Shown: positions 1 through 64,000 of the stretch, piece after piece
How positions within the stretch are numbered: the stretch's first letter is position 1
Layout of the letters: every line of letters begins with the position of its first letter
Assembly: GCA_000961585.1 (NCBI GenBank)
Contig: LADN01000053.1
Location: 438-64,437 of the forward strand
From: Peptococcaceae bacterium BRH_c4a
GTDB lineage: Bacteria > Bacillota > Desulfotomaculia > Desulfotomaculales > Desulfocucumaceae
Reading direction: 5' to 3'
Length of the DNA: 64,000 nucleotides
The notes under the pieces: generated by a model
What the model was told of the DNA's origin: nothing
The model's database searches: none
Seen by the model: the letters and a program-made list of their open reading frames with translations, nothing else
Program-made: the position numbers and the translations under genes

Positions 1-77
1 TTGTTTGCTGTGCCGTTTTTTCACTTCAAGGACTTTTTCCTGCTGCCGTACATGTTTTCACGCTATCACCACCTGAA

Positions 78-124
78 ACTTGGGGAACCTTATTCTTAAC
101 AGATAAGGTTCCCCAAGTTTTTTC
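78..124. terminator. Intrinsic-terminator-like hairpin between flp and whatever lies to the left
   Basis: 14-bp perfect stem CTTGGGGAACCTTA / TAAGGTTCCCCAAG (79-92 / 104-117) followed by TTTTTT on the + strand. Only TTT follows on the minus strand, so it may serve a convergent + strand gene and/or flp. Confidence 0.6.
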
Positions 125-128
125 CTGA

Positions 129-323
129 TTACTTAAGAGCGTCCGAGGCTTCTTTAATTTTATTTTTGACCCCTCCGCCCAGCAGGGAAAATCCAGCAAT
201 ACAAATTACAGCGATAAGGGCTATAATAAGGCCGTATTCCGCCATTCCCTGGCCCTGCTCATCCTGATGCACACTCTTGATTTGTTCGGTAATTCTTTTT
301 AGCACTCTTTTCACCCCCTTCAT
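129..323 (-). CDS. flp: Flp/Fap-family type IVc (Tad) prepilin
   Basis: 64-aa ORF with a charged leader, then GQG/MAEYGLIIALIAVICIAGF. This fits the Flp G-XXXXEY processing motif plus a hydrophobic helix. It is the last gene of the tad-like gene string. Confidence 0.8.
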   Translation of the reverse strand: MKGVKRVLKRITEQIKSVHQDEQGQGMAEYGLIIALIAVICIAGFSLLGGGVKNKIKEASDALK

Positions 324-379
324 GTCATAATTTTGAATAACGCATTGTCACCTGCCTTTTTTGGAGATTTTGACATACC

Positions 380-1231
380 TTAACTACCAAAAGCCGTTAA
401 CATATTCCAAAGAATCGGGAAGCCTATCATGGCGAAAAGCGGCAGAAGAATAAATACTATGATTGGGATAAGCAGCTTAATGGTCAGTTCTCCAGCAATC
501 TTTTGGGCCTCTTGTTTCCTTCTGGCGAGAATCTTCTCAGCGTGGTGTTTTACCACCGGCTCCAAGGGACTTCCATACCTCATTGCCTGCTGTATTTTAT
601 TAACCAGCCCGGTAAGTTCCGGTATCCCGCAGCGAAGTGACATTTTATTCAACGCCGCCGCCCTGTTATCCCCGGTGGCCATATCTGTGAGCACCCGGTT
701 GATTTCTTTGGACAGCCCCCCCGGCATGGTTCTGGCCACCACCTCCAGGGCCATGATCAGGTCAGCCCCCTTTAAGGCATTGCCCAAAAGCATACAGAAA
801 TCAGGTATGTCCTTTTTTATCGATCCGATCCTGGCCCTGACCATTTTGTTTAACCATATCCCCGGAGCCAGGTACAACAATAGAGCCGACAGAACACCCC
901 AGTAAAAATCAATCCATCCCGACAGCGCCGGCGCTATGAAAATGGCCAGCCCTATAACTGGTAAAGCAAACCGCAATCCGGCAAAATATTCGGGCTGCAT
1001 GTTTAAATCGGCCTGTATTAATTTTTTTTGCAGTACCGTAAGGGAAACATCATTGCCCAGTTTCCTGCCGGTTTTATGCAGCAGTTCATCGGCGCTCCCT
1101 TTTAGTTCGACCCCTCCGGGGAGCTTTAACCTGTTTCCCGCCACCGCCACCAGGATCGATAAGGCCATCAGTGTTCCGGCCAGCACGGCCACGTCGGCTT
1201 CTTTTATCCGTTCAGCCAGGTATCCCAGCAA
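380..1231 (-). CDS. tadC: TadC-like pilus platform protein (type II secretion system F family)
   Basis: 283-aa polytopic membrane protein whose cytoplasmic helical domain resembles GspF/TadC. It pairs with a paralogous upstream gene, 3 nt from the tadB-like stop. Confidence 0.7.
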   Translation of the reverse strand: MLGYLAERIKEADVAVLAGTLMALSILVAVAGNRLKLPGGVELKGSADELLHKTGRKLGNDVSLTVLQKKLIQADLNMQPEYFAGLRFALPVIGLAIFIAPALSGWIDFYWGVLSALLLYLAPGIWLNKMVRARIGSIKKDIPDFCMLLGNALKGADLIMALEVVARTMPGGLSKEINRVLTDMATGDNRAAALNKMSLRCGIPELTGLVNKIQQAMRYGSPLEPVVKHHAEKILARRKQEAQKIAGELTIKLLIPIIVFILLPLFAMIGFPILWNMLTAFGS

Positions 1232-1234
1232 AAA

Positions 1235-2065
1235 CTACACCCCCTGTCCCAGGGAATTTTTTATGATCTTTCTGGTAAATACATTTCCAAGGATAATCCA
1301 GACGGAGGACATAAAAAATACGAAGCTGCCTTCTGCCGTATGGAAAATAGGCTCCGTAAATTCCGGCGACATTGCCCTGGCAAGACCGATGAAAAGAAAG
1401 GGAAGTCCCGTTAGCAGCCTCATGGTCATCATGTTCTGGGACACGGCGGCTGAAACAATACTGCGAAAACTTTCTTTATCTTCATAGGCTTCCATGGAGT
1501 GGCGGCATATCTCCGCCAGGTCGCAGCCCACCCGGTTGTAAAGCCCTATGGCTATGGAAAGGGCTTTTAAATCCTCCCAGCCGGTTTCCTTTCTCACGCT
1601 CTCTATGGCCTGGGCCAGGGTATCTCCTGTCCTGGTTCTGCGAATCACCTCGTAAAAAACATCCCTGGCCGGCCGGGGCATGTTGGGCACGGCGTCCTCC
1701 AGGGCCTGATAGGGGTTCATCCCCCCGTACATGGCGCTTTCCAGCTGGCCCAGCACGTCTACGAACTGGCTGCTTAAAAGCTCCTTGCGATCCTCCTCCT
1801 GCTTGTTTTTCCACCACTTTAAAACAAAGGTGCCGGAGCATAGGCCCGGCACCGCAAAATACCACGTCCCGGTAATGGCATAGGCTATACCGCCAAGCCC
1901 TACCCCCCCGGCCAGTGTGATGATCAGGTCCTGGGAGGACTTTCCCGGCCCTTTCCGGGTATCGAATTTTTCATCACTGAGCCTTACCGACCGGGCTTTA
2001 AGCCTTATCTTACTCCCGGTTACCGCCCAAAAAACCGCCACTGCCATTAAAAAAGCCGCCAACAT
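1235..2065 (-). CDS. tadB: TadB-like pilus platform protein (type II secretion system F family)
   Basis: 276-aa protein with an N-terminal TM, a soluble helical domain and C-terminal TMs. It lies immediately (2 nt) downstream of the CpaF-type ATPase gene. Confidence 0.7.
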   Translation of the reverse strand: MLAAFLMAVAVFWAVTGSKIRLKARSVRLSDEKFDTRKGPGKSSQDLIITLAGGVGLGGIAYAITGTWYFAVPGLCSGTFVLKWWKNKQEEDRKELLSSQFVDVLGQLESAMYGGMNPYQALEDAVPNMPRPARDVFYEVIRRTRTGDTLAQAIESVRKETGWEDLKALSIAIGLYNRVGCDLAEICRHSMEAYEDKESFRSIVSAAVSQNMMTMRLLTGLPFLFIGLARAMSPEFTEPIFHTAEGSFVFFMSSVWIILGNVFTRKIIKNSLGQGV

Positions 2066-2067
2066 TA

Positions 2068-3435
2068 CTATACCGACTTATTCCACCCCCCTTCGTCGGT
2101 CATGGCCTCCCGTCGATGAAATTCCTCAGCCACCCATTCAAAGGAGTCTTCTTTGGGGTTGTACTGCCACAGTACGTTTAGTTTTAGATTAAGCACCCCT
2201 CCGTCCAACCTTTCGGCGCCTATTACCTCGCATATATGGTCCATCCTGCGCCTGCCTGTCCTGTCTTTTAAAACATGAATAAAAATGTCCACGGCGTCTG
2301 CCACCTGCTCCACTATGCCGTCGTAGGGCATATCCATTTTGGCCATCTGAACCATGTTTACCAAACGCTTGGTACAGTGCCTGGAAGAGTTGGCGTGGCC
2401 GGTGGTCATGGACCCCTTGTGGCCGGTATTCATGGCCTGCAGCATGTCAAAGGTCTCACCGGCCCTGCACTCTCCCAGGATTACCCTTTTGGGAGCCATT
2501 CTAAGGGCGTCCACCACCAGATCCCTCTGGGTTATCTCTATTTTTGTGTCTGCGGTGGCCGGCCTGGCCTCCAGGCTTCTGACATTTGAATGCTGGAGCT
2601 GCAGCTCGGCCGGATCCTCAATGGTGACAATGCTCTCCTCCTCCGGAATGAAGGAGGCCAGGCAGTTTAAAAAGGTGGTTTTTCCGGAGCTTGTGCCCCC
2701 GCTGATGACTATGTTTTGTTTTGATAAAACAGCGGCTTTTAAAAAATCCATTACCTCCGGGGAAATGACATTACGGTTAATCAGGTTTTCGGGTGTCATG
2801 TCTTTACGGAACCGGCGTATGGTAAACATTGTGCCGTGCACGGCCACCGGAGGTATGTGGGCAATCATCCTGGAACCGTCGATGAGCCGGGCGTTTACCT
2901 TGGGGTTGGCCATGTCTATCTTCCTGCCGGTGGGAGCCAGCATCCTTTCCAGCACGTCCCGGATATGTTCCTCGTCTCGGAATCTCACACCCTCGGCAAC
3001 ACGTTCCACCCCCTTTTTTTCCACCCTCACAATGTCTTTGCCGGCCTTTATTTCAGTGACTTCCGGGTCATAAAAAAAGGGCTCGATGGGCCCGTACCCC
3101 AGCAGATCGTTGCCCAGTTCCTCCACCAGCACCTTCGATTGCACCTCGCCCAGGGGAATGTCCTTTTCCAGCAGGCCCCTCAAAACTATTGACTTCAGCT
3201 TTGACCGCACTATGGGATCCCGGCTTTTTGTCCTCTCCTCGGGCTTCAATATATTGCTCAGGGTGGTCTGGACATAGCCCCGGATCGCCCTGTACTTCTC
3301 TTCGGTAAGCCCCGGTATTCTCTCGCTGATTAAAAGCGAATACCCCTCCGCCTTTTCAATCTCTGCTGTATCCTCTATGACGTATTCCCCGCACCTTTGA
3401 GCCAGGTTTTTAATTAATTCAAGGTCCATAATCAA
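2068..3435 (-). CDS. cpaF: CpaF/TadA-family pilus secretion ATPase
   Basis: 455 aa. Walker A ISGGTSSGKTTFLN, Asp box/Walker B IVTIEDPAELQ, His box MNTGHKGSMTTGHAN. This layout is typical of the VirB11/CpaF subfamily. Confidence 0.9.
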   Translation of the reverse strand: MIMDLELIKNLAQRCGEYVIEDTAEIEKAEGYSLLISERIPGLTEEKYRAIRGYVQTTLSNILKPEERTKSRDPIVRSKLKSIVLRGLLEKDIPLGEVQSKVLVEELGNDLLGYGPIEPFFYDPEVTEIKAGKDIVRVEKKGVERVAEGVRFRDEEHIRDVLERMLAPTGRKIDMANPKVNARLIDGSRMIAHIPPVAVHGTMFTIRRFRKDMTPENLINRNVISPEVMDFLKAAVLSKQNIVISGGTSSGKTTFLNCLASFIPEEESIVTIEDPAELQLQHSNVRSLEARPATADTKIEITQRDLVVDALRMAPKRVILGECRAGETFDMLQAMNTGHKGSMTTGHANSSRHCTKRLVNMVQMAKMDMPYDGIVEQVADAVDIFIHVLKDRTGRRRMDHICEVIGAERLDGGVLNLKLNVLWQYNPKEDSFEWVAEEFHRREAMTDEGGWNKSV

Positions 3436-4317
3436 TCACACCGCCCTTTCCCGAACCGGCAGCCTTCCGGCCAGCACCTGCAGCGCCCTGGTAAAGTCAT
3501 CCCTCTCACGGCTGTGGACCATCATCTGGCGCCGGTTGTTTTCTTCGGCCACAGCCACGGAATAGGGCATAACACCTAAAATATTCAGTCCCAGGCCGCT
3601 CTCCAATTCCCCGGCCCTTATTCCTCCGGGTATCCCGGCCTGGTTTAATACCGCGTATACTCTGTCCTGGCAGCCCAGCCTGGCCATGAAACAATTATTC
3701 TCATTGAGAAGGTCCAGACTTGCCCTGTCCGGCTTGAAAACAGTAAGGATCAAATCAGAAACAAGGGCAGCCGCCCATGTGTTGTTGCCTGTGCCGGCCG
3801 GCGGGCAGTCCAGTATTATATAATCATATGTTTCTTTGAGAAGTGTCAGCATTTTAAAAACCAGAGTTGGAGTAACCTTCTCCTCGTGGTCGTAGTGTAT
3901 AACCCCGGGCGCCACCATGATCCCCGATGAGTGGTTGTATAACCCCCTGATAATGTCCCTGGGGCCGTGTATGTCTTCCCAGTCCAGAATATTTACCAGG
4001 CACTGATCAGCCGGAAGCCCCATCCTGCTCCTTATGGTTCCATACCCGTCAAGATCAATCAGAGCCACCCTTTCCGGATTTGATAGGGCCAGCAAAGCGG
4101 CCATGTTCACAGCCACCGTTGTGGCCCCGTCCCCCTTGGCGGAACTTTGTACGGTGTATATTTTACCTTGCCCGGCCAAAGCGTCAGGGCTTATCGGGAT
4201 GTTATACAGCCTGGTATTCTTTTCCTGGGGTTCTATTATCTTTGGCCCGCCCTCGCCAGCCTTCCATAATACCACTTCCTCTTGCAGCCCGGGTTTGTCT
4301 TTTTTCTTAAAAAACAC
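3436..4317 (-). CDS. tadZ: TadZ/CpaE-like ParA/MinD-fold pilus localisation protein
   Basis: 293 aa. Deviant Walker A SAKGDGATTVAVNMA keeps the signature Lys but replaces the P-loop Lys with Ala. DYIILDCPP acts as Walker B. Zero-nt spacing to cpaF. Confidence 0.7.
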   Translation of the reverse strand: MFFKKKDKPGLQEEVVLWKAGEGGPKIIEPQEKNTRLYNIPISPDALAGQGKIYTVQSSAKGDGATTVAVNMAALLALSNPERVALIDLDGYGTIRSRMGLPADQCLVNILDWEDIHGPRDIIRGLYNHSSGIMVAPGVIHYDHEEKVTPTLVFKMLTLLKETYDYIILDCPPAGTGNNTWAAALVSDLILTVFKPDRASLDLLNENNCFMARLGCQDRVYAVLNQAGIPGGIRAGELESGLGLNILGVMPYSVAVAEENNRRQMMVHSRERDDFTRALQVLAGRLPVRERAV

Positions 4318-4319
4318 TG

Positions 4320-4982
4320 TTACTGCCCCCCTTTTACAGGAAGGAGGGAGATGGAAAACTTCTTGCCCCGGACTATCCCCTCGGCAACCTTTTTAGCCTC
4401 TTCAGGGGTGACGGCTATTATATAGGCCCCTTTTACCGTGGCGGCCCCCAGGGAATTGTCCTTTTCGGAAGAAGCAGGCGGAACCCTAACAATGACCGCC
4501 TCTTTGGCCACACAATCCACCATGCTGGCGGCGTCTTTGCCTATCTGTACGGAAATTTCACTGAACACATTGACCCTGTCCCCCACGGCCACCCCTTTCA
4601 GCCCGTTGGCGGTCTCGGCCGGCAGGTCCATTGCCTCTCTGCCCGGGGCCACCGAATTGAGGACGGCCTTTAAGCTCCCCAGATCCGAAGCTGTATGCCC
4701 CCTTCGCATTATTTCCCCCTTGAATATGGTCCCGGAAACCACCGTTTTACCCAGTAAATCTTGCAGTGATTTTTCAGCATCTTCGGGTAAGACAGAAGCC
4801 GGGTAGTCTTTCAGGACCACATGTTCCGGCGCAATGACGGCGCCGATTGGAAGTTTGACTGCCGCAACCGCCACCTTCTCACTGGGGGTGTTTATTTTGA
4901 CATAGTGCCAGACCATCCCGCCGGCCATTGAGGCCAGTAAAACAGCTATCAAAATATGTGCTATTTTTTTTAGACTGGACAA
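4320..4982 (-). CDS. cpaB: CpaB/RcpC-like Flp pilus assembly protein (N-terminal anchor plus SAF-type domain)
   Basis: 220 aa. N-terminal TM (HILIAVLLASMAGGMVW), then a beta-rich domain (VAAVKLPIGAVIAPEHV...) as in CpaB. It sits upstream of tadZ-cpaF as in canonical tad loci. Confidence 0.65.
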   Translation of the reverse strand: MSSLKKIAHILIAVLLASMAGGMVWHYVKINTPSEKVAVAAVKLPIGAVIAPEHVVLKDYPASVLPEDAEKSLQDLLGKTVVSGTIFKGEIMRRGHTASDLGSLKAVLNSVAPGREAMDLPAETANGLKGVAVGDRVNVFSEISVQIGKDAASMVDCVAKEAVIVRVPPASSEKDNSLGAATVKGAYIIAVTPEEAKKVAEGIVRGKKFSISLLPVKGGQ

Positions 4983-4991
4983 CCAATCACC

Positions 4992-6872
4992 TCAATTCCA
5001 AATAAATTCATCATCCTTATTCTTGATCATGGCCATGATCAAGGCATCGGCCGGGTTGTTCCTGATGATCACCTTTGGCTTCAGGCCTTCGGGTATGGAT
5101 GCGGCCACCCCCCGCATATCAATGCCGGTCACCACATTTTGCTTGCCGTCCATTATGTTTTTAACCCAGTGGGATGAAATTTTCAGCTCCACCTGGTCAT
5201 TTCCAGAGACTATTGCCAGTAAAACCGAACGGCCCTGGTGGGCCGCCTTTTGCGCCAAGGAAATATCCCCGGCAAAGTCAATTACTGTATAGGCTGCCGT
5301 TCGCCTGGCCTTCTTCAAAAGATCCCACAGCTCATTGTCAATAGCGGGTGACAGGCCCTTAACCGGGTCCACCGCATATATCCTCAGATTATCTTGTACA
5401 ATGGGATAGCTGGATCCGGGAACCCGCCAGTCGGACATCATCAGCACATCATCAGGCAGATCCAGCCACAGAGCGCCGGTGCTCTGTGCGGATGCCCCTA
5501 TGTAAGCCACCTCACTCCCCTCCACCTGACCTAATATCTTTACGGCCTGGGCGGAAAGCCTCCCGGCTAGGCCAGGCCTCCATGGAGTCACCACGGCAAG
5601 GATCCCACCCGGCACTATGGCGGTGGGATCCTTTAAATACAGGGTAAAGGTACTGCTTTCTTCCTCCAGGGGAATACCCCCGGACCTGTTTATCCTGGGC
5701 CTTCCCTTGCTTTTTACGGCCTTTTCCCCGTTCTTTTCGGATACCTTCCCTGCTCTCCGCTTCATGGCCCTGCCCAGCCTACCCGCCCCCTGCAGCAAAG
5801 CATTGACGGCTTTACCGGGCTCTGTCTCCAATGAAGGGCCGGAAACCTTGTCCGGTGATAAACGGCTTGCGGTTCCCTGCATTTCCTTAATTATGGCTGT
5901 AAGAACATAGACCAGCTCATCCCCGTAAATCTGCCCTCCAACCTCACAGGTGATCATATGGCGTATCCCGGCGCACCTGGCCCGGTGAACCATAGCCCTG
6001 CCCTCGTCATCCATCTGCCCCACTATGAAAAGTACCGCCGGCACATGCCCGGAGGCCCAGGCGGCCAGCTCATCGGCCCCGGGTATCCCTCCAATGGCGC
6101 TTTGTCTCATAATAATAAAAATATCTGGTGACAGTTGACTTATTTTTTGTCTTACCTCCTCGGACTCGGCCAGAGATGCCAGGACATCCATATGATCCGA
6201 AAAATTCCCCCTGATCCATTCCTCAATCCGGACATCCCCTATGGCCAGAAGGGCTCCGGGCTTCCCCAAACAAGGCCCGGCGGCTTTTTTAGAACCACTG
6301 ATGAACTCTTCTCCCCCAAGGGATAATGTAATCTTTGAAATCAGATCCCTGCCGATGTTAATACTTTCCTTCTTTTTAATGCCTGGTTTATTACTCTGTT
6401 CTGCAGGCCCGTAATTGATTTCCCCCTGTTCGCAGTCAGGCACCTCCCCGGCGCCAAAATCTGTAAAATCCGCAATGGACATGGGTTGTTCAATCCAGTT
6501 CAGCAGAGTGTCCTGGTCAAAATGTGATGTCTGGCGAATATCATAAATTCCCAGAGAAACTATTCTTTTTATCACCTCTGGGGTATTCCTGCTGGGCAGG
6601 ATAAGTAAAATTCTGCTCTTAGGGGCTAACAGCCTTATATCCCTCAATTTAATCAGCATGGACTGCAGCCGGTTGATTACCCCGTCGTTGGTCCCCGAGG
6701 CCTGGGCCAGCCCGTTTACAATAAAGAGGTCTGGGTGCAGCGGTTTTTTCTTCAGTGTAATAACAGCGGCATCCATGGTGTACTGGCTTCCAATGACATT
6801 AAAACCGTTTTTTTCCAGAGCCGAAACCAGACTGTCATTCATTCCGGCCCCCACCACCAGGTATATTTTCAA
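4992..6872 (-). CDS. Large cytoplasmic protein with receiver-like repeats and a degenerate ParA/TadZ-like C-terminal domain (function unknown)
   Basis: 626 aa. The start overlaps the M23 gene stop by 4 nt (ATGA). Two beta-alpha-beta receiver-like segments (MKIYLVVGAG..., ALLAIGDVRIEE...IFIIMRQ). The C-terminal ILAVVTPWRPGLAGRLSAQAV...YTVIDFAGD is laid out like a ParA fold but lacks P-loop lysines. No family was confidently recognised. Confidence 0.45.
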   Translation of the reverse strand: MKIYLVVGAGMNDSLVSALEKNGFNVIGSQYTMDAAVITLKKKPLHPDLFIVNGLAQASGTNDGVINRLQSMLIKLRDIRLLAPKSRILLILPSRNTPEVIKRIVSLGIYDIRQTSHFDQDTLLNWIEQPMSIADFTDFGAGEVPDCEQGEINYGPAEQSNKPGIKKKESINIGRDLISKITLSLGGEEFISGSKKAAGPCLGKPGALLAIGDVRIEEWIRGNFSDHMDVLASLAESEEVRQKISQLSPDIFIIMRQSAIGGIPGADELAAWASGHVPAVLFIVGQMDDEGRAMVHRARCAGIRHMITCEVGGQIYGDELVYVLTAIIKEMQGTASRLSPDKVSGPSLETEPGKAVNALLQGAGRLGRAMKRRAGKVSEKNGEKAVKSKGRPRINRSGGIPLEEESSTFTLYLKDPTAIVPGGILAVVTPWRPGLAGRLSAQAVKILGQVEGSEVAYIGASAQSTGALWLDLPDDVLMMSDWRVPGSSYPIVQDNLRIYAVDPVKGLSPAIDNELWDLLKKARRTAAYTVIDFAGDISLAQKAAHQGRSVLLAIVSGNDQVELKISSHWVKNIMDGKQNVVTGIDMRGVAASIPEGLKPKVIIRNNPADALIMAMIKNKDDEFIWN

Positions 6873-8326
6873 TTAGATACAGCCTCCTCTCCGGGCAAAG
6901 AGCCAAATAAGAGCACCGGGTCATGGTATTCCGTTTCCCCCGCCCCCGACCTGATCTCGAAATGAAGATGATCACCGTCGGACAGGCCGGTGGAATCAGC
7001 TCTGGCGATCTCCTGTCCCCGCCTTACCTCCTGGCCCGGCTGCACCGAAAAAGACATCAGGTGGGCATAAAGGGTTCTGTATTTGCCGTGGTTAATAATG
7101 ACAGTCTGACCATAACCAGTTACCCAGCCGGCCAAAATCACCTCTCCGTCCCAGGCCGAAAAAACCGGCGCACCCCTTGGAAGAGCTATGTCAGCACCCT
7201 TATGAAACCTGATCCCCCCCAGTATGGGATGATCTCTCCAGCCATAACCCGAAGTAATTTCTCTGTACTGGCCGGCGGGCCACCGGAACCTTCCCAATGG
7301 GCCTGTCTTAAGTGGGCTGGCGTTCTCGGTGTCAATAATCAACTCGGCCATATTTCCGGAAATTATGCTCACATTATATTTAAATTCGTCATCATAGTTC
7401 ATTGCCAGGTGCAGTATCAGCTCCAGGTTACTTATTTTAACCAGATCCTTTTCGGCCAGCAAGTCCCTGAGCTTTTGAAAATAAGGTCCCCTGTTGCGGG
7501 AATTCATAAAAACAGGATAGACTGCCTCTTCAACCAAATCCGACTGGGGATCTTTAGAAGAATATCTCTTTTTTTCCCACTGGTAGGTTATTTTTTCGGC
7601 GTCATAGGACTTCACCTCAGAAAGCAGCCTTATATTGTGCCTGTACACAGCGGTGAATCTCTCAGGCTCTTTATTATCCCCGCTCCCCCGTTGCTCCGTC
7701 CAGGAACGGCGATAGTAAAGTTCAAAGTCCCGCCATTGCAACTCCGGCTCGAGCCTTTTAAAATGCCCCCGGGGATCAGGCTTCCTGCCTGGCTGCCCGG
7801 TTATTACCGGATCTCCCAGCACCCGGTCCACAGCCGCCAGCAGGGCCCAGCTCACACCGTGCGGCTTTACCTGGGATCTTTCGGCGGGTATACCGCTGTC
7901 CTGATCATAAAAACGGCCCCATATTTGTTTTACCGTAGACTTGCCATCAGCACCGTTACCTCCATGATATTGTACCGGCGAATTATCCAGCGTCCCCTGA
8001 TCTATAAAACTGCCCATCCATTTCCGGTCCAAATCCATATACCTTTCATATAAATCCCTGTCATCTTCCAACTTCCAGTCATCCCTCTCACCGGTGTTAA
8101 AAATAGCCACCACCCTGCCCTGCTGACTGCCGCCATTTTTTAGCGCATCCTCAACTATATATTTGGGTATCAAAAAAAGAATGCAGTAAACAAAAAAGAA
8201 CAGCAGTATTATTAACAGCACCGGAGAGAGGTAGGCAGCCAGCCAGATAACCAGTCTTTTAAGCAGCGCCAATACAAATCTTCCGGCCAATCCCCGCACC
8301 ATATTTTCAATCATGATGACGTCCAT
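6869..8326 (-). CDS. Membrane-anchored M23 (LytM-type) peptidoglycan endopeptidase
   Basis: 485 aa. N-terminal TM (VLLIILLFFFVYCILFLI). C-terminal M23 signature HKGADIA...GQTVIINHG...YAHL...GDHLHFEIR. This position is typical for the cell-wall hydrolase of Gram-positive T4SS loci. Confidence 0.8.
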   Translation of the reverse strand: MDVIMIENMVRGLAGRFVLALLKRLVIWLAAYLSPVLLIILLFFFVYCILFLIPKYIVEDALKNGGSQQGRVVAIFNTGERDDWKLEDDRDLYERYMDLDRKWMGSFIDQGTLDNSPVQYHGGNGADGKSTVKQIWGRFYDQDSGIPAERSQVKPHGVSWALLAAVDRVLGDPVITGQPGRKPDPRGHFKRLEPELQWRDFELYYRRSWTEQRGSGDNKEPERFTAVYRHNIRLLSEVKSYDAEKITYQWEKKRYSSKDPQSDLVEEAVYPVFMNSRNRGPYFQKLRDLLAEKDLVKISNLELILHLAMNYDDEFKYNVSIISGNMAELIIDTENASPLKTGPLGRFRWPAGQYREITSGYGWRDHPILGGIRFHKGADIALPRGAPVFSAWDGEVILAGWVTGYGQTVIINHGKYRTLYAHLMSFSVQPGQEVRRGQEIARADSTGLSDGDHLHFEIRSGAGETEYHDPVLLFGSLPGEEAVSN

Positions 8327-8350
8327 CCTTGATACCCTGACTTCTTATAC

Positions 8351-10507
8351 CTATCTCCAGCAGGAGTCAGCACCCCCTGATCCCCCGCTATGCTGCGCAC
8401 CTTTAATTTTATTAAACATCTGCCTGTAGTCCTGCGCCTGCCTTATCTTATCAAACTGCTTACCCAGGCTGGCCGTTTGTCCTTCATTGGTGGAGTGTTT
8501 TTGGTATTGGGCCGATGCGGTGAATTCCATGGCCCTATCCAGCCTCTCCCTGGCCTCGGGCGCCGTCAGGGGCGCTATGGCCCTGGAAACCCTGGATGCC
8601 GTTGCTGCGGCGGCGGCAGCGGTGTTGCCTATAACATTGTCCCCCAGTGCCCTTCTGGCAAGGCTTGCAGTTACACCCGGATCCAACAGCATTGAGTTGT
8701 CAACTATTCCGGAGGCCCCGGCCAAACCCTTTTCCCTTGCCTCCGAAATAAATTGTTTTACACCGTACCCACTACTGTTGACAGCTCTGGAAGCCGACTT
8801 GCCAATGTTTAACCCCGCTTGCAGCCCGCTACCGGATTCCCCTGTGGCAGCCCCCGAAAGCATGCTGCCCGCCATAGCCGCAAAACCCGAAACCCCCAGT
8901 CCCACCGCCCCTCTGGCAAGGTATCCCGCAACACCGGGAACTCCCCTGCCCGGCGCCGAAAAAAACCCTCCTTTCATCTGACCACCAGTTACTCCTTTAA
9001 CCCCCGCACCTCCCTGCGCCCCTCCGGCTGATCCCCCCGCTCCCCCTGCCGGCATCAACCCTGCCGGTCCGCCTTTTTCCCCACCTCCACTCCTTAACAT
9101 ACCTCCCAGTGAGAAAAAGGCCCCCATTCCCAAAGCCGAGCCAATCCCGGCCACAAAGCCTCCCTCGGATAACCCCAGCGCCCCCCGCACCAAGCTGTTG
9201 ATGGCGGGCAAGGTCAGCAGACAAACCAGTGTAACCCAGAAGTCACCACTATATAGAAAACGGATAAAGAATGCCAGGCCTACGGCAAAGCCGGCAGGCA
9301 TGAAAACATAGGAGGCAAATTCCCTGACCCATACGGTTAGGACATTCCGCCTCCCCGGATAAATGGCATTAATTAAAGCGATGGGCAATATTCCTATCAA
9401 AATAGCGATAAATACCTTCCGGACGGCAAACTGAAAGTTTATCACCCCCACTGACAGGCATGCCAGCAAAGCCATAAAGGCCGATCCCAACGATCTGGTT
9501 TCCTCGTTGTATATGGTGCGCAAAACAGACTGGTGAACCTCGTCAGCTATTACACCGTGGCAAAGGGCTACCACTGCCCTGTTTACATCAAAAAAGAAAC
9601 CCAGAAGGTAGGGTCCCAGCTTCAGCAGAAGGGCACACAGCAAAACACCGGTTATATATCCCCTCACCCTGTCGGCGGAACCGGCGCTGGCGGAACTAAA
9701 CAGGGCCAGGGCCCCTGCTATTACAACGGCCACCGCCATGAAAACCGGCGCCGCCTCTTTGGCATGGGTGTAAAAGTCGCTGATCATCTCAAATTCTTTA
9801 ACGTTAAAAACACCCCAGATGAGCTCTTTATTCTTCCCGCTGTCCTCCCGGGGCCGGTAAGAGTCTTTCAGATCAATATCAAATACCAACTCCAGGGGAT
9901 CATACAGACCGGTTACCTTGACCAGCCAGTTTGGCAACGCCATGATCAGATCGGCAGCCATCCTTTCCGGATAGTCTGCCGACTTCCCCTCATCCTTTGC
10001 TCTGTCTCTCCAGGTTATTGCTTTTTTATCGCCCCCCTGATCGGCCTTATTCTGTTCCTCCCCCTTCCTGTCACTGTTACCCTGGGAAACAACCGACCGG
10101 CTTTTAGTCTCAGCCACATAGATATTACCCCTGTTGACCCGGTAGAAATATGTGTGGGAGGGCTTGACATTCTCGTCATACAGCTCAATATACTCCCCGG
10201 AGTTTGCAGGATGGCTGAAAACAACGGGATCCAGCTCCAGATCCCCTATTTTTAACCTTGTATCCCCGGACTTCATTGTATTGTTGATATTGTAGTGCCA
10301 GAAATCAGTCCCCCTGGCCTCCCACCTCTCAACGGAGTAGCCGGCCACTCCCTGCTGGGGCTCCCAGATCACCTTTACTATATTTCTGTCCCGCACAAGG
10401 CCCACCGTCAGATACATCACCGGCCTTCCTGTCTGTGCCCAAGCTGCGGAACATATACCGGCGATGGCGGCAAAAACAATAAGCGCAGCCAGCCTCCTAG
10501 TTGGCAT
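8351..10507 (-). CDS. VirB6/TrbL/TcpH-like polytopic channel protein with N-terminal ectodomain and Gly-rich tail
   Basis: 718 aa. Signal peptide (...SAAWAQ), then a roughly 100-aa beta-rich FN3-like segment ending YFYRVNRG. At least 7 hydrophobic helices, then a roughly 200-aa Gly/Ala/Ser-rich tail. The ATG overlaps the VirB4 stop by 11 nt. Confidence 0.5.
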   Translation of the reverse strand: MPTRRLAALIVFAAIAGICSAAWAQTGRPVMYLTVGLVRDRNIVKVIWEPQQGVAGYSVERWEARGTDFWHYNINNTMKSGDTRLKIGDLELDPVVFSHPANSGEYIELYDENVKPSHTYFYRVNRGNIYVAETKSRSVVSQGNSDRKGEEQNKADQGGDKKAITWRDRAKDEGKSADYPERMAADLIMALPNWLVKVTGLYDPLELVFDIDLKDSYRPREDSGKNKELIWGVFNVKEFEMISDFYTHAKEAAPVFMAVAVVIAGALALFSSASAGSADRVRGYITGVLLCALLLKLGPYLLGFFFDVNRAVVALCHGVIADEVHQSVLRTIYNEETRSLGSAFMALLACLSVGVINFQFAVRKVFIAILIGILPIALINAIYPGRRNVLTVWVREFASYVFMPAGFAVGLAFFIRFLYSGDFWVTLVCLLTLPAINSLVRGALGLSEGGFVAGIGSALGMGAFFSLGGMLRSGGGEKGGPAGLMPAGGAGGSAGGAQGGAGVKGVTGGQMKGGFFSAPGRGVPGVAGYLARGAVGLGVSGFAAMAGSMLSGAATGESGSGLQAGLNIGKSASRAVNSSGYGVKQFISEAREKGLAGASGIVDNSMLLDPGVTASLARRALGDNVIGNTAAAAAATASRVSRAIAPLTAPEARERLDRAMEFTASAQYQKHSTNEGQTASLGKQFDKIRQAQDYRQMFNKIKGAQHSGGSGGADSCWR

Positions 10508-12497
10508 CGACCGGAGCCCCCCTTAAAATCCCAACCACATCGTTGGGATCACTGGTAAACATCATGTACTCCCTGGGTGTATGGGTTATATTGATAAGGG
10601 CGGAGTCGTTATCAACCTTAATAATTCCCTGCCCCTTCCTAAAAAGTAAAGTGCAGGCCGCCTCACCCTCACTGAGGTTGAATTTTTCCTGCACCGCCTC
10701 AATATCAACGCTGTCCTGCTTTAATAAAATTTTCGTGGTAGAATTTTTAAGAACTCCAATTCCCTGCTCAACTCTCAGGAAGACCTCAAAACCCTGGGTG
10801 GCGCTGCACATGGAAATATTCTTTTTCCTGGCCCGGCGAAAAGCGTTTTCCATCCACCCGGCCAGTTCGGGGACACTTTTATCCATTATTAGCTGAGATT
10901 CGTCGGTTACAATCATTTTCAGAATGGATCGGTCACTGCCAAATATCTCCCAGGTCCACTTGGTGGCTATAAAAAGACCCAAAGGCCTCAATATCTCCTC
11001 ATCCAGGTCGGCCACACAGATTGTAAAGGCCTGGCACCTGGATATATCCACGTTTGACTGGCAGTCAAATATGGAATTTGACCTGGAACCTCCATACCTG
11101 GTGAAGGTTTCAAGAATATCCGAGGCCTTTGCCAGCTCAGGCTCTTCCCGCATTAAATTATAGAGGTCGGAAAGCTCCGGCATTGTTTTCTTACGCCTCT
11201 CCATATGAAATACAGAGTCGACCGGTTCCTCCGTTTCATACAAATCATCAAGGTCTTCGGTTATTCCTTTATCACTGTATAATTTTTTAATCAGGCACTC
11301 AATTTTTATCTTCACGTTTCCGGTGAGAATCTCATCCCTGTTGTCATAGCCCCTGATCATCCTGAAAACCACCGCTCTTACAGCCTTTACAGTTTCCTCC
11401 ACATTGACCCTTACCTTCCCGTCCTCATCCTCGGACTCGTAAAGGTCAAACATATTGATCCTGTGACGGCTGTAGGGCGAAAGCTCGATATGGGGAAAGC
11501 CCAGGGCGCACATCAGATTTCTGTATTCTTTTTCGGGCGCCGGGTCCACAATGGCCACCCTTACATCCTTGTACCCCGACTGGGTTAAAATGGGTGTCAC
11601 CAGCAGCCTGGCCACCATCAATTTGATTAAAAAACTCTTACCAAAGCCCGACCTGCCAAAAATAACAATATTGTAATTACCATTGTTATGGTGCCACGGA
11701 TTAAAAAAAACCAATTTCCCCAGGTTGTCCTCACCAATCACAATACCGCTTTTATGCCTTATCCCCCCCGCCCCAAAGGGAAACCAGTCAGCCAGATTGG
11801 AGGCCTCGGCGTTCCTGAAGGGATAATTTATCCTGCCGGGGTCCAGCGGGGTCATATTCAATAAAGCTGTCAGATGATTACCATCGGCAGGCCGTAAAAC
11901 AATACCCTTACCGGCAAAGCTTTTCACCAGCATGTTGCAAAAACGGCCGAAAACATCTATATCAGTGGCCGAGGCCAGCACCTGCACCGCTGTATTCATA
12001 ATGGACTCATCCCCGGAGACCAGGTTTACGTGCTGGCGCTGAAGATCCTGGATCTCCCTGATAATTCTCTGCTTCCTGGCCGGATTTGGCTCTTCCTTAT
12101 AGGCCACCTCTTTCTGGGCTATTTTTTGCTCCAGGTTCCACATGGTCCTCTCGGGGTCGGTGGGCGTAACATGAATGGCCACATCGCAGTCGGCTTCACC
12201 AAAATCACCGGCTAAAAGGCCGTTCAACATTCCGGCCTGGGTATAGCTGGTGGTCAGGGCGGCATAAAAGTTGCGAAAATACCTGGCCATCTCGGTGGTG
12301 CTTCCAATTTCCACGTAATAGTCACCGGTTCTTTGACCAAGGAGGTTTTTATCTCCCGGGATTATTTCCCTTATAACAGAAGGAGCCATAAAATCCCTGT
12401 AATTGGCCGCACCCATCACTATGTCAGGCTGCTCCTTGCCCGGGGGCTGGTTTCCGGGCACTCTGACTTCTCCGGTCTTTCTCTTCCAGAACTTCAT
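10497..12497 (-). CDS. virB4: VirB4/TrsE/TcpF-family type IV secretion ATPase
   Basis: 666 aa. Walker A GRSGFGKSFLIKL, Walker B MIVTDESQ, RKKNISMCSATQ motif. The N-terminal domain pattern (APSVIREI...DYYVEIGS...YFRNFY...GMLNGLL) resembles Gram-positive VirB4s. GGAGGG lies 8 nt upstream of ATG 12497. Confidence 0.85.
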   Translation of the reverse strand: MKFWKRKTGEVRVPGNQPPGKEQPDIVMGAANYRDFMAPSVIREIIPGDKNLLGQRTGDYYVEIGSTTEMARYFRNFYAALTTSYTQAGMLNGLLAGDFGEADCDVAIHVTPTDPERTMWNLEQKIAQKEVAYKEEPNPARKQRIIREIQDLQRQHVNLVSGDESIMNTAVQVLASATDIDVFGRFCNMLVKSFAGKGIVLRPADGNHLTALLNMTPLDPGRINYPFRNAEASNLADWFPFGAGGIRHKSGIVIGEDNLGKLVFFNPWHHNNGNYNIVIFGRSGFGKSFLIKLMVARLLVTPILTQSGYKDVRVAIVDPAPEKEYRNLMCALGFPHIELSPYSRHRINMFDLYESEDEDGKVRVNVEETVKAVRAVVFRMIRGYDNRDEILTGNVKIKIECLIKKLYSDKGITEDLDDLYETEEPVDSVFHMERRKKTMPELSDLYNLMREEPELAKASDILETFTRYGGSRSNSIFDCQSNVDISRCQAFTICVADLDEEILRPLGLFIATKWTWEIFGSDRSILKMIVTDESQLIMDKSVPELAGWMENAFRRARKKNISMCSATQGFEVFLRVEQGIGVLKNSTTKILLKQDSVDIEAVQEKFNLSEGEAACTLLFRKGQGIIKVDNDSALINITHTPREYMMFTSDPNDVVGILRGAPVDAN

Positions 12498-13293
12498 AAT
12501 CCATACCCTCCAAAAAAAATTGTGGTGTATCCGAGGTCATGAAAATGGAAAAAATATCCTCCCTGTCAGCATCGGAAATACTGAAATGGGGTGCCAGATC
12601 CCGGTTAAAGGTGCTGTAAATCATGTCCAGAACCTCCTGCCTATTCAGATTCCTGGAGACAATATCCATTCCCTCCAGCGCGGAACTGACCACCCCTCCC
12701 ATGATCCTCAGCTCATCCACCGCCATCCTGCGCAGATCCCTTTCCGGAATACCCGACTTCTGAAGCCCCGACAAAGAGGAAAGGGCATTATTCAACAATG
12801 GATTACCGGTCTTTACACCGCTCTCTATACCCTTTGAAGCTGAATCAATCTTTAGTATTATGTAGCACCTGCGATCCCTGTTCTGCCTGTTTTCCGATTT
12901 TTTCTCCAGCCACTGGGACAGCTCATAACCATATTCCCTTAACAGCGGTATTTTTTTGCCCGAACAATCTTTAATGCTGTCAAGGTAATCCCTTAAATCC
13001 AGAAAACGGGTTTCTATTTTAAGAGCGTAGGGAATGTTTATGGTCTGTACCAGATTCCTAAATCCCAGCCACAGGCTTTGCCGCTCCTTAAAGGATTTAA
13101 GGCTTTCATTTACCGGCTCCACCTCCACCACCAGTCTGAATCTTAACCCGGGCAGCTCTATGATACCGTCCGGGTATATTTCCCTGTAGCTCAAAAGATC
13201 CTGGCAGGTAACAGCCTTTTTTTCCTTTTTCATGCCGAAGATCAAGAAATACAGGCAGGCGATAACTCCTGAAAAGAATAAGAGATCGGCCAC
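12424..13293 (-). CDS. Membrane-anchored T4SS-associated protein (unknown; soluble part resembles a VirB4 N-terminal-type domain)
   Basis: The ORF is open from 13422. I prefer the GTG at 13293 because GGGAGG sits 9 nt upstream and it follows the PrgI-like stop by 1 nt. That start gives 289 aa with an N-terminal TM (LLFFSGVIACLYFLIFG). The 3' end overlaps virB4 by 74 nt. The function call is weak. Confidence 0.4.
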   Translation of the reverse strand: MADLLFFSGVIACLYFLIFGMKKEKKAVTCQDLLSYREIYPDGIIELPGLRFRLVVEVEPVNESLKSFKERQSLWLGFRNLVQTINIPYALKIETRFLDLRDYLDSIKDCSGKKIPLLREYGYELSQWLEKKSENRQNRDRRCYIILKIDSASKGIESGVKTGNPLLNNALSSLSGLQKSGIPERDLRRMAVDELRIMGGVVSSALEGMDIVSRNLNRQEVLDMIYSTFNRDLAPHFSISDADREDIFSIFMTSDTPQFFLEGMDYEVLEEKDRRSQSARKPAPGQGAA

Positions 13294-13294
13294 C

Positions 13295-13624
13295 TCAATC
13301 ACCCTCCCGGCGGTATACAAATATCCGTCTTCTAAACCTGGAGGAAAGCTTATCAAACAGGCTGGGCGCCATAATCCTGCCGGTGACGTTATCCTCCAGA
13401 AATACCAGGGCAGCCGCCGCATAAAGCGGTATTCCCTGGTGAAAATGCCTCAGCATAAAATTATCAACAGGCAAATCGGGAATAACTCTGGACAGCTCGT
13501 AGCTCAGTTTGCCTGCGGCCATGACAACCAGCAGCTGAATCAAAGTCATGCCGAAAATAAACCTTTCGGCACTGGTTTTCTGTATAAGAGGATGCCTGTC
13601 TCCGTACAAAAATGTCACCTCCAA
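13295..13624 (-). CDS. PrgI/VirB3-like small membrane protein
   Basis: About 105 aa. ERFIFGMTLIQLLVVMAAG plus a second hydrophobic helix and a basic tail, as in PrgI-family proteins that precede VirB4 in Firmicutes elements. The start is uncertain (TTG 13624, GTG 13618 or TTG 13609 after GGAGG). Confidence 0.5.
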   Translation of the reverse strand: MEVTFLYGDRHPLIQKTSAERFIFGMTLIQLLVVMAAGKLSYELSRVIPDLPVDNFMLRHFHQGIPLYAAAALVFLEDNVTGRIMAPSLFDKLSSRFRRRIFVYRREGD

Positions 13625-13630
13625 CAGAAT

Positions 13631-13708
13631 AACCGCCTATCGGCGGTGCCGTCTTGCAGACGGCGGAATCCAGAATCCAGAAGCCAGAATCCAGAATAGT
13701 GACAGCAA
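13631..13708. repeat. Mosaic intergenic repeat, copy 1 (hairpin module + CCAGAAT heptamer array + GTGACAGC linker)
   Basis: Hairpins CCGCC-TATC-GGCGG and GCCGTCT-TGC-AGACGGC. Then CCAGAAT/CCAGAAG x4 (13670-13697), then AGTGACAGC. A 30-nt block, TGCCGTCTTGCAGACGGCGGAATCCAGAAT, is identical to 16778-16807. Confidence 0.85.
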
Positions 13709-13810
13709 TGTTACATAATACAACATGACGGGATAATCGGGCTTCGCCCGATGCGCCTTACATCCCCAGGCTTAAAAGCCGGGGCTTTACGGCGCATTTG
13801 GGTAATTCAG

Positions 13811-14248
13811 CTATTTAACGATATCATTGAGTGGGACATTCAAAATATCCAGCACGAAAGCCACTATTGCCTCTGCCTTGTATACCAGCACCGCTGAAAG
13901 GGTGGCTGTTACTCCGCCCCCTTTGATGATCTCAACCTTCCTGGAATCCCTTAGCCCGCCCCCCGCAGCCTGAACTCCCATAAACAAAACCGCAATGGCA
14001 AAGAAAGTGATAAACAGCGTCCTGACGGAATTAACTATGCTCCCTCCTATTTTGCCCACCTGATTTTTCAATTCATCAGCACCCTGACTGCTAACCCCCT
14101 TGGACAGGTCATAGTCGGCTTTCTGACTGGAAGTTTCTGCCTGGGCAGGATCTATTACTCCCTGCATTGTTAAAAGAGGCATTATCGATACAATCATGAT
14201 GAAAAGCATAAAGGCAGCTGTATACGTTGGATTAAGCCTGATATTCAT
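13811..14248 (-). CDS. Small secreted/membrane protein, candidate VirB2/TrbC-like T4SS pilin
   Basis: 145 aa. N-terminal signal/anchor (...DPAQAETS), then two hydrophobic helices split by a short charged loop (LFITFFAIAVLFMGVQAAGGGLRDSRK...VTATLSAVLVY). This is VirB2-like topology, called by architecture and position only. Confidence 0.35.
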   Translation of the reverse strand: MNIRLNPTYTAAFMLFIMIVSIMPLLTMQGVIDPAQAETSSQKADYDLSKGVSSQGADELKNQVGKIGGSIVNSVRTLFITFFAIAVLFMGVQAAGGGLRDSRKVEIIKGGGVTATLSAVLVYKAEAIVAFVLDILNVPLNDIVK

Positions 14249-14290
14249 TGGGACACCCCCATAAATGTTTAATAAGGATCATGGTTAATG

Positions 14291-15499
14291 TCAGTGTCCG
14301 TAAAGGACTTGACTTATAACCTTCATCTGGTATTTGCTTACAAGAAATATCGACCTTCCATTTTCCGGCAGGATATCCTGCCTCAGATACTGTATCTCTC
14401 TGCTGCGTCTGCCCCTTATAACATCCTCCTGCTGATGGGCGATCATTTTCTCAAGCCTTTCTATCTCCTTCTCCAACCCGGGGTACCTGTATGTATACAC
14501 CGGCTTCAGCATTAATCTTTTCAATAGCCAGCGACACTGGGACTGCTGCTCCCTGGTCAGGGTCAGAGGAAAAAGGCCATTTCTCCCATCCTCAATTATG
14601 GGCCTGTTCCGATTGTGGCAATTGTAATGATAGCAAGCCGTTCCGTAGTAAATCACACGGTTGCGGAATACCGCCTTCTCCCGGTGTTTTCTCTTGCCTT
14701 CGGTATTTTTCACATACCCTTCACCGGTCTCCCCTTCCCTGATCATGTTAATCCAACTTACATCGTTTACTTTTTTCAGCAGAAGATCTCTTTCGGTGGG
14801 ACCGTATGGGTTTATTCTTAAATACTTAATCAATGAAAAAAGTTCATTATAATAAAGCTGCCTTTCCCTTTCAATCTCCTCCAGCCTTTCAACTGAAATA
14901 CCGGTATCTTTAGACAACCGGGCATTTGTAATTTGCATCAGTTCCATGGCCTCACTGATTATAATGAAATTTATACCAACTGGTGTTTTTTCGGTGTCAA
15001 TTTTTGTGATACAATTATCGTCAAAAAAGATATTTTTTTTAATAATTTTTCTTTTTGCCCTCTGGTGGGTTTTTCTTATGGCAATAACGCTTTTTCCGGT
15101 TAACCCTGAGATTTCCCCTATGGAAATCCCCTTTTTAACATGCTCCAGCACAAAGAGTTCAGATGCTGAAAGATCTTCCTGATGATTTACCATCAGTTCC
15201 CTGAAAAAGTCATCACAGCAGGCTGCAGTTTCACCGTTGTGGTATAAAAGGGCAGACTTATCACCAGTCATCAACGGGACATATTTATTGATGAATTCCC
15301 TTGACTTACCCCTTATAACCGAGTATACCTGCCTTACCTGTTTTTCTGAAATAGAAAGCATACTTGATATTTCTCTGGTACCGTAATTGAAAGCAAGATC
15401 ATAAACTTTCCGCTGCTGTTTGCTGAGCATGAATAAGGGCACCGGGGGCAAAGTTTCCCGTCGCCTTCCCAAGTTATACCTCCTTTCAGCATGTTTCAC
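14291..15499 (-). CDS. Multi-HTH transcription regulator (two sigma-70 region-4/LuxR-like HTH modules plus an XRE-like HTH)
   Basis: 402 aa. LSKQQRKVYDLAF..REISSMLSISEKQVRQ and LSASELFVLEHVKKGISIGEISGLTGKSVIAIRKTHQRAKRK look like sigma-70 region-4-type HTHs. LMQITNARLSKDTGISVERLEEIE is XRE-like. It is co-directional with the T4SS/Tad string, 42 nt upstream of it. Confidence 0.5.
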   Translation of the reverse strand: MKHAERRYNLGRRRETLPPVPLFMLSKQQRKVYDLAFNYGTREISSMLSISEKQVRQVYSVIRGKSREFINKYVPLMTGDKSALLYHNGETAACCDDFFRELMVNHQEDLSASELFVLEHVKKGISIGEISGLTGKSVIAIRKTHQRAKRKIIKKNIFFDDNCITKIDTEKTPVGINFIIISEAMELMQITNARLSKDTGISVERLEEIERERQLYYNELFSLIKYLRINPYGPTERDLLLKKVNDVSWINMIREGETGEGYVKNTEGKRKHREKAVFRNRVIYYGTACYHYNCHNRNRPIIEDGRNGLFPLTLTREQQSQCRWLLKRLMLKPVYTYRYPGLEKEIERLEKMIAHQQEDVIRGRRSREIQYLRQDILPENGRSIFLVSKYQMKVISQVLYGH

Positions 15500-15589
15500 G
15501 CTTAAGAAACATTTTATACTGACATATACTTATAGTCAACAGATTTTTAAAATATTTTAAACATTTTAGGCTTCCCATTGCAGCAGTAT

Positions 15590-15621
15590 AGTTTCTTCTG
15601 TGTGCAACAGAATGATATAAT
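15590..15621 (+). promoter_or_regulatory. Candidate extended -10 promoter for the XRE repressor gene
   Basis: TGATATAAT (15613-15621) lies about 20 nt upstream of ATG 15640. The -35 is poor. It sits in the 140-bp divergent region, which also contains the palindromes GTTTC-N8-GAAAC and AAAATATTTT. Confidence 0.35.
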
Positions 15622-15639
15622 AACACATGAGGTATACAT

Positions 15640-16347
15640 ATGAATGAGATGCATGCGAACGGATCCCAAATAGCCGCAAAAAGAAAAATAATGCTTTTGT
15701 CCCAAAGGAAAGCGGCCTCTCTTATAGAAAAGATGTATGGCGTAAAACTTTCCCACTCATACCTTTCGCTTATTGAGAGAGACAAGATTCAGTCATTCAG
15801 CACAGATTTAAAAAACGCCCTGGAGGATTTTTTCGGCCTTTCCCCGGCGGGACACGGCCACACTCCTAAAGGTGATGAAGCGATATCGCCTTTAGGAGTG
15901 AAGGAAGTCGTCATACCGGTACACCGTCTCCCTCTCTATGAAAAAAGAAAAGCAACGGGCTACCTGGATATTGCCGGGCCCCTACTGGCCGACTTTGCAG
16001 TTACCGTGACCTCGGATAAACCGGAAATGGGAATTTTCTGCGGGGATGTTTTAATCTGCAGAAAGGCAAAGGCCGGTGCTGGAGACCTGTTGGCAAAAGA
16101 AGACGCCGCCGGTTTTACCTGCAGCTATAACCTCCGGGATCTTCCGGATGCAGTGGGAACAGTGGTGATGATAATCAAAAAATCCGTGGGGGCAAGTCAC
16201 AGCCAGGCCGCTCACACCGCCGCAGCCGCTGTAATGGATGAAGAACTGCTGGTTAAAGAGCTGTCCAGGAGGACGGGAATCAGTAAAATGGACCTGCTTC
16301 GCTCACTGAAGATCTTAAAAAATTTCAAACCAGAAGACGGGAGTTAA
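15640..16347 (+). CDS. XRE-family HTH repressor with a degenerate LexA/CI (S24-like) C-terminal domain
   Basis: 235 aa. N-terminal HTH LSQRKAASLIEKMYGVKLSHSYLSLIERDK. The central GIFCGDVLICRKAKAGAGDLLA resembles the S24 beta-core, but the GDSM catalytic Ser context is absent. It is divergent from the multi-HTH gene. Confidence 0.5.
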   Translation: MNEMHANGSQIAAKRKIMLLSQRKAASLIEKMYGVKLSHSYLSLIERDKIQSFSTDLKNALEDFFGLSPAGHGHTPKGDEAISPLGVKEVVIPVHRLPLYEKRKATGYLDIAGPLLADFAVTVTSDKPEMGIFCGDVLICRKAKAGAGDLLAKEDAAGFTCSYNLRDLPDAVGTVVMIIKKSVGASHSQAAHTAAAAVMDEELLVKELSRRTGISKMDLLRSLKILKNFKPEDGS

Positions 16348-16355
16348 GAACATAA

Positions 16356-16757
16356 ATGAAAAATCTGATCAAGGTAGACCAAAAAACACGCCGGGACAAA
16401 ATACTGGAATTGCTTAAATACAGAAACCTGACTCTGGGCGATGTCCGAAAGGCTGCGGGCTTATCCAGGGCCACCATGAGCCGCCTGATGAACAGCCCCG
16501 AAGGCTATGCGCCATCGGAGGACACCATAAAAAAAATTGCCCTGGTACTGGAGGTCAACCCCTTATATCTTAAGGATGAAAATGTTGTGGGCCCGGAGGA
16601 GATTTTTCCCTATCTCACCGAAGATGACATAAAGTTTTTCATGGACCTGAAAAATTTGCCCTTTATAAAGCTCACCAAAGAAATTGCAGCCGAGGGAATA
16701 AGCCCCGATGATATGAGGAAATTAGTGCAAATACTGCTGTCTACCCGGGACGACTAA
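16356..16757 (+). CDS. XRE-family HTH transcription regulator
   Basis: 133 aa. RNLTLGDVRKAAGLSRATMSRLMNSPEG..PSEDTIKKIALVLEVNPLYL is a classic HTH_3 pattern. Confidence 0.6.
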   Translation: MKNLIKVDQKTRRDKILELLKYRNLTLGDVRKAAGLSRATMSRLMNSPEGYAPSEDTIKKIALVLEVNPLYLKDENVVGPEEIFPYLTEDDIKFFMDLKNLPFIKLTKEIAAEGISPDDMRKLVQILLSTRDD

Positions 16758-16760
16758 AAT

Positions 16761-16890
16761 AACCGCCTTGCCGGCGTTGCCGTCTTGCAGACGGCGGAAT
16801 CCAGAATTCAGAATTCAGGAGACAGAATTCTGGTTCGATTAAACAGCATAACAGTCTTTGGTTTTTCCATTCTGAGTTCTGAGTCCCGTC
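16761..16890. repeat. Mosaic intergenic repeat, copy 2
   Basis: Same hairpin module as copy 1, then CCAGAAT/TCAGAAT/TCAGGAG/ACAGAAT (16801-16828) ending in the palindrome CCAGAATTCTGG-like. An inverted ACTCAGA-type tract follows at 16867-16885. The 20 nt TCAGAATTCAGGAGACAGAA (16808-16827) equal the reverse complement of 58759-58778. Confidence 0.85.
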
Positions 16891-16892
16891 TT

Positions 16893-17759
16893 TTAAAAAT
16901 TAATCACCATTCCCTCATATGCAGCGGCGCACTGTATATCATGCTTATTCTGTAAAAACCAGATCTGCGCTTCCTCCTGCAACAGGTCCAACTGTTCATC
17001 GGTGCGGTCAGGATCATGATGATATAGCACCAGGCGCCTGACTCCTGCAGCCACAGCCAGCTCACAGGACTGGCTTATCATGCTGTGCCCCCACCCATGC
17101 TTCAGTGGCATGTCCTGCTGGGTGTACTGGGCATCGTGAATAAGCAAATCTGCATTTTTACAAAAACTGACAAAAGAGTCGAAATCATTTACTTTCCCTT
17201 CGGGAGGATTCAGCTCATTGTCTGTAAGGTATACCACCGTTCGGCCGTCATTCTCAATACGATAACCATAGGCTCCTCCCGGATGGTTGGTGGCTATGCG
17301 GGAAATACAGAAACCGTGCTTTTCCATAAACTCGGATATATCGCTGGTGATAATCTGGTATTTGGACGGCAGGCGATCCATGCTGACCGGAAAATGAGCG
17401 CCATCCATCTGCTTAAACAGGGAATTAAACATAGTTTCGCCCTGTTGATATGGAAACACATATATTACCCTGTCTTTTTGAAAGATAGGTATAAAGAAAG
17501 GAAATCCCTGGATGTGATCCCAGTGAATATGCGTTACAATGACAAATATATCTGTTTTTTGCGCCACCAGTTTTTTGCCCAGTTCACGAATACCCGTCCC
17601 TGCATCAAGAATCAGCGTTTTTTCATTATCCAGGTGAATACTGACACAGGAGGTATTACCCCCATATTTCTTTGTAGATACCCCCGGGCTGGGAATTGAA
17701 CCACGAACTCCCCAGAATTTGACCGCCATTGACTGCTTCATCTTTATCTTCCTCACCAT
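16893..17759 (-). CDS. MBL-fold metallo-hydrolase
   Basis: 288 aa. THIHWDHIQGFPFF (HxHxDH motif) plus downstream His/Asp ligands (NHPGGAYGY, HDAQY, HSM). Confidence 0.8.
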   Translation of the reverse strand: MVRKIKMKQSMAVKFWGVRGSIPSPGVSTKKYGGNTSCVSIHLDNEKTLILDAGTGIRELGKKLVAQKTDIFVIVTHIHWDHIQGFPFFIPIFQKDRVIYVFPYQQGETMFNSLFKQMDGAHFPVSMDRLPSKYQIITSDISEFMEKHGFCISRIATNHPGGAYGYRIENDGRTVVYLTDNELNPPEGKVNDFDSFVSFCKNADLLIHDAQYTQQDMPLKHGWGHSMISQSCELAVAAGVRRLVLYHHDPDRTDEQLDLLQEEAQIWFLQNKHDIQCAAAYEGMVINF

Positions 17760-17802
17760 CAGTTCCCGGCCATTGTTATACTCGCTATTTTATTTTCAAC
17801 AA

Positions 17803-18012
17803 TTAATTACTCTTTCCTTCAGAATGTTTCTTCCCCATTAAAAATATTTTGAGGTTTATTTTTTTGCAATCCGGATCATTTTCCCTGCAAAAGTGCATAA
17901 TATCCTGAAATTCCATATCGCTAAGGTTTTCATTGACAATGAAATCTCTTCCGTTAAACAAATAATATATCTCAAGCCCCAGATTCCTGGTTTTAACCGA
18001 CAAATAAAACAC
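17803..18012 (-). CDS. Hypothetical small protein
   Basis: 69-aa ORF in an AT-rich stretch. No motif was recognised, so it may not be expressed. Confidence 0.2.
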   Translation of the reverse strand: MFYLSVKTRNLGLEIYYLFNGRDFIVNENLSDMEFQDIMHFCRENDPDCKKINLKIFLMGKKHSEGKSN

Positions 18013-18295
18013 TCCTTTGATGTTAAATTATGTTAATTTACATGAGTATACCATAATCGCCTCAAATAAAAACCCTTTTATTGCCAAAACCCTCAAATAG
18101 TGTCTAAGCCGGTATAAATAATGTCCAACACCGGTGAATTTTTCTTTTGTCTGCTAACATGCCATTGTTTTTTGAATCAAACGATCTATAATTTCCATTG
18201 CGGAATAAGGTATAATGAGAACAGGGGTTATTGAAGCCGTTCACAGTCTGAGGCGCAATCCATCTTATCACACGGCCAATGGGAGGAACAATTAT

Positions 18296-18955
18296 ATGAC
18301 CACACCAAACATTGATGAAATATTTCCTCAATCAATGTTAGGTTTCAGACTTAAAGGATCCTCCATTTTTTATTCGTGCACCGTTCTTGAGGCAGATAAA
18401 GACAAAATAGTGATAAACACCCCTATTCTTATGCTAAAACCCTTTGAGATAAACACAAGGGTCGAGCTAAGACTACCGGTAATTTCCGGTGCAGGATCTG
18501 TTCTGTTCAGCGGCACTATTACAGACCTGTCTGCAGACTCCCTGGAAATAAGAATCACATCCAAGCAAGACCATGTTGAAAAAAGGAAAAGCATACGCAT
18601 ATCCAGCGAGGCAAAGATTAAGTACATAGAGGAAAAGGTTCCGGAGGAGGTCTGGCATACCACTTATTCAATTAATATAAGCCACGGAGGTATCAGAATC
18701 TATTCCGCCAGGTTCCATCAGGAAGGCGATGCTCTTATTTTCCAATTTAGCATTCCTGATGGATATTCCAGCAGATTTTTACTGGCGAAGGGCAGGGTTG
18801 TCAATGTAAAAAAAGTTACCGACTACACTTCCCAGTACAATTCCAAAAGCCAGGGCTACCGGCGCTATATTGTCCAGATATGCTTCGAGGGATTATCCCT
18901 CAAAGACTACATAGATATATTAAGATATATTAATACAACTTTAAAAAACAAATAA
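18296..18955 (+). CDS. PilZ domain protein (putative c-di-GMP receptor)
   Basis: RKSIR...INISHGG matches the RxxxR / (D/N)xSxxG PilZ signature. I prefer ATG 18296, which is preceded by GGGAGG, over the ORF-track start at 18215. Confidence 0.6.
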   Translation: MTTPNIDEIFPQSMLGFRLKGSSIFYSCTVLEADKDKIVINTPILMLKPFEINTRVELRLPVISGAGSVLFSGTITDLSADSLEIRITSKQDHVEKRKSIRISSEAKIKYIEEKVPEEVWHTTYSINISHGGIRIYSARFHQEGDALIFQFSIPDGYSSRFLLAKGRVVNVKKVTDYTSQYNSKSQGYRRYIVQICFEGLSLKDYIDILRYINTTLKNK

Positions 18956-19055
18956 GAAAAGCTGACTCAAGTTATTTATACTGTATACAATACCTTCCAT
19001 TAATTGTTTTTTAGACCCTTCAGAGTATAGTTATATTTAACGGAGGTGCCTGAAC

Positions 19056-19559
19056 ATGCTGAACAAAATACTTGATCAAATGAAGATTGTCTTCGGAGAC
19101 GACAGCAGGAGGATAAAGCATGCCCTGGATGTACTAAAATGCGCCTCCTTCTTATGTGATTCGGAATACCCGGCTGGTACCGAAATAAAAAAGACAGTGG
19201 AACTGGCCGCCGTTCTTCATGACATAGGCATAAAACAGGCTGAGGCCCTTTATAACTCGTCCGCCCCAGCCTACCAGCACCTGGAAGGACCGCCCATAGC
19301 CCGCAGCATCCTTAAAAAAACCGGCCTGGCGGAGGATACCATTGAAAGGGTCTGCCATATCATTGGAAACCACCACCTTAAGTCGAAAATAGACGGCATG
19401 GATTTTCAGATCCTGTGGGAAGCCGATCTACTGGTCAATTTGCCTGACTTTCCTGTGCTGAACAGGGATTTTAAAACTTATGAAAAAATGGTTTTTAATA
19501 ACTTCAAAACAGGTACAGGCGCCCAGGCGGCCCTGGATCTACATGGCAGGAATTCATAG
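19056..19559 (+). CDS. HD-domain phosphohydrolase
   Basis: 167 aa. HALDV..., AAVLHDIG and IIGNHH are the metal-ligand motifs of the HD superfamily. Confidence 0.75.
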   Translation: MLNKILDQMKIVFGDDSRRIKHALDVLKCASFLCDSEYPAGTEIKKTVELAAVLHDIGIKQAEALYNSSAPAYQHLEGPPIARSILKKTGLAEDTIERVCHIIGNHHLKSKIDGMDFQILWEADLLVNLPDFPVLNRDFKTYEKMVFNNFKTGTGAQAALDLHGRNS

Positions 19560-19978
19560 CAAAAAACGCCCTGACGAGCGTTGCCGGCTAAGGAAAGGGG
19601 ACACACCTCTCTAGTGTGACTGCCTCCGTGGGTCAGAGGAATGTCCCCGATGCTTAGACGGCGGAAGCCAGAAGCCAGAATTGTGACAGCCTGCCTTAAA
19701 AGCGACCCTCAAGAGACCCCACAGCGACATGCAGTGAGGGGGAGGGGTTTTAGTCCAGGCGGATGCTGGAATAGTCGTCAGTCGTAGGACTTCAGACGTC
19801 GGAATAGTTTCATTTTACCTCTGGTCAAAAGACTTTAAGACCTACGACTGAAGACTGACGACCGACGACTGATACAGCCAGTTCAGCCGGAGGATAAGTA
19901 GATCGGACTCAAACCCCTCCACCGGCCACAGAGTGACCCAGGAGCGACCCTCAAGCGACATGCAGTGAGCTTGCTTCC
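19560..19978. repeat. Composite repeat element A (terminator module, nested hairpin, heptamers, conserved 70-nt block, about 180-nt hairpin, flanking direct motif)
   Basis: The 70-nt block 19675-19744 is the near-identical reverse complement of 27527-27596. A long imperfect hairpin runs 19741-19920, with arms GGAGGGGTTTTAGTCC / GGACTCAAACCCCTCC and internal GACTGAC-type heptamers. The motif GCGACCCTCAAG..CGACATGCAGTGAG occurs on both sides (19702-19737, 19944-19969). Confidence 0.85.
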
Positions 19979-20317
19979 TTATATAGCTGCCTCACCTGTT
20001 TCACCTGTTCTTATCCTGACTGCGGTGTCCACAGGGCTGACAAAAATCTTTCCGTCACCAATTTCTCCCGTCACAGCCGATTTTCTAATCAGATTTACCA
20101 CCGCATCTGCAGTTTCGTCCTTAACAATTACCTCAAGCTTAACCTTGGGCAGCAGGTTGATGGTCAGCTCGGTTCCCCGGTATACCTCTTTACGCCCCTT
20201 CTGAAGCCCGCAGCCCATCACCTGCATAACCGTCATTCCATGTACCCCGAACTGATTTAACGCCTCTTTGACATCTTCCAGTTTTCCAGGCCGAAGTATG
20301 CACTCGATTTTTTTCAT
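19979..20317 (-). CDS. glnB: P-II family nitrogen regulatory protein (orphan paralog)
   Basis: 112 aa from ATG 20317 (AAGGAGA sits 6 nt upstream). [20 protein letters not shown]..., T-loop [14 protein letters not shown], and C-terminal [10 protein letters not shown]...RIRTGE. Confidence 0.9.
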
Positions 20318-20352
20318 ATTCATTCTCCTTCTCTATTTTACAGAGATATTAT

Positions 20353-20397
20353 AAAACATAAAGCCCGGCATCTTAATTGCAATTAAGATGCCGGGCT
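20353..20397 (-). terminator. Intrinsic terminator of the zinc-ribbon gene, overlapping a candidate promoter for the orphan P-II gene
   Basis: 17-bp stem AGCCCGGCATCTTAATT / AATTAAGATGCCGGGCT, then TTATGTTTT on the minus strand. Also on the minus strand, TTAAGA-17 nt-TATAAT (the -10 at 20348-20353) overlaps the 3' arm. Confidence 0.7.
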
Positions 20398-20534
20398 ACA
20401 ATGCCCTCAAGCACTCAGCAGTGAGTACTATTTAAAACTTCAAAAACAATATACCATATATTATCTCGAAGATCGCATGCTTTTCTGATTTTTTCAACTG
20501 AGACTCCAAACCATTCCAGGTTTGACTTTACTTA

Positions 20535-20849
20535 TTAATAGTTATAGTTTCTTTGTTTGTTGTTTGCAAAACATTCCCTGCAGTAAACCGGTCTGCTTCC
20601 TGACGGTTCAAACGGTACTTCCGCCTCTTTGCCGCACTCGTCACAAACCACCTTATATAACTGCCTTTGCTGAGTAAGGTTCCCTCCTCTTCCGGAGCCC
20701 TGATTGCGCTGCTTTTTGGCCGCCCTGCAGGAAGCACAGCGGGACGGGTCATTTTGGAATCCTTTGTCCTGGTAAAATTCCTGCTCCCGTACCGTGAACA
20801 AGAACTCTTCCCCGCAATCCTTACATGTCAGCTTCTTGTCTTCAAACAA
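20535..20849 (-). CDS. Double CxxC zinc-ribbon protein
   Basis: 104 aa. CKDCGEEFLFTVREQEFYQDKGF...RCASCR and CDECGKEAEVPFEP...PVYCRECF form two zinc-ribbon repeats separated by a basic/Gly linker. Confidence 0.6.
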   Translation of the reverse strand: MFEDKKLTCKDCGEEFLFTVREQEFYQDKGFQNDPSRCASCRAAKKQRNQGSGRGGNLTQQRQLYKVVCDECGKEAEVPFEPSGSRPVYCRECFANNKQRNYNY

Positions 20850-21327
20850 TGAAATCTCTCCTTATGGTTACTCCCTAAGCAACCTGGACATGACAACAAC
20901 ATACTTTCCCAATAAGGAGAAATTATCGTTGAAGACCTGGCTGATTTTCCCTTAGAGGCACTTTAATTGTAAGATATCTTAAACTAAAAATCAATAAAAT
21001 TGTGCTTACTTTGCCTGCATAATGGCATTTAGCACCTCCCCGGACAACCTCCCGCCGGCAAACTCTCCCTGCCCGAAAACCATGGTGGAAACAAACTGAA
21101 TAATACAAACCAGGAAAAAGGTTACAAAAGCCAATAACAGCATTTGAAAGTTCTCGGTCAGCAATCCGGAAATTAAACTGCCCAGGAGCTTTATACCACT
21201 CACCGGCCAACACCCCCACCGTATGCATATACCATATTTTACCACACAGATGGAGTGTTGGAGCCTTATTTTTTCCACATTATAACGACAAATATTTTTA
21301 GGGCAATAGCCTTACGAGTAAGACCGA

Positions 21328-22779
21328 CTACTGTTTAACCGGGGTCTTCCCTGTGGGCATCACTGTCAAATTCGATGCGGCGGATGACACTCCGCCCCCT
21401 TTGAGCCTGTCCACAAGATCCTTGTATTTTTCCCCATAACCTTCCAGGAACCCTCCCTCATCATCAAGGGGGTAGTACCTGATGAAGATGTAGCTTATGA
21501 GATTAAGCAGTGCGCAAACCGGAAAAATAAGATATATACCGGTGGGATTACCGGCGCTGTAACCAAAATATGCGAAAAGCATAGCCATAATGGCGTTGTT
21601 AGGGGAATCCACAATTCTGAAGATCAGTCCGTGGGTACCTATATATAGGGCTTCCTTGCGCTCCCCGGTAAGATGGCTGTCAAACAGTATAATGTCTGCC
21701 AGCATGGGGTTCTTGACTGTATTGGTAAACATAAAGAAAAAGGCGTATATAAAGGCAAATACCAAAAGGACTGCGAATACCGCCTGTTTAGGCACAAGCA
21801 TAAGAAAACTCATTAGCCCGAAAATTACTGATCCCACCAAAACGCTCCAGGCAAATATACTCTTTTTATTATATTTTTTGGTCAGCAAATTGGCCGCCGG
21901 AATACCTGCCAGCATGCCGGCCAGAAAAAAGACCCCCAGCACAGCGTAGTCCTTGGGGCTTTTGCCGGCTATTTCGGTAAGCAGGTAGGGAACCGCGGCG
22001 GTGAGCGTTATAAAGGAAAGCATCTGGATGCTGTTGGACAGTGCAAACAGGACAAAAATTCTGTTCAGCATTATACCCTTTATTCCCTTGATAAAACCAA
22101 TTTTTTCACCATTTAAATTAACATTTTCCCTTTTTACAACATCCCTTTTTTCGTTTATGGCCACCACCGGGCCCATGGCCAGTATAAACACCATAATTCC
22201 AAAAATCATAGTCATATTGGCAAAACCCAGCTTTTCAAAGGTGGGTCCCTGGGTAAGGTTTACAACACCAATAATTACACCCATAAAAAGCGCTATGCTG
22301 GTTATCTTTACCCTCTCGTTGCTGTCAACGGTTATTTCCGGCGCCAGGGCCAGAACCGGCTGAAACATGACCAGGCTGAATACCGTCATGGCCAGATAAA
22401 AAAAGGAAAAGTATACCGTGTTCAGGGAACTCATTCCAACTTCCACCGGAGGTCTTGAAATCATTATGGTGGCTATGGCGGTAACCAGGGCTCCCAGGAA
22501 TATAAATGGAATTCTCCTCCCCCATCTGGTCCTGGTGTTGTCGCTGATATAGCCTACCACTGGATTTAATAACGCCTCCACTATGCGGGCAAGGGTGGTA
22601 ACCGTTGAAAAGGTAGCAAGGGATACCAAGGCCATTCCCTTACCTTCAGGCGGGCAATACCCGTACATGATCCAGGTGGTCAGAGCAAACACCACCATGT
22701 AAGACTCTCCGCCCATGCTGTACATAATTATCTGCCAGGTTTTAAGATTTCCTTTCAAGGGCTCCTCCACATAAATCAA
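21328..22779 (-). CDS. MFS transporter of the glycoside-pentoside-hexuronide (GPH) type
   Basis: 483 aa with about 12 hydrophobic helices. The GYISDNTRTRWGRRIPF loop motif is typical of GPH/MFS_2 symporters. Confidence 0.75.
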   Translation of the reverse strand: MIYVEEPLKGNLKTWQIIMYSMGGESYMVVFALTTWIMYGYCPPEGKGMALVSLATFSTVTTLARIVEALLNPVVGYISDNTRTRWGRRIPFIFLGALVTAIATIMISRPPVEVGMSSLNTVYFSFFYLAMTVFSLVMFQPVLALAPEITVDSNERVKITSIALFMGVIIGVVNLTQGPTFEKLGFANMTMIFGIMVFILAMGPVVAINEKRDVVKRENVNLNGEKIGFIKGIKGIMLNRIFVLFALSNSIQMLSFITLTAAVPYLLTEIAGKSPKDYAVLGVFFLAGMLAGIPAANLLTKKYNKKSIFAWSVLVGSVIFGLMSFLMLVPKQAVFAVLLVFAFIYAFFFMFTNTVKNPMLADIILFDSHLTGERKEALYIGTHGLIFRIVDSPNNAIMAMLFAYFGYSAGNPTGIYLIFPVCALLNLISYIFIRYYPLDDEGGFLEGYGEKYKDLVDRLKGGGVSSAASNLTVMPTGKTPVKQ

Positions 22780-23201
22780 AGTGAAATGCTGAAACTTACG
22801 GCTAAAAAAGAAACCCGACTGCTTAAACGCCGGAATTTTTTGCTGCCCACTAATCCGCTATTACCGGAACAAAAAATGAATATGTTTCTATTTGCAGATT
22901 AGCCATTCTACTATACCATGTAATTCTAACATGAAACCTTTTTTTTCGGCAATAACTGTTATTTCACACAATATAAACCTGAAATATCCAGAAAACCATC
23001 GCCTTTTGGACAAATGACAAATAATCCGGAAGGTGCTATCATTTGTTTTGAAATTTACCATTTAATACATATTGAGCAACAATTCACTTTCATTTACCAG
23101 AAAAATTATATTGTTTCAACATTTTATTGAAGGATTTTCTCATGGTTTCGGAGAAGAAATACCCCCGTTAATTCTATTAAACTTTCAAGGAGGATTATAA
23201 G

Positions 23202-24113
23202 TTGTTACTGTTGGCTTTTATTTACTTTTCCATTCTTGCCTTCATCGGAATCTCGGCCTACAGGTTTTACCTGTATTCAAGGATGCCCATGCACGGCCGC
23301 TGGGAGTTGTACCCGGTACCCAAAGAACCCGGGGAAAAAGGTCACTATGGCGGATCCTATTATGAAGACCTGGAATGGTGGAACAAACCCAGGATAGTTT
23401 CTCACTTTGGCGAGATGAAAGAAATGCTGAAGGAAATGCTGTTTATTAAAATACTGTTTGTGCACCAACAGCGCCTCTGGTGGATCTCCTACTCCATGCA
23501 TTTGGGTATCTATTTTCTGGGTTTGTGGGCTGTTTTACTACTGGCTGGCGCTGTTACCGAACTATCCGGACTGCCTCTGGTTACCGCCGGGATAGTCAGT
23601 GCCAATCCATGGGCGGGCTTGGTTTATTATGCCACCTTTTTGTCAGGATCAGCCGGAGCTTTGCTGCTAACATTTGGATCAGCCGGCCTCTTTTTAAGAA
23701 GGCTGTTTAACAACACCCTGAGTAAGTATACAACCCCGCAAGAGTATTTTAACCTGCTATTTCTGTTTGCCGTTGCGATATCCGGGCTGGTGGTGTGGAG
23801 TAGCGACCCGGCCTTTCAGTATGGCCGTGATATTTTGAAAGGACTGATTACTGTTTCACCCATACAGGCCGGCACTGCCCTGACAGTTCACATTCTTTTG
23901 CTGGGCGCAGTGATGATCTATATCCCCCAGACCAAAATGAGCCACTACGTGGCCAAGTATTTCTCTTTCCATAAAGTGCTGTGGGAAAATGAACCAAACC
24001 TCAGGAACTCCAAGATGGAGGAGATAGTTAAAAAGGCCATGGGCTATAAACCAAAGGCATCCTGGTCTGCTCCCCATATCAATCCAGGCAACCCGGCCCC
24101 TAAAAAGAGTTGA
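23202..24113 (+). CDS. NarI/DsrM/HmeC-like membrane cytochrome b subunit
   Basis: 303 aa with a TTG start 8 nt after AGGAGG and 5 predicted TM helices. The N-terminal HGRWELYPVP...GGSYYEDLEWW pattern resembles DsrM-type quinol-interacting subunits. It is paired with a CCG-domain Fe-S protein. Confidence 0.55.
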   Translation: MLLLAFIYFSILAFIGISAYRFYLYSRMPMHGRWELYPVPKEPGEKGHYGGSYYEDLEWWNKPRIVSHFGEMKEMLKEMLFIKILFVHQQRLWWISYSMHLGIYFLGLWAVLLLAGAVTELSGLPLVTAGIVSANPWAGLVYYATFLSGSAGALLLTFGSAGLFLRRLFNNTLSKYTTPQEYFNLLFLFAVAISGLVVWSSDPAFQYGRDILKGLITVSPIQAGTALTVHILLLGAVMIYIPQTKMSHYVAKYFSFHKVLWENEPNLRNSKMEEIVKKAMGYKPKASWSAPHINPGNPAPKKS

Positions 24114-24219
24114 AGGAATCAATACTGAAGTAAGTGCGAATAACTGCGTGCTTAATCTGAAGCTTAACTGATCTTCTGCAAAAAAAGAGCTGAAAAATTC
24201 AAGGGGGATAGATAGCCCA

Positions 24220-25842
24220 ATGGAAAATATAAGACCCCAGGATATGGGGATACCGTCGAAACAGTTGGCCAAGCCGGGAGAATATCAATTGATGCCACTG
24301 CCGGCACCTTACGATAAACCCGATATGGAGCCGGATTTTAATGCCCCGAATCAGTCGTGGAGCGAGAACTACTGCACCAGTCTGGACGGGTTTATAGGGA
24401 ACGACATGTTATTGAGACCAAAAACCACAGAAGAAGAACAGGAAATTATTAAAAAATTCCTGAGCGGCCTGGATAAGCTTTTTTCCGAAGAAACCAACAG
24501 GAACTATTTACAGCCGCTTATGCTCACCTTTGAAAACTGCGCCAAATGCAACACCTGCTCCGAGGCCTGCCATACCTTTAAAGCCAGCGGCGGAGAGGAA
24601 ATCTACAGGCCTATTTTCCGTTCCGAGGTGCTGCGCAAGCTTTACAAAAAACACAAGCAGGGCGGGGGACTGCTGAACCGGTTCACGGGCGGAGATATTG
24701 ACATCAATATAGAAACCATTATGAGGCTGGGAGAACTGGCCTACCGCTGCAACCTCTGCCGGCGCTGCGCCCAAACCTGTCCCCTGGGCCTGGACAACGG
24801 CCTTTTGGCCAGGGAAATCAGAAAATTATTCAGTATGGAAATGGGGATTGCGCCAAAGCCGCTGCACGAAAACGGCACGGTTAACCAGTTGAAGACCGGT
24901 TCCAGCACAGGGCTGAACAGAGTAGCCTTTTTGGATACCATTGAGTTTTTGGAAGACGATCTCTACGAAAGAACCGGGAAAAAATACAAAATTCCAGTCG
25001 ATAAAGAAGGCGCCGACATACTTTTAACCCATAACGCCGGTGAATATATGGCCTGGCCGGAAAATCCCTCGGCCTTTGTGGTCATTTTTGAGGAGGCAGG
25101 CCTTAACTGGACACTGTGCAGCAGTGATTTTATCGGCTATGACAACGTCAACTACGGTCTTTTTTACGACGATGCCCAGGCGCGCAAAATAGGCCTTGCC
25201 CAGATGAAGGCGGCCAAGGAACTGGGGGTCAGGAGAATTATTGTGGGCGAATGCGGCCATGCCCATAAAGCCATTGCCCTTGCCATTGACCGGACTATAA
25301 CAGGTGCGGACAACACTCCCAGGGAAAGCTTCCTTCCCCTGCTGTTGGAAATAATTGAAAAAAAGGCCCTTAAGCTTGATCCCATGAGGAACAACTTTCC
25401 GGTTACCCTGCACGACCCATGCAATATGGGAAGGATGATGGGCATCGTTAAGCCCCAGCGCGATATTATCAAGGCCATTTGCCCACAGTTCAGAGAAATG
25501 ACTCCCAACGGGGCTAAAAACTACTGCTGCGGAGGCGGCAGCGGCTTTGCCATTATTAAGTCCCACAACTTCCCTGAATTCAGAAACAAAATCGCCAGCA
25601 GGATGAAGTTTAAACAGATACTGGATGCATTCCAGGACACCCTGGAAAACACGGATATTCCCAAATACGTGGCAGCCCCCTGCTCAAACTGCAAAGGTGC
25701 CATCAGGGATATACTGGAGTATTACGGCACAACTGAGAGATACAATGTTCACTACGGCGGACTGGTGGAGTTGGTGGTTAACGCCATGGTGCAGTTTGAA
25801 AAGCCTTTCCTTGAGTTTTTGGATAAAGACTCTTTCAAGTAA
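24220..25842 (+). CDS. HdrD/DsrK-like Fe-S oxidoreductase with CCG domains
   Basis: 540 aa. Two ferredoxin-type motifs (CAKCNTCSEAC, CNLCRRCAQTC) and Cys-rich CCG-type motifs (HDPCNMGR, NYCCGGGSGF, APCSNCKG). Confidence 0.7.
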   Translation: MENIRPQDMGIPSKQLAKPGEYQLMPLPAPYDKPDMEPDFNAPNQSWSENYCTSLDGFIGNDMLLRPKTTEEEQEIIKKFLSGLDKLFSEETNRNYLQPLMLTFENCAKCNTCSEACHTFKASGGEEIYRPIFRSEVLRKLYKKHKQGGGLLNRFTGGDIDINIETIMRLGELAYRCNLCRRCAQTCPLGLDNGLLAREIRKLFSMEMGIAPKPLHENGTVNQLKTGSSTGLNRVAFLDTIEFLEDDLYERTGKKYKIPVDKEGADILLTHNAGEYMAWPENPSAFVVIFEEAGLNWTLCSSDFIGYDNVNYGLFYDDAQARKIGLAQMKAAKELGVRRIIVGECGHAHKAIALAIDRTITGADNTPRESFLPLLLEIIEKKALKLDPMRNNFPVTLHDPCNMGRMMGIVKPQRDIIKAICPQFREMTPNGAKNYCCGGGSGFAIIKSHNFPEFRNKIASRMKFKQILDAFQDTLENTDIPKYVAAPCSNCKGAIRDILEYYGTTERYNVHYGGLVELVVNAMVQFEKPFLEFLDKDSFK

Positions 25843-25976
25843 ATACAATAGCATAAAAGCCATATGCAGAGAAAAAGCAAAACCGCCTTCCGATATAGCC
25901 CGGAGGCGGTTTTGCGGCATAGATAAATAACTGCCATGGTTTTTGCGCGTATTATATAGAGATAGGGGGGTTTTTT

Positions 25977-27158
25977 GTGAGGTATACTCCAAAAAAGGAA
26001 CTGGCCCTGCGGGTGGCCAAACTTCAGGACCTAATGCGACAAAACGGCATAGAAGGCTCAATACTGGTCCAGAATGCCGATCTCTTTTATTTTACAGGAA
26101 CGGTACAGCGATCACACCTCTTTATCCCCTCGGAGGGAACGCCTGTTTTAATGGTTAAGAAAAACTTCCAGAGGGCCAGGGAGGAATCATCCATGGATAA
26201 TGTGCTGCCCCTGGAAAATGCAAGGGACTTACCCGGTGTACTGGAGTTATACGGGTTTAAGAATCCGGGGGTAATTGGTTTCGAGCTGGATGTACTGCCC
26301 GCTGCGCTATATTTAAAGTATCAGAAATTATTTCCCTCCGCCAGGATAGTTGATATAAGCAGCTTGGTTCGTACCGTCAGGATGGTTAAGTCCCCCTATG
26401 AAATAGCAATTATACAGAATGCGGCCACACTTAATCATACCATGTTCTCCAGTGTTAAAAACTTTTTAAAAGAAGGAATCTCAGAGGTGGAACTGGCGGG
26501 TAAGCTGGAGGCGATTTACCGTGAATGCGGTCACCAGTGCCACGTAAGGATGAGAGGCTTCAACCAGGAGATGGCCTATGGACATCTCCTGTCCGGATAC
26601 AATATGGGAGTGCCCAGCTTTCTGGACAGCCCCACCGGCGGTTCCGGGTTGAATCCTTCCTTCCCCCAGGGAGCCGGACAAAAAAAAATAGGCAGAAACG
26701 AGCCTTTGATGGTGGACTACGTTGGGGTTTACGATGGTTATATGGTTGACCAGGCCAGGATGTTCTGCCTTGGACGCCTTCCGGAAAAATTTGTCCGGGC
26801 ATACGAGGCGGCGATCACCATACAGGATGAAATTAAAAAAAGAGCTTTACCGGGAACGTCCTGCGAAGATCTCTATAATCTGGCAATAGGCATGGCTGGC
26901 GAATATGGGCTGACAGATCATTTCATGGGTTATCCGGAACCCGCTCCCTTTATCGGGCATGGGGTGGGGATAGAGCTGGATGAAATGCCTGTGCTGGCCA
27001 GAGGATTTCAAACGCCCCTGGAGACCGGTATGGTACTTGCGCTGGAGCCCAAATTCATCTTTCCCGATGGAGCCGTTGGCATAGAAAACACTTTTCTGGT
27101 GGGGAACAACGGACTTGAAACACTGACGGTGTTCCAGGAAAATATAATATATATTTAA
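25977..27158 (+). CDS. M24-family metallopeptidase (Xaa-Pro aminopeptidase/creatinase-like)
   Basis: 393 aa with a GTG start. N-terminal creatinase-like domain, then a pita-bread fold with metal ligands in VDYVGVYDGYMVDQAR, GHGVGIELDE and ALEPK...ENTF. Confidence 0.85.
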   Translation: MRYTPKKELALRVAKLQDLMRQNGIEGSILVQNADLFYFTGTVQRSHLFIPSEGTPVLMVKKNFQRAREESSMDNVLPLENARDLPGVLELYGFKNPGVIGFELDVLPAALYLKYQKLFPSARIVDISSLVRTVRMVKSPYEIAIIQNAATLNHTMFSSVKNFLKEGISEVELAGKLEAIYRECGHQCHVRMRGFNQEMAYGHLLSGYNMGVPSFLDSPTGGSGLNPSFPQGAGQKKIGRNEPLMVDYVGVYDGYMVDQARMFCLGRLPEKFVRAYEAAITIQDEIKKRALPGTSCEDLYNLAIGMAGEYGLTDHFMGYPEPAPFIGHGVGIELDEMPVLARGFQTPLETGMVLALEPKFIFPDGAVGIENTFLVGNNGLETLTVFQENIIYI

Positions 27159-27174
27159 AATGACCGCCCGTCAG

Positions 27175-27196
27175 GGCGTTTTTTTATCGTTAAGGA
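27175..27196 (+). terminator. Intrinsic terminator after the M24 gene (first copy of a duplicated 22-nt terminator)
   Basis: CGCCC-GTCA-GGGCG followed by TTTTTTTA. The same 22 nt recur at 27634-27655. Confidence 0.7.
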
Positions 27197-27197
27197 A

Positions 27198-27655
27198 AGT
27201 ATATGCCGCATTAAAGCATTAAAGCACTGAAGCACCAAAGCATTTTTATGCAAGCCCAGAGTTTTTCCGGGGTCGCTCCGGGGTCACTTGAGGGTCGCTG
27301 CATTGTCGCTAATGGGTAGGCGGAGCGATTTAAGTCCGGCCTGCATTACCTCCTGCTGCAACTGTCTCTAAACTCGGTCGCCAACGGAATGCCGACCGCC
27401 TCCAACGCCGCATCCTTGCGTCGATTCCGGCTTCCGGCTGCGTCCTGCAGCCGGCTCGGCATTCCGTAGGCTCGGTCGTTAAGAGACAGTAGCAGCCTCC
27501 GGTACATTCCGCACGGACTTAAATCACTCCCCCTCACTGCATGTCGCTGTGGGGTCGCTTGAGGGTCGCTTTTAAGGCAGCCTGTCACCATTCTGGATTC
27601 TGGATTCTGGCTTCTGGATTCTGGATTCCCAAGCGCCCGTCAGGGCGTTTTTTTA
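27198..27655. repeat. Composite repeat element B (inverted relative to element A), bracketed by a duplicated terminator
   Basis: 8-mer array ATTAAAGC x4 (27220-27251) and 11-mer array GGGGTCGCTCC-type x4 (27279-27322). About 190-nt hairpin (27337-27525, arms GATTTAAGTCCG / CGGACTTAAATC). Conserved 70-nt block 27527-27596, then ATTCTGG heptamers x5 (27590-27624), then terminator copy 27634-27654. Confidence 0.85.
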
Positions 27656-27754
27656 TTGAGTCTTTAGGCGTACCACTATTTGCCGGTGGCTTTCCTCTCC
27701 GAGAAACTATATATTAAAAAAATAGAGATACTCACGAAAGCCAGGGGGTGAAGC

Positions 27755-29164
27755 GTGAAAACCGTAGAAATAAAAAGGCCTTATCCGGCTAAAGTGAGTG
27801 CTTTAGCATTATATATCTCGGCCATCATGGGAGCACTTATTTTTATAAGTATTCTGGGCCAACAGTCCTTCCGGGTGGAGGCGCTGCGTGTCCGGATCGG
27901 CATTCAGCCGGCGGTCAGCGGATATACCACTGTGGACATTCCCCCGCTGGCCACCATCATGGCTAAAACCCATGCCACCCCAATAAGAATATTTATCCGA
28001 TTGGACAGAATAGATCTTCAGTCGGCGCAAAAAATGATGGATAATAAGCAGGAGCACACCGGGTTGATGCAAAAAATAACCGGCAGTTTTAGAACGGCGG
28101 CCATTCTGTTTGGCCTGAAAATTTTGTTTCTGTCGGCGGCCGGAGGGGCTTTCGGCGTATTCCTCTGGCAGAGAAATATTGATTTACGGCATCTACAGGG
28201 GGCACTGGCGGCCTCCCTTACCATTGGGCTGTTTTTTTTGGGTACGTACACCACTTATGATATCAATAAGTTTAAAAATCCCGAATTTGACGGCCTGAAG
28301 GTGGCCCCATGGGTCATTTCCATGGCCGGCCAGAGCCTGGGCAAAATAGATACCCTCAACAATAAAATGGAAACCATAGCAGACAACGTCAGTCAGTTGT
28401 TCAACCAGATAGATGAACTGCAAACTTATGACCAAGACAAGGAAGGGCTTGTCAAGGTACTGCATGTTTCAGACATACACAACAACCCGGCAGCCCTGAC
28501 ATATATCCAGCGGATTGCCGGTGTTTTCAAGGTAGACTTGATTATTGACACAGGAGATATCACCGATTACGGCACTCCGCTGGAAGGATTGCTGCTGGAA
28601 AGGCTTGCCGGGCTAAAAGTGCCATATTTATATATACCCGGAAATCACGATTCCCCGGAAACCGCTAATAAAATGAAATCTATACCAGAAGTCACGGTGC
28701 TGAATGGTTCAACTGTGACGGTGAAAAATATGCGCATAGCAGGTTTCCCCGATCCGTCATCAGACACCAGCGATATAGAGCCTCCCCCACTCAATATGAT
28801 CCCGCATCTGGCGGGGGAGATCGAAAAAGCATTGCTGGCACAGCCTGATAAGCCTGATATATTGGCCCTGCACAATCACCGGATAGCACAGCTGCTGATC
28901 GGCAAGGCCCCGGTGATACTCTACGGGCATGACCACAGGCTGGCGGTGAAAGAAATCAGCGAAACCATCCTGATAGACGCAGGCAGTTCCGGGGCAGCAG
29001 GGCTGCGAAGACTCCAGGGTGACAGAACTCCTTACACGGTGGTGCTGCAGTACTATGCCCCGGAGGGCCGACAAATGAAACTTTTGGCGGCAGACACCAT
29101 CACAGTTAAGAACCTGGACAGCGGCTTTCAAGTTGAGCGCCACATCTTTAAAGCCTCCCGGTAA
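27755..29164 (+). CDS. Membrane-anchored metallophosphoesterase
   Basis: 469 aa with N-terminal TM helices. Calcineurin-like motifs VLHVSDIHNN, DTGDITDYG, IPGNHDS, LHNH and GHDH. Confidence 0.75.
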   Translation: MKTVEIKRPYPAKVSALALYISAIMGALIFISILGQQSFRVEALRVRIGIQPAVSGYTTVDIPPLATIMAKTHATPIRIFIRLDRIDLQSAQKMMDNKQEHTGLMQKITGSFRTAAILFGLKILFLSAAGGAFGVFLWQRNIDLRHLQGALAASLTIGLFFLGTYTTYDINKFKNPEFDGLKVAPWVISMAGQSLGKIDTLNNKMETIADNVSQLFNQIDELQTYDQDKEGLVKVLHVSDIHNNPAALTYIQRIAGVFKVDLIIDTGDITDYGTPLEGLLLERLAGLKVPYLYIPGNHDSPETANKMKSIPEVTVLNGSTVTVKNMRIAGFPDPSSDTSDIEPPPLNMIPHLAGEIEKALLAQPDKPDILALHNHRIAQLLIGKAPVILYGHDHRLAVKEISETILIDAGSSGAAGLRRLQGDRTPYTVVLQYYAPEGRQMKLLAADTITVKNLDSGFQVERHIFKASR

Positions 29165-29187
29165 AATAGCCGCCCTAACGGGCGGCT

Positions 29188-29245
29188 AGCAATCAGCTTT
29201 CAGCATTCAGCCTCTGTTAAAATATAAGCGACCTCTAAGCGACTT
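29188..29245. repeat. Short-period tandem tracts 3' of the metallophosphoesterase and CotJC-like genes
   Basis: After the hairpin GCCGCCC-TAAC-GGGCGGC (29169-29186) come AATCAGC/TTTCAGC/ATTCAGC (29191-29211). TAAGCGAC-CTC-TAAGCGAC follows (29224-29242), related to the GCGACCCTCAAGCGAC motif of elements A and B. Confidence 0.7.
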
Positions 29246-29254
29246 CTTAAATAT

Positions 29255-29914
29255 TTACCTGCCGGAATCTCCGCCCATCATGCCGTTAAAACCATTCCCC
29301 ATCATCGATCCCATAGGTCCGAAGCAGTTATTGGTCGTGGAAGTAACGCATGTGCCAGGACAGTATTTTGCTGCAGCCTCACTGAACAATCTGAGGTGAT
29401 GCTCTTCATCCTTGATAATCCTTTCCAGCAATTGTTTTATATTAGGATCGCCAATTAAATACTGATGATCTCTATAATTCTGAATAGCCGTTTTTTCAGC
29501 AGCGATATCCGCGGCCAACCTGTCACAGATATTATTACCATAATATACATATGAAGCGTTCCAGTAATTAGCTCTGTTATTGGTCAGTGTTCTGAACTCC
29601 GGCGGAACTCCCAACAGCTGGATAGTTTGTCCCAGCAGCTCAAGATGGTGCATTTCGATGATAGCGACACATTCTTCCAATTCTGCAAGGTCATTATATG
29701 CCTCGAAAGTGAGGTGGTGATAGAGATATTGAGTAATGGCGGTCATTTCACCGTTAGTGCCCGCATAGTCTTCCAGGAGAAGCATGGCATAATATTGGTT
29801 TGGGCGAAGCACCTGCGGCCCCGGATAAGGTTCCGGTAAGGCACACCACCTATTCTGGTGCGGATCTGGATCTGTACGCATCTCATCTCTTTTTTCTTTA
29901 TCTTTCTTGGACAT
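29255..29914 (-). CDS. CotJC-like manganese-catalase/ferritin-like family protein
   Basis: 219 aa. PYPGPQVLRPNQYYAMLLLEDYAGTNGEMTAITQYLYHH, EMHHLELLGQ and DEEHHLRLF are ferritin-like di-metal motifs as in CotJC. It has a Gly/Met-rich C-terminal tail and no adjacent cotJA/cotJB. Confidence 0.7.
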   Translation of the reverse strand: MSKKDKEKRDEMRTDPDPHQNRWCALPEPYPGPQVLRPNQYYAMLLLEDYAGTNGEMTAITQYLYHHLTFEAYNDLAELEECVAIIEMHHLELLGQTIQLLGVPPEFRTLTNNRANYWNASYVYYGNNICDRLAADIAAEKTAIQNYRDHQYLIGDPNIKQLLERIIKDEEHHLRLFSEAAAKYCPGTCVTSTTNNCFGPMGSMMGNGFNGMMGGDSGR

Positions 29915-30043
29915 TTAGCACACTCCCCTTAAATATCAACCATATATTTACAATAAATTATGCAAATTCTATTCCGTTGGTGCAAACTTGATGGTAAAAT
30001 CGGCCTTTGTGAAGGTCATTTTTTGCGTCCTGGTTGTCTGTTT

Positions 30044-30078
30044 GCTGACTGCTGATTGCTGACAGCTGACAGCTGACA
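30044..30078. repeat. GCTGA(C/T)(A/T) heptamer array x5 directly 3' of the SLH protein gene
   Basis: GCTGACT GCTGATT GCTGACA GCTGACA GCTGACA, ending 8 nt from the stop codon at 30086-30088. Confidence 0.8.
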
Positions 30079-30085
30079 ATTCGGA

Positions 30086-32782
30086 TTATCTTAATAGATA
30101 ATTCAACACATTATCTATGAGCACGGCGCTTTCGGCCCTGGTGGCCCTGTCCCCTGCCCTGAATTTATTCTCATTATCGCCTTTCATAAGGCCGGCCGCA
30201 AAAACGGCTGACACCGGATTTACCGCCCATGAATCTATCATCCCCCCGTCGGCAAAGGCATTGTCGGCCCGGACGTTTTCCGCCGGGCTTAAAGAAAGGG
30301 CCTTATATATCATGGAGGCCATTTCGGCTCTGGTCAATGGCCTGGAGGGACGAAAGGTCTGATCCTCGTAACCCGATACCACACCTCTGCTCACTGCGGT
30401 ATAAACATACCCCCGGGCCCATTCCGGTATGGCGCCCTTGTCGTTTAAGTTCAGATCACCATTTACCGGCTGCCAGCCCATGGCTTTACAGAAAAGCACA
30501 GCGAATTCCGCCCGTGTCACCTGCCTGGCGGGGTCAAATTTATTGCCCGGATAACCGCTGACAATTCCTCCCGCCGACAGACTGGAAACCGCACCCTGTG
30601 CCCAGTGCCCCGGCATATCGATAAATCCGGCCGGGGGATTCTCGTCCCGGACCAGCACCAGGGGACCCAATTCCCATGTGCGGGAAACCACCTTGTTTTC
30701 ACCTTCAAGCGCCCTGGAGGGCAGCTCCTTCCATGCCCCTTTGGTCAATTGAATTATAGTCATTCTGCCCTTTCCTTCCGGTTGGTATTTCCATGTAACG
30801 GCAGCGGGGAATTCCAGAACCGGATTAGATCCGTCAGCAACCTGAAACCGTACTGCGGAAAGGGATTTATACCTTCCCGGCATGGGGGCGGAAAGCTCCC
30901 CCCCGTAAGAGGCGGTTAAGGTTACCGCAGTTTTAAAGGCATTCCCGCCAAAGACCATGCCCAGGCCCCCCAGAGTCAGCCCTCCCGGCTGTCCGGGGCT
31001 GAATTGGTATACAGGACGGTCTTCGGCCTCAATGGTGACCGGTATTGTCAGTGTACGGCTGTCAAAGATTATCTTTAACCCTCCCGAACCTGAGGCGCCC
31101 GAAGCCTTAAAAATCCCGTTCTCCAATGATCCCAGGCCGGAATCAACTACAGCGGAATAGTTGTTGGGGGATAGATCATAAACCGTTCCATCATTCCCTG
31201 TGACTCTTATCTTTATATCCGCAGTTTTACCTGGACGTATAGCTATGGATGAGGGATCAGAGCCTATATGCATAAAGTCTTCCCCTCCAAGGATCCTTAC
31301 GGTCTTGTTTATCTGCAGACCCCCGTAGGAGGCCGACAGCGTTACATTACCCCTCACCCTGGAGGTAAACAGATTCTTTTCGAGAGTCCCGGGGCCCGAC
31401 AATTGCCATGATACTTTTTCCTGTTCCACTGCGATGGGATTGTAATTTGAGTCATAGCCTGTGATTCTATAGGGAAAACTATCCCCCGGAAGCATTGCGT
31501 CAGGCCCCTTTATAATGATCCCGGAGATATTCCCCCTGGGAGCGCTGGAGAAAAACCCCAGGGCTGTGGGTACAAACCTCTGGGTATCCCTTTGAGGCTT
31601 ATTAATGAGAACCGGCCTGTGCTCCCCCAGCGGTCTCACTGCCAGGGTGGCGGAACCGCCCCCGTCAAGGTTCAAAGCCCTGTCAACACCCATGGACACC
31701 ATATATTCCGCCAGTTCAGTCAGGGTGAATCCCCTGCTGTCAATACTTTTTTCCACTGTAACCAAAAACAGCCTTTTTTTGTCCGGGGAATACCCTATGG
31801 CCGTTCTGGCGTTGGGCCCGTTTATTTCTGAAGGGAAATTCCCCATCACCTTCCCCTTGTCTGCCAGCAGTGACCAGCCTCCGGTGCCTGCCTGGATTTT
31901 ATCGCCGTCAGGCGTAATTGTATAATCCACGGTTATTCTTTCCCCGGTTTTAATGCTGCTTTTGATAAAATCCGCAGCCTTGCCTCTGCCGGCCAGTACA
32001 AATCCGTTCCGGGGAATGGCTTTTCCGGGTTGGTTGGCGCATATTTCTTCCACAGTGCCATTATTGACAAAAACCTCGGTCACATTATCATTGCTATCCA
32101 GTTTGCCCCTGCTTGTTTTACCCCAGAACCGGTTGTACATTAATAAAGCACCATCATGGGAGTCTACACCACCCACCAAGTAAGATGGTTTGTTTATACC
32201 TGACAAGGGAAATACTGTCCCTTTAGCTGAGATAACCTTACCGCTGAAACTGAACACATCTATTATAGGAATCCCGCTGTCGGTAATTCCCCAGGCCGGC
32301 ATATCACTGGTAAGGGGCGGGCTGGTGATCATCTGCCCGTCTTTATAAGTCATCCCGATGGGTCTTCCACTTTCCCCCATTTGAAAAAAATCCGCATTCA
32401 CAGCTGCCACAGACCCGGCATTTACCGCCATATCTGTTACCCTGGAGTTTTTGTCCAGTGTTCCGTCCGATCCTACCAGAGTATTTACTTTAAGATACCG
32501 GTTAGTAAGGTCCGCCCTTAAAATATATAGCAGCACCTGCCCCCCGCCCGCCGTAACCGATCGTTTTTCATAAGCCAGGCCATAGGCCACAGGACTGGAT
32601 TCAATAACTCTCTCGCCCTGAAAGGCCGCCAGAGCCGGATGCGGTATCAGAAGGCACAGCAGCGCCAGGGTGAACAGGGTTGTTAACCAAGTATTTCTAA
32701 GTCTCTTCAAAATTTCTCCCTCCCATGAAAAGAAAAAAGCAACGCCACATTTTATGTGCACGCTGCTTTTATATTTCAACAT
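30086..32782 (-). CDS. S-layer-homology (SLH) anchored phosphodiester glycosidase-family wall protein
   Basis: 898-aa ORF; the true start is probably internal, before the signal peptide LFTLALLCLLIPHPALAAF. It has an NAGPA/DUF2233-like domain (...ALNLDGGGSATL...), Ig-like repeats, and three C-terminal SLH repeats (FIDMPGHWA..., LNDKGAIPEWA..., FADGGMIDSWA...). Confidence 0.75.
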   Translation of the reverse strand: MLKYKSSVHIKCGVAFFFSWEGEILKRLRNTWLTTLFTLALLCLLIPHPALAAFQGERVIESSPVAYGLAYEKRSVTAGGGQVLLYILRADLTNRYLKVNTLVGSDGTLDKNSRVTDMAVNAGSVAAVNADFFQMGESGRPIGMTYKDGQMITSPPLTSDMPAWGITDSGIPIIDVFSFSGKVISAKGTVFPLSGINKPSYLVGGVDSHDGALLMYNRFWGKTSRGKLDSNDNVTEVFVNNGTVEEICANQPGKAIPRNGFVLAGRGKAADFIKSSIKTGERITVDYTITPDGDKIQAGTGGWSLLADKGKVMGNFPSEINGPNARTAIGYSPDKKRLFLVTVEKSIDSRGFTLTELAEYMVSMGVDRALNLDGGGSATLAVRPLGEHRPVLINKPQRDTQRFVPTALGFFSSAPRGNISGIIIKGPDAMLPGDSFPYRITGYDSNYNPIAVEQEKVSWQLSGPGTLEKNLFTSRVRGNVTLSASYGGLQINKTVRILGGEDFMHIGSDPSSIAIRPGKTADIKIRVTGNDGTVYDLSPNNYSAVVDSGLGSLENGIFKASGASGSGGLKIIFDSRTLTIPVTIEAEDRPVYQFSPGQPGGLTLGGLGMVFGGNAFKTAVTLTASYGGELSAPMPGRYKSLSAVRFQVADGSNPVLEFPAAVTWKYQPEGKGRMTIIQLTKGAWKELPSRALEGENKVVSRTWELGPLVLVRDENPPAGFIDMPGHWAQGAVSSLSAGGIVSGYPGNKFDPARQVTRAEFAVLFCKAMGWQPVNGDLNLNDKGAIPEWARGYVYTAVSRGVVSGYEDQTFRPSRPLTRAEMASMIYKALSLSPAENVRADNAFADGGMIDSWAVNPVSAVFAAGLMKGDNENKFRAGDRATRAESAVLIDNVLNYLLR

Positions 32783-32815
32783 TTTTTCCTTTAAACCCTT
32801 TTTTATGTACTCAAT

Positions 32816-34063
32816 TCATTCCAGTGAAGTGATTGATATCCCCCTGGTATGCATGGTGTGAGCCCACTCAGTTTGATTTCCGTGCTTGAACAGACCAACA
32901 ATTGTAACAGGAAACCAGGTCAGGCCATATATGGGATAAGTTATGTAATAGTAGTAGGCTTCCTTTGGAGCCCCTTCCAAGTACAGCCCCAGCATGGGAT
33001 AGCTGTATCCCAGCACCCCGAACAGAACCCAGAACCATCCCGGCATCATTGAGGTTATGGGTGAAGCGTAGATGGGTTCGGGGAACAACACCGCCACCGC
33101 TGTAATGAGCATATTTACCAGCATGGTCATTATGAGAAAAGGTTGAAATAGGTATATTGCCGCATCTATGGGGTACCATTTTCTCTCCCTGATACCCTTT
33201 TTAATGAGGGGTATCATATAACGCAGGGCTACATCCCAGTGGCCCTGCAGCCAGCGGGTGCGCTGTCTCCAGGTCTGAGAAAAATACACCGGCTTTTCAT
33301 CGTATACCTTACAGTCGTGAGCCCAGGCAGTCTTTATGCCGTTTTGCAAAAGCTTCATGGTAAATTCCAGGTCTTCGGTCAGGCATGTGGCTCCCCAGCC
33401 GTACTCCCTGATCAGGCTGTATTCCAGACACAGCCCCGTTCCTCCCAGGGCATTTGACAGCCCCAGATTATAGCGGGCCAACTGCCACATACGGTTCATG
33501 GACCAGTAGGCGGTGGCGTAACAGGCGGTAACCCAGGAGTCGTTGGGATTCTTTGTATCCAGGTAGCCCTGAATGGATCGGTGGCCCTGTTTTAACTTGG
33601 CGTTCATCTCCAGAAGGAAATTTGACGAAACCACGTTATCGGCGTCAAATAAGCAAATAGCATCATATTGCTTATCTTCCATCTTATTTAATTCGTTAAA
33701 CATCCATTCCAGGGCAAACCCTTTACCACGTAGTGTTGAAAACCGTTCAAACACATTCACGCCTTCACGGCGGGCCACTTCAGCAGTTTGGTCGGTGCAA
33801 TTGTCGGCTATTATGTAAATGTCGTAAAGTTCGGCAGGGTAATTCAATTTCCTGAGACTTTCAATATGGTAGCGGATAACTGCCTCTTCGTTATGTGCTG
33901 CGGTCAGTAGTGCGAATCGTTTGACCGGAGTGTAGTCTTTTCGTTCCTCATGCTTTTTCCAGCCAAAAAATGATACAAAATAGTAGTACATCAAAACGAA
34001 CAGGATTACCGCTTCGGATAGGGTAACAATAGCCGTAAGCGCATAAAACAACCAACCGTCCAA
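32816..34063 (-). CDS. Membrane-integrated family-2 glycosyltransferase (processive synthase type)
   Basis: 415 aa. N-terminal TM, then AHNEE, LFDADN, TEDLE and the QRTRW (QxxRW) motif, followed by 4 C-terminal TM helices. Confidence 0.85.
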   Translation of the reverse strand: MDGWLFYALTAIVTLSEAVILFVLMYYYFVSFFGWKKHEERKDYTPVKRFALLTAAHNEEAVIRYHIESLRKLNYPAELYDIYIIADNCTDQTAEVARREGVNVFERFSTLRGKGFALEWMFNELNKMEDKQYDAICLFDADNVVSSNFLLEMNAKLKQGHRSIQGYLDTKNPNDSWVTACYATAYWSMNRMWQLARYNLGLSNALGGTGLCLEYSLIREYGWGATCLTEDLEFTMKLLQNGIKTAWAHDCKVYDEKPVYFSQTWRQRTRWLQGHWDVALRYMIPLIKKGIRERKWYPIDAAIYLFQPFLIMTMLVNMLITAVAVLFPEPIYASPITSMMPGWFWVLFGVLGYSYPMLGLYLEGAPKEAYYYYITYPIYGLTWFPVTIVGLFKHGNQTEWAHTMHTRGISITSLE

Positions 34064-34743
34064 AGCATAACCCCTTTCTCTCCAAAGTTTATTTTAAAAT
34101 AGTTTGTCCTTTTCTTAGAAGCTTATTCCATCAGGCTTTGGCACATTCCTGTTATATCCGGGCAAGTTCCGCAGCCTCAACAATTTTACCAGAAAATTTC
34201 AGCGCAATCAACTTCTAATATACCCTCCCTGGTTATAATTTTTCTCTGTTGCCGGACAATATATATTGAAAAAGTAAATGCCAATCTTTACCCCTTTAAG
34301 TATACAGAATATATCTTACCACTTACTTTACAACCAGTCCAGAATTTTTTCCAACTTTTTTATTAAACCCAAAATAATATCTCCAATTTCTACTTTCACT
34401 TTTTAAGGGGCTTTCGTTTTCATATTCCTATAAAAATCCCACTGTTATTAGAGTAAACCTACAGCATCGACAAAATATTCAGTTATTAATAACATTAGCC
34501 CAGTTCTTCCATACCACTGTTTTTGCTTGTTGCCGTGGATATTCCCTGGTAATATACTTAATAGTATTGTTGTTGTTAGAATTAATTTATCCTGAATTCG
34601 GGGTGCATAAACATGCGGAAAAAGCTAATTATTCTCATTTTTTTTGTTGCTGGCGGCTGTTCCCGGTTATGTCAGGAATCAGCCCCTGTTAGAGAGCGTC
34701 TTCGGGTGACACTTTTCTGACTTGAATAATTTCCCGGGCAAGT

Positions 34744-34764
34744 AAAAAACCGCCCAACGGGCGG
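34744..34764 (-). terminator. Intrinsic terminator ending the murE-like 3' region
   Basis: On the minus strand, CCGCCC-GTT-GGGCGG is followed by TTTTTT. It lies 140 nt beyond the stop codon, and repeat tracts fill the gap. Confidence 0.65.
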
Positions 34765-34905
34765 ACTGGAATCCAGAATCACATGCCGCTGATGCGGCAA
34801 CATCATAGTACGAAAATGAAGTATTCTTTTCTCTATGCTTGGCTGATTGCTGACAGCTATTTTCAAAGTAAAGCTTATAGCTTACAGCTTATCGCTTACC
34901 GCCAT
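34765..34905. repeat. Mosaic repeat tracts in the murE-like 3' region
   Basis: AGCTTAT/AGCTTAC/AGCTTAT/CGCTTAC (34872-34899) abut the stop codon. Also present are GCTGATT-GCTGACA (34842-34855), GGAATCCAGAATCAC (34768-34782) and the hairpin GCCGC-TGAT-GCGGC. Confidence 0.75.
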
Positions 34906-36429
34906 TTACCCTTCCGCCGCTGTGTCCAAAAAATTTCTACCCCTTTTCAGCAGATCTTTTATTACCTCCTTGTCGTCGAAGGGAATCATTTTGTCATAGT
35001 AAAATTGCGATGTTTCATGGCCCTTTCCGGCTATAAAAACCTCGTCCCTCTGTCCGGCCATTTCCAGAGCAGTTTTAATGGCGTTGTAGCGATCTGTGAT
35101 AATATAATAATCCCTGTTAAGCTCTTTGTCGTACCGCTTAAATCCCTCTTCTATATCTCCGGCCACCTTTTCCGGGCTTTCACTGAACATGTTGTCGGTG
35201 GTTATGATACTTATGTCGGCATGTCTGGCGGCAATTTCTCCCATCATTGAGCGCTTGGTGGCGTCTTTTCCCCCTTCGCACCCAAAAACCACTATTCTTC
35301 TGGATCCCGCTTTCTTTTCACAATAGGTTAAAAGGCTGGCCAATCCGTCGGGGTTGTGCGCAAAATCCACTATCACGTCAAAGGGCTGACCGCACTCCAC
35401 TTTTTCAAATCTCCCGGGTACGTTGGCGAGAGATCTCAGGCCCTTTTTTATTATTTCCAGATCCAGCCCCCGCTCATAGGCGTAGGCCGCAGCTGCCAGA
35501 GCATTGTAGATATTTACCCTTCCCGGCATATTCAGGTGCATCCTGGTAACAAGCCCGTTTTTCACATCCAGGTCAAAAGAAGATCCTTTGGAAGCCAAAG
35601 TGATATTATAGGCTCGATAATCGGCTGGATATTCCATACCGTAGGTTACTGTCGGAATAGTTATCCGATTGACAAAATCTCTGCCATATTGGTCGTCTGC
35701 GTTAATTACGGCCAATTTTTCCCTGTTTTTATTGCCCTTTTTATGGGCTATCTGGAAAAGCTTGTACTTTGAATTAAGATAGCTCCCAATGTCCTTATGA
35801 AAATCGAAATGATCGTGGGTTATATTAGTCAGAATTACGGTGTCAAACTCACATCCGTCAACCCGATTCAATTCCAGGGCATGGGATGATACTTCCATTA
35901 CCACGGACTCCACGCCTTCGTCCAGCATATTCCTGAAAATACCCTGTAATTGCAGGGAGTCTGGTGTGGTCTTGTCTGAAGGAATTACCTTGTCCATATA
36001 CCTGTAATTTATTGTGCCGATAACGCCGGCTTTTACTCCGGCTGCCTTCAGTATGGACTCGATCATGTAGGTGGTGGTGGTTTTGCCGTTTGTCCCGGTC
36101 ACACCAACCAGTTCCATCTTAGAAGTGGGGCTCCCGAATAGATGGCTTCCCGCTACGGCCTGTGCCACCCGGGCTTCAGACACGAATAGTTTGGGGCACT
36201 GGCAGGGAACATCCCTTTCCAGAACCAGCCCTACCGCTCCCTTTAAAACCGCCTCTGCCGCATATTTATGCCCATCGGTTTTAAGTCCCGGGATGCAGAA
36301 AAAGAGCGAACCCTTCCGGACTTCCTTGGAGTTGTTTGTAATGTGACTTACCTCCACGGCCAAATTGCCGCTGGAGCTGGCGCCGATGGCGTTACACAGG
36401 GCGGATAAAAGCATTATAGACTCCCCCAC
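34906..36429 (-). CDS. murE: Mur ligase family protein, MurE-like (UDP-MurNAc-tripeptide synthetase type)
   Basis: 507 aa. N-terminal MurE-type domain (ITNNSKEVRKGSLFFCIPGLKTDGHKY), P-loop GVTGTNGKTTTTYM, DFAHNPDG. The position of the DNPR/DNPA specificity motif reads TDNMFSE. The gene is not in a dcw cluster. Confidence 0.8.
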   Translation of the reverse strand: MGESIMLLSALCNAIGASSSGNLAVEVSHITNNSKEVRKGSLFFCIPGLKTDGHKYAAEAVLKGAVGLVLERDVPCQCPKLFVSEARVAQAVAGSHLFGSPTSKMELVGVTGTNGKTTTTYMIESILKAAGVKAGVIGTINYRYMDKVIPSDKTTPDSLQLQGIFRNMLDEGVESVVMEVSSHALELNRVDGCEFDTVILTNITHDHFDFHKDIGSYLNSKYKLFQIAHKKGNKNREKLAVINADDQYGRDFVNRITIPTVTYGMEYPADYRAYNITLASKGSSFDLDVKNGLVTRMHLNMPGRVNIYNALAAAAYAYERGLDLEIIKKGLRSLANVPGRFEKVECGQPFDVIVDFAHNPDGLASLLTYCEKKAGSRRIVVFGCEGGKDATKRSMMGEIAARHADISIITTDNMFSESPEKVAGDIEEGFKRYDKELNRDYYIITDRYNAIKTALEMAGQRDEVFIAGKGHETSQFYYDKMIPFDDKEVIKDLLKRGRNFLDTAAEG

Positions 36430-36710
36430 ATAATATTTGCAATTCCCGGAGCCTTGTCCGCAGCTGCAGGAAAGCTATGCCGTATCATTCAATAAGATCT
36501 ATTATATACTATAAAATTGGTTTTCTGATAAACTGCTTACAGTTCATCTATTAATTCAACATTTTCTGAAGTTTTCCTTCCGCCGTTCTGGGGAGATTAT
36601 TACCTTACTTATAAGATATTGTAATTCCAAACACATTATGATAACATATTATTATTCACCTATGTGCGCTATGCATATAAGTGAATTAGCGTAGAGGGAG
36701 GGTGTAACCA

Positions 36711-37682
36711 ATGATTTTTCCTGTTTCAGGTGTGGAGGCAAATCCATTTATACCTCCGCTGGTAGCATTTTTAGTATCTTTAATGACCGCCCCGGCAGGG
36801 GTGTCGGGGGCATTTTTGCTGCTTCCCTTTCAGATGAGCGTACTAAACTATACCAGCCCCTCGGTGAGCCCAACAAACCTCATTTATAATATTGTAGCTA
36901 TTCCCGGAGGACTATACCGATTTATTAAAGAGGGCAGGATGGCCTGGCCCCTCACCTGGGTGGTGGTGGCAGGAACCCTGCCAGGTGTTTTTCTGGGATC
37001 CTGGGTAAGAATTCAATACCTGCCGGACCCCAGGGCCTTCAAGCTGTTTGTGGGTACCGTGCTGCTATACCTGGGAGTAAAGCTGTTATTTGAGTTTACC
37101 GGGGGATCCAAAAACATAAAGACCAAAAATAAGGATCTGGAGAAAAAATTCAAAGACAGGGTGGAAAAGATTAAGAATGAGACAAACCAGAAAATTGCCG
37201 CCGGCATACCTGCAGATGCCATAATAAAAACCAAAACCTTTTCCTTAAAGCAAATTGAATACGAATTCTGGGGAGATACTTATTCATTCGGAACCATGAC
37301 AATATTTACACTGGCTCTGGTGGTGGGCCTGATAGGAGGCGTGTACGGCATAGGAGGCGGAGCCATAATCGCTCCCTTTTTCGTTTCCATTCTCAGCCTG
37401 CCGGTGTACACCGTGGCCGGGGCAGCACTGGCCGGAACCTTGATCACCTCCATAGCTGGGGTTGCTTTTTACTCCTTACTGGCCATTACCGCTGTGGGAT
37501 CAGCCGCCAATGTATCCCCGGACTGGACCCTGGGTGCGCTCTTCGGAGCAGGGGGGCTTCTGGGAACATACTGTGGAGCTTACGTTCAAAAATACCTGAA
37601 GGAAGGTTTGGTCAAGGGAGTTATGGCCTCCCTCATCATCTTCCTGGCGCTGCGGTACATAATACAGTTTTTCTTTCAATAA
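36711..37682 (+). CDS. TauE/SafE-family anion exporter-like membrane protein
   Basis: 323 aa. Two 4-TM halves with GGVYGIGGGAIIAPFF-type motifs, separated by a Lys-rich cytoplasmic loop. Confidence 0.7.
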   Translation: MIFPVSGVEANPFIPPLVAFLVSLMTAPAGVSGAFLLLPFQMSVLNYTSPSVSPTNLIYNIVAIPGGLYRFIKEGRMAWPLTWVVVAGTLPGVFLGSWVRIQYLPDPRAFKLFVGTVLLYLGVKLLFEFTGGSKNIKTKNKDLEKKFKDRVEKIKNETNQKIAAGIPADAIIKTKTFSLKQIEYEFWGDTYSFGTMTIFTLALVVGLIGGVYGIGGGAIIAPFFVSILSLPVYTVAGAALAGTLITSIAGVAFYSLLAITAVGSAANVSPDWTLGALFGAGGLLGTYCGAYVQKYLKEGLVKGVMASLIIFLALRYIIQFFFQ

Positions 37683-37718
37683 TACGTTAATACATTCACA
37701 TCAGGATGAGGTGCTCCA

Positions 37719-38144
37719 ATGTGCGCAGAAAAAGAATACGGGACAAATAAGGCTTACCCGTCAATTCCCCTGGAGAAACTGGTTCAGCCGGCTATTTTAC
37801 TGCTCCTGGCCAGGAACTCCGCCCACGGGTATGAATTGATTCAGAAACTCAGCGGCATGGATTGCGTGGACTGCGATCCGGACACGGCCACGGTATACCG
37901 GACTTTGAGGAAAATGGAGCAGGACGGCCTGGTGTTTTCCAACTGGGAGCACGGCGAATTCGGACCGGCCCGGAGACAGTACAGGCTCAGTGAAGAGGGC
38001 CTTAAATTACTTGATATGTGGGCAAGGGGCCTGGAGGCCCGTATGAGGCAGATAGATTCATTTCTTAACGACTATAAGAATTTAATCAGTGATAGTATTA
38101 CAGATGCCGCAAAGCCGGAGACGGGGGTAAAACCGAATGACTAA
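37719..38144 (+). CDS. PadR-family transcription regulator
   Basis: 141 aa. LLLLARNSAHGYELIQKL...TVYRTLRKMEQDGLV...W is the PadR winged-helix signature. Confidence 0.85.
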   Translation: MCAEKEYGTNKAYPSIPLEKLVQPAILLLLARNSAHGYELIQKLSGMDCVDCDPDTATVYRTLRKMEQDGLVFSNWEHGEFGPARRQYRLSEEGLKLLDMWARGLEARMRQIDSFLNDYKNLISDSITDAAKPETGVKPND

Positions 38145-38547
38145 TAATGATAAAGCGATTAAAATACTCAATAAATTAAACAGTAAGTGTGGAACAGACC
38201 TGATATACCCCAAATCAATTGACTTGAGCGCCGCCCTCCTGGAAGGCAGGGTAGACTATATATTCGCCTATTCATCGGTGGCCGAGCAGTTTGGTTTCTT
38301 TTTCATAAATCTGCCGGACAGGATAAACCTTTCCAATCCTACGTACGCCCATGAGTATTCCGGTGTAACCGTGACGGTTGCAGGCAAGGAGGGAGGGGTC
38401 TCCCTGGTGAAGGGAACTCCCATTGAATTTGCCGTAGCCATACCCAGGAACAGCACCAACAAAGAAGCGGCTAATATTTTTATTGAAATACTAACCAGCC
38501 CGGAGGGAGAAAAAATACTGGGGAATTGCGGGCTGATCTCTTGCTAG
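38137..38547 (+). pseudogene. Fragment of a WtpA/ModA-type oxyanion ABC substrate-binding protein (C-terminal half only)
   Basis: 136-aa ORF with no signal peptide. DYIFAYSSVAEQ...INLPDRINLSNP...FAVAIPRNSTNKEAANIFIEILTSPEGEKIL resembles the C-terminal lobe of tungstate/molybdate-binding proteins. It overlaps the padR stop (ATGA). Confidence 0.45.
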
Positions 38548-39230
38548 GACCCAGTGTGCATTAATAGAAGGCTTTTTTCCCTGACCGTTCCCTTTTCCAA
38601 TGATATAATTTTATCACCCAGGTACATGGCGTCCTCCTCGTCATGGGTAACCAGCACAAAGGGTATCTGCCAGTCTCGGTGTATCCTTTTGATCTCCTTT
38701 CTGAGAACTATTTTAGTATTTTTGTCCAGGGCGCTGAAAGGCTCATCCAGCAAAAGCAACTGGGGACGAACGGCCAGAGCTCTGGCCAGGGCAACCCGCT
38801 GCTTTTCCCCACCGGACAACTGGCGGGGGTAACGTCCGGATAGATGTCCTACGCCAAAGGAGTCCAGCAGTTTCTCAGGGTCAAAGGAGAAACCCTCTTT
38901 ATTGTTTTTCCTGCACCTAACTCCGTACTGTACGTTCTGCCTCACGGTCATGTGGGGGAAAAGGGCATAGTCCTGAAACAGGTAGCCCATATTTCTGGAG
39001 CGGGTGGGGATATCAGTTCTTTCCCCGGATGAATACAGAACCCTGCCGTTCAGTTTAATGAAACCCGATTCTGGACTGTTCAAACCGGCCAGGCAGTGTA
39101 AAACGGTGGTCTTGCCGGCGCCCGACGGACCCCACAGCACCACGATTTCATTGCCTGCCGCGAATCTTCCTTCCAGGTTGAAGCTCCACAGTTTTTTTTC
39201 AAAATTAGCTTCCAGCATTGTGATCACCAC
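38544..39230 (-). CDS. modC: Molybdate ABC transporter ATP-binding protein (short form, no C-terminal Mop/TOBE domain)
   Basis: 228 aa. Walker A GPSGAGKTT, signature LSGGEKQRVALARA, Walker B LLLLDEP. It is contiguous with modB and modA. Confidence 0.8.
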   Translation of the reverse strand: MVITMLEANFEKKLWSFNLEGRFAAGNEIVVLWGPSGAGKTTVLHCLAGLNSPESGFIKLNGRVLYSSGERTDIPTRSRNMGYLFQDYALFPHMTVRQNVQYGVRCRKNNKEGFSFDPEKLLDSFGVGHLSGRYPRQLSGGEKQRVALARALAVRPQLLLLDEPFSALDKNTKIVLRKEIKRIHRDWQIPFVLVTHDEEDAMYLGDKIISLEKGTVREKSLLLMHTGS

Positions 39231-39232
39231 GC

Positions 39233-39910
39233 TTAATAAGTTTTTAAAAAACTCCTGGCCCGGCGGTTTACCCAGAAAATTACCAGGAAGCTGAATATTG
39301 TTATTAATCCCACCAGAGTCCTGGCAGTGGCGTTGTCACCTGACTCCACAGCAAAGTATATAGCCAGGGGAATAGTCTGGGTCTGGCCGGGTATATTGCC
39401 AGCCACCATCAGGGTGGCCCCGAACTCTCCCAGCGCCCGGGCGAAGGAAAGCACCAGCCCTGCCAAAACCCCCGGCCAGGCCAGTGGTAAGGTGACGGTG
39501 AAAAAAATTCTGACCTCACCCGCCCCCAAAGTCCTGGCCGCCTTCTCATAATTCATGTCGACGCTCCCGAAGGCCGCCTTGGCGCTCTGGTACATCAGAG
39601 GAAAGGCCACCACCGTGGACGCCAGTACCGCCGCCCACCAGGTAAATATTATGGATAATCCCATGCCGGAAAGGGCCTGGCCCACTAGCCCGTTTTTACC
39701 TATCAGAATCAGCAGGCCATACCCTATTACCGAGGGCGGCAGCACCAGAGGCAGGGTTATGGCCGCCTCCAGCATTTCCTTGCCGTAAAACTCTCTGCGG
39801 GCCATCAGTCGGGCCACGGGCAGCCCCAGGAGCGTAACGGATATAACCGCAATCACGGCCACCCTGAGAGAAAGTATAACCGGATGCCAGTCAAAACCTT
39901 GTGTAAACAT
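39233..39910 (-). CDS. modB: Molybdate ABC transporter permease
   Basis: 225 aa with 5 TM helices and the EAA loop EKAARTLGAGEVRIFFTVTLPLA, typical of ModB/CysTW permeases. Confidence 0.85.
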   Translation of the reverse strand: MFTQGFDWHPVILSLRVAVIAVISVTLLGLPVARLMARREFYGKEMLEAAITLPLVLPPSVIGYGLLILIGKNGLVGQALSGMGLSIIFTWWAAVLASTVVAFPLMYQSAKAAFGSVDMNYEKAARTLGAGEVRIFFTVTLPLAWPGVLAGLVLSFARALGEFGATLMVAGNIPGQTQTIPLAIYFAVESGDNATARTLVGLITIFSFLVIFWVNRRARSFLKTY

Positions 39911-39922
39911 GATAACACCACA

Positions 39923-40702
39923 TTACTTTTTGATTGTTTTAAAACCGTACTTTTCAAAAACCGTTGCAGCCTCACGGCCGGACAAAAAAGCGGCGAACTC
40001 TTCGGAGGCATTTTTATTTCCGGTGTTCTTTATGACCGCCATGGGATAAACAACAGGTTTATGGGAACCGGCAGGGGCAGCGGCAACTATTTTGACCTCC
40101 CTGCCGGATACGGCATCGGAGCGGTAAACCAGTCCCGCATCCACATTTCCGGTTTCCACGTATGTCAGCACCTGGCGAACGTCTTTGGCCAGGACCAATT
40201 TGGGCTGAAGTTTATCCCACAGACTGATGTTGGTCAGTACTTCCTTTGCGTAGCCCCCAGCCGGCACCGTTTCCGGCGTGCCAATGCTGATTCTGGATAC
40301 ACCCGGGACGGCAAGGTCCTCAAACCCGGTGATAATGGCTTCTCTTCCGGCTATCAGCACCAGTTCATTCCCCAGCAGGTCCACCCGGGATGTTTCAATA
40401 ATCAAACCTTTGCGGGAGAGGGCGTCCATCTGTGACTTCCCTGCGGATATGAACAGGTCCGCAGGGGCGCCCTCTTCAATCTGCTTTTGTAATGTTCCGG
40501 AAGAGGAGAAATTGTATGTGATTTTGACCTCTGGATTTTTGGCTGCATAAACTGTTCTGATCTCTTCCGCAGCGTCCTTTAGACTGGCGGCGGCGGCGAC
40601 TGTAAGGTTTACCGGTTCCGGATACGCCTTTGCATTATTTCCCGCGCAGCCTGTTAAAGCCATAATAACTAGAATGAAAAATATAACAGCCGGTCTTCTC
40701 AC
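39923..40702 (-). CDS. modA: Molybdate ABC transporter substrate-binding lipoprotein
   Basis: 259 aa. Lipobox LTGCAG, then LTVAAAASLKDA...NFSSSG...ADLFISA, as in ModA. Confidence 0.85.
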   Translation of the reverse strand: MRRPAVIFFILVIMALTGCAGNNAKAYPEPVNLTVAAAASLKDAAEEIRTVYAAKNPEVKITYNFSSSGTLQKQIEEGAPADLFISAGKSQMDALSRKGLIIETSRVDLLGNELVLIAGREAIITGFEDLAVPGVSRISIGTPETVPAGGYAKEVLTNISLWDKLQPKLVLAKDVRQVLTYVETGNVDAGLVYRSDAVSGREVKIVAAAPAGSHKPVVYPMAVIKNTGNKNASEEFAAFLSGREAATVFEKYGFKTIKK

Positions 40703-40811
40703 AATATATTCCCCTTTCTAAGCGTTATAAAAAGACAGGCAGCGCCGATCGGGCGCCAGGGGCTCTTTTAAAGAACCCCACCGACCAGCCCGCCTGAATA
40801 TTTTTTCTGTA

Positions 40812-41444
40812 CTAGCCGCAGCATCTTTTGTTTATGGTGACAGACATTTCATTGCGGCTGATCGTTCTGACCTCCCAGAACAGCCTGCTGTTAATAAGCT
40901 CGGTTTCCAGCCATGGGGGGATGTGGCTGCATATTATTTCCAGCGAGTAAAACAGCCCTTTTTTGAGAAAAGGAAGAAGTGCCTGCTTCGAGGTAAAACC
41001 AGTGTTTTTCCCCTGTATTTCTTTAATTGAAATACGGTAGCAGCCACTGGAAATTTCCTGGGGAACCGGAAGTTTGCCTTTATTTACCCGGGTCTGCAGG
41101 CCATTTTCCTCCTCCTTTTCCAATACATGATCAAGGAACTGACAGGGTGTTCCCTCAATCTCCCACACGCTGAAATTTGATTTTTCCAGTTCAAAATAGG
41201 GCAGCCCGGTGATTTGAAGCCCCACAAAAATATTGCAGCCCTGTGGTAAGAAGGATTTTACCTCTTCCATTTTATTGCGCAGTTCCCTCATGCCAAAGCT
41301 TTTCTCCAAAAAGAAATGCTTTTCTTTTTGCACCTTCCATTTACCCGATGTCTTTGTGTACAGAACAATTTTACCTTTTTCATAGAGGGAAGCTGTTCTG
41401 CCGTTTTCTCCCACGAATACCGCAATATCAGCAGGCATCTTCAA
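40812..41444 (-). CDS. AnfO-like nitrogenase accessory protein
   Basis: 210 aa. The N-terminal IAVFVGENGRTASLYEKGKIVLY...W...E pattern and overall size match my recollection of the AnfO family. It follows nifB. Recognition is from memory only. Confidence 0.4.
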   Translation of the reverse strand: MKMPADIAVFVGENGRTASLYEKGKIVLYTKTSGKWKVQKEKHFFLEKSFGMRELRNKMEEVKSFLPQGCNIFVGLQITGLPYFELEKSNFSVWEIEGTPCQFLDHVLEKEEENGLQTRVNKGKLPVPQEISSGCYRISIKEIQGKNTGFTSKQALLPFLKKGLFYSLEIICSHIPPWLETELINSRLFWEVRTISRNEMSVTINKRCCG

Positions 41445-41565
41445 CTCTCCTTTTTGACAGTTTAAATAATCAGGCGCTTTACTATGTTTTTGCCCTCAAT
41501 ATGCTCATCTATTATTTCTTCCACATCATCGAGAGTTACTCCGCCTTTTCACCCTTTCATACAGC

Positions 41566-42507
41566 TTAAACGGCCCTGGCCTGGCGTCCCGTTCCTAAAC
41601 CGGAAGCCCCCTTTTCCCCGGCCTCCACTCTGAACTCTGAAGACCTGTCATTTCCCAAAAGTCCTATGGCATCTGCCCTGCACTGCTTGCAGTGGTACAT
41701 TTGCCTGAGATCGACCTGGCACATGCTTCTCATTTTGTTCAGTTCGGCCGGACTGGTTCCGGGATAGTTCTCAAAAACGCTCCCCCTAGCCGGAATAAGG
41801 GGCATTATATTGGTTATAAACACCCCCAGGCCCTTCAATTCTTTTGCTATTTCCGGAATATGGAGGTCATTGACCCCTTTTATCATCACAATGTTTACCT
41901 TTACCAGAACACCCTGGCCAACCAGTATTTTTATTCCGGCCATTTGTTGGCGGATCAGTATTTCCGCCCCTGCCGCACCTGCGTATTTATGACCGCTGTA
42001 GTGAACGTGACGGTATATTTTCCCGCCAATAACCGGATCGGTACAGTTTACGGTAACGGTGACGTGCTTTACTCCCAGCCCGGTTAGTTCCAAAGCATGG
42101 TGGGGAAGCATCAGCCCGTTGGTGGACAGGCAGAAAATAATCTCGGGATCAGCCTGGCGCACCAGTTGGATGGTATGCCGGGTATTTTCCCAGTTGGCCA
42201 GGGCATCGCCCGGGCCCGCTATCCCAACCACGCTGAGACTTTCTATCTTTTTCCTGACCAGAACAAATTTTTTCAGGGCAGCATCAGGGGTAAGTATCTC
42301 ACTGGTTACGCCCGGCCTGCTTTCATGCAGACAGTCGAATTTCCTGTTGCAGTAATTGCAGCTTATATTGCACTGGGGCGCAACGGGCAGATGCATCCTG
42401 GCATACCTGTGATGGGCCTCGTATGAGTAGCACGGGTGCCTGCCGGTTTTCTCCATAATATCCTCCCGACCCATGTCCGGAGTCCTTTTATCACACAGGC
42501 AGTTCAT
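41566..42507 (-). CDS. nifB: NifB, radical-SAM FeMo-cofactor (NifB-co) synthase, short form without NifX-like domain
   Basis: 313 aa. HPCYS...ARMHLPVAPQCNISCNYCNRKFDC radical-SAM motif, and GIAGPGDALAN. The start overlaps the nifN stop by 4 nt. Confidence 0.9.
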   Translation of the reverse strand: MNCLCDKRTPDMGREDIMEKTGRHPCYSYEAHHRYARMHLPVAPQCNISCNYCNRKFDCLHESRPGVTSEILTPDAALKKFVLVRKKIESLSVVGIAGPGDALANWENTRHTIQLVRQADPEIIFCLSTNGLMLPHHALELTGLGVKHVTVTVNCTDPVIGGKIYRHVHYSGHKYAGAAGAEILIRQQMAGIKILVGQGVLVKVNIVMIKGVNDLHIPEIAKELKGLGVFITNIMPLIPARGSVFENYPGTSPAELNKMRSMCQVDLRQMYHCKQCRADAIGLLGNDRSSEFRVEAGEKGASGLGTGRQARAV

Positions 42508-43919
42508 ATAGCTTCACCCTTGCCTTCCATACAGCACTGGCTATCCGGTTCAGCGCCTTGATAGAACTTCTGGTAAACAGAAGACCGGTAATTTTTATAC
42601 TTTTTCTCCAGCAGAGTATTGGTAATGCGGTCCAGGAACATGGCGGTTCCTGTATATCCCACCGATAACAGCCTCTGGCCCCCAACCCGGTCGTGTATGG
42701 GAAAACCCAACCTGACCAGAGGAATGCCTTCTCTTTCAGTCAGGTACCTTCCGTCTGAATGGCCGATGGCTATGTTGGCCCCCATCCTTGCACTCTCTTG
42801 CCTTATTGTGCTGAAATCTGTTCCATTTAGAATAGTGCATTCCCCCGGATGATCTTTAAAAATGTCTTTCAACAGTCCCATCAGCCTGGGGGCCTTGCTT
42901 CCGGAGGCTGCCACCACGGGGAAGACGCCGTTTTCCATACAAGTTTTGGCAACCGCATAAACCTGTTCCGGATCGCCGTATATCACGCTTTTTCCCTGGA
43001 AGTTATACTTATGGGAATCAATCATGCAATCCAGGAGCCTTCCCCTTTCCTGCTCAAGACTTTCGGGAATGGCGCTGCCAGCAATTATTTTTAGAACCTC
43101 TATAAACAGGTCCGTGCTCCCAATGCCCATGGGTATGGGGATGTTGTATAAAGGCACACCGAACTCGGTTTCCAGGTACTTGCCCGGCGATATGCAGTCA
43201 TCTGCGGTCACACCCAACTGAATGGTGGCTGCAGCCCCGGGCATTTCTGATATCTCGGCCAGCGTCGTACCGCCGTCGGGCACTTTTTTATATGGCCTGC
43301 TGAAGGGGCGGTCCAGTGTGTCCGAAAAGTCTGGACACAGCGTAAACCTGACCTGCATAAGGTTAAGAATCCTTTTTATCTCACGTATATCTGCGGGGCT
43401 GATATTGGGAACAATTACGTTTATTCCGGAATGCCCGGGGGTCTTTTGGCCCATTTTCTCTATTATTTTTTTCACGGCCAGCCAGTACCCCTCTGAGTGG
43501 CTGCCCCCGTATCCCGGAGTAGGCACCGTAATCAGAGGAAAGTCCCCCATTCCCCTTTCCTTGAGATAATCTGAGGCGATCCAGTCAATGTCTTCACCTA
43601 TTGTTTCAGACAGGCAGGTGGTCAACACCCCTATTATCCGGGGATTGTATGCCCTGATAAGATTGTCCAGCCCCTGTTTTAAATTTTTTTCCCCGCCGTA
43701 AATAGTGCCCTTTTCATTTAGTGAAGAGGAGGCAATGTCAATGGGCTCGTTAAAATGTTCTGCTATATGCCGGCGCATGTAGGTACTGCACCCCTGGGAA
43801 CCGTGAATTATAACCATGGAATTTTCTATCCCTTTGAACGGCAGTATGCCTCCCATGGGCATACACATGTTACACGGGTTTTCGTTGACATTACGGTAGT
43901 TTGAAGCATTTGTTTTCAT
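42504..43919 (-). CDS. nifN: NifN, FeMo-cofactor maturation scaffold subunit
   Basis: 471 aa. NPCNMCMPMGGILPFKGIENSMVIIHGSQGCSTYMRRH is a NifN/NifK-like N-terminal motif. It follows nifE. Confidence 0.85.
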   Translation of the reverse strand: MKTNASNYRNVNENPCNMCMPMGGILPFKGIENSMVIIHGSQGCSTYMRRHIAEHFNEPIDIASSSLNEKGTIYGGEKNLKQGLDNLIRAYNPRIIGVLTTCLSETIGEDIDWIASDYLKERGMGDFPLITVPTPGYGGSHSEGYWLAVKKIIEKMGQKTPGHSGINVIVPNISPADIREIKRILNLMQVRFTLCPDFSDTLDRPFSRPYKKVPDGGTTLAEISEMPGAAATIQLGVTADDCISPGKYLETEFGVPLYNIPIPMGIGSTDLFIEVLKIIAGSAIPESLEQERGRLLDCMIDSHKYNFQGKSVIYGDPEQVYAVAKTCMENGVFPVVAASGSKAPRLMGLLKDIFKDHPGECTILNGTDFSTIRQESARMGANIAIGHSDGRYLTEREGIPLVRLGFPIHDRVGGQRLLSVGYTGTAMFLDRITNTLLEKKYKNYRSSVYQKFYQGAEPDSQCCMEGKGEAI

Positions 43920-43955
43920 GACACCCTCCCGGCAGCATTTTTTTGCCCGGCTGCC

Positions 43956-45299
43956 TTATACATATTTCCACACCGGGGAACAAAGGGTGGAGTATACCTC
44001 CCTGGCAAAATTCACCGCTCCCACGAAACCGCTTAAGGGGTGTTTCCTGTCATGGTTGTGGTCTATAAAGGCCACGCCCAGCTTGTAGGCCAGGGGCCTT
44101 TCCTTGACCCCTCCCACCAGAAGGTGGGCGCCTTTTTCCACCATGAATTTTTCCAGCTCCGAGGGATTGGCGTCGTCCAAAACTACGGCGCCCTCGTCCA
44201 CCAGGTCGTTAATGGTTTGGTATTCTTCCTCCCTGCCAGTCTGGGTACCGATCATCACCACATCAATGCCTATCTCCCTGAACTGCTTGATCAGTGATAT
44301 GGCTTTAAACCCGCCGCCCACATAAATAGCGGCCTTTTTGCCCTGGAGTTTTTCTTTGTACCACCGTATGTCCTCCATCACCACGGCAGTCTCTTTCTTA
44401 ATCAGTTCTTCGGCACTGGCTGTTATTGACTCGTCGTTAAAAAAGGAGGCTGTTTTTCTCAGTGATGCGGCAGTGTCTTCCAGCCCCAGGAACGATATGT
44501 TCAGATAGGGAATCTGGTATATTTCCTCCATCTTCTGAGCCAGGTAGATCATAGATCCAGCACACTGAACCATATTCAGGGAGGCTCTGGTGGCTGTTTT
44601 TAGGGTTTCAAAGCGGGAATCACCGGTAAAAGCGACATTTACGTGTATTCCCAGGCGCCTTAAATAGTTTTTTATGATCCATACCTCACCGGCCAGGTTG
44701 AAGTCCCCCAGGTAGTTTATACTGCTGGTCTTTTTCAATCTTATGCCGTCCGGCTTAATCAGTCGCAGCAGGGCATCACAGGCCGCCCGATAGCCGGCCG
44801 ACTTGTTGCCGATAAAGCCGCTGGACTGAACTGGAATGACCTCTATGCCGTGTTTTTTGGATGCGGCCTTGCAGACGGCCTCCAGGTCGTCGCCGATTAC
44901 CCCCACAATACACGTGGAGTACACCAGTACCAGCTTGGGATGATATTTTTCAACCAGTTCATCAATGGCCAGGGCAAGCTTTTTTTCACCGCCGAAAATA
45001 ACATCTTCCTCTTTCAGATCGGTGGAAAAACTGAAGCGGTACAGATCCGGCCCGCTGGTGAGGCTCCCCCGAATATCCCAGGTATAGCTGGAACAGCCGA
45101 TGGGGCCGTGAACCAGATGGACGGCGTCGGTGATGGGATTTAAAACAACCCTGGCCCCGCAGTACACGCAAGCTCTCTGACTTACACACCCGGCCAGGCT
45201 GTCGGAATCGCATTTGAGATTCTTTTTCTGCTTGCCCTTGGTCATGATAAAATCTTTACGCTCTTCAAATACCAGATCCGCTGCTTTAGCCGTCGCCAT
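43956..45299 (-). CDS. nifE: NifE, FeMo-cofactor maturation scaffold subunit
   Basis: 447 aa. CVYCGARVVLNPITDAVHLVHGPIGCSSYTWDIRGS and NMVQCAGSMIY are NifD-like motifs. Confidence 0.9.
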   Translation of the reverse strand: MATAKAADLVFEERKDFIMTKGKQKKNLKCDSDSLAGCVSQRACVYCGARVVLNPITDAVHLVHGPIGCSSYTWDIRGSLTSGPDLYRFSFSTDLKEEDVIFGGEKKLALAIDELVEKYHPKLVLVYSTCIVGVIGDDLEAVCKAASKKHGIEVIPVQSSGFIGNKSAGYRAACDALLRLIKPDGIRLKKTSSINYLGDFNLAGEVWIIKNYLRRLGIHVNVAFTGDSRFETLKTATRASLNMVQCAGSMIYLAQKMEEIYQIPYLNISFLGLEDTAASLRKTASFFNDESITASAEELIKKETAVVMEDIRWYKEKLQGKKAAIYVGGGFKAISLIKQFREIGIDVVMIGTQTGREEEYQTINDLVDEGAVVLDDANPSELEKFMVEKGAHLLVGGVKERPLAYKLGVAFIDHNHDRKHPLSGFVGAVNFAREVYSTLCSPVWKYV

Positions 45300-45331
45300 G
45301 TTTCATCCCATCTTTCCGTAAAATCTGGTAT

Positions 45332-46717
45332 CTACATAACCAGTTCAAAGTCTTCTTCGGCGGCGTCCCGGTCCGCTCTGTCCAGAAGGGCGCCGCTGAT
45401 CATTTCCACCAGCCGCATGGCCCCCCTGTAGCCCACTATGGGTAAATAACTGTGCACACTCCTGTCCAGAATGGGGAATCCCACGCGCACAAAGGGTATG
45501 TCCTCGGCCCTGGCTATGTATTTCCCGTAAGTGTTGCCAATTAAAAGGTCTACCGGCTCATTTTTAATCCACTGGTGCAGATCGAACAGGTCGCCTCCGG
45601 CCTTTACCCTGCCGTCTATCCCGGATATGCTCAGCAGCTCTTTTATTTCTTTTTCAAAATCTCCCACCGTGGCGCCGATTACTCCCCCCGGGGTGCCGGT
45701 CAATACATGGACAGGCTTCATGCCCATGGACAACAGAAATTCAGTCAGCCCTATGACAACATCCGGGTCTCCGAAAAGGGCTGCTTTTTTTCCATGGAAA
45801 TGGTAGTGGGTGTCTGTGAGAATATCCACCAACTGTCCCCTTTCTTCTTCCATCTGGTAAGGTATTTTCTTTACAAAACCCTGCCGCAGGGCCATCAGGA
45901 ACTGGTCGGTGGCCTTTATGCCAATGGGTGTTTTCAGAACCATTTCCGGCACTCCGCAATTTCTTTCCAAAAGGTGTGCGGCGTCACTGGAGGCATAGCT
46001 TCCCAGAGCCAGGGTGATTTTGGAATTCCCCGCATCCGCTATATCCTCAACTTTAGCCCCTCCGCCGGGATACATTACCGAGCGGCCGGTCAAGGGCGAG
46101 TCCATTACGCCGGAGGTGTCGGGAAACATTATGTATTTGATCCCCATGGCTTCCACTATTCCCTTTATCTCTCTCATGTCTCCGGGATTGACGAAGCCGG
46201 GGATAATGTTGACCTGTTCCTTCTTGACTTCGGTGGTTGCCCTGGAAAGGTAATTGACCATTCCCTTGACCATGTTGGAAAAACCTGTTATATGGGATCC
46301 CTGGTAGCTGGGTGTGTTGGCATGGATTACCAGCTTACCCTCAGGAACCTCGGAGGTTTTTATAATAGAAGGAATATCGTCTCCTATGGTCTCTGACAGA
46401 CAGGTGGTGTGGACCGCCATAACGTCCGGGTTATATATGGCAAACACATTCTTGATGGCTGTTTTTAAATTGGCGCTGCCTCCAAATACCGACGCCCCTT
46501 CGGTAAAGGAACTGGTGGAAGCCATAACAGGCTCCCGAAAATGCCTGGTCAAGTGCATTCTGTGGTAAGAACAGCAGCCCTGGGACCCGTGGCTGTGGGG
46601 CAGGCATTTGTGAATGCCCAGGGCGGCATACATGGCCCCAATGGGCTGGCAGGTTTTGGCCGGATTAATGGCGCCTCCGGCGCGCTTTCTGATTTCTTTC
46701 GATGTACAGTCCAGCAT
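45332..46717 (-). CDS. nifK: NifK, nitrogenase MoFe protein beta chain
   Basis: 461 aa. INPAKTCQPIGAMYAALGIHKCLPHSHGSQGCCSYHR carries the P-cluster Cys motifs. It starts 1 nt after the nifD stop. Confidence 0.9.
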   Translation of the reverse strand: MLDCTSKEIRKRAGGAINPAKTCQPIGAMYAALGIHKCLPHSHGSQGCCSYHRMHLTRHFREPVMASTSSFTEGASVFGGSANLKTAIKNVFAIYNPDVMAVHTTCLSETIGDDIPSIIKTSEVPEGKLVIHANTPSYQGSHITGFSNMVKGMVNYLSRATTEVKKEQVNIIPGFVNPGDMREIKGIVEAMGIKYIMFPDTSGVMDSPLTGRSVMYPGGGAKVEDIADAGNSKITLALGSYASSDAAHLLERNCGVPEMVLKTPIGIKATDQFLMALRQGFVKKIPYQMEEERGQLVDILTDTHYHFHGKKAALFGDPDVVIGLTEFLLSMGMKPVHVLTGTPGGVIGATVGDFEKEIKELLSISGIDGRVKAGGDLFDLHQWIKNEPVDLLIGNTYGKYIARAEDIPFVRVGFPILDRSVHSYLPIVGYRGAMRLVEMISGALLDRADRDAAEEDFELVM

Positions 46718-46718
46718 G

Positions 46719-48338
46719 CTATGCCTCTCCTTCCTCGATGGTTCCTTCCAGCAACGGGGTGTTTCTCCATGGCGGATCTATAAAATTCCAGGTGGGGGAC
46801 GCAAAACACATGCTTATGTCCCTGGCAAAGTTAACGGCCCCGTTAAAACCGGCGTACGGCCCGCTGTAATCGTAATTGTGCAGTTGTTTGGAGGGAATGC
46901 CCATTTTCTGCACTACATATTTATCCTTGATGCCCGACGAAAAAATATCCGGTTTTAACAGCTTTATAAATTCTTCAGTCTCAAAGTGGTTCAGGTCGTC
47001 TACTATAATGCTTCCATCCTTCATGTCGGTGATTATTCCCTTGTAATTGCTTAAGGGTATTCTTTCCTGCAGTTCGGCCATTCTCTTCTCGGATATTTTG
47101 AGACGGTAGCGTTTCTCATCAGGGGTGACATGAAGTTCGGGTATGTTTTTACTGTCAGCGTCGGTCTTGATCTGGGGAATAACTTCCCGCCCCTCGTAGT
47201 CGTCCCGGTGTGCAAATTCATAGCCGGCCAGTACCGTTTCAATGCCCAATTCCTCATAAAGACCCTGATAGTGGTGGCCCCTGGAACCTCCCACGAAGGA
47301 GAAGGCTGTTTTCCCGAAGCAGATTTTTTTGTACTGTTCAATAACGGGCTCCACCCTGGCCAGTTCCCGGGCGATTACCTCCTCGGTTCTGGCCAGCAGA
47401 TCCGGATCCCCGAAATAAAGGGCCATGTTGCGCAGCGATTCTATGGTGGAACGGATACCGATAAAGTTTACCTTTAGCCAGGGAGTGCCGTATTTTTTCT
47501 CCAGCATCTCGGCTATGTAATTTATGGACCGGTGGCACTGCACCAGGTTCAGTTGGGATACATGGGCGTTTTTCAACTCTTCGTAAGACCCGTTGCCGGT
47601 CATCACCGTCAGAATGGTGTACCCGATATCTTTAAGCACCCGCTCTACCTCCCAGCCATCCCCGCCTATGTTGTACTCGCCCAGTATATTGATGGCGTAT
47701 TTGCCAGGGGGCTCCTCCAGATCCCCCTGACCGATGACCCATTCCATCAGCCCGTTGTTGGCGATGTGATGGCCGGCGGACTGGCTGACGCCCTTATAAC
47801 CCTCACAGCTAAAGGCCATTACATTTATGCCATGCCTCTTTCCGGCCTCCCTGGCCACCGACTGAATGTCGTCTCCAATCAGCCCCACCGGGCAGGTGGC
47901 CGAAACTGTTATGGCGCTGGGCTTGAAAATCTCCACAACCTCGTCTATGGTCCTGACAAGCTTTTTTTCGCCTCCGAATACTATGTCACTTTCCTGCATA
48001 TCGGTAGATACGCAATAGGTGAGGAAATTTTTCTCCGGGTCATCGGATTTGGCTTTATTCCTCCGGGTCAACCAACTGTAGTAGGCGCATCCGATGGGGC
48101 CGTGAACAACATGCACCACATCTTTCAGCGGGCCCAGCACCACACCCTTGCATCCGGCGAAGGCGCAGCCCCGGTTGGTTATGATCCCCGGTATGGTTCG
48201 TGTGTTGGCTTCTATCTCCTGCATTGCAAGGGATGAGTCCTTGATAACAATGTGTTTCTTGCGATTTCTTTTAACCTTGGCAGGATACTGATCAAGCATG
48301 GCATTAAGATTTTTCTCATTGAGAGACAAGGGTCCCAC
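46719..48338 (-). CDS. nifD: NifD, nitrogenase MoFe protein alpha chain (long, clostridial-type)
   Basis: 539 aa. NRGCAFAGCKGVVLGPLKDVVHVVHGPIGCAYYSW. LVQCHRSINY carries the FeMo-co Cys ligand and LHNYDYSGPYAGF the His ligand. No delta (G) subunit gene lies between D and K, so it is Mo-type. Confidence 0.92.
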   Translation of the reverse strand: MGPLSLNEKNLNAMLDQYPAKVKRNRKKHIVIKDSSLAMQEIEANTRTIPGIITNRGCAFAGCKGVVLGPLKDVVHVVHGPIGCAYYSWLTRRNKAKSDDPEKNFLTYCVSTDMQESDIVFGGEKKLVRTIDEVVEIFKPSAITVSATCPVGLIGDDIQSVAREAGKRHGINVMAFSCEGYKGVSQSAGHHIANNGLMEWVIGQGDLEEPPGKYAINILGEYNIGGDGWEVERVLKDIGYTILTVMTGNGSYEELKNAHVSQLNLVQCHRSINYIAEMLEKKYGTPWLKVNFIGIRSTIESLRNMALYFGDPDLLARTEEVIARELARVEPVIEQYKKICFGKTAFSFVGGSRGHHYQGLYEELGIETVLAGYEFAHRDDYEGREVIPQIKTDADSKNIPELHVTPDEKRYRLKISEKRMAELQERIPLSNYKGIITDMKDGSIIVDDLNHFETEEFIKLLKPDIFSSGIKDKYVVQKMGIPSKQLHNYDYSGPYAGFNGAVNFARDISMCFASPTWNFIDPPWRNTPLLEGTIEEGEA

Positions 48339-48354
48339 CTCCTTTACGCATCCT

Positions 48355-48735
48355 CTAAACAGCTTCTTCTCCCCGCTCGCCCGTTCTTACCCTGACGGCT
48401 TCCATAACAGGAGAGACAAATATCTTGCCGTCCCCCTTGTTTCCCTCTTTATTCACCTTGATTATGGTATCAACCACTTTAGTTGCATCTTCATTCCGGA
48501 CCAGTATGGTTAAAAGCCTTTTAGGGATGAGACGGAACCCGGCGGATAGGCCGTCGGCCACAATACCGCCTATTTCTTCCCTGGCGCCTATTTCATCCAG
48601 CACCGAAAAGTCCACCTTCATCTTCCCCCGCCCCATCACCTTCATGGCGTGGAGCCCGCACACCCCCGCATCGGCCAGAGCCTTCTTGGTGGCATTGACC
48701 TTGTTCATCCGTATAATCGCTATTATTTCCTTCAT
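48355..48735 (-). CDS. nifI2: NifI2, P-II-like nitrogenase switch-off regulator
   Basis: 126 aa from ATG 48735 (G-rich RBS AGGGGGGG upstream). P-II fold with an extended T-loop (GRGKMKVDFSVLDEIGAREEIGG...). The ORF-track start at 48768 would overlap nifI1. Confidence 0.8.
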   Translation of the reverse strand: MKEIIAIIRMNKVNATKKALADAGVCGLHAMKVMGRGKMKVDFSVLDEIGAREEIGGIVADGLSAGFRLIPKRLLTILVRNEDATKVVDTIIKVNKEGNKGDGKIFVSPVMEAVRVRTGERGEEAV

Positions 48736-48748
48736 AAACGCCCCCCCT

Positions 48749-49075
48749 TTACAGCCCCTTGGATCCACTGCTTATGGTGTAAGCCTCTTCCACCGGTGTT
48801 ATAAATATTTTTCCATCGCCGAACGCTCCCTTTTCTCCGGTTTTGGCATACTTTAAAATAACGCTTATAACATCTTCCTTGTCCTCGTCCCGGATCACCA
48901 GCATCAGTAATTCCTTGGGGATTTCATCATAAACAACCTCCCCCACCCTGACCCCCCTCTGTTTTCCGCGCCCCACCACGTCAATCCTGGTTACGGCCGG
49001 AAAGCCGGCGCTGTTCAGCTCTGCCATGACTGTATTTGTTTTTTCCGGTCTTACTATGGCCCTTATCATCAGCAT
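48749..49075 (-). CDS. nifI1: NifI1, P-II-like nitrogenase switch-off regulator
   Basis: 108 aa. MLMIRAIVRPEK...GRGKQRG...GDGKIFITPVEEAYTI. It lies between nifH and nifD, as in anaerobe/archaeal-type nif clusters. Confidence 0.8.
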   Translation of the reverse strand: MLMIRAIVRPEKTNTVMAELNSAGFPAVTRIDVVGRGKQRGVRVGEVVYDEIPKELLMLVIRDEDKEDVISVILKYAKTGEKGAFGDGKIFITPVEEAYTISSGSKGL

Positions 49076-49097
49076 ATAAATTCACTCCCATCAGATA

Positions 49098-49955
<858 letters not shown>

Positions 49956-50010
49956 TTAAAAAGAACGCCCCGGTTTCAGGAAAGAGGAGGTTTCCTGAAA
50001 ACCGGGGCGT
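49956..50010 (-). terminator. Very strong intrinsic terminator between glnB and nifH
   Basis: On the minus strand, ACGCCCCGGTTTTCAGGAAA / TTTCCTGAAACCGGGGCGT form an approximately 19-bp stem with one bulged T, followed by TCTTTTT. The hairpin ends about 41 nt upstream of the nifH ATG. Confidence 0.8.
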
Positions 50011-50044
50011 CTATGCCCATGTCATACTTCAGTGTTATGACCGG

Positions 50045-50395
<351 letters not shown>

Positions 50396-50420
50396 TTATT
50401 TTTAATCCAAATAATGATCT

Positions 50421-51815
50421 TTACTGTTTCGCCAATACCTGGGAGTTGACCCCGGCTGTGCCGAACATCTTGCCTCCCATCAACGATCCGCCGCTCATAA
50501 TGTCCGGATAAGCATCCTCACCGTGAAGGGAGAGATCCAATCCTATTTCCTCCTCGTCGGCAGTGACCCTCAGTTTGGTTACCATGCCTACAATTTTTAG
50601 TATTACAAGTGTGGCTGTGGCGGCAAAGGCCACTGTGGCCAGCACTCCCACCGCCTGTATGCCCAACTGGGCCGGGTTGCCGAATAAAAGTCCGTCCGCT
50701 CCCGCTTCATTTATGGACTTGGAGGCAAATACACCGGTGGCCAGGGCGCCCCATATGCCGCCCAATCCGTGAACTCCAAAGGCGTCCAGAGAATCGTCGT
50801 AGCCAAGCTTCCTTTTTACCACGCTCACTCCCAGGTAGCAAACCACCCCGGCCACCAGGCCTATGGCCAGTGAAGAAAGGGGAGAAACAAATCCCGCCGC
50901 CGGAGTTATGGCCACCAGTCCGGCCACCGCGCCGCTGGCTGCTCCCAGCATGGTGGGCCTGCCGTGGTGCAGCCACTCGGCCAGTATCCAGGACAGTGCC
51001 GCCATGGCCGCAGAGGTGTTGGTCACCACGAAGGCGCTGGCCGCAAGGCCGTTGGCGGAAAGGGCGCTGCCTGCATTGAACCCGAACCAGCCGAACCACA
51101 GCAGGGCGGCGCCCAGTACCGTGAAGGGCAGTTGGTGGGGAACCATGGCCTCGGCGCCGTATCCTTTGCGCCTTCCCAAAACAATGGCGGCCACCAGACC
51201 GGATACGCCGGAGCTTATGTGCACCACGGTGCCGCCTGCAAAGTCAAGGGCTCCCAGCTCCCTGAGCCATCCTCCCACGCCCCACACCCAGTGGGCCAGG
51301 GGGTCATATACAAAGGTGGACCATAGAAGTATAAATAAGAGAAATGCCGGGAATTTCATCCTTTCTGCTATGGAACCGGTGATCAGGGCCGCTGTTATTA
51401 TGGCAAACATCAGCTGGAAGACCATGAATACCAGGTGCGGTATGGTGGCCGCATAGTCCGCATTGGCCTCCTGCCCTACTCCGTTAAGCCCCAGCCAGCT
51501 TAAGGCGCCCACAATGTGGTTTTGATCAGGGCCAAAGGCCAAGGAGTAGCCGAACAGTACCCACTGCACTGAAATCAGGCAAAGAACTATGAAGCTCTGC
51601 ATTATGGTGCTCAGCACATTCTTTTTCCTCACCATGCCGCCGTAAAACAGCGCCAGGCCGGGAGTCATCAGCATTACCAGGGCTGCCGAGATCATTATGA
51701 AGGCGGTGTCCCCGGTGTCTATTTTGGGAACTTCTTCTCCGGCCCAAGCCAGGCCGGGAATTAATAACAAAGCCATCATAATCCCGAACGGTAAACCTTT
51801 TCTTAATATTTTCAC
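50421..51815 (-). CDS. amtB: Ammonium transporter AmtB
   Basis: 464 aa with a GTG start 8 nt after AGGAGG, a signal peptide and about 11 TM helices. Amt signature [13 protein letters not shown] and [12 protein letters not shown]. Confidence 0.95.
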
Positions 51816-51904
51816 ACTAAATACCTCCTTATAGTTTATGTACCCTTAACACCGAGGTTAAACGGCGCCTATTCAACCTCAATGTATAAAATGGGGTATA
51901 CCCC

Positions 51905-51969
51905 AAAAATAAAGCGAAAAGGTCTTAGGATGGAGCAACATTGCCCCTTTTCAACTAAACCCCTTCGCT
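51905..51969 (-). terminator. Leader hairpin/terminator about 90 nt upstream of amtB
   Basis: On the minus strand, AGCGAAGGGGT...ACCTTTTCGCT form an 11-bp stem with two G-U pairs enclosing an internal hairpin, followed by TTATTTTT. Confidence 0.5.
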
Positions 51970-52059
51970 TAATGCCAACACCAGTATGCATTACTTAATA
52001 GATATACTGACAATTAATACATGATACTTTGGCAGTATCAGAATTCATTTGGTCAGATG

Positions 52060-52102
52060 AAAAATGGCGCTATTAGAAGATAATATTCCTCTTCCATAGC
52101 GC
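52060..52102 (-). terminator. Second hairpin/terminator in the region between the gltD-like gene and amtB
   Basis: On the minus strand, GGCGCTAT...ATAGCGCC (8-bp stem, 21-nt loop) is followed by ATTTTT. Confidence 0.5.
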
Positions 52103-52129
52103 CTTTGCCATTATTCAACAGTGAATTGT

Positions 52130-52170
52130 GCGAAAAAGACGCTCTTTGAGTGTTCAAAAAGCGTCTTCGC
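52130..52170 (-). terminator. Terminator downstream of the GltD-like/MvhD fusion gene
   Basis: On the minus strand, GCGAAGACGCT...AGCGTCTTTTTCGC forms a stem whose 3' arm runs into a T tract. Confidence 0.5.
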
Positions 52171-52294
52171 AAAAAACCAACATTGGTTTATATATTCGGT
52201 TATATTCAGTATTATAAACTGGTTAATCCAATGTGTCAATAGCATTTCTCAGTATTTTTTATAAGACTATCCATGTATCATTTTATACAAAAAA

Positions 52295-54313
52295 TCAGGG
52301 ATAAATCAATAGTTTTTTTAAAAAATTGGAAAGGAGCACCATGGGGTCTTCTTCCCCTGACGGTCGGCAGTAAAAAAATCTATCGGCAGGGATGCCAATG
52401 GAATCCAATATTTTTACGGCCCCGGCCACGACCCCCTGCATGGTTTCCCCACCGGCGCCGTGCCGGCAGAGGCCTTCCCCGCAGGCAATTACAGCAACCC
52501 CGGCCGCTCCCCGCTCAAAGGCCTTTAAAATCCACTCCAGCCGAAGGGCCCCGGCAGTCGGCAATTCCACCACCACGGCCCGCTCCAGGCCCGGTGCGGT
52601 TTTCAATGTCACCATATCAATACCGCCGCAGGATCCCCGGCAGGTAAACACCGCCAGGGCCGGTTGGTGGTCGGAAAGACCATCGAAACACAGCAACCGG
52701 TCCACGGTTTTTTCGTCCAGCAGACCCATGGTAATAGCCAGGGCCGGGCAGGCCGCCGCACATATGCCGCAAGCCTGGCAGCCTTCGGCAGATATGCCGG
52801 CCCGCCCCTCCATCACCGGAACACCATAGGGACATACTCTCAGACAGGTAAGGCAGGATGAACATTTTTCACCCATCACCTCTGCCCCAAGACCGCAGCT
52901 AAGGCAGCGGCCCGCTTCACAAAGGGCTGATTCTTCACTGAAACCCAACTCGTAGGGTAAGAAATCTGCCCTTCTCATATGGGGCGGCTTCACAGGCATC
53001 TCCTGACGTATGCGGCGGGGCACCCTCCGGGCCACCTCGGACGGCAGGGGACCTATAACTTCATGCTTTTCAGCCGGCCAATCAAAACCCCGGCCGCTCA
53101 GGTATCTGTTTACAGCCCCGGCGATCCGGTGGCCCGATGCCACCGCCCCGATGGCCGGGCCCGGCCCGGTGGCTATCTCACCGCAAACAAAAACACCGTC
53201 ACCGGCTAAAAGACCTTTTTTATCCACGGCAGGGCAGCCCCGGGAATCCTTTTCAAGGCCGCTTCCCTCCATGAAGGACTGGTCCGGGGCCTGGCCTATG
53301 GACAGTATCACAGTGTCCCCGGGTATATTTAAAAAAATGGGATGGAAGGTGGGATTGAATTTACCTTCCCGGTCAAATACCGACTTAACCTTCTGAACCC
53401 TGAGACCGGTAATGGCACCGCTCTCCAACGTAATCTCCACGGGGCCGTAGCCCGGCAGCAGCTCCACCCCTTCAGCCAGGGCATCCTCCACCTCCCAGGA
53501 ATGGGCCGGCATCTCCTCCCGGGATTCCAGGCAGGTTGCCACCACACCGGAGACACCCAGGCGCAGGGCGGTGCGGGCCACGTCCATGGCCACATCCCCA
53601 CCCCCTATGACCACAGCCCGGGTCCCCATGGGGAGCTTTTCTCCGGAATTGGCCATTTTCAGAAAGGGCAGGGCCGATAATACCCCGGGGTGGTCAAAGC
53701 CCGGCAATTTTAGACCGCGCCCGGCCCAAAGACCCACACCCAGTATTACAGCGTCATACTCAGATCTCAGCCCTTCCACCGTTATGTCCCTGCCCACCTC
53801 AACCCCGGCCCGCAGCTCAACCCCGGCCCCCAGTATCCCGTCAATATCCCTCCGGAGAGCTTCCCGGGGAAGCCTGTAAACAGGCAGAGAGGCAAACAGA
53901 TGTCCGCCGGGCTCGGGATGCCGGTCATAAACAACCACCCGGTGCCCCAGACGGACAAGATCATAGGCGGCGGTAAGCCCTGCCGGGCCCGCTCCCACCA
54001 CGGCCACCCGTCTCCCGGTACCGGGGCTGACTGTAACTTCCGGGGCGACTTTGCCGGCCGACTCCACAGCAAACCTCTTCAGGTCACGTATGGCCAGAGG
54101 AGAGTCCACCGTCCCCCTGCGGCAGGAGTCCTCGCAGGGATGGGGGCATACCCAGGCGCAAACCGAGGGAAAGGGATTATTGTCGCTTATCAGTCGGTAA
54201 GCTTCTATGTAGTCCCGTCTTGCTATGGCCGCCAGGTAACCGCGGACATCGGTATTGACCGGACAGGCGCCGGTGCAGGGAGGAAGTATACTGACCACTG
54301 GCTGTACCTCCAT
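52295..54313 (-). CDS. GltD/NfnB-like NAD(P)H-dependent flavin oxidoreductase fused to ferredoxin clusters and an MvhD-like domain
   Basis: About 672 aa from ATG 54313 (the ORF is open to TTG 54379, so the start is uncertain). CTGACPVNTDVRGY and PFPSVCAWVCPHPCEDSC. Dinucleotide folds VGAGPAGL and VIGGGDVAMD. CSSCLTCLRVCP and CQACGICAAACP clusters. The C-terminal FTCRGSCGG...IACGEGLCRH resembles MvhD/FlpD. Confidence 0.7.
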   Translation of the reverse strand: MEVQPVVSILPPCTGACPVNTDVRGYLAAIARRDYIEAYRLISDNNPFPSVCAWVCPHPCEDSCRRGTVDSPLAIRDLKRFAVESAGKVAPEVTVSPGTGRRVAVVGAGPAGLTAAYDLVRLGHRVVVYDRHPEPGGHLFASLPVYRLPREALRRDIDGILGAGVELRAGVEVGRDITVEGLRSEYDAVILGVGLWAGRGLKLPGFDHPGVLSALPFLKMANSGEKLPMGTRAVVIGGGDVAMDVARTALRLGVSGVVATCLESREEMPAHSWEVEDALAEGVELLPGYGPVEITLESGAITGLRVQKVKSVFDREGKFNPTFHPIFLNIPGDTVILSIGQAPDQSFMEGSGLEKDSRGCPAVDKKGLLAGDGVFVCGEIATGPGPAIGAVASGHRIAGAVNRYLSGRGFDWPAEKHEVIGPLPSEVARRVPRRIRQEMPVKPPHMRRADFLPYELGFSEESALCEAGRCLSCGLGAEVMGEKCSSCLTCLRVCPYGVPVMEGRAGISAEGCQACGICAAACPALAITMGLLDEKTVDRLLCFDGLSDHQPALAVFTCRGSCGGIDMVTLKTAPGLERAVVVELPTAGALRLEWILKAFERGAAGVAVIACGEGLCRHGAGGETMQGVVAGAVKILDSIGIPADRFFYCRPSGEEDPMVLLSNFLKKLLIYP

Positions 54314-54339
54314 AATTGCTATTATATTTATAGATAGTG

Positions 54340-55518
54340 CTAAAATTTTTCGGCCAGAGCCGCCCCGAAGTCCTCGCAACTCCTGAGATCTTCGGCCTCG
54401 GGGTCGTATTGCATTTTAATGCCGTCCATAACCACATCTATTCCCGATCCCTTAAGCCTATCCTCAATGATCTTTACCGACTCGCCGCTCCAGCCGTACG
54501 ACCCAAAGGCCGCCCCTATTTTATTTTTGAACTGCAGCCCTTTGATTATCTCCAGAATGGCCGCCGTTGAGTTCAGTATGCCCCTGTTGATGGTGGAACT
54601 GCCCACAATAACTCCCCTGGACTTGAATACCTCGGTAATCAGATCGTTCTTGTCGCATTTTCCCACGTTAAAGGTCTTGACTCCCACCCCTCTGTCGCCC
54701 AAACCCTTTGCAATGGACAGTGCCATCTTTTTGGTGGCGCCCCACATGGTATCGTACAGGACCACCGCAGTACCCTCGTTATAATCACTGGCCCACTGCT
54801 GGTATTTGTAAACTATCTGAAGGGGGTTGTCCCTCCAGATTATGCCGTGACTGGGGGCAATCATTTCAATGGGCAGGTTTAAATCCAGCACCTCCTTTAT
54901 CTTGGCTCTGGCCTGCCTGCTGAAGGGAGTCAGAATGTTGGCGTAGTACTTAATGGCCTCCTGGAATAATTCTCCCTGGTCCACCTGGTCGTTATAAAGG
55001 TACGGTGAGGCATAGTGCTGCCCAAAGGCATCATTGGACAAAAGCACGTTGGCTCCCGAAACAAAGGTGGCCATGGAATCCGGCCAGTGAAGCATGGGCA
55101 TCTCCACAAACACCAGCCTGTTCTCCCCCAGGTCCACACTGTCACCGGTCTTGACCACGTTGAAGTTCCAGTCCTTGTGGAAATGCTTTTTGATCATCAT
55201 AGCCCCATTTTTGGTGCAGTAAATGGGTGTTTCCGGTATCTTTTCCATCAGGTAGGCCAGGCTGCCGGCGTGGTCCTGCTCGGTGTGGTTGACAACTATC
55301 AGACTTATGTTTTTCAGTCCTATCTCTCTTTCCAGGTCCTCCACGAAACCCTCGTGAAAGGGGGTCCAGACGGTGTCCACCAGCGCCACCTTGCTGTCCC
55401 TGATCAAATATGAATTATAGGTGGATCCCCGGTGGGTGGAGTATTCTTCCCCGTGAAACCTCTTTATCTCCCAGTCCTTTACCCCTACCCAGTAAACACT
55501 GTCCTTTAATTTCATCAA
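54340..55518 (-). CDS. fprA: Flavodiiron protein (FprA-type O2/NO reductase)
   Basis: 392 aa. N-terminal MBL-like di-iron domain (VNHTEQDHAGSL, HWPDSM) and a C-terminal flavodoxin domain (VVLYDTMWGATKKMA...GSSTINRG). Confidence 0.9.
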   Translation of the reverse strand: MMKLKDSVYWVGVKDWEIKRFHGEEYSTHRGSTYNSYLIRDSKVALVDTVWTPFHEGFVEDLEREIGLKNISLIVVNHTEQDHAGSLAYLMEKIPETPIYCTKNGAMMIKKHFHKDWNFNVVKTGDSVDLGENRLVFVEMPMLHWPDSMATFVSGANVLLSNDAFGQHYASPYLYNDQVDQGELFQEAIKYYANILTPFSRQARAKIKEVLDLNLPIEMIAPSHGIIWRDNPLQIVYKYQQWASDYNEGTAVVLYDTMWGATKKMALSIAKGLGDRGVGVKTFNVGKCDKNDLITEVFKSRGVIVGSSTINRGILNSTAAILEIIKGLQFKNKIGAAFGSYGWSGESVKIIEDRLKGSGIDVVMDGIKMQYDPEAEDLRSCEDFGAALAEKF

Positions 55519-55832
55519 AGTAATCCGGCTCCTTTAATACTTAATATACCAAAAATACAGACTGATGAATATGCGTAAAGTCACAGTAGCAATTATATCA
55601 GAAGTTTTATCTGTAAATAATTTTTCCCGTGGGAGAAATTATATGCCCTATCCCGGTGCTAATTAATACAGTACATATTGACACGCTATTTTATACCTCA
55701 CAGTGGGCTGGTGCTATAAAATAAAAGTGGTTACGGGGGCAACAGCCAGGGCCACTTCTTTCAAATATTCCATAGTAAATTCGGAGGTGTTGACCCGGAG
55801 AAGAGTTCCGTCCGGGTCAACAAGCACTGCTT

Positions 55833-56846
55833 TTAACACTTACCCACATCCCTTAGGACTTCCTTAACCCGGTCCATTCCCAGTCGATCAACCATGGCGG
55901 CAAAGCGTTCGCCGTCCATTCCCTCTGCCCTGAAAAGCCGCACAGCCCCCTCCAGTACTGCCTTGATCCTTTGCTCATCAGCCAGTTCCAGTACCACCTC
56001 GGCCAGACGGGGGTGCCTGCCCAGCTTACCCCCGGCCATAACCCGGTAACCGCTGTCCGCCTCCCGGACGGCATCGGCCGGGCAGGAACGAATACACTGG
56101 CCGCAGTTCTGACACCGGGAGTAGTCGAAAACCGGGCCGTCCTCCCTTACGCTGACCGCCTTCTCGGCGCATACCCCGGCACACAGACCACATCCGGTAC
56201 AATGTCCCTCCCCCCTGCCCGGCACCGATTGTCCCACTACCCCGAAGTCTACGATCTGAGGTTGAGAGCAGGAATTGGGACAGCCGGACACAGTCACTCT
56301 GAATTTATGGTGAAACAGAACCGGGCCGTCAATCCCGCCCGCAATGTGGCGGTCTAATCCGGATGCATTGAGAACCCCGGCCAGAGCCGTTGATACAGCC
56401 CTGTCATCAATAAGGCTCAGAGGGCAACCGGCGGCACCCCCGCACACTCTTACCTCGTGGTGTGGCGTCTTCAGGCCCTCTACGGACACACCCTTTTCCA
56501 CCAGATCCTCTATTCCGGACAGTTCTCCCGCTGTAAGGACACCCCCGGCCTTCTCCCGGGAATGCTGGCCCGAATCAGCCTGACCGCCTGCCAGGGCACG
56601 GCGGGCCAGGGTTACATCATAACCGGTAACCAGCCGCCCTCCCTGATCCCTGACAAACTCCTCTATCTGTTTCTTTACTCTTTTTCTAATAAAAAATGGA
56701 ACCCTTTCCAGCCTTTCCCGGGCATCGGCTTCCCAGTCCACAAAACCCCCTCCTTCAACGATTTTTGGTACAGTATACACGCCCCGGATGGGTGTAACAA
56801 TGAGCTGTATCACACCCATCCGGCTGATTTTATTGATTAATTGCAC
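55833..56846 (-). CDS. Fe-S protein with a sulfite/nitrite-reductase-like ferredoxin half-domain and an N-terminal PCP-reductase-type motif
   Basis: 337-aa ORF whose true start is probably internal. ERVPFFIRKRVKKQIEEF..., VSGCPNSCSQPQIVDFGVVG, CTGCGLCAGVCAEKAV, CQNCGQCIRSCPADAV. The family assignment is tentative. Confidence 0.4.
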   Translation of the reverse strand: MQLINKISRMGVIQLIVTPIRGVYTVPKIVEGGGFVDWEADARERLERVPFFIRKRVKKQIEEFVRDQGGRLVTGYDVTLARRALAGGQADSGQHSREKAGGVLTAGELSGIEDLVEKGVSVEGLKTPHHEVRVCGGAAGCPLSLIDDRAVSTALAGVLNASGLDRHIAGGIDGPVLFHHKFRVTVSGCPNSCSQPQIVDFGVVGQSVPGRGEGHCTGCGLCAGVCAEKAVSVREDGPVFDYSRCQNCGQCIRSCPADAVREADSGYRVMAGGKLGRHPRLAEVVLELADEQRIKAVLEGAVRLFRAEGMDGERFAAMVDRLGMDRVKEVLRDVGKC

Positions 56847-58351
56847 GTTTCATTCTTAGTGACCTCACATACCGGTAGAATAACTGTAAATTTCGTTCCC
56901 TCTCCTAGCACGCTGGACACCTTTAGCTCTCCCTTGTGATCGTTGACAATCCTGTTGGAAATAGCCAGGCCTAATCCAGTTCCTTCTTCCTTGGTACTGA
57001 AAAACGGGTCGAAAATTTTTGTTATTATATCTTCGGGGATACATTCACCATTATCGATAAAATCAATATTTATGTATGAATGGTCGCTAACCGGGTAAGA
57101 TTTAATGGTGAGATCACCACTTGCTGTCATGGCTTGGAAAGCATTTCTGATTATATTTAAAAAAACCTGGGCAAGTTCATCTTTATCTCCATTAATCGAA
57201 GGAAGTGATTCTTCCAAGTATTTTTTTATACTAATTTCTCTTTGTAAAGATTCATTGGTCATTAGCATAATAACTTCATTTAGTAGTTCATTTATATTTA
57301 TTAAACTGATCGTTTTCTTTTGAGGCTTGGCCAAATCCAAGAAACTTGAAATAATCTTATTGATACGATCCACCTCAGATAAGAGAAGTTGCATATAAGA
57401 GTCAAAACAATCAACACCCTTTTCCAAACTCTTATCATGAATAAATTGTATAATACCCCTAATTGTAGTTAATGGGTTTCGTATTTCATGTGCAGTCCCT
57501 GCCGCCAGCTCTCCGATGGCTTTAAGCTTTTCACTTCTAGCCAACTGTGACTCGATATTTTTTATATGGGATATGTTTTTAAAAACAAGTATTGTTCCAT
57601 ATATTTCATTGAAGTCGTTCCTTAAAAGATGGGTATCGCAAATGAAATGATTTTGATTACCGTTAATCAATAAAACCAACTCATAATCTCTAATTTCGGT
57701 ATTATTCTTTAATGAATCCAGTATATACACCCAATCGCCTTCAAAATTCTCTATAAATTTCGCATATGGTTCGCCATAGAAATCATTTTGCGAAACGCTG
57801 AAACAATGTTCTGCATATTTATTAAACATGTTGATTTTAAGATTTTTGTCAACTGCAATAACGCCAGTGTTAATTGAATCCAAAATTATCTCTGATTTTT
57901 GTAAAAGTTCACCATAGTTTACATCGGTTGTTATGTCAGCAATTGTGCAAACAGCTCCCAAGCGAACCTGACTGTCACCAAAAATGGGATAGATATTAAT
58001 CTTGACAGGTATCTTTTTCTTGTTGAGTTTAAGGTTATCCCGGTATTCAGTTGCCGGAATCCCAAAATCCAAAATCTTGTTCAAGGCCTTATCCGTAAAG
58101 CTTAGATCTTCAAAAGTTATGTTATTTAATTCATTTTCCGTAATTGGCGGATGTGTCATATTACAGAAAAATTTATTTACCATAACTATTCTCCCCTGAT
58201 AATCTATAACAATAATAGGTTGGGGAATCCGGTACAGAATATTTTTTGAGATATTCTTTATAGCCTCCGGGGATGATGGGTCAAGGGCATTTCCAACGAC
58301 CATAGTAAGGGGAAATGATTGTAGGTCTGGCATGGAAACGGAGTATTTCAA
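56837..58351 (-). CDS. Cytoplasmic PAS-domain sensor histidine kinase (orphan)
   Basis: 504 aa with PAS-like repeats, H-box [20 protein letters not shown]-box [10 protein letters not shown], and G-boxes DNGECIP / GTGLGLAI. No adjacent response regulator. Confidence 0.85.
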
Positions 58352-58629
58352 ATAACTGTCTCCTTTCTTTTCAACCTTATAAAAGATTTTAAAATTCCAA
58401 TGTTGTTGCGGGCTTTTTGCATATATTCCTTAACGGTTTTATTAACTTCTTCGATCCTCTATGATCCGATCACTGTTAGCCATATTACATTGCAGCATTT
58501 CAGTGTTATTACTTCCCAGACTATAGGTATAATAGCATATTTCAAATATAATTGAAAACAACAACTCTTACGCACATAAAACGGGCTTTCCTTTTGACCA
58601 ATTCTCGGCAGGCTCAAAGGTGCTCTCAT

Positions 58630-58688
58630 AAAAAAAGAGGTTGGACCTTTTGAAAATGGCCTTAGCCAACTTCAAAAGGTCCAACCTC
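58630..58688 (-). terminator. Intrinsic terminator of the polyferredoxin operon
   Basis: Perfect 18-bp arms GAGGTTGGACCTTTTGAA / TTCAAAAGGTCCAACCTC, followed by TTTTTTT on the minus strand. Confidence 0.8.
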
Positions 58689-58743
58689 AAACTTCCAATG
58701 TCTGCTTCCAAATTTCGCCCTCTATCCATGCCGGATGAGTCTT

Positions 58744-58778
58744 ATTCTGAATACTGTCTTCTGTCTCCTGAATTCTGA
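58744..58778. repeat. Heptamer tract between the polyferredoxin stop codon and its terminator
   Basis: ATTCTGA ATACTGT CTTCTGT CTCCTGA ATTCTGA. The reverse complement shares 20 identical nt with 16808-16827. Confidence 0.8.
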
Positions 58779-58807
58779 CGGGAAAAGCCTTCTGATAAGC
58801 GTCAGCG

Positions 58808-60151
58808 TCACATCCTCATACTCATCGGCAGCGTGAACAGGTAGATATTGAAGGCCGCCAGCAGTATCAGCAGCACTGCGTACGGAACCAGGGAAGCTGT
58901 GCTTTTTCCGGCCTCACCAAACCAGTTCTTGCTTATCTTGTAGGCGGTGAACAGGGAGGCTGCCAGGCCCAATACGATCAGGGCGAACTGCATTATTTGT
59001 ATTGTTGCTTCCGGGAAAAATCCTGGGCTGCCGCCTTTATAGCCGGGTACCAGTAAGGCTATGCCTGTGTGCAGCACTGTTTTTCCTTCGGCCAGCAGGT
59101 GGAAGAGGTTGTGAGCCAGGTGTCCCGCCAGGTCCAGCGGTATAAGGGCATATCCGAAAATAGTAAGGTTGGATATGGCTTTTTCCCTGTTGCTTACCCC
59201 TGCCAGCCAACTGGTTGCGTAAAATGCCAGAACGGGAACGGCCATGGCGATTATAAAGGTGATGGTAAAGGTCACTGTATAGCTGGAGGTGCCTGTCAGC
59301 CCCTCTATAATCTTTTGGGCATCCTCCCAGAGTTCCAGCATGGTAATGTTCTGCACAAACACTATGCCCATTATAATAATAGCCAGGAAGGACTCTTCAA
59401 TTTTGGGCTTCCTTACATACCACAGTTCCTTCGAGGGTATGCGGGCGGTCAGGACCACAGAGTCGTTGGGGCAAGTCTTGACACAGTTGCCGCACAGGTT
59501 GCACTTAGCGCTGGAGTCCATTACACCGGGCATCTCAAACATGGGGCACCCGGCAACATTGTCCTTACCCTTGTAGCAATACTTGTCCTTGCATTTCTTA
59601 CAGTTTTCACTTTTAGCCCTGAGCTCTAAAAGCCCTGACCTGGAATAGTTGCCCGAAAGCCCTCCCAGGAAGCAGAGGTAGCGGCACCAGGTTCTGCGCT
59701 CGAAGAAGGCCCCGGAAACAATCACACCGGTGATAATGATCATCAGCAGAACCCCTGACCCCAGCGGTGATTCGACTATTCCGAAGACATGGTCGGCCCA
59801 GGTTATCAGTATAAACATGGCGTCGATTATCCATATGCCGTATTTCTTTAAAAACACCGGCACCGTCCTTTTGTTCCTCACCCATTTCTGGACAATATCA
59901 CTGAGGGTGGCGAAGGGGCAGATTGCGCACCAGAACCTGCCCATCAACAGGAAAATAAGCGGGATAATGGGCCACCACAAAACCCAGGTCATGGCGGTGC
60001 CGAAATTTTCGTGCGCCGACATCGGGCCGTAAAGCAGCTGGTATACCACCACCGCAAACACAAAGGCAGTGGGCCATTGTATTATGGCAGGAAAAAGGCT
60101 GCTTTTTACAAATGCTTTTAATGACCGGATATCAAGTAAATTACCCTTCAT
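58808..60151 (-). CDS. NapH/MauN/NosR-like integral-membrane polyferredoxin
   Basis: 447 aa. CxxCP motifs in membrane loops (RFWCAICPFATL, RTWCRYLCFLGG) plus 4Fe-4S motifs (CKKCKDKYC, CNLCGNCVKTCP), and extra C-terminal TM helices. Confidence 0.65.
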   Translation of the reverse strand: MKGNLLDIRSLKAFVKSSLFPAIIQWPTAFVFAVVVYQLLYGPMSAHENFGTAMTWVLWWPIIPLIFLLMGRFWCAICPFATLSDIVQKWVRNKRTVPVFLKKYGIWIIDAMFILITWADHVFGIVESPLGSGVLLMIIITGVIVSGAFFERRTWCRYLCFLGGLSGNYSRSGLLELRAKSENCKKCKDKYCYKGKDNVAGCPMFEMPGVMDSSAKCNLCGNCVKTCPNDSVVLTARIPSKELWYVRKPKIEESFLAIIIMGIVFVQNITMLELWEDAQKIIEGLTGTSSYTVTFTITFIIAMAVPVLAFYATSWLAGVSNREKAISNLTIFGYALIPLDLAGHLAHNLFHLLAEGKTVLHTGIALLVPGYKGGSPGFFPEATIQIMQFALIVLGLAASLFTAYKISKNWFGEAGKSTASLVPYAVLLILLAAFNIYLFTLPMSMRM

Positions 60152-60154
60152 CCC

Positions 60155-60523
60155 TTACACCCCCTGCCCCAATTTCTTTTTCATTATTATCGCCGCAATT
60201 ATTATCAGTCCGTTGAAGATGGTAAACCCGGTCACTATGCCGTTTTTCACCGGCTGAAGAACATTGGGCCCGGATTCCCCGCCGCGGCCCGCTGACTGGT
60301 GCTCCCCGGCCGAAGACTTTTCACTGACGGCTGCTGGTCCATGCCGGTCATGGCCCGAACCGGACGGATCGTTCATGTTCTGGCCGGTTGCCGGGGCGCT
60401 TGCATGGGATGAAGGAGCGGCGCCGCCTCCATGGCCGTCGTGGCTGGTTTCAGCGTACAAAGCCAGCGGGAACAAGGCCAGCAAAAGAATGACCGTCACT
60501 GCGACAAACCTCAAATACCTCAT
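60155..60523 (-). CDS. Secreted His/Gly/Ser-rich protein with a C-terminal membrane anchor
   Basis: 122 aa. Signal peptide (...LALYAETS), a low-complexity His-rich segment (SHDGHGGG...SSHAS...GHDRHG...GEHQS), and C-terminal TM FNGLIIIAAIIM. Its stop lies 3 nt from the polyferredoxin start. Confidence 0.4.
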   Translation of the reverse strand: MRYLRFVAVTVILLLALFPLALYAETSHDGHGGGAAPSSHASAPATGQNMNDPSGSGHDRHGPAAVSEKSSAGEHQSAGRGGESGPNVLQPVKNGIVTGFTIFNGLIIIAAIIMKKKLGQGV

Positions 60524-60697
60524 TCTATCACCTCTACAATAAACATACTGATTTCATTTTAAATCATGATTTTAACGAACCAGTCACAAAAAAATCACAT
60601 TTGTGTCACAAATGCTTTGTCGTATATTGTCAAAATAAAAAGGATTATACCACGAAAGCATAATCCTTGGATAATTTTGCCAAAAACTGCCGGTATT

Positions 60698-61240
60698 TTA
60701 CTTTAACAGTTCTGCAATCTCTTTTTCGCTGAAGGGGCCTACCTTGGTCCTGATCACCTCTCCTCTCTCATTCAATATAAAGCTGGCCGGAATGCCTTTG
60801 ACTCCATAAAGAGCTGTAACCGAGCCCTTATGATCCAGCAGCACCGGGAAGGTGAAACCATTGGAGTCTATATAGCTTTTTACCTTCTGGGTACTCTGCT
60901 CAGAGCTGGTAATATTAATGGTCAGAACCTGCCAGTTTTTAGCCTTGCCCTGTTGGTGCAGTATCTGGAGCAGCGGCATTTCTTCCTTGCAGTAGCCGCA
61001 CCAGGTGGTCCAGAAATTTATCAGCACCTTTTTTCCCCTTTGATCACTGAGCCGGACCTCCTTCCCGTCCAGATCCGGCAGGGTAAAGTCCGAAGCCGTT
61101 ACGGCGGCGGAAGTATTCTGCTCCGGTGTTTGCATTCCTTGCCGAAGGTCCGTCTTGCCGCTGCTGCCCTGGAAATGCCATAAACCAAAAACAGCAGAAA
61201 GTAAAAGCACTCCCAACAAAATTTTATTTATTGTTTTCAT
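60698..61240 (-). CDS. TlpA/ResA-family membrane-anchored thiol-disulfide oxidoreductase
   Basis: 180 aa. N-terminal anchor, thioredoxin fold with WTTWCGYCKEEMP and a GIPASFIL cis-Pro loop. Confidence 0.85.
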   Translation of the reverse strand: MKTINKILLGVLLLSAVFGLWHFQGSSGKTDLRQGMQTPEQNTSAAVTASDFTLPDLDGKEVRLSDQRGKKVLINFWTTWCGYCKEEMPLLQILHQQGKAKNWQVLTINITSSEQSTQKVKSYIDSNGFTFPVLLDHKGSVTALYGVKGIPASFILNERGEVIRTKVGPFSEKEIAELLK

Positions 61241-61251
61241 AGCTGCCCCCT

Positions 61252-61950
61252 TTAAAAGGTTAAGTATATCCCCAGAAGATAAAATTTATTGAGAAACATT
61301 AAAAGCCCCAGAATAATCAGCAGAAAGCCGCTTATCCGAAGGAGTGTGCCGGAATGCCTGGTGAGCACCCCTTGCAGGCCCGGAAGCCGGTCAAAGGCAA
61401 AGCCCAATACGACGAATGGAACGGCCATGCCCAGTGAGTATGAGGCCAGAAGCAACCCACCCCGGGACGCCGCCCCGGTTACCGCCGCCAGCGTGAGAAT
61501 GGAAGCCAGGACCGGTCCTACGCAGGGTGTCCACCCCAAACCAAAGGTCATCCCCATAAAAAAAGATCCAAGCCTGCCCCGGCGGCGAAAACCCTCCAGG
61601 GGCAGCCAGTGCCTGGCAAAGGGCGGCAGCCTCAGCAACCCGGCGTGGTTCAGGCCCATCAGGATGACAAAGGCCCCTCCCGCCTTAAGAAGAATGTCCC
61701 TATTGAACATGATAAATTTTCCCAGTATACCGGTGGCTGCGCCCAGTCCCACGAAAACCAGGGTAAAACCCGAGACAAATATCATGGCCTGAAGGAAAAC
61801 ACCCGGAGTAAAGCCATGATTCCCCCTTGATAGGGCGGCGCCCTCAGCCAGTTGGGCGACGTAGACCGGCAGAAGGGGTAAAACACAGGGTGACAGGAAA
61901 GAAAGCAGTCCCGCCAGAAAGGCAGCCGCCAATGATATTTCCATACCCAT
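61252..61950 (-). CDS. ccdA: CcdA/DsbD-type transmembrane thiol-electron transporter
   Basis: 232 aa with 6 TM helices. LSFLSPCVLPLLPVY and GWTPCVGPVL are the conserved Cys motifs. Confidence 0.85.
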   Translation of the reverse strand: MGMEISLAAAFLAGLLSFLSPCVLPLLPVYVAQLAEGAALSRGNHGFTPGVFLQAMIFVSGFTLVFVGLGAATGILGKFIMFNRDILLKAGGAFVILMGLNHAGLLRLPPFARHWLPLEGFRRRGRLGSFFMGMTFGLGWTPCVGPVLASILTLAAVTGAASRGGLLLASYSLGMAVPFVVLGFAFDRLPGLQGVLTRHSGTLLRISGFLLIILGLLMFLNKFYLLGIYLTF

Positions 61951-62084
61951 TCAGATACCCCCCTTTATCCCGATTAAAACAGGCCGCCCTACAATCGGGA
62001 CAGCCTGCTTCACTTACGGATCATACACTTAATTATTATAGTCAGAATCAGTGAGAATGTCCATCCCCCCAGGGGTATAGGGTT

Positions 62085-62924
62085 TTAATGATTTTCCCCG
62101 GCCTGCTCCTGGTCCCGGGCATGATCAGCGGACGAAGTCCGGGTTGAGATGTATTTTCCGTGCCAATTGTGGTACCACACCTGTCCATTATAGCTGTTCA
62201 CGCTGAGCATACCCACGATCTGCCCGTCCCTGACGGTATGCAAAGTATAGTAGCCGTAAAACTGGTGGGGCTCTGCGGCGGTCTCTCCGGTGTTATACCC
62301 AGCCAGGTATCCATTGGCTATATTGACGGATTCTTCCGGCGAGACCGGCGGCCTTTCATCATTTGAATTTGAGTACCCCGGAGACATCATTCCCCCCATG
62401 TGCCTGTATTTTATATTCCACATCATGTTAGGCCCCCTCTCAGGGTATATTAAACCCGTGCCCTTGTCCACAATCAGCTCATGGCTGTACTTTCCGCCAT
62501 CCTCTTTAAGCTCCACGTAAAAATGATTTTCAAATTCCATCATTTCTGCCGGTGATATGCCTTCAATATTCAATTCTGTTATATAGCCGTTTATCAATTC
62601 CTTTGCCTTTACCTCGTCCACTGCCTGATAGGTCTGACTATCCACAATACCGTTTATGTTTGCTCCCATCATTCCGGCGCGAGATCCCATAGTTCCCGTT
62701 ACGGCTCCCGGTGATCCCATCATGGACGGCCCCATCATACCCTTGCTCCCGCTCATAGGCGTACCCCCAATCCCCGCTGCGATCCATTCCGTCATTCCAC
62801 TGCCCGGGATACCCGACATCGGGCTGAACCCCCACATATTACTTTTATCATAAGCGTATGAGAGTACAGGAACGGCCAAGAGAAGTCCTCCAGCTATTAA
62901 ACCTATCAGAAACTTTTTGTTCAT
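62085..62924 (-). CDS. Secreted Met/Gly-rich protein with a PepSY-like C-terminal region (unknown function)
   Basis: 279 aa. Signal anchor, then roughly 70 aa of M/G/S/P repeats (MSGIPGSGM...GMMGPSMMGSPG...GMMGANI), then beta-rich repeats (ELIVDKGTGLIYPE..., LSVNSYNGQVWYHNWHG). Confidence 0.4.
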   Translation of the reverse strand: MNKKFLIGLIAGGLLLAVPVLSYAYDKSNMWGFSPMSGIPGSGMTEWIAAGIGGTPMSGSKGMMGPSMMGSPGAVTGTMGSRAGMMGANINGIVDSQTYQAVDEVKAKELINGYITELNIEGISPAEMMEFENHFYVELKEDGGKYSHELIVDKGTGLIYPERGPNMMWNIKYRHMGGMMSPGYSNSNDERPPVSPEESVNIANGYLAGYNTGETAAEPHQFYGYYTLHTVRDGQIVGMLSVNSYNGQVWYHNWHGKYISTRTSSADHARDQEQAGENH

Positions 62925-63110
62925 TTGAATCTCTCCTCGTTTTTATTTATATGTTATCAGCCAGTTTTCACAAAAGTGGGACGAAATTTTAACATTTCTT
63001 ATACAAAATAAAAAACTCCCTGCCAAGATATCAGTTAATGACCTGCTGGGTAATGAAGTTAATTGCAAAACCAGCCGGTAAGTAATATTATTGGGAAAGG
63101 AGGTGGCATC

Positions 63111-63332
63111 GTGGCCAAGGTTGATATTGATAAATATCCAAAAGCAAGCCTGGATATAAATATTAGGTGGTGTAAGGGATGTAACCTGTGCGTAACCATT
63201 TGTCCCAAGGGAATTCTTTCCCTCGATGAACTGGGAAAGATAACCGTCGATAAGCCTGAAGAGTGTATCGGGTGCGGGCTGTGTGAAGGAACCTGCCCCG
63301 ATTTTGCAATAAAGGTGGTTAAAGATGCGTAA
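63111..63332 (+). CDS. 2-oxoacid:ferredoxin oxidoreductase delta subunit (2x[4Fe-4S] ferredoxin)
   Basis: 73 aa from GTG 63111 (AAGGAGG upstream). CKGCNLCVTICP and CIGCGLCEGTCP. It overlaps the start of the alpha subunit gene. Confidence 0.75.
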   Translation: MAKVDIDKYPKASLDINIRWCKGCNLCVTICPKGILSLDELGKITVDKPEECIGCGLCEGTCPDFAIKVVKDA

Positions 63333-64000
63333 ACCTGTGGAGGTTCGTCTCATGCAGGGCAACGAGGCCTGCGCCCAGGGGGCTGTCGATGCCGGGGTGC
63401 GCTTTTTTGCGGGCTACCCCATAACACCATCCACCGAGATAGCCGAGTGGATGGCCAGGCGCATGCCCACCCTGGGTGGTAAATTTATCCAGATGGAAGA
63501 TGAAATAGCCAGTATCGCCGCCATTATTGGCGCCTCACTGACCGGGGCCAAATCAATGACGGCCACCAGCGGCCCCGGCTTTTCACTGATGCAGGAAAAC
63601 ATAGGGTACGCCTGCATGACAGAAGTACCCTGCCTCATAGTCAACGTGCAGCGGGGAGGTCCCAGCACCGGTCGTCCCACAGCTCCCGCCCAGGGAGATG
63701 TGATGCAGGCCCGCTGGGGAACCCACGGGGACCATCCCGTCATTGCCCTCTGCCCCTGGTCGGTGCAGGAAACGTACTCCCTCACCGTAAAGGCGGTAAA
63801 CCTGGCGGAAAAGTTCCGTACTCCGGTGATACTGCTGATGGACGAGATCATCGCCCATTTGCGGGAAGACGTGAAAATGCCCGACCCCCGCAAGCTAATT
63901 CTGGAAGAAAGGCCCCGCCCGGAAGGCGGCCGGGAATCATACAGACCCTTCGGGGGCAGCGCCGGTCAGATACCCCCCATGGCTGATTTCGGCATGGGCT
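63325..64000 (+). CDS. korA: 2-oxoglutarate/2-oxoacid:ferredoxin oxidoreductase alpha subunit (5' part; continues beyond the window)
   Basis: My own translation from ATG 63325 is open to the window end. It reads MRKPVEVRLMQGNEACAQGAVDAGVRFFAGYPITPSTEIAEW...FIQMEDEIASIAAIIGASLTGAKSMTATSGPGFSLMQENIGYACMTEVPCLIVNVQRGGPSTG...MQARWGTHGDHPV. It is absent from the ORF track because no stop is reached. Confidence 0.85.
   Translation, partial: MRKPVEVRLMQGNEACAQGAVDAGVRFFAGYPITPSTEIAEWMARRMPTLGGKFIQMEDEIASIAAIIGASLTGAKSMTATSGPGFSLMQENIGYACMTEVPCLIVNVQRGGPSTGRPTAPAQGDVMQARWGTHGDHPVIALCPWSVQETYSLTVKAVNLAEKFRTPVILLMDEIIAHLREDVKMPDPRKLILEERPRPEGGRESYRPFGGSAGQIPPMADFGMG

Follow-up and report, generated by a model that had tools for sequence, protein, structure and literature searches.

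A chromosomal gene string joining type IV secretion and Tad/Flp pilus modules in Peptococcaceae bacterium BRH_c4a

Peptococcaceae bacterium BRH_c4a, a Gram-positive bacterium of the subsurface, carries a cluster of 14 genes, all on the minus strand and running from 15499 down to 129 of the 64,000-nucleotide stretch analysed here (the window), in which a type IV secretion (T4SS) half and a Tad half form one tightly coupled string. The T4SS-Tad pairing is real, conserved and not accidental, and the cluster is a chromosomal variant, devoid of a coupling protein, of a Bacillota T4SS-Tad hybrid already on record and widespread on plasmids and islands. The preferred interpretation, which is given an even chance of being right, is that the chromosome here bears a copy of a hybrid envelope machine, composed of a minimal Gram-positive type IV module and a Tad/Flp pilus and joined by a 626-aa TadZ-like protein.

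Gene content and junctions

The 5' to 3' order is sigma-like regulator, VirB2/TrbC-like, PrgI/VirB3-like, VirB4-N, VirB4, VirB6-like and M23 genes, followed by the 626-aa TadZ-like gene and the Tad half (CpaB, TadZ, CpaF, TadB, TadC and Flp). All 14 genes are intact within the window:

14291..15499, minus strand: 402-aa regulator with sigma-70 region-4 and Cro/C1-type HTH domains (Pfam Sigma70_r4_2 2.5e-7; HTH_26)
13811..14248, minus strand: VirB2/TrbC-like membrane protein, 145 aa, with a signal-like N-terminus and two hydrophobic helices (family-level matches)
13625..13810, minus strand: structured intergenic region, 186 nt, 3' of the VirB2-like gene (RNA fold -79.2 kcal/mol, z = -4.15 vs shuffles)
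13295..13609, minus strand: small PrgI/VirB3-like membrane protein of about 104 aa (longest ORF from 13624; PF12666 PrgI in the family)
12424..13293, minus strand: split-off, membrane-anchored VirB4 N-terminal domain (VirB4-N), about 289 aa (longest ORF 332 aa from 13422)
10497..12497, minus strand: VirB4-family ATPase, 666 aa (74-nt overlap with the VirB4-N gene)
8351..10507, minus strand: VirB6/TrbL-like polytopic membrane protein, 718 aa (TM map and weak TrbL match)
6869..8326, minus strand: membrane-anchored M23 peptidoglycan endopeptidase, 485 aa (Pfam Peptidase_M23 6.7e-30; two N-terminal TM segments)
4992..6872, minus strand: TadZ-like pseudo-ATPase, 626 aa (TTGA overlap with the M23 gene; profile-profile match to TadZ)
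4320..4982, minus strand: CpaB/RcpC (TIGR03177 8.3e-15; SAF 6e-6; RcpC 1e-4)
3436..4317, minus strand: TadZ/CpaE-like ParA-family protein (AAA_31 7.5e-12; ParA 2e-7)
2068..3435, minus strand: CpaF/TadA secretion ATPase (T2SSE 9.8e-45; Walker A GGTSSGKT)
1235..2065, minus strand: TadB platform protein (T2SSF 2.2e-9)
380..1231, minus strand: TadC platform protein (T2SSF 4.2e-14)
129..305, minus strand: Flp prepilin (Flp_Fap PF04964 2.3e-8; longest ORF from ATG 323)
76..120, no strand assigned: perfect 18-bp hairpin past flp, with a T-run after it on the plus strand (read from the sequence)

The ORF and strand calls made for 13624-129 in a preliminary description of this DNA are confirmed, and the junction sizes on which it based the view of a single coupled string, all tiny or overlapping, are reproduced: 1 nt, a 74-nt overlap, an 11-nt overlap, 24 nt and a 4-nt overlap from the PrgI-like to the 626-aa gene, and 9, 2, 0, 2, 3 and 56 nt from there through tadC to flp. 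The M23/626-aa overlap, given there as ATGA, reads TTGA instead, with a TTG start and the RBS AGAGGAGG. The last gap, measured from the longest ORF, becomes 74 nt if Flp begins at GTG 305, probably the true start of a 58-aa protein (predicted cleavage G/MAEYG) that is also called as a gene on identical contigs. The 402-aa regulator, absent from the earlier gene set, is the first gene of the conserved cluster: its orthologs lie immediately 5' of the VirB2-like gene in loci L005, L011, L013-L016 and L031, and plasmid relatives have a sigma-r4 protein at the equivalent place.

The T4SS half

The 145-aa protein of the window has no direct Pfam match of its own, and its VirB2/TrbC-like assignment comes from the family, in which PF18895 T4SS_pilin is matched by 8/15 members and PF04956 TrbC by 7/15, with precomputed TrbC/T4SS_pilin matches on the homologs of L008 and L009. 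Similarly, PF12666 PrgI is matched by six of ten members of the next family, whose counterparts in pXO1, Bt407 and Geobacillus are labelled "PrgI family mobile element protein" by PGAP; the start of the window copy is probably TTG 13609, preceded by GGAGGTG. The following gene, described earlier as coding for an anchored protein, indeed encodes one N-terminal TM segment, and its product is now identified as the N-terminal domain of a split VirB4, as it matches positions 2-125 of the NCBIfam model conju_CD1110 (E 3.8e-4) and its homologs carry PF26593 TraC-like. Its translation most likely starts at GTG 13293, and it is a gene of its own in every locus of the clade.

The assignments of the 666-aa protein to VirB4 and of the 718-aa protein to VirB6 survive profile tests, with scores that are below cut-off or weak. 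Specifically, the former matches conju_CD1110 (1.8e-41) and TraC-F-type (9e-39) while missing every curated cut-off, matches the VirB4 C-domain structure 4AG5 in PDB (1e-21), and has the Walker A motif GRSGFGKS. The latter comprises an N-terminal signal/TM, an external domain of about 230 aa, six TM segments (7 hydrophobic segments in all) and a Gly-rich C-terminal part; its matches to Pfam TrbL (1.1e-4) and NCBIfam CD3337/EF1877 (0.004) are both weak, it has no sequence match in PDB, and its L009 homolog carries PF19590 TrbL_3. The M23 position is occupied by a hydrolase (M23, SLT or NlpC/P60) in all relatives. No VirB8-like protein is recognised.

The 626-aa protein and TadZ

The 626-aa protein, previously left as an unknown, has no match in Pfam or NCBIfam and weak SIMIBI/MinD/ParA matches in PDB, and is resolved by hhalign as a TadZ-like pseudo-ATPase (family profile against TadZ profile, probability 96%, E 5e-9). 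It consists of one or more receiver-like N-domains and a ParA/MinD-like C-domain whose Walker A is destroyed, with RPGLAGR replacing GVGxTT; the Walker A of the second TadZ of the cluster (3436..4317), KGDGATT, is without the GK[ST] lysine. Among 1.8 billion proteins the family has no more than 140 representatives, and a GGDEF insert is present in 2/16 members. The gene is found in nearly all VirB4 loci and is missing from L064, a Tad locus devoid of VirB genes; it travels with the VirB module and not with the Tad module.

Conservation, linkage and selection

The order VirB2, PrgI, VirB4-N, VirB4, VirB6, hydrolase, TadZ-like and Tad genes recurs in 49 species-representative genomes of Clostridia and Bacilli, and is maintained across several genera of Peptococcaceae-like MAGs. 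Tad or TadZ-like genes follow the VirB module in 29/29 informative loci, that is, loci of species-representative genomes of the VirB4 clade in which 9.5 kb or more of DNA is available downstream of VirB4, and a T2SSE ATPase lies within 10 kb in 20 of these. The pairwise distances of VirB4 and T2SSE proteins are correlated (Mantel r 0.75, reached by 0/2000 permutations), to which host relatedness contributes in part. The T2SSE ATPases linked to the clade are 18-30% identical between groups, whereas the VirB4 proteins are 35-45% identical; long co-evolution would fit this divergence no better than repeated module replacement.

Both halves are under purifying selection, with per-gene dN/dS of 0.04-0.27 at an unsaturated dS of about 0.6 (VirB4 0.04-0.085, VirB4-N 0.04-0.13, CpaF 0.05-0.15, regulator 0.19-0.27; against L005, VirB4 0.085, CpaF 0.074, VirB6 0.20, the 626-aa protein 0.205 and M23 0.19). 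Natural variants also occur: L064 is a closely related double Tad supercluster that stands without a VirB module, so that the Tad genes can do without VirB, and L063 carries an IS200/605 element exactly at the M23/626-aa junction, beside a truncated M23 gene, so that strict coupling is dispensable. Other loci have a split VirB6 (L007), 626-aa gene (L001) or VirB4 (L028).

Flanking DNA

In agreement with the preliminary description, neither a relaxase nor a coupling protein nor VirB11 is encoded by the large ORFs of the window, whether in the cluster or in the rest of the sequence; outside the cluster the ORFs are housekeeping genes (nif genes, a Mur ligase and an SLH protein among them), which occupy the 50 kb upstream of it. 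Lacking a coupling protein, the locus cannot by itself drive canonical conjugation. A PilZ protein is also encoded in the window. That no prepilin peptidase or TadE/F was reported is probably due to where the window ends, as in close relatives (VirB4 85-92% identical to the window copy) a prepilin peptidase and TadE/F/G directly follow flp; a second Tad set with secreted proteins comes next, and MCP, dehydrogenase and fumarase genes lie beyond it. A GGDEF gene is located near the cluster in relatives. Since this supercluster of roughly 40 kb contains no coupling protein, relaxase or integrase and continues into housekeeping genes, the earlier proviso that an ordinary ICE might lie just outside the window fails. 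Moreover, none of the unannotated downstream proteins of the relatives has a Walker A motif, and T4CP and Replic_Relax seeds drew no match across the chromosomal loci.

Comparison with known systems

The statement that the architecture is not a textbook one does not hold if taken to mean unprecedented: similar pairings are on record in pXO1, the Listeria island LGI1 and Sulfobacillus plasmids, annotated with type IV and type II/Tad modules in 2007-2011 and described from annotation alone. The architecture is therefore not new. For Bacillus anthracis pXO1, a putative type IV/type II-like secretion cluster figures as reference 50 in the text of Gilmour et al. 2010 (PMC2834635). It resembles the window cluster in having, on one strand of one element, a PrgI-family protein, a separate VirB4 N-domain protein of roughly 300 aa, a DUF87 VirB4 (25% identical over 635 aa, E 5e-40), a platform protein, small genes resembling pilin genes, and two further ATPases, one TadZ-like of the AAA type and one of the CpaF/VirB11 family (27% identical, E 2e-39). 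It differs in being on a plasmid, with an FtsK-type translocase and a Replic_Relax protein adjoining the cluster. Its sequences are very distant from those of the window, and its two modules, of which the Tad-like set comes first, are separated by about 10 kb and not translationally coupled. LGI1, likened here to the window cluster by its published description only, is an operon-like 50-kb island with virB4, virB6, virB11, cpa/tad pilus genes and a wall hydrolase; the authors also pointed to comparable regions in Clostridium and Desulfitobacterium (Gilmour et al. 2010, PMC2834635). Unlike the window cluster, it has an NlpC/P60 hydrolase as well as virD4, dnaG, serine recombinases and inverted repeats, and thus looks like a mobile island.

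The gene order of the window, from VirB2-like to flp, recurs on Bacillota plasmids (Brevibacillus marinus NZ_CP034542, B. laterosporus pAZOBL1, Alicyclobacillus acidocaldarius pAACI01 and Sulfobacillus pL15/pY0017), whose backbone includes a VirB4 29-37% identical to that of the window, a TadZ-like gene after the hydrolase and a Cu_amine_oxidN1 surface protein; for the Sulfobacillus plasmids, a conjugation system that includes T4SS homologs as well as T2SS homologs has been described. Unlike the window lineage, these plasmids encode a TraG/VirD4-type coupling protein (TraG-D_C and TrwB_AAD_bind domains), and some also Replic_Relax, a RecD2-like helicase, a NusG-like gene, and genes for partition and replication. 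A coupling protein is present on the Brevibacillus, Alicyclobacillus and pXO1 plasmids, and Replic_Relax on those of Brevibacillus and on pXO1. Conversely, a second Tad set downstream, seen in relatives, distinguishes the window lineage from the plasmids. On Geobacillus pGspE55-1 both sets are present, and the Tad module precedes the VirB module.

In IncI1 R64, with its thin pilus, and in PAPI-1, genes for a conjugation-type ATPase and channel accompany those for a type IV-filament pilus that makes donor-recipient contact, according to a review in which Tad-linked systems are not mentioned at all (PMC12857230). These Gram-negative T4SS-type IV pilus hybrids are the best functional analogy, with the differences that their pili are type IVb and not Tad, their hosts are diderm, coupling protein and relaxase are present, and the genes form two separate clusters. 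Archaeal Ced DNA import has a VirB2-, VirB6- and VirB4-like set without coupling protein or relaxase and works with Ups type IV pili of the archaeal-T4P/Tad branch, encoded at a separate locus. The likeness of Ced/Ups to the window cluster is an analogy of gene sets only.

Proposed function and alternatives

As a hybrid machine, the locus would be expressed as one long transcript of the entire string starting at a promoter close to the gene of the sigma-like regulator. The M23 enzyme would open the peptidoglycan, CpaF, TadB and TadC would push out Flp filaments by which contact between cells or with a surface is made or stabilised, the VirB4/VirB6 channel would pass a macromolecule across the membrane at the pilus site, and the TadZ-like proteins may place both assemblies together. 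Physical cooperation of the two halves is presumed here, as is the identity of the substrate. The ancestral job was most likely conjugative mating-pair formation, with the Tad pilus in the role of the IncI thin pilus, because a TraG/VirD4-type coupling protein is encoded on plasmid relatives, in some cases together with Replic_Relax and a RecD2-like helicase. In the window lineage, the machine may serve transfer substrates supplied in trans or may have been taken over for another contact-dependent task.

Alternatively, two independent systems could simply be adjacent, that is, a Tad/Flp "colonisation island" for adhesion co-transcribed with a T4SS-derived module without cooperation. This is less probable, yet still a serious contender: the Tad supercluster of L064 does without VirB, Tad loci are known as cargo on Gram-positive plasmids (e.g., a P. 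acnes plasmid), the T2SSE partners are very heterogeneous, L063 tolerates an insertion at the junction, and the GGDEF gene of the relatives and the PilZ protein of the window would fit a biofilm or adhesion role. Against such independence stand the linkage, which holds in all informative genomes and extends to several unrelated plasmids, rearranged ones included, the 4-nt start/stop overlap at the T4SS/Tad boundary, and a TadZ-like gene inherited with the VirB module and not with the Tad module.

It is unlikely that the cluster belongs to an ordinary ICE whose coupling protein, relaxase and integrase are located beyond the window or elsewhere and act in trans. The window ends about 130 nt past flp, where the sequence of this strain differs and every assembly breaks, and plasmid relatives combine TraG/VirD4-type coupling proteins in some cases with Replic_Relax, topoisomerase IA, ArdC, SSB and primase; against this stand the housekeeping genes on the upstream side, the continuation of the relatives' cluster through further Tad genes into housekeeping genes, the lack of Walker A motifs in their unannotated proteins and the fruitless seed searches. 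Least of all does the locus look like a decaying, non-functional remnant of an integrated plasmid or ICE, a very improbable origin for which the absent coupling protein and relaxase and the disrupted genes of some population variants (L007, L001, L028 and L063) could be adduced, but which is at odds with the 14 intact genes, the low dN/dS of every one of them and the synteny retained across genera.

Putative expression signals

A scan of both strands of the cluster returned 30 terminator-like matches (20.9 +/- 4.8 in shuffles) and 29 promoter-like matches (17.2 +/- 3.7), with no clear excess over the shuffled expectation, and such a scan is not functional evidence. The structured region between the VirB2-like and PrgI-like genes, which includes a small hairpin with a U-rich tail at 13647-13632, may possibly act as an attenuator. 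Lastly, the position and core of the hairpin past flp are kept in relatives, as seen in the alignment with L062 and L063.

Composition of the two halves

The fourteen genes of the cluster, among them the sigma-r4/HTH gene at 14291-15499, all lie on the minus strand and are either separated by short gaps or overlapping. The T4SS half contains several of the components by which a Gram-positive conjugative system is recognised, namely a VirB4 ATPase, a VirB6-like channel, a VirB3/PrgI-like protein and a wall hydrolase. Specifically, the 666-aa protein is assigned to VirB4 by two models (CD1110, 1.8e-41; TraC-F, 9e-39) and by its similarity to the solved VirB4 C-domain (PDB 4AG5, 1e-21), and its Walker A motif is intact; it scores below every NCBIfam cut-off and is thus placed in no curated subfamily. 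The membrane-anchored protein encoded upstream of it is the VirB4 N-terminal domain as a gene of its own. The 718-aa protein has 7 TM segments and a weak TrbL match, with TrbL_3 detected on a homolog, and matches no PDB sequence. Both preliminary assignments, of the 666-aa protein to VirB4 and of the 718-aa protein to the VirB6/TrbL group, survived the profile tests, the second on weak TrbL similarity. The M23 cell-wall hydrolase is well supported (7e-30), and the two small proteins encoded upstream are placed by their families, members of which match TrbC/T4SS_pilin and PrgI; PrgI is matched by 6 of the 10 members of the VirB3/PrgI-like family. No VirB8-like (PrgL/TraM-type) candidate was recognised among the Pfam results.

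The assignment of the Tad half is solid and comprises the following products.

Components of the Tad half within the window (minus strand)
Flp prepilin: PF04964, 2.3e-8; G/XXXXEY processing motif present (...GQG/MAEYGLII)
CpaF/TadA ATPase: T2SSE, 9.8e-45
TadB and TadC platform proteins: T2SSF, 2e-9 and 4e-14
TadZ/CpaE ParA-like protein: AAA_31, 7.5e-12
CpaB/RcpC: TIGR03177, 8.3e-15

Of the parts of a Tad/Flp system, the prepilin, CpaF/TadA together with TadB and TadC, TadZ/CpaE and CpaB/RcpC are present. The likely starts of flp, of the PrgI/VirB3-like gene and of the VirB4 N-domain gene give shorter genes than the longest ORFs. Within the window there is no A24 prepilin peptidase (TadV/CpaA), no TadE/TadF pseudopilin and no TadG.

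The boundary between the halves

The boundary is formed by the overlap of the M23 gene with the gene of a 626-aa protein (4992-6872, minus strand), which reads TTGA and not ATGA, as had been stated. Neither Pfam nor NCBIfam matches the 626-aa protein; profile-profile comparison, the sole method that identifies it, aligns its family with the TadZ ParA domain (96% probability) and shows a destroyed Walker A motif; the N-terminus is a conserved receiver-like domain. The family is rare (140 representatives among 1.8 billion proteins), occurs together with the VirB module and does not occur in L064, a related Tad locus that lacks the module; the protein may couple the two machines. Links to c-di-GMP signalling are seen in a GGDEF domain (1e-40) of two family members, in a GGDEF gene within the downstream supercluster of the relatives (the VirB module plus two Tad sets) and, in the window, in genes for PilZ and HD proteins 4-5 kb upstream of the cluster; the regions concerned are 16089-18212 in L029, 18480-19319 in L069, 16473-17312 in L070 and 18215-18955 in the window.

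Separation of the halves by internal terminators or promoters was rejected, as terminator-like and promoter-like motifs in the cluster are not clearly above the expectation from shuffled sequence and the scan found neither kind of signal at the 6869-6872 junction. Both halves are under purifying selection. A different kind of separation occurs in a close relative, L063, where a resolvase fragment and an IS200/605 OrfB (2856-4265) are inserted precisely at the junction of a truncated M23 gene with the TadZ-like gene and in effect uncouple the halves naturally.

Two RNA-level features accompany the cluster. The gap after the VirB2-like gene (13625-13810, minus strand) is predicted to fold much more stably than its shuffled versions (z = -4.15), and at its end lies a small hairpin followed by a U-rich tail; judging from the sequence, this structure may adjust how much of the small membrane protein is made relative to the products of the machine genes downstream. 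After flp, a perfect 18-bp hairpin (76-120) resembles a canonical terminator when read on the opposite strand, and its core is kept in relatives (about 11110-11170 in L062 and L063).

Continuation of the cluster beyond flp

The close homologs of the cluster belong to Peptococcaceae/Desulfocucumaceae-type subsurface MAGs, and relatives with VirB4 proteins 85-92% identical were followed for about 20 kb past flp through look-ups of TadC and of the TadB of the second Tad set. In these relatives, flp is followed by an A24 prepilin peptidase, a Cu_amine_oxidN1 protein with a partner of ~510 aa, two TadE proteins and TadG, often with a GGDEF protein next, and then by a second set (CpaB, T2SSE and two T2SSF), accompanied by two further Flp-like genes and several secreted proteins, before the supercluster gives way to MCP, dehydrogenase and fumarase genes. 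The peptidase gene lies 65-130 nt or a few genes past flp in L062, L063, L069 and L070, and genes with PF07811 (TadE) and PF13400 (Tad) are found in relatives 4-6 kb past flp. The prepilin peptidase and TadE/F are absent from the window, as first described, but are part of the cluster in relatives and not truly missing there; because the relatives carry the peptidase, TadE and TadG past flp, the lack of these Tad parts is probably a window-edge effect.

The strain of the window departs from its relatives right after the flp hairpin, where these have DUF192 or A24 peptidase genes. Since all assemblies of its population break within 0.1-0.5 kb past the hairpin, a repeat or an insertion is suggested at this point.

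The second Tad set is found in all close relatives (L062, 17695-20852; L071, 8081-12627; L072, 8109-12630) and also in the VirB-less L064; it consists of a CpaB-like protein, a T2SSE protein 39% identical to CpaF, two T2SSF, two Flp-like and one TadE-like gene. Compared as candidate ancestral partners of the VirB module, the T2SSE proteins of the first (window) and second sets are not separated by identity, each being about 30% identical to the Brevibacillus ATPase; from the order of genes in L008 and L026, the first set may be a later insertion. The Cu_amine_oxidN1-domain protein and its secreted partner of ~500 aa recur across Clostridia, Bacilli and plasmids (L008, 18317-20728; L060, 28871-31329; L062, 12464-15109) and could be a family-specific surface component.

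Conservation of the VirB-Tad linkage

A scan of species-representative genomes gave 49 loci, which span Peptococcaceae-like MAGs, Desulforamulus, Desulfallas, Pelotomaculum, Bacillus, Cohnella, Brevibacillus and ~15 Paenibacillus species and, by profile mapping, share the same gene order in nearly all cases. Tad or TadZ-like genes occur in every locus with at least 9.5 kb of downstream DNA (29 of 29), which confirms that the linkage first seen in the window is conserved in this VirB4 clade. The same sets are carried by plasmids of Brevibacillus, Alicyclobacillus and Geobacillus (with the order inverted) and by pXO1. More distant VirB4 relatives lack Tad genes nearby; the Bt407 megaplasmid, for example, has the split VirB4 set and no Tad genes within 18 kb, so the link is not universal in the wider VirB4 group.

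In Bacilli and on plasmids, a conserved trio lies ahead of the VirB genes and encodes a sigma-r4 protein, a NusG-like protein and a RecD2-like helicase (L060, 3511-7029; likewise in L010, L033-L036, L039-L049 and L052-L058). The window lineage keeps only the sigma-like/HTH gene of this trio, and a NusG-like gene directly precedes the Tad genes in L064.

Possible functions

The first question is whether the cluster belongs to an ordinary ICE with its transfer genes just outside the window. No T4CP (VirD4/TraG/TcpA/FtsK-like) was found among the ORFs of the window or in the full supercluster of the relatives, where the unannotated proteins have no P-loop/Walker A motif either. Jackhmmer searches seeded with T4CP, Replic_Relax, ParM and topoisomerase proteins of a Brevibacillus plasmid gave no match in any chromosomal locus within its flanks of +/-10 kb, and these searches, the window ORFs and the relatives' supercluster yielded no recognisable relaxase, integration or replication module. 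Both flanks consist of housekeeping genes, as does the remainder of the window (nif genes, an ammonium transporter, a Mur ligase and an SLH protein, among others). An ordinary ICE was rejected, as the roughly 20 kb past flp in the relatives contain nothing but Tad genes and secreted proteins before the housekeeping genes begin; with no relaxase, T4CP or integrase in this downstream run, the proposal that these lie nearby does not hold for the window's lineage.

Among the plasmid relatives there are genes for coupling proteins of the TraG/VirD4 type, for Replic_Relax, RecD2-like helicases, SSB, primase and ArdC, and for regulators of the NusG-like and sigma-like kinds, and this equipment points to conjugative mating-pair formation with a Tad filament as, most plausibly, the ancestral role, for which the R64 thin pilus and the PAPI-1 pilus are analogues (2025 T4SS review, PMC12857230). 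As coupling and DNA-processing genes are absent from the window lineage while selection persists, its machine would either use factors supplied in trans or perform another task. That the halves must always cooperate is opposed by the Tad supercluster standing alone in L064, by the IS element at the junction in L063 and by the T2SSE partners, which are far more divergent than the VirB4 proteins.

As for the other task, Ced-type import shares with the cluster VirB2-, VirB6- and VirB4-like proteins without a coupling protein or relaxase, a likeness in architecture alone, and by this analogy DNA import into the carrier cell would be a candidate function only. We consider it improbable that the chromosomal supercluster, with VirB2/3/4/6, a double Tad set and neither coupling protein nor relaxase, is the bacterial counterpart of the archaeal Ups-plus-Ced pair, in which Tad pili would aggregate kin and VirB4/VirB6 would import or exchange chromosomal DNA, as a domesticated plasmid mating apparatus kept under selection in deep-subsurface Peptococcaceae-like bacteria.

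Relation to known systems

Among the closest known arrangements is the pXO1/LGI1-type cluster, which, from the pXO1 annotation and BLASTP, shares the split VirB4 set (PrgI, N-domain protein and DUF87 ATPase) and the CpaF/VirB11-family and TadZ-like ATPases in the same orientation. It differs in its setting, a plasmid or a delimited island, and in the presence of an FtsK/TraG-type translocase together with Replic_Relax or recombinases, whereas the cluster of the window and its close relatives is chromosomal and without these. LGI1 of Listeria was likened by its authors to the pXO1 secretion cluster and to regions in Clostridium and Desulfitobacterium (PMC2834635). At the annotation level, the combination was already noticed in LGI1, on Sulfobacillus plasmids and in pXO1 itself; no functional study of it was found for LGI1, Sulfobacillus or pXO1. 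The 2025 T4SS review (PMC12857230) does not mention Tad-linked systems. The pXO16 tip locus was considered as a possible experimentally proven relative and set aside, as the review gives no link at the sequence level. The T4SS-Tad combination is thus known as annotation and the family is uncharacterised; what is new is how widespread and nearly constant the VirB-Tad linkage is, the association of a TadZ-like gene with the VirB module, and a chromosomal variant under selection that lacks a coupling protein and is joined to a double Tad set.

The value of these observations rests with the family and not with the single locus. Partner finding and holding in Gram-positive conjugation is usually credited to surface adhesins, because no conjugative pilus is, to our knowledge, known for these systems. 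That a VirB4 clade is almost always Tad-linked, on plasmids (pXO1), on islands (LGI1) and in many cultured species of the Paenibacillus, Bacillus and Desulfotomaculum types on the chromosome, suggests that Gram-positive bacteria have a little-studied kind of transfer apparatus equipped with a real filament. Moreover, 313 Bacillota plasmids in the plasmid collection, 238 of them from Bacillus, carry VirB4 homologs of the wider group (23-34% identity), and as MOB-suite types most of them (206 of 313) as non-mobilizable, the mobility of such plasmids may be underestimated. The variant of the window raises the question of what a conserved VirB4/VirB6 module does without a coupling protein, and the cultured carriers make both this question and that of Tad-linked transfer testable.

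Other features of the window

Just upstream of the cluster, the G+C content is 0.42-0.45 (14001-24000), compared with 0.49-0.54 inside it, and the low-GC stretch spans regulator, HTH, MBL, PilZ, HD and MFS genes. The MBL-fold protein adjoining the cluster (16893-17759) has orthologs that weakly match the Anti-Pycsar Apyc1 family. A nitrogenase-type run with four Oxidored_nitro proteins and an ammonium transporter (41566-51815) indicates that the host is likely a diazotroph.

What the first reader, a model, noticed from the sequence alone, without database searches (positions are those of the whole stretch)
19560..19978. Composite element A: a 420-nt structured repeat forming the whole region between the orphan P-II stop codon and a distal terminator
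Read on the minus strand, in the direction of the P-II gene, the order is:
1. the stop codon
2. CTCACTGCATGTCGC-TTGAGGGTCGC-TCCTGGGTCAC, about 11-nt phased G(T)CGC/GTCAC units
3. a roughly 180-nt imperfect hairpin (19741-19920) whose interior is built from GTCAGTC-type heptamers
4. a second copy of CTCACTGCATGTCGC...TTGAGGGTCGC inside a 70-nt block shared with element B
5. CTTCTGG heptamers
6. a hairpin nested inside the split GCCGTCT...AGACGGC module (GGGGACA..CCTCT / AGAGG..TGTCCCC)
7. AACGCTCGTCAGGGCGTTTTTT

Elements A and B share the same architecture and flanking blocks, but their long hairpins have different sequences. That is conserved structure with a variable core.

This pattern would fit a family of structured 3'-UTR or non-coding RNAs, a REP/BIME- or MITE-like mobile repeat, or recombination sites. 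I cannot tell which.
Basis: seen in the sequence. Interest (0 to 1): 0.65.

Follow-up and report, generated by a model that had tools for sequence, protein, structure and literature searches.

The report
High-copy nested-hairpin intergenic repeat
The 420 bases after the P-II gene are one truncated copy of a modular, hairpin-rich non-coding repeat that occurs a hundred or more times in this subsurface Firmicute genome, and the commonest core of that repeat family is the known but unexplained TwoAYGGAY RNA motif.

Summary
Every listed feature is present at 19560-19978 on the minus strand, with small corrections.

Element A is not a locus-specific structure. It is one copy of a dispersed, non-coding, modular repeat family. 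The exact 21-mer at the foot of the hairpin occurs at more than 118 places in Mont Terri rock-porewater metagenome contigs. Contig depth suggests roughly 200-700 copies of the commonest module per genome equivalent.

A full element is about 390-520 nt and has this order:
- a left arm that starts directly after the T-run of a native terminator
- 8-nt repeats
- 11-nt phased GGGTCRC units
- a 180-275-nt nested hairpin
- the R-block CTCACTGCATGTCGC
- CCAGAAK-type heptamers
- a GCCGTCT hairpin
- the element's own intrinsic terminator

The hairpin core comes in three discrete types. The commonest, as in element B, passes the Rfam gathering score for TwoAYGGAY (RF01731), always on the strand opposite the terminators. 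A carries the rare GTCAGTC type, has no Rfam match and lacks the left arm.

One related strain lacks the hairpin at this locus. Another carries an inverted fragment there, and a more distant relative has no element.

Best reading: a BIME/BOX/MITE-like repeat that locally supplies the 3' UTR and terminator of P-II. The mobilising mechanism and any RNA function remain unknown.

The parts
19979..20317 (-). P-II (GlnB/GlnK-family) gene. Element A begins 9 nt after its stop codon.
   Evidence: The 112-aa product is on record on 20 contigs with Pfam PF00543. ORF listing.
19970..19978 (-). Native 3' flank GGAAGCAAG, shared with relatives. It is not part of the repeat family in A-type copies.
   Evidence: The same 9-10 nt follow the P-II stop in L083 and in L213-216. 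Homology of A to paralogous A-type copies starts only at A position 29.
19955..19969 (-). R-block copy 1 (CTCACTGCATGTCGC). In full elements this block lies 3' of a hairpin, so here it marks a missing upstream unit or left arm.
   Evidence: The same junction type is seen between tandem hairpins in L106, L119 and L171.
19922..19954 (-). 11-nt phased GGGTCRC units (TTGAGGGTCGC, TCCTGGGTCAC, TCTGTGGCCGG).
   Evidence: The unit number differs between strains at this locus.
19741..19923 (-). 183-nt nested hairpin. It has type-1 outer stem arms at 19904-19921 and 19741-19758, and a rare GTCAGTC-heptamer core at about 19765-19874.
   Evidence: Fold. There are 6 unique contexts of this core among 60. 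Paralogues are 97-98% identical. The hairpin is absent from strain L083.
19683..19738 (-). R-block copy 2 plus 11-mers plus TTTTAAGGCAGGCTGTCAC. This is the most repeated part of the family.
   Evidence: 88% identical to B. 127 unique right-flank contexts. Depth is 200-690 times that of the unique flanks.
19663..19682 (-). Heptamer repeats (ATTCTGG, CTTCTGG), two units.
   Evidence: Other copies have 2-6 units, and strain L083 has about 4 at this locus.
19583..19662 (-). GCCGTCTAAG..CTTAGCCGGC hairpin enclosing the GGGGACA..TGTCCCC hairpin (19597-19648). This is a separate repeat module that in most copies is replaced by the plain GCCGTCTGCAAGACGGC hairpin.
   Evidence: The same nested form occurs in L099, L117, L127, L189 and L111.
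19561..19582 (-). Family terminator T1 (AACGCTCGTCAGGGCG plus T6). It abuts the stop codon of the convergent HD-domain gene (19056-19559, plus strand).
   Evidence: Terminator scan. The same hairpin occurs at 27165 and 27634. Relatives have a different, native bidirectional terminator at exactly this position.
27165..27656 (+). Element B, a complete member of the family: T1, left arm with 8-mers, 11-mers, 212-nt TwoAYGGAY-type hairpin, R-block, 5 heptamers, T1.
   Evidence: BLAST pile-up defines the boundaries. Rfam RF01731 scores 47.1 bits at 27347-27504 on the minus strand.
13626..13706 (-). Tail-only module (GCTGTCAC, heptamers, GCCGTCTGCAAGACGGC, T2-like terminator) after ORF 13811-14248.
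16755..16832 (-). Tail-only module (heptamers, GCCGTCTGCAAGACGGC, T2 terminator) after ORF 16893-17759.

Best explanation
Element A is a 5'-truncated copy, with a rare core variant, of a high-copy, non-coding, modular repeat family built from nested palindromes. The host is an uncultured anaerobic Firmicute, probably a Peptococcaceae population, from Opalinus Clay porewater.

Shown:
- The family has on the order of a hundred or more dispersed intergenic copies.
- It has a fixed module order and ends in its own intrinsic terminator.
- Its left end lies directly after T-runs, which in most cases belong to unique native terminators.
- Its hairpin core comes in three cassettes, the commonest being an Rfam TwoAYGGAY member on the opposite strand.
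- Copies differ by unit slippage, cassette replacement and recombination.
- The P-II/HD spacer carries different versions in different relatives.

Inferred:
- The family is selfish, non-autonomous mobile DNA. It would be spread in trans by an enzyme not encoded next to it, or by recombination or template switching at hairpin-plus-T-run sites.
- At this locus it is read through from P-II, forming a 420-nt highly structured 3' UTR that ends at T1. As with REP/BIME, BOX, ERIC and Correia elements, it could then affect mRNA 3'-end stability and termination without being tailored to P-II.
For: Copy number:
- There are 127 unique right flanks and 54 unique left flanks.
- About 79 stretches come from one assembly, with 6 sites on a single 109-kb contig.
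- Depth of the R-block bin is 207-690 times that of the unique flanks in four runs.
- Assemblies break inside A.

Family boundaries and grammar.

Terminator association:
- All 54 left junctions follow a T-run.
- 23 of 36 non-element upstream sequences are stable, unique hairpins.
- The other 18 junctions follow T1 or T2 of another element.

Gene context: 15 convergent, 23 tandem and 4 divergent spacers. Only 2 of 147 hits lie inside ORFs of 120 aa or more.

Core types and length classes (180-189, 210-219 and 260-279 nt).

Rfam: TwoAYGGAY hits in B and in 6 further loci, always antisense to the terminators.

Hairpin constraint:
- 70 pairs, 7 of them with compensatory changes between subfamilies.
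- 171 G-U cells on the Rfam strand against 34 on the terminator strand.
- The Rfam strand is more stable in 26 of 26 copies.

Locus history:
- L083 lacks 231 nt, namely one R-block plus the hairpin.
- L213-216 have an inverted, degenerate tail fragment plus a native terminator.
- The loci of the 72% relative have no modules.

A-type paralogues are 97-98% identical from A position 29 onward.

No repeated ORF lies near the elements in about 1 Mb.
Against: - No terminal inverted repeats were found, and no target-site duplication.
- No transposase, RAYT or IS200-type TnpA was found in about 1.07 Mb around the elements. That search was limited and used a query sequence recalled from memory.
- No clean empty site for a complete element was recovered. 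Synteny simply breaks at B in the closest relative.
- The single presence/absence case inside A could equally be a deletion between the two 15-nt direct repeats.
- The G-U asymmetry and the Rfam match favour a single-strand fold antisense to the terminators. The 3' UTR reading does not explain this.
- No transcript data exist.
Confidence: 0.72

Rival explanations
1. The elements are genes for trans-acting small RNAs of the TwoAYGGAY class. For example, they could be sponges for the RNA-binding protein CsrA, transcribed from the strand opposite the terminators. A would be a diverged member.
For: - B-type cores reach the Rfam gathering score.
- The Rfam strand folds better and keeps G-U pairs.
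- GGA motifs sit in both terminal loops.
- Gardner and Eldai proposed CsrA binding for TwoAYGGAY (PMC4333381).
- Many native terminators abutting the left end are bidirectional and could end an antisense transcript.
Against: - A itself has no Rfam match and folds equally on both strands.
- A hundred or more near-identical copies, truncated copies and cassette swaps are not typical of sRNA genes.
- No promoter-like site was found on either strand inside A or B.
- No CsrA homologue was found in about 1 Mb. This is inconclusive and used query sequences recalled from memory.
- No RNA data exist.
Confidence: 0.12
2. The elements are sites for site-specific or homologous recombination, and their role is genome rearrangement. 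The terminator hairpins would act as crossover sites.
For: - B is bounded by a 23-nt direct repeat of the terminator.
- Synteny with close relatives breaks exactly at the elements.
- Contigs join P-II or the HD gene to other neighbours through A.
- Recombinant outer and middle stems exist, in L184 and L124.
Against: - No recombinase is associated with the elements.
- Alternative joins may be assembly chimeras at repeats.
- Rearrangement at dispersed repeats is an expected by-product rather than evidence of function.
- Left and right T-runs do not co-vary, so they do not look like the two halves of one crossover site.
Confidence: 0.06
3. A is a dedicated cis-regulatory 3' UTR of the P-II gene.
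For: - It fills the whole space between the stop codon and the terminator.
- It is very stable.
Against: - The same modules follow more than 100 unrelated genes.
- Relatives with a 97%-identical P-II have a different, inverted or no element.
Confidence: 0.03
4. The arrangement at A is an assembly artefact that joins P-II and the HD gene through a repeat.
For: - Contigs break in A, and L079, L087 and L088 show other joins.
- The A-type core has about 3-9 copies.
Against: - P-II and the HD gene are adjacent and convergent in L083 and in L213-216, from independent studies.
- Five independent assemblies leave P-II into the same R-block, 11-mers and hairpin arm. Three leave the HD gene into the same tail and hairpin arm.
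Confidence: 0.03

Closest known systems
TwoAYGGAY RNA motif (Rfam RF01731; Weinberg et al. 2010, PMC2864571)
   Same: The commonest core of this family (element B and 6 other loci tested) passes the family's gathering score. It has the long closing stem and two terminal-loop GGA hairpins. The original alignment is also multi-copy in Psychromonas ingrahamii and Pelotomaculum thermopropionicum, and its authors note very long P1 stems.
   Different: Element A does not match. The motif is only the innermost roughly 160 nt of a 390-520-nt composite. In this organism it is present in very many copies. The first loop reads CAGGAC, lacking the Y of AYGGAY.
BIMEs / REP elements of enterobacteria (from established knowledge)
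   Same: Extragenic, hundreds of copies, mosaics of small palindromes and linker motifs, mostly at gene 3' ends. They can act in termination and mRNA 3'-end protection.
   Different: No REP-like 5' tetranucleotide, no alternating-orientation REP pairs, and no RAYT gene found. The central hairpin here is far larger (180-275 nt).
BOX elements of Streptococcus pneumoniae (boxA-boxBn-boxC; from established knowledge)
   Same: Modular structure of left arm, variable number of central units and right arm. Non-coding, intergenic, strongly folding, with no known transposase.
   Different: No sequence relation was tested or seen. The elements here carry terminators and short tandem repeats of 7, 8 and 11 nt.
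MITEs such as bcr1 of the Bacillus cereus group and Correia elements of Neisseria (from memory)
   Same: Small, non-coding, dispersed, able to fold. bcr1 is flanked by TTTAT, and the elements here have TTTAT on both sides.
   Different: No terminal inverted repeats at the element ends. The TTTAT at the right end belongs to the element's own terminator and does not co-vary with the left flank.
Class C bacterial group II introns (insert after intrinsic terminators; Robart et al. 2007, from memory)
   Same: Left end placed immediately after a terminator hairpin plus T-run.
   Different: No group II ribozyme domains. There is no Rfam hit to Intron_gpII or group-II-D1D4 even at E = 10 or below. No reverse transcriptase is present.
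IS200/IS605-derived palindrome-associated elements (PATEs)
   Same: No inverted terminal repeats, no target duplication, hairpins near the ends, and a short conserved sequence 5' of the left end.
   Different: No TnpA found (limited search). Orientation with respect to genes is only weakly biased, 36 to 23. The G-U asymmetry points to the strand opposite the one expected on the lagging-strand template for co-oriented copies (inference).

Membership tests
Rfam TwoAYGGAY (RF01731) | Covariance-model score at or above the gathering score (43 bits) | tested here: not met
   Element A has no hit with E = 10 or below, apart from a chance 13.6-bit snoRNA match. Element B scores 47.1 bits, and six other family members score 45.6-48.8 bits.
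Rfam TwoAYGGAY (RF01731) | Two terminal loops with AYGGAY inside a long closing stem | tested here: not met
   The core of A is a single long hairpin built from GTCAGTC-type heptamers with one terminal loop. B-type copies have the two loops, CAGGAC and A(A/U)GGA(U/C).
MITE | Terminal inverted repeats at the element ends | tested here: not met
   The left end is CGTTAAGGAAAGTATATG and the right end is a hairpin plus TTTTTTTAT. The inverted repeats are internal, forming the hairpin.
MITE | Target-site duplication | tested here: not met
   Left T-run variants (TTTGT, TTCAT, TTTAC) are not mirrored at the right end in 16 paired junctions.
MITE | Small, non-coding, multi-copy, with insertion polymorphism | tested here: met
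   Elements are 390-520 nt with no conserved ORF. There are more than 118 sites. L083 lacks the hairpin unit. Relatives carry other versions at the locus.
MITE | A related autonomous element encoding a transposase | tested here: inconclusive
   No hairpin arms enclose cargo. No multi-copy ORF lies in about 1 Mb around the elements. The whole genome was not available.
REP/BIME | Extragenic mosaic of short palindromic units in hundreds of copies | tested here: met
   Module grammar. Depth ratios. Gene context.
REP/BIME | Cognate RAYT (TnpA-REP) gene in the genome | not testable with these tools
Only about 1.07 Mb of this population was in hand, and it gave no IS200-like hit.
Class C group II intron | Ribozyme domains (D1-D6), detectable with the Rfam models | tested here: not met
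   No Intron_gpII or group-II-D1D4 hits in A or B at E = 10 or below, nor in the window at gathering score.
Class C group II intron | Insertion just after an intrinsic terminator | tested here: met
   23 of 36 non-element left junctions follow a unique stable hairpin plus T-run. 18 further junctions follow T1 or T2.
IS200/IS605-derived PATE | Y1 HUH transposase (TnpA) available in the genome | tested here: inconclusive
   No tblastn hit with an IS200 TnpA sequence recalled from memory in window plus loci. The genome is incomplete.

The most novel reading that the evidence does not exclude
The composite could be a new kind of transposase-less, terminator-seeking mobile element. Its conserved functional core would be the TwoAYGGAY fold, acting as a single strand (RNA or ssDNA) on the strand opposite the element's own terminators. 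TwoAYGGAY in Clostridia, gut metagenomes and Psychromonas would then be the mobility or maintenance module of a cross-phylum family of nested-hairpin repeats, rather than a free-standing sRNA.
Probability: 0.18. Interest if true: 0.75.

Novelty: new variant of a known kind. Interest (0 to 1): 0.5.

Why it matters
**The TwoAYGGAY motif.** TwoAYGGAY has been an orphan Rfam motif since 2010, with one untested proposal that it is a CsrA sponge. Here it is the commonest core of a very abundant, modular, terminator-bounded repeat, with alternative cores such as the one in A. That changes the question about the motif from regulator to repeat or mobile-element part. It also gives a natural series of core swaps on which to test the idea.

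**The host organism.**
- The family probably makes up a few percent of the genome.
- It supplies many gene-end terminators.
- It marks synteny breakpoints.
- It is the reason the metagenome assemblies fragment.

**Element A.** For A alone the result is more ordinary. It is a truncated copy of a repeat, not a P-II-specific RNA.

Tried and rejected
- **Genome-contig scan.** A scan with the 15-mer gave 78 loci that are all chance hits, with at most 19 matching bases.
- **Rfam on A.** Nothing was found.
- **Other known element types.** I considered a group II intron, retron, CRISPR array and integron attC. There are no ribozyme or RT-associated Rfam hits, no RT gene nearby, and the hairpins are far longer than attC sites.
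- **Protein coding.** The 81-aa ORF across B (27346-27591, minus strand) is not conserved, because copies differ by 1-30-nt indels.
- **Target-site duplication.** None was found.
- **Cargo-bearing or autonomous versions and multi-copy ORFs.** None were found.
- **tblastn searches.** Searches with IS200 TnpA and CsrA sequences recalled from memory gave no hits. This is inconclusive.
- **Promoter scans in A and B.** No internal promoter was found.
- **Viral contigs, plasmid and phage collections.** No matches.
- **RNA runs.** Only DNA metagenomes hold the locus. The 4% word shares in marine metatranscriptomes look like low-complexity noise.
- **Empty site for B via the closest relative.** Synteny ends at the peptidase stop codon, so there is no clean comparison.

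Full report
**The observation.** On the minus strand the P-II gene (19979-20317) ends in TAA.
- The 15-mer CTCACTGCATGTCGC occurs three times in the window against 0.05 expected.
- A contains a 38-nt internal direct repeat 231 nt apart.
- A shares 108 nt at 88% identity with element B.
- As a single strand A folds at -171 kcal/mol, z = -5.7.
- Corrections are minor: two heptamers only, and the 3' half of the split hairpin is AGCCGGC.
- The two long hairpins share a homologous outer stem. Only their interiors differ.

**It is a large repeat family.**
- The P-II and HD proteins are on many metagenome contigs from Mont Terri Opalinus Clay porewater (Bagnoud et al. 2016, PMC5067608). Nearly all of those contigs end inside A, as happens at repeats.
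About 79 of them come from one assembly, and six sites lie on one 109-kb contig.
- I found 127 different right flanks and 54 different left flanks. Almost no genes are shared between the loci, so these are distinct places.
- Summed contig depth over the R-block is 207-690 times that of the unique flanks in four runs. The outer stem of A is at roughly 45-100 times, and the interior of A's core at only 3-9 times. These ratios are upper estimates if other organisms in the samples also carry the repeat.

**Anatomy of a full element.** A full element is about 390-520 nt.
- It starts with CGTTAAGGAAAGTATATG immediately after a T-run.
- 8-nt repeats (GCATTAAA-like) follow, and then CAGAGTTTTTC.
- Next are 11-nt phased GGGTCRC units and one nested hairpin, sometimes two in tandem.
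- After the hairpin come CCC plus the R-block, 0-2 more 11-mers, and TTTTAAGGCAGSCTGTCAC.
- Then come 2-6 heptamers (ATTCTGG, CTTCTGG or CTCCTGG), usually followed by the hairpin GCCGTCTGCAAGACGGC. In some copies that hairpin encloses a further 65-nt hairpin, as in A.
- The element ends in one of two terminators, T1 (CGCCCGTCAGGGCG plus a T-run) or T2 (GCCGGCAAGGCGG plus TTATTTTAT). Similarity stops right after that T-run.
- Tail-only versions serve as gene-end terminators, twice in this window.

**Where elements sit.**
- All 54 left junctions follow a T-run. In 23 of the 36 cases where the upstream sequence is not itself an element, that T-run belongs to a stable hairpin of unique sequence, that is, a native terminator. 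In 18 more it belongs to T1 or T2 of a preceding element.
- Elements lie in convergent (15) and tandem (23) spacers far more often than in divergent ones (4), and almost never in ORFs.
- There are no terminal inverted repeats, and no duplication that co-varies between the two ends.

**The cores.**
- Hairpins fall into three length classes and three core types on two or three outer-stem types.
- The commonest core, as in B, reaches the Rfam gathering score for TwoAYGGAY in B and in six of six further loci of that type. The match is always on the strand opposite the element's terminators.
- Across 26 unique copies the consensus fold has 70 pairs. Seven of them show compensatory double changes between the two subfamilies.
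- Wobble pairs are strongly one-sided, with 171 G-U cells on the Rfam strand against 34 on the other. That strand is more stable in all 26 copies. The copies are related by descent, so this amounts to a few independent events, not 26.
- A carries the rare GTCAGTC-heptamer core. It has no Rfam match, equal stability on both strands and 97-98% identity to paralogues at other loci from A position 29 onward.
- A lacks the left arm and instead begins with an R-block, the kind of junction otherwise found between tandem hairpins.

**History of this locus.**
- Strain L083 (HD side 93.6% identical) has the same tail and terminator but lacks 231 nt, namely one R-block and the whole hairpin. It also has a different number of heptamers and 11-mers.
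- An 87% relative from another study (L213-216) keeps a native bidirectional terminator next to the HD gene. After the same GGAAGCAAGC it carries a degenerate tail fragment in the opposite orientation.
- In a 91% relative the HD gene has the same native terminator but a different neighbour.
- In a 72% relative P-II sits beside amtB, and the sampled region contains no family modules.
- So in the window lineage T1 stands exactly where relatives have a native terminator, and the spacer has been remodelled repeatedly. Whether the hairpin was inserted here or deleted in L083 cannot be decided.

**Interpretation.**
- The family behaves like the mosaic extragenic repeats known from other bacteria (BIME/REP, BOX, bcr1, Correia). 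It has its own grammar and a striking placement after terminators.
- I favour selfish, non-autonomous DNA that locally provides P-II with a structured 3' UTR and a terminator.
- What moves it is not shown. No linked or repeated ORF, no IS200-type TnpA and no matches in viral, plasmid or phage collections were found.
- The strand asymmetry of the TwoAYGGAY-type hairpin, together with the published CsrA-sponge proposal (PMC4333381), keeps an RNA function for the B-type core alive. There is no promoter prediction, no transcript evidence and no CsrA gene in the sequence in hand.
- The original TwoAYGGAY alignment shows that the motif is also multi-copy and embedded in longer repeated units in Psychromonas ingrahamii, and has very long closing stems in gut metagenomes. 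The repeat-element view may therefore hold more widely. This is a lead, not a result.

**Verdict.** Element A itself is an ordinary, truncated member with a rare core. The family as a whole is undescribed as far as I could find, and it gives a new context for an orphan Rfam motif.

Noticed in passing
window 27347-27504 (-): Rfam TwoAYGGAY (RF01731) hit of 47.1 bits inside element B. It lies on the strand opposite the flanking gene and terminators.
   Followed up: yes
window 13626-13706 (-) and 16755-16832 (-): Tail-only modules of the same family (heptamers, GCCGTCTGCAAGACGGC hairpin, T2-type terminator) end two unrelated genes. T1-like hairpins also occur at 29171-29184 (-) and 34751-34763 (-), and heptamers at 58758-58778 (+).
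   Followed up: partly
window 20348-20425 (-): Upstream of P-II lie an R-block-like remnant (CTCACTGCTGAGTGCTTGAGGGC), a perfect 16-bp hairpin terminator and a TTAAGA-17-TATAAT promoter-like site. The P-II gene is therefore bracketed by family-derived sequence. In a 72% relative (L218-221) P-II lies next to amtB, which is absent here.
   Followed up: partly
window 50046-50345: A second P-II paralogue, 75% identical in DNA to 19980-20279.
   Followed up: no
L222:1210-1229; L217:1885-1921: Synteny with the closest relatives ends exactly where the window has elements B and A. The next gene differs in both cases.
   Followed up: partly
L182:12581-12842: OLE (ornate large extremophilic) RNA, 190 bits, cut by the contig end. 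This is consistent with an anaerobic Firmicute host.
   Followed up: no
window 13648-13664, 16779-16795 and many loci: The hairpin GCCGTCT-GCA-AGACGGC is an inverted pair of the first seven bases of the Neisseria DNA uptake sequence (recalled from memory). This is probably coincidence in a Firmicute.
   Followed up: no
Weinberg 2010 TwoAYGGAY alignment, Psychromonas ingrahamii NC_008709 rows: The flanks of the Psychromonas copies are themselves repeated. They contain ACGCCGUCAGGGCG, nearly the T1 hairpin CGCCCGTCAGGGCG found here, but in the opposite relative orientation.
   Followed up: no
L079:10490-11530: A 346-aa protein with a weak HNH_4 match lies a few kb from an element-bearing spacer. 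It was not examined.
   Followed up: no
window 19853-19857 region (paralogous copies): Paralogous copies of the A-type core differ by 7- and 14-nt deletions, that is, whole heptamer units. This indicates slippage inside the stem.
   Followed up: no

What the first reader, a model, noticed from the sequence alone, without database searches (positions are those of the whole stretch)
27159..27660. Composite element B is bracketed by a perfect 22-nt duplication of the M24 gene terminator, an insertion-like footprint
CGCCCGTCAGGGCGTTTTTTTA occurs at 27175-27196 and again at 27634-27655. The roughly 440 bp between them carry, in order:
- an ATTAAAGC 8-mer array x4
- an 11-mer array with a GTCGC/GTCAC core x4 (one helical turn per unit)
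- a roughly 190-nt hairpin
- the 70-nt block shared with element A, in inverted orientation
- five ATTCTGG heptamers

There are two readings. The element may have inserted into the terminator and duplicated it, giving a long target-site duplication. Or the terminator hairpin may be the element's own terminal module; element A ends with the related CGCCCTGACGAGCG.

The 11-bp phased repeats resemble protein-binding iteron or centromere-like arrays. No partition or replication gene is nearby.
Basis: seen in the sequence. Interest (0 to 1): 0.65.

Follow-up and report, generated by a model that had tools for sequence, protein, structure and literature searches.

The report
Abundant mosaic repeat carrying its terminator
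"Element B" is one copy of a non-coding, modular repeat found more than a hundred times in related subsurface Firmicutes DNA, and the "duplicated terminator" is that repeat family's standard end-piece sitting next to a second copy of it, not an insertion scar or a plasmid-style protein-binding array.

Summary
The tandem arrays and a long hairpin are also present.

Element B is not a local oddity. A 21-base pattern from it hit at least 117 metagenome stretches (139 sites). These share one architecture:
- a T-tract, then the left module TCGTTAAGGAAAG and an ATTAAAGC array
- a GGGTCGCT 11-mer array
- a nested hairpin with interchangeable cores
- a second GGGTCGCT array
- ATTCTGG heptamers and optional small hairpins
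- a terminal intrinsic terminator

The exact 22-mer closes the element in 43 different genomic contexts. In 8 of these the next element starts directly behind it, as at B's left edge. So the duplication is two family end-modules. It is not a target-site duplication: 31 full copies show neither a TSD nor terminal inverted repeats.

Three relatives keep the M24-to-metallophosphoesterase adjacency with spacers of 122-193 nt and no element, so B is a lineage-specific gain.

B's hairpin core matches Rfam TwoAYGGAY on the strand antisense to the terminators. No rep, par or transposase gene is associated.

Best reading: a new family of non-autonomous mosaic repeats that sit behind T-tracts and terminators. 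How the family spreads is inferred, not shown.

The parts
27165..27187 (+). Bare family-type intrinsic terminator (hairpin CGCCCGTCAGGGCG plus T7AT) that ends the M24 peptidase gene. This is the left copy of the 23-nt duplication. Its T-tract forms the left junction of element B.
   Evidence: The same 22-mer is the last module of 43 other family copies, and 8 of those are followed directly by TCGYT of a next element.
27187..27209 (+). Left-end module TCGTTAAGGAAAGTATATGCCGC. This is the 5' boundary of the repeat.
   Evidence: Sixty-four distinct left junctions aligned. Similarity starts at the T-tract/TCGTT, and the upstream sequence is unrelated between copies.
27208..27244 (+). ATTAAAGC 8-mer array (4.6 units), followed by the small palindrome GCATTTTTATGC (27240-27251).
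   Evidence: TRF. It is conserved in most full copies, with 2-4 units.
27269..27310 (+). Left GGGTCGCT/GGGTCACT array with an 11-nt period (4 cores).
27316..27538 (-). Nested long hairpin made of an outer stem, a middle stem and a core. It is better paired on the - strand.
   Evidence: The antisense strand is the more stable one in 48 of 50 unique copies. 72 consensus pairs, 7 of them with compensatory changes.
27347..27504 (-). Core that matches Rfam RF01731 TwoAYGGAY (47.1 bits, gathering score 43).
   Evidence: Seven further family copies score 44-51 bits, all antisense to the element's terminators.
27533..27570 (+). Junction block CTCACTGCATGTCGCT plus the right GGGTCGCT 11-mer array.
   Evidence: This was the pattern used for the census. 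Right-array unit number varies between copies (0-2 units besides the junction block's own GTCGCT).
27571..27633 (+). 3' module: TTTAAGGCAGCCTGTCACC, five ATTCTGG-type heptamers, then ATTCCCAAG.
   Evidence: Heptamer number is 2-5 between copies, and the 'CAAG + terminator 1' arrangement occurs in 26 of 124 unique copies.
27634..27656 (+). Element B's own terminal intrinsic terminator. This is the right copy of the duplication and the 3' boundary of the repeat.
   Evidence: Similarity of all loci to the window stops at 27666.
19559..19969 (-). Element A: a second family copy in the opposite orientation. It has a different hairpin core, a long-hairpin variant of the 3' module, and a truncated left module.
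   Evidence: The A-type core recurs in other loci.
13618..13707 (-). Solo 3' module: CTGTCAC, heptamers, GCCGTCTGCAAGACGGC, then a type-2 terminator. It lies downstream of the ORF at 13811-14248.
16748..16832 (-). Solo 3' module acting as the terminator region of the metallo-beta-lactamase-fold gene (16893-17759, - strand).
34739..34780 (-). Short, degenerate 3' module (GATTCTGGATTCC plus a terminator hairpin and T-run) behind the Mur ligase gene.
   Evidence: The similarity is weak (42 nt at 76%).

Best explanation
Element B (about 27187-27656, 470 nt) is a full-length copy of a previously undescribed family of non-coding, modular ('mosaic') interspersed repeats. The family occurs in uncultivated Peptococcaceae/Gracilibacter-like Firmicutes from subsurface water.

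**Architecture of a unit.**
- a 5' module, TCGTTAAGGAAAG plus an ATTAAAGC array
- GGGTCGCT 11-mer arrays on both sides of a long nested palindrome whose core is interchangeable (B carries the TwoAYGGAY-like core)
- a 3' module of ATTCTGG heptamers, optional small hairpins and an intrinsic terminator

**Position.** Units lie in intergenic DNA directly behind an oligo-T tract plus A/G. That tract is most often the U-tract of a gene's terminator, or of a previous unit.

**How the duplication arose.** Each unit ends in its own terminator. A unit behind a gene therefore leaves termination intact and offers a new T-tract for the next unit. This gives head-to-tail tandems and many short 3'-only copies that now serve as gene terminators. 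The 23-nt 'duplication' is a bare family end-module that terminates M24, followed by B, which ends in the same module.

**What is shown.** Family membership, the boundaries, modularity, the T-tract junction, the absence of TSD and TIR, the absence of the element in relatives, and the strand asymmetry of the hairpin.

**What is inferred.**
- The family spreads as a non-autonomous mobile element, moved in trans by an enzyme not encoded nearby.
- Its persistence rests on near-neutral insertion behind terminators.
- The palindrome is selected to fold in one single strand, either as RNA or as a single-stranded DNA intermediate.
For: **Copy number**
- In the source run the M24 gene has depth about 8-12, while 27180-27589 collects a summed depth of 1000-3800 from 248 contigs. 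The same pieces are deep in unrelated sediment and groundwater runs.
- A 439-nt copy identical to B lies in a different context in Gracilibacter sp. BRH_c7a LOEZ01000031.1.

**Boundaries**
- The loci match the window only at 13618-13707, 16748-16832, 19561-19969 and 27157-27666.
- Sixty-one of 64 left junctions follow a T-run. The hairpin upstream is a family terminator in 26, an unrelated hairpin in 22, and absent in 16.

**End module**
- The exact 22-mer occurs in 43 contexts and is always terminal. It is followed by unique DNA in 35 and by the next unit in 8.
- The alternative terminator keeps its own TTATTTTA tail whatever the left flank is.

**Element properties**
- The 31 full copies measure 390-530 nt and show no TSD. 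The end sequences are not inverted repeats (and direct reading).
- Arrays have 1-3 units and heptamers 2-5. There are at least four core types and some chimeric arms.

**Gain in this lineage**
- Relatives L130, L134 and L135 have the M24-to-metallophosphoesterase gene pair with spacers of 193, 161 and 122 nt, against 596 nt here.
- None has the element or the 22-mer, yet all share the hairpin CCACTATTTGCCGGTGG just to the right of B.

**Context**
- No coding capacity and no rep, par or transposase gene nearby.
Against: - No enzyme that could move the element was found. The 0.88 Mb of loci contain no multi-copy ORF and no long 'autonomous' version.
- No presence/absence polymorphism was seen among the seven locus pairs that overlap. 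Mobility therefore rests on copy number, shared boundaries and empty orthologous sites at only 73-77% protein identity.
- The M24-side terminator is 'bare', with no heptamers in front. None of the 43 other contexts shows this, so its origin (a remnant, a deletion or recombination) is not settled.
- The hairpin folds better on the strand opposite to the terminators. A single transcription unit does not explain that.
- The depth excess in the source run may come partly from other genomes in the community, so the copy number in this organism's own genome is not measured.
Confidence: 0.85

Rival explanations
1. Functional small-RNA gene family. The nested hairpin is a TwoAYGGAY-class RNA, proposed in the literature as a CsrA-sequestering sRNA. 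It would be transcribed from the strand antisense to the terminators. The flanking 11-mer arrays would be regulator-binding sites. Many copies exist because the RNA is useful.
For: - Rfam TwoAYGGAY is matched above the gathering score in B and in 7 further copies, always on the antisense strand.
- That strand has more G-U pairs and lower folding energy. The consensus fold is -98.3 against -67.7 kcal/mol, and there are 169 against 39 G-U cells.
- The loops read CAGGAC and CAAGGAUG, with GGA in the loops. This is the feature that led PMC4333381 to propose CsrA binding.
- Seven pairs show compensatory changes.
Against: - No sigma-70-like promoter and no terminator for an antisense transcript (and direct reading).
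- The core is interchangeable with unrelated cores in the same scaffold. Element A's core, for example, has no Rfam match.
- No csrA homologue in the 0.94 Mb examined, though the query came from memory and the genome sampling is incomplete.
- No RNA run holds the sequence.
- The compensatory changes mostly separate two subtypes, so they represent few independent events.
- This reading can coexist with the repeat-family reading rather than replace it.
Confidence: 0.15
2. RNA-mediated copying. The unit is a transcript that ends at its own intrinsic terminator. It is reverse-transcribed and integrated at oligo-T tracts, in the manner of a SINE. This would give constant 3' ends and variable 5' truncation.
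For: - The 3' boundary coincides with the end of the terminator's T-tract.
- Junctions lie at T-tracts.
- Away from the search anchor there are 23 3' modules but only 6 left modules, and in the window 5 against 1.
- No TIR and no TSD.
Against: - No reverse transcriptase was seen in the window or the loci.
- Many short forms start at a module boundary (…GGCTGTCACC|ATTCTGG) rather than at random points.
- No internal promoter is evident.
- The hairpin's asymmetry points to the other strand.
Confidence: 0.08
3. Element B inserted into the M24 terminator and duplicated 22-23 nt of it as a long target-site duplication.
For: - An exact 23-nt direct repeat brackets B.
- Relatives lack the element.
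Against: - The same 22-mer ends 43 other copies in other contexts.
- Most copies have unrelated hairpins on their left.
- Only the T-rich 8 nt is identical on both sides, and in just 7 of 31 full copies.
- None of the relatives' M24 terminators resembles the 22-mer.
Confidence: 0.04
4. The 11-bp phased arrays are iterons or centromere-like sites of a replicon or partition system.
For: Evenly spaced 11-nt direct repeats on both sides of a palindrome.
Against: - The arrays are dispersed over more than 100 chromosomal intergenic sites.
- Unit number varies from copy to copy.
- The neighbouring genes are housekeeping genes, with no rep or par gene.
- No match in 72,556 plasmids.
Confidence: 0.02

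Closest known systems
BIMEs / REP mosaics of enterobacteria (bacterial interspersed mosaic elements)
   Same: High-copy, intergenic and non-coding. Built from palindromes combined with other short motifs in variable 'mosaic' orders. Mostly found downstream of genes. Can act on transcript ends.
   Different: - No sequence relation.
- The palindrome here is 200 nt or more and nested, not 20-40 nt.
- No unpaired GTAG or CGTC tag (criterion in PMC3733652).
- No RAYT gene seen.
- The element carries a true intrinsic terminator and tandem arrays with periods of 7, 8 and 11 nt.
Pneumococcal BOX and SPRITE repeats (PMC3049150)
   Same: - BOX has fixed end modules with a variable number of internal tandem units, and it folds into a long stem.
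- SPRITE is a dispersed repeat that looks like a Rho-independent terminator. It is enriched at the 3' ends of genes and may have been co-opted as a terminator.
- Both ideas are combined in the family described here.
   Different: - BOX has TIRs and TSDs; this family has neither.
- Different phylum-level lineage and no sequence similarity.
- Here the hairpin cores are interchangeable, and units sit precisely behind T-tracts.
Rfam RF01731 TwoAYGGAY RNA motif
   Same: - B's core and 7 relatives pass the family's gathering score.
- The core has a long closing stem and two hairpins with GGA-containing loops.
- The original seed sequences from Psychromonas ingrahamii are also multi-copy and embedded among other repeated modules.
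   Different: - Scores are only 1-8 bits above threshold.
- One loop is CAGGAC, one base short of AYGGAY, and B's other loop is AAGGAU.
- Here the motif is only one of several alternative cores of a larger DNA repeat.
- None of this family's flanking modules occur in the published TwoAYGGAY alignment.
Classical MITEs
   Same: Small (390-530 nt), non-coding, high copy number, intergenic, strongly structured, and with no transposase of their own.
   Different: The defining terminal inverted repeats and target-site duplications are absent. A different element in the same loci does show a 13-nt duplication, so such footprints are detectable in these data.
Class C (IIC) group II introns
   Same: Mobile elements that characteristically lie just downstream of intrinsic terminator motifs, meaning an inverted repeat followed by Ts (PMC1702495 abstract). 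The 'safe site' logic is the same.
   Different: - No group II intron RNA domains; Rfam found none.
- No intron-encoded protein.
- The size is 0.45 kb rather than about 2 kb.

Membership tests
Rfam RF01731 TwoAYGGAY | Covariance-model score at or above the curated gathering score (43 bits). | tested here: met
   47.1 bits at 27347-27504 on the - strand. Seven other family copies score 44.2-50.8 bits.
Rfam RF01731 TwoAYGGAY | Two terminal loops, each carrying AYGGAY. | tested here: inconclusive
   B's loops read CAGGAC (one base short) and AAGGAU. Sister copies have AUGGAU or AUGGAC in the second loop.
Rfam RF01731 TwoAYGGAY | Acts as an RNA, that is, it is transcribed on the matched strand. 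| not testable with these tools
   No RNA run holds the sequence. The only indirect support is the G-U strand asymmetry.
MITE | Terminal inverted repeats. | tested here: not met
   The left end is TCGTTAAGGAAAGTATATG and the right end is ...CGCCCGTCAGGGCGTTTTTTTA. The two are not complementary (direct reading).
MITE | Target-site duplication flanking each copy. | tested here: not met
   Of 31 full copies, 27 show no match between flanks, and the other 4 show only 2-3 nt. A very short T-rich duplication (TTTAT-like) cannot be excluded.
REP/BIME (RAYT-associated) | A short 20-40 nt palindrome with an unpaired GTAG or CGTC tag, and an associated RAYT gene. | tested here: not met
   The palindromes have no unpaired tag (direct reading against the criteria). 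No repeated ORF lies beside copies in 0.88 Mb. Whole genomes were not available.
IS200/IS605-derived non-autonomous elements | No TIR and no TSD, insertion 3' of a fixed short motif, sub-terminal hairpins at both ends, and a Y1 transposase in the genome. | tested here: inconclusive
   The first three points fit: the T-tract plus A/G junction is seen in 61 of 64 copies. A hairpin is present only at the right end. No transposase was found in the sampled DNA.
Plasmid/phage iterons or centromere-like arrays | Arrays confined to a replicon's origin or par locus, next to rep or par genes. | tested here: not met
   More than 100 dispersed copies, housekeeping neighbours, and no plasmid or viral match.
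CsrB/Rsm-type protein-sponge sRNA | An own promoter and terminator, many GGA loops, and a CsrA protein in the organism. | tested here: inconclusive
   GGA loops are present on the antisense strand. No promoter or terminator was found for that strand. No csrA was found in 0.94 Mb, with incomplete sampling and a query sequence taken from memory.

The most novel reading that the evidence does not exclude
The family is a bacterial 'terminator-to-terminator' retroposon. Its RNA ends at its own intrinsic terminator and is copied back into DNA at the oligo-T tracts of other terminators. That would explain the constant 3' ends, the T-tract junctions, the lack of TIR and TSD, the head-to-tail tandems and the excess of 5'-short copies. 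On this reading, orphan RNA motifs such as TwoAYGGAY would be passenger cores of such elements.
Probability: 0.08. Interest if true: 0.85.

Novelty: new variant of a known kind. Interest (0 to 1): 0.42.

Why it matters
- **Ordinary explanation.** A feature that looked like a unique insertion scar or an origin-like array is one copy of a dispersed repeat.
- **Orphan RNA motif.** An Rfam motif of unknown function (TwoAYGGAY) turns out to be one interchangeable core of a larger mosaic DNA repeat. Any test of the CsrA-sponge idea has to take this into account.
- **Gene terminators.** In this lineage a sizeable share of gene terminators are repeat-derived modules. Six such modules lie in this 64-kb window.
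- **Genome assembly.** The repeat breaks assemblies. Many contigs end inside it, and an identical 439-nt copy lies in another contig. This matters for binning and for scaffolding these subsurface genomes.
- **Possible new insertion mechanism.** The precise T-tract junction without TIR or TSD hints at an insertion mechanism not yet described for small bacterial repeats.

Tried and rejected
- **Genome-contig scan.** No genome-wide census in a single genome was possible.
- **Plasmid search in distant mode and viral contig scan.** Nothing found.
- **Laying reads across the whole element.** The contig at M24 depth continues into TCGTTA, which is the filled form.
- **RNA evidence.** Only two runs of unknown kind hold pieces of the element. 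They behave like DNA assemblies.
- **Synteny between the window and the 117 loci.** None beyond the repeats.
- **Presence/absence polymorphism among overlapping loci.** None in 7 pairs.
- **Search for a mobilising gene.**
  - All-against-all comparison of ORFs of at least 120 aa found no multi-copy gene.
  - No long version of the element exists.
- **Promoters.**
  - No convincing sigma-70-type promoter on either strand.
  - A sigma-54-like TGG-N9-TGC in the 3' module has the wrong spacing and is not conserved between copies (direct reading).
- **Mini-ORF.** The SD-like AAGGAAAG plus ATG mini-ORF in the left module was rejected, because many copies have ATA instead of ATG.
- **Orientation relative to neighbouring genes.** Only a weak bias: the right neighbour is convergent in 63 cases and co-directional in 40.
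- **REP tags.** GTAG or CGTC tagging was considered after and rejected, because the tetranucleotides are paired or absent.
- **Published TwoAYGGAY alignment.** This family's flanking modules were searched for in it and are absent.
Full report
**1. The observation**

- The 22-mer CGCCCGTCAGGGCGTTTTTTTA is found exactly twice, at 27165-27186 and 27634-27655. The identity runs to 23 nt, and shuffles expect none.
- Both copies score as intrinsic terminators on the + strand.
- TRF confirms an 8-mer array (27208-27244), an 11-mer array (27543-27571) and a heptamer array (27590-27628).
- A further 11-nt-spaced array lies at 27269-27310.
- The hairpin spans about 27316-27538 and is very stable on either strand.
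- Element A (19559-19969) is an inverted copy with the same order of modules but a different hairpin core.

**2. It is one copy of a large repeat family**

- *Contig breaks.* Assemblies of the source run break in or at the element: a contig carrying M24 ends at 27192 or 27397, and one carrying the downstream gene starts at 27423.
- *Depth.* When contigs of the source run are laid on the region, the M24 gene has depth about 8-12. The element collects a summed depth of 1000-3800 from 248 contigs. Unrelated sediment and groundwater runs show the same excess.
- *Pattern scan.* A pattern from the junction block (CTCACTGCATGTCGCTNNNGGGTC) found at least 117 stretches in JGI metagenome contigs, 139 sites in all. 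Many lie right at contig ends.
- *An identical copy elsewhere.* One genome contig, Gracilibacter sp. BRH_c7a LOEZ01000031.1, starts with 439 nt identical to 27165-27603. There it sits behind another family unit, not behind M24.
- *Extent of similarity.* The loci resemble the window only at 13618-13707, 16748-16832, 19561-19969 and 27157-27666. These define two full units and two solo 3' modules. A degenerate fifth module at 34739-34780 was seen only within the window.

**3. Anatomy of the family**

Reading in the direction of its terminators, a unit consists of:
1. a T-tract ending in A or G
2. TCGTTAAGGAAAGTATATGCC
3. two to four ATTAAAGC-type units
4. GCATTTTTATGCAAGCCCAGAGTTTTTC
5. one to four GGGTCGCT units at 11-nt spacing
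6. a nested palindrome
7. CTCACTGCATGTCGCT, with up to two further GGGTCGCT units
8. TTTTAAGGCAGGCTGTCAC
9. two to five ATTCTGG-type heptamers
10. ATTCC
11. optionally the hairpin GCCGTCTGCAAGACGGC, or a longer hairpin nested in its loop (as in element A)
12. a terminal terminator of one of two types: CGCCCGTCAGGGCG-T7-A, or CCGCCGRCAAGGCGG-TTATTTTA

The palindrome has conserved outer stems and at least four unrelated cores. Some copies have arms from different subtypes. Full copies measure 390-530 nt.

**4. What the 'duplicated terminator' is**

- The exact 22-mer occurs in 43 different contexts in 0.88 Mb of loci. It is always the last module of a unit.
- It comes after the small hairpin in 33 contexts, and after CAAG, as at B's right end, in 9.
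- It is followed by unique DNA in 35 contexts. In 8 it is followed directly by the TCGYT of a next unit, exactly as at B's left edge.
- In front of 64 distinct left ends there is a T-run in 61. The hairpin before that T-run is a family terminator in 26, an unrelated host hairpin in 22, and absent in 16.
- In 31 full copies with both flanks there is no flank duplication. The T-rich tail at the right end goes with the type of terminal hairpin, not with the left flank.

The 23-nt repeat around B is therefore two family end-modules and not a target-site duplication.

One point stays open. The M24-side module is bare, with no heptamers before it, which none of the 43 other contexts shows. In the closest relative of M24 (92% identity) homology ends 12 nt before this hairpin and a different gene follows. 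This suggests an earlier rearrangement or a decayed unit at this spot.

**5. B is a gain in this lineage**

- Three relatives (M24 73-77% identical) keep M24 directly upstream of the metallophosphoesterase gene. Their spacers are 193, 161 and 122 nt, against 596 nt here.
- They have their own unrelated terminators or none, and neither the element nor the 22-mer.
- All share the small hairpin CCACTATTTGCCGGTGG, which in the window lies 17 nt to the right of B.
- Both junctions of B are backed by independent k127 contigs.

**6. Strand and RNA questions**

- Rfam reports one hit in the window: TwoAYGGAY (RF01731) at 27347-27504 on the - strand, 47.1 bits against a gathering score of 43.
- Seven more family copies score 44-51 bits, all antisense to the unit's terminators.
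- The palindrome is more stable on that antisense strand in 48 of 50 unique copies, with means of -114.9 against -103.0 kcal/mol.
- The consensus fold is -98.3 against -67.7 kcal/mol, with 169 against 39 G-U cells.
- Of 72 consensus pairs, 7 show changes on both sides. These mostly separate two subtypes, so they reflect few independent events.
- TwoAYGGAY was proposed as a CsrA-binding sRNA (PMC4333381). Its discoverers noted very long closing stems. Its Psychromonas seed sequences are multi-copy and embedded in other repeats. That fits the view that the motif is a module of mosaic repeats.
- I found no promoter or terminator for an antisense RNA, no RNA data and no csrA in the sampled DNA.
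- It remains unexplained why the terminators and the hairpin 'prefer' opposite strands.

**7. How it most likely works**

*Shown:*
- a high-copy, non-coding, modular repeat with sharp boundaries
- a junction behind oligo-T tracts
- its own terminator at the 3' end
- head-to-tail tandems and many 3'-only short forms: 23 3' modules against 6 left modules away from the search anchor, and 5 against 1 in the window
- all five 3' modules in the window co-oriented with the gene just upstream, so that they serve as that gene's terminator

*Inferred:*
- Units are moved in trans and land behind T-tracts. A unit that brings its own terminator does little harm there and creates the next landing site.
- The same 'safe site' logic is known for class C group II introns (PMC1702495). 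Terminator-like repeats are known from pneumococcus (SPRITE, PMC3049150).
- The enzyme is unknown. No repeated ORF or long version lies near the copies. The window's neighbours are housekeeping genes.
- The lack of TIR and TSD argues against a classical MITE. A single-strand (HUH-type) or RNA-mediated route would fit, but neither is shown.

**8.

The 11-nt arrays may well bind a protein, for instance the unknown mobilising enzyme. They are not iterons or centromeres of a replicon:
- they occur at more than 100 chromosomal intergenic sites
- their unit numbers vary
- they have no rep or par neighbours
- they have no plasmid or viral counterpart

**9. Verdict**

The TSD and iteron ideas are not supported. 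This is a new family within the known kind 'small mosaic interspersed repeats'. Its unusual traits are T-tract junctions, a self-carried terminator, nested palindromes with swappable cores (one of which matches TwoAYGGAY), and opposite strand logic of hairpin and terminator. Interest is moderate.

Noticed in passing
window 27673-27689: The small hairpin CCACTATTTGCCGGTGG, followed by CTTTC, lies upstream of the metallophosphoesterase gene. It is conserved in the window and in three relatives whose spacers are otherwise unrelated (L130, L134, L135). It may be a regulatory or leader element of that gene.
   Followed up: partly
L117:4589-4783, also L054, L066, L093, L105, L113-L115: A second, unrelated dispersed element: an approximately 125-nt palindrome (AGGAGGCTGTTGAAAAAG...CTTTTTGAACAGCCTCC) plus a tail. 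It occurs in at least 8 loci. In L117 it sits inside a family hairpin arm, flanked by a 13-nt direct duplication, TGCAACTGTCTCT. So a true target-site duplication is detectable in these data.
   Followed up: partly
L084:12581-12842: The 5' part of an OLE (ornate large extremophilic) RNA gene, 190.6 bits, cut by the end of the locus. The carrier organism in the JGI metagenome therefore has OLE RNA.
   Followed up: no
L088:8267-8415: A c-di-AMP (ydaO/yuaA) riboswitch aptamer, 86.9 bits.
   Followed up: no
window 19980-20279 and 50046-50345: A 300-nt direct repeat at 75% identity. The first copy is the P-II nitrogen-regulator gene at 19979-20323 (Pfam P-II). The second copy coincides with the 112-aa ORF 50045-50383, which was not scanned and is presumably a P-II paralogue. 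Element A starts directly at the stop codon of the first copy.
   Followed up: partly
window 27152-27164 vs L132:1200-1217: The last codons of M24 differ from the 92%-identical relative, starting 12 nt before the terminator hairpin. That relative has a different gene 11 nt after its stop codon. The 3' end of M24 seems to have been remodelled where the repeat module begins.
   Followed up: partly
L033, L086 (hairpin region; sequences): Chimeric palindromes whose two arms come from different subtypes, leaving mismatched stems. This suggests recombination between copies.
   Followed up: no
window 27316-27538 and all family copies: The palindrome carries its G-U (G-T) pairs on the strand opposite to the unit's terminators. 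No single transcription unit explains both features.
   Followed up: partly
Supplement of PMC2864571 (TwoAYGGAY seed; Psychromonas ingrahamii NC_008709): The published TwoAYGGAY examples from this genome occur at several sites. They are flanked by other repeated blocks, including a hairpin CGCCGUCAGGGCG that is nearly the same as the terminator hairpin here.
   Followed up: partly
L130:8137-8165: A relative with an empty M24 site still carries a heptamer module, ATTCTGGCTTCTGAATTCTGGATTCCCA, elsewhere. The family, or a cousin of it, therefore reaches beyond the window's organism.
   Followed up: no
window 27187-27218: The left module reads like a ribosome-binding site plus a 3-codon ORF (AAGGAAAGTATATGCCGCATTAA). 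Many copies have ATA instead of ATG, so it is probably not translated.
   Followed up: yes
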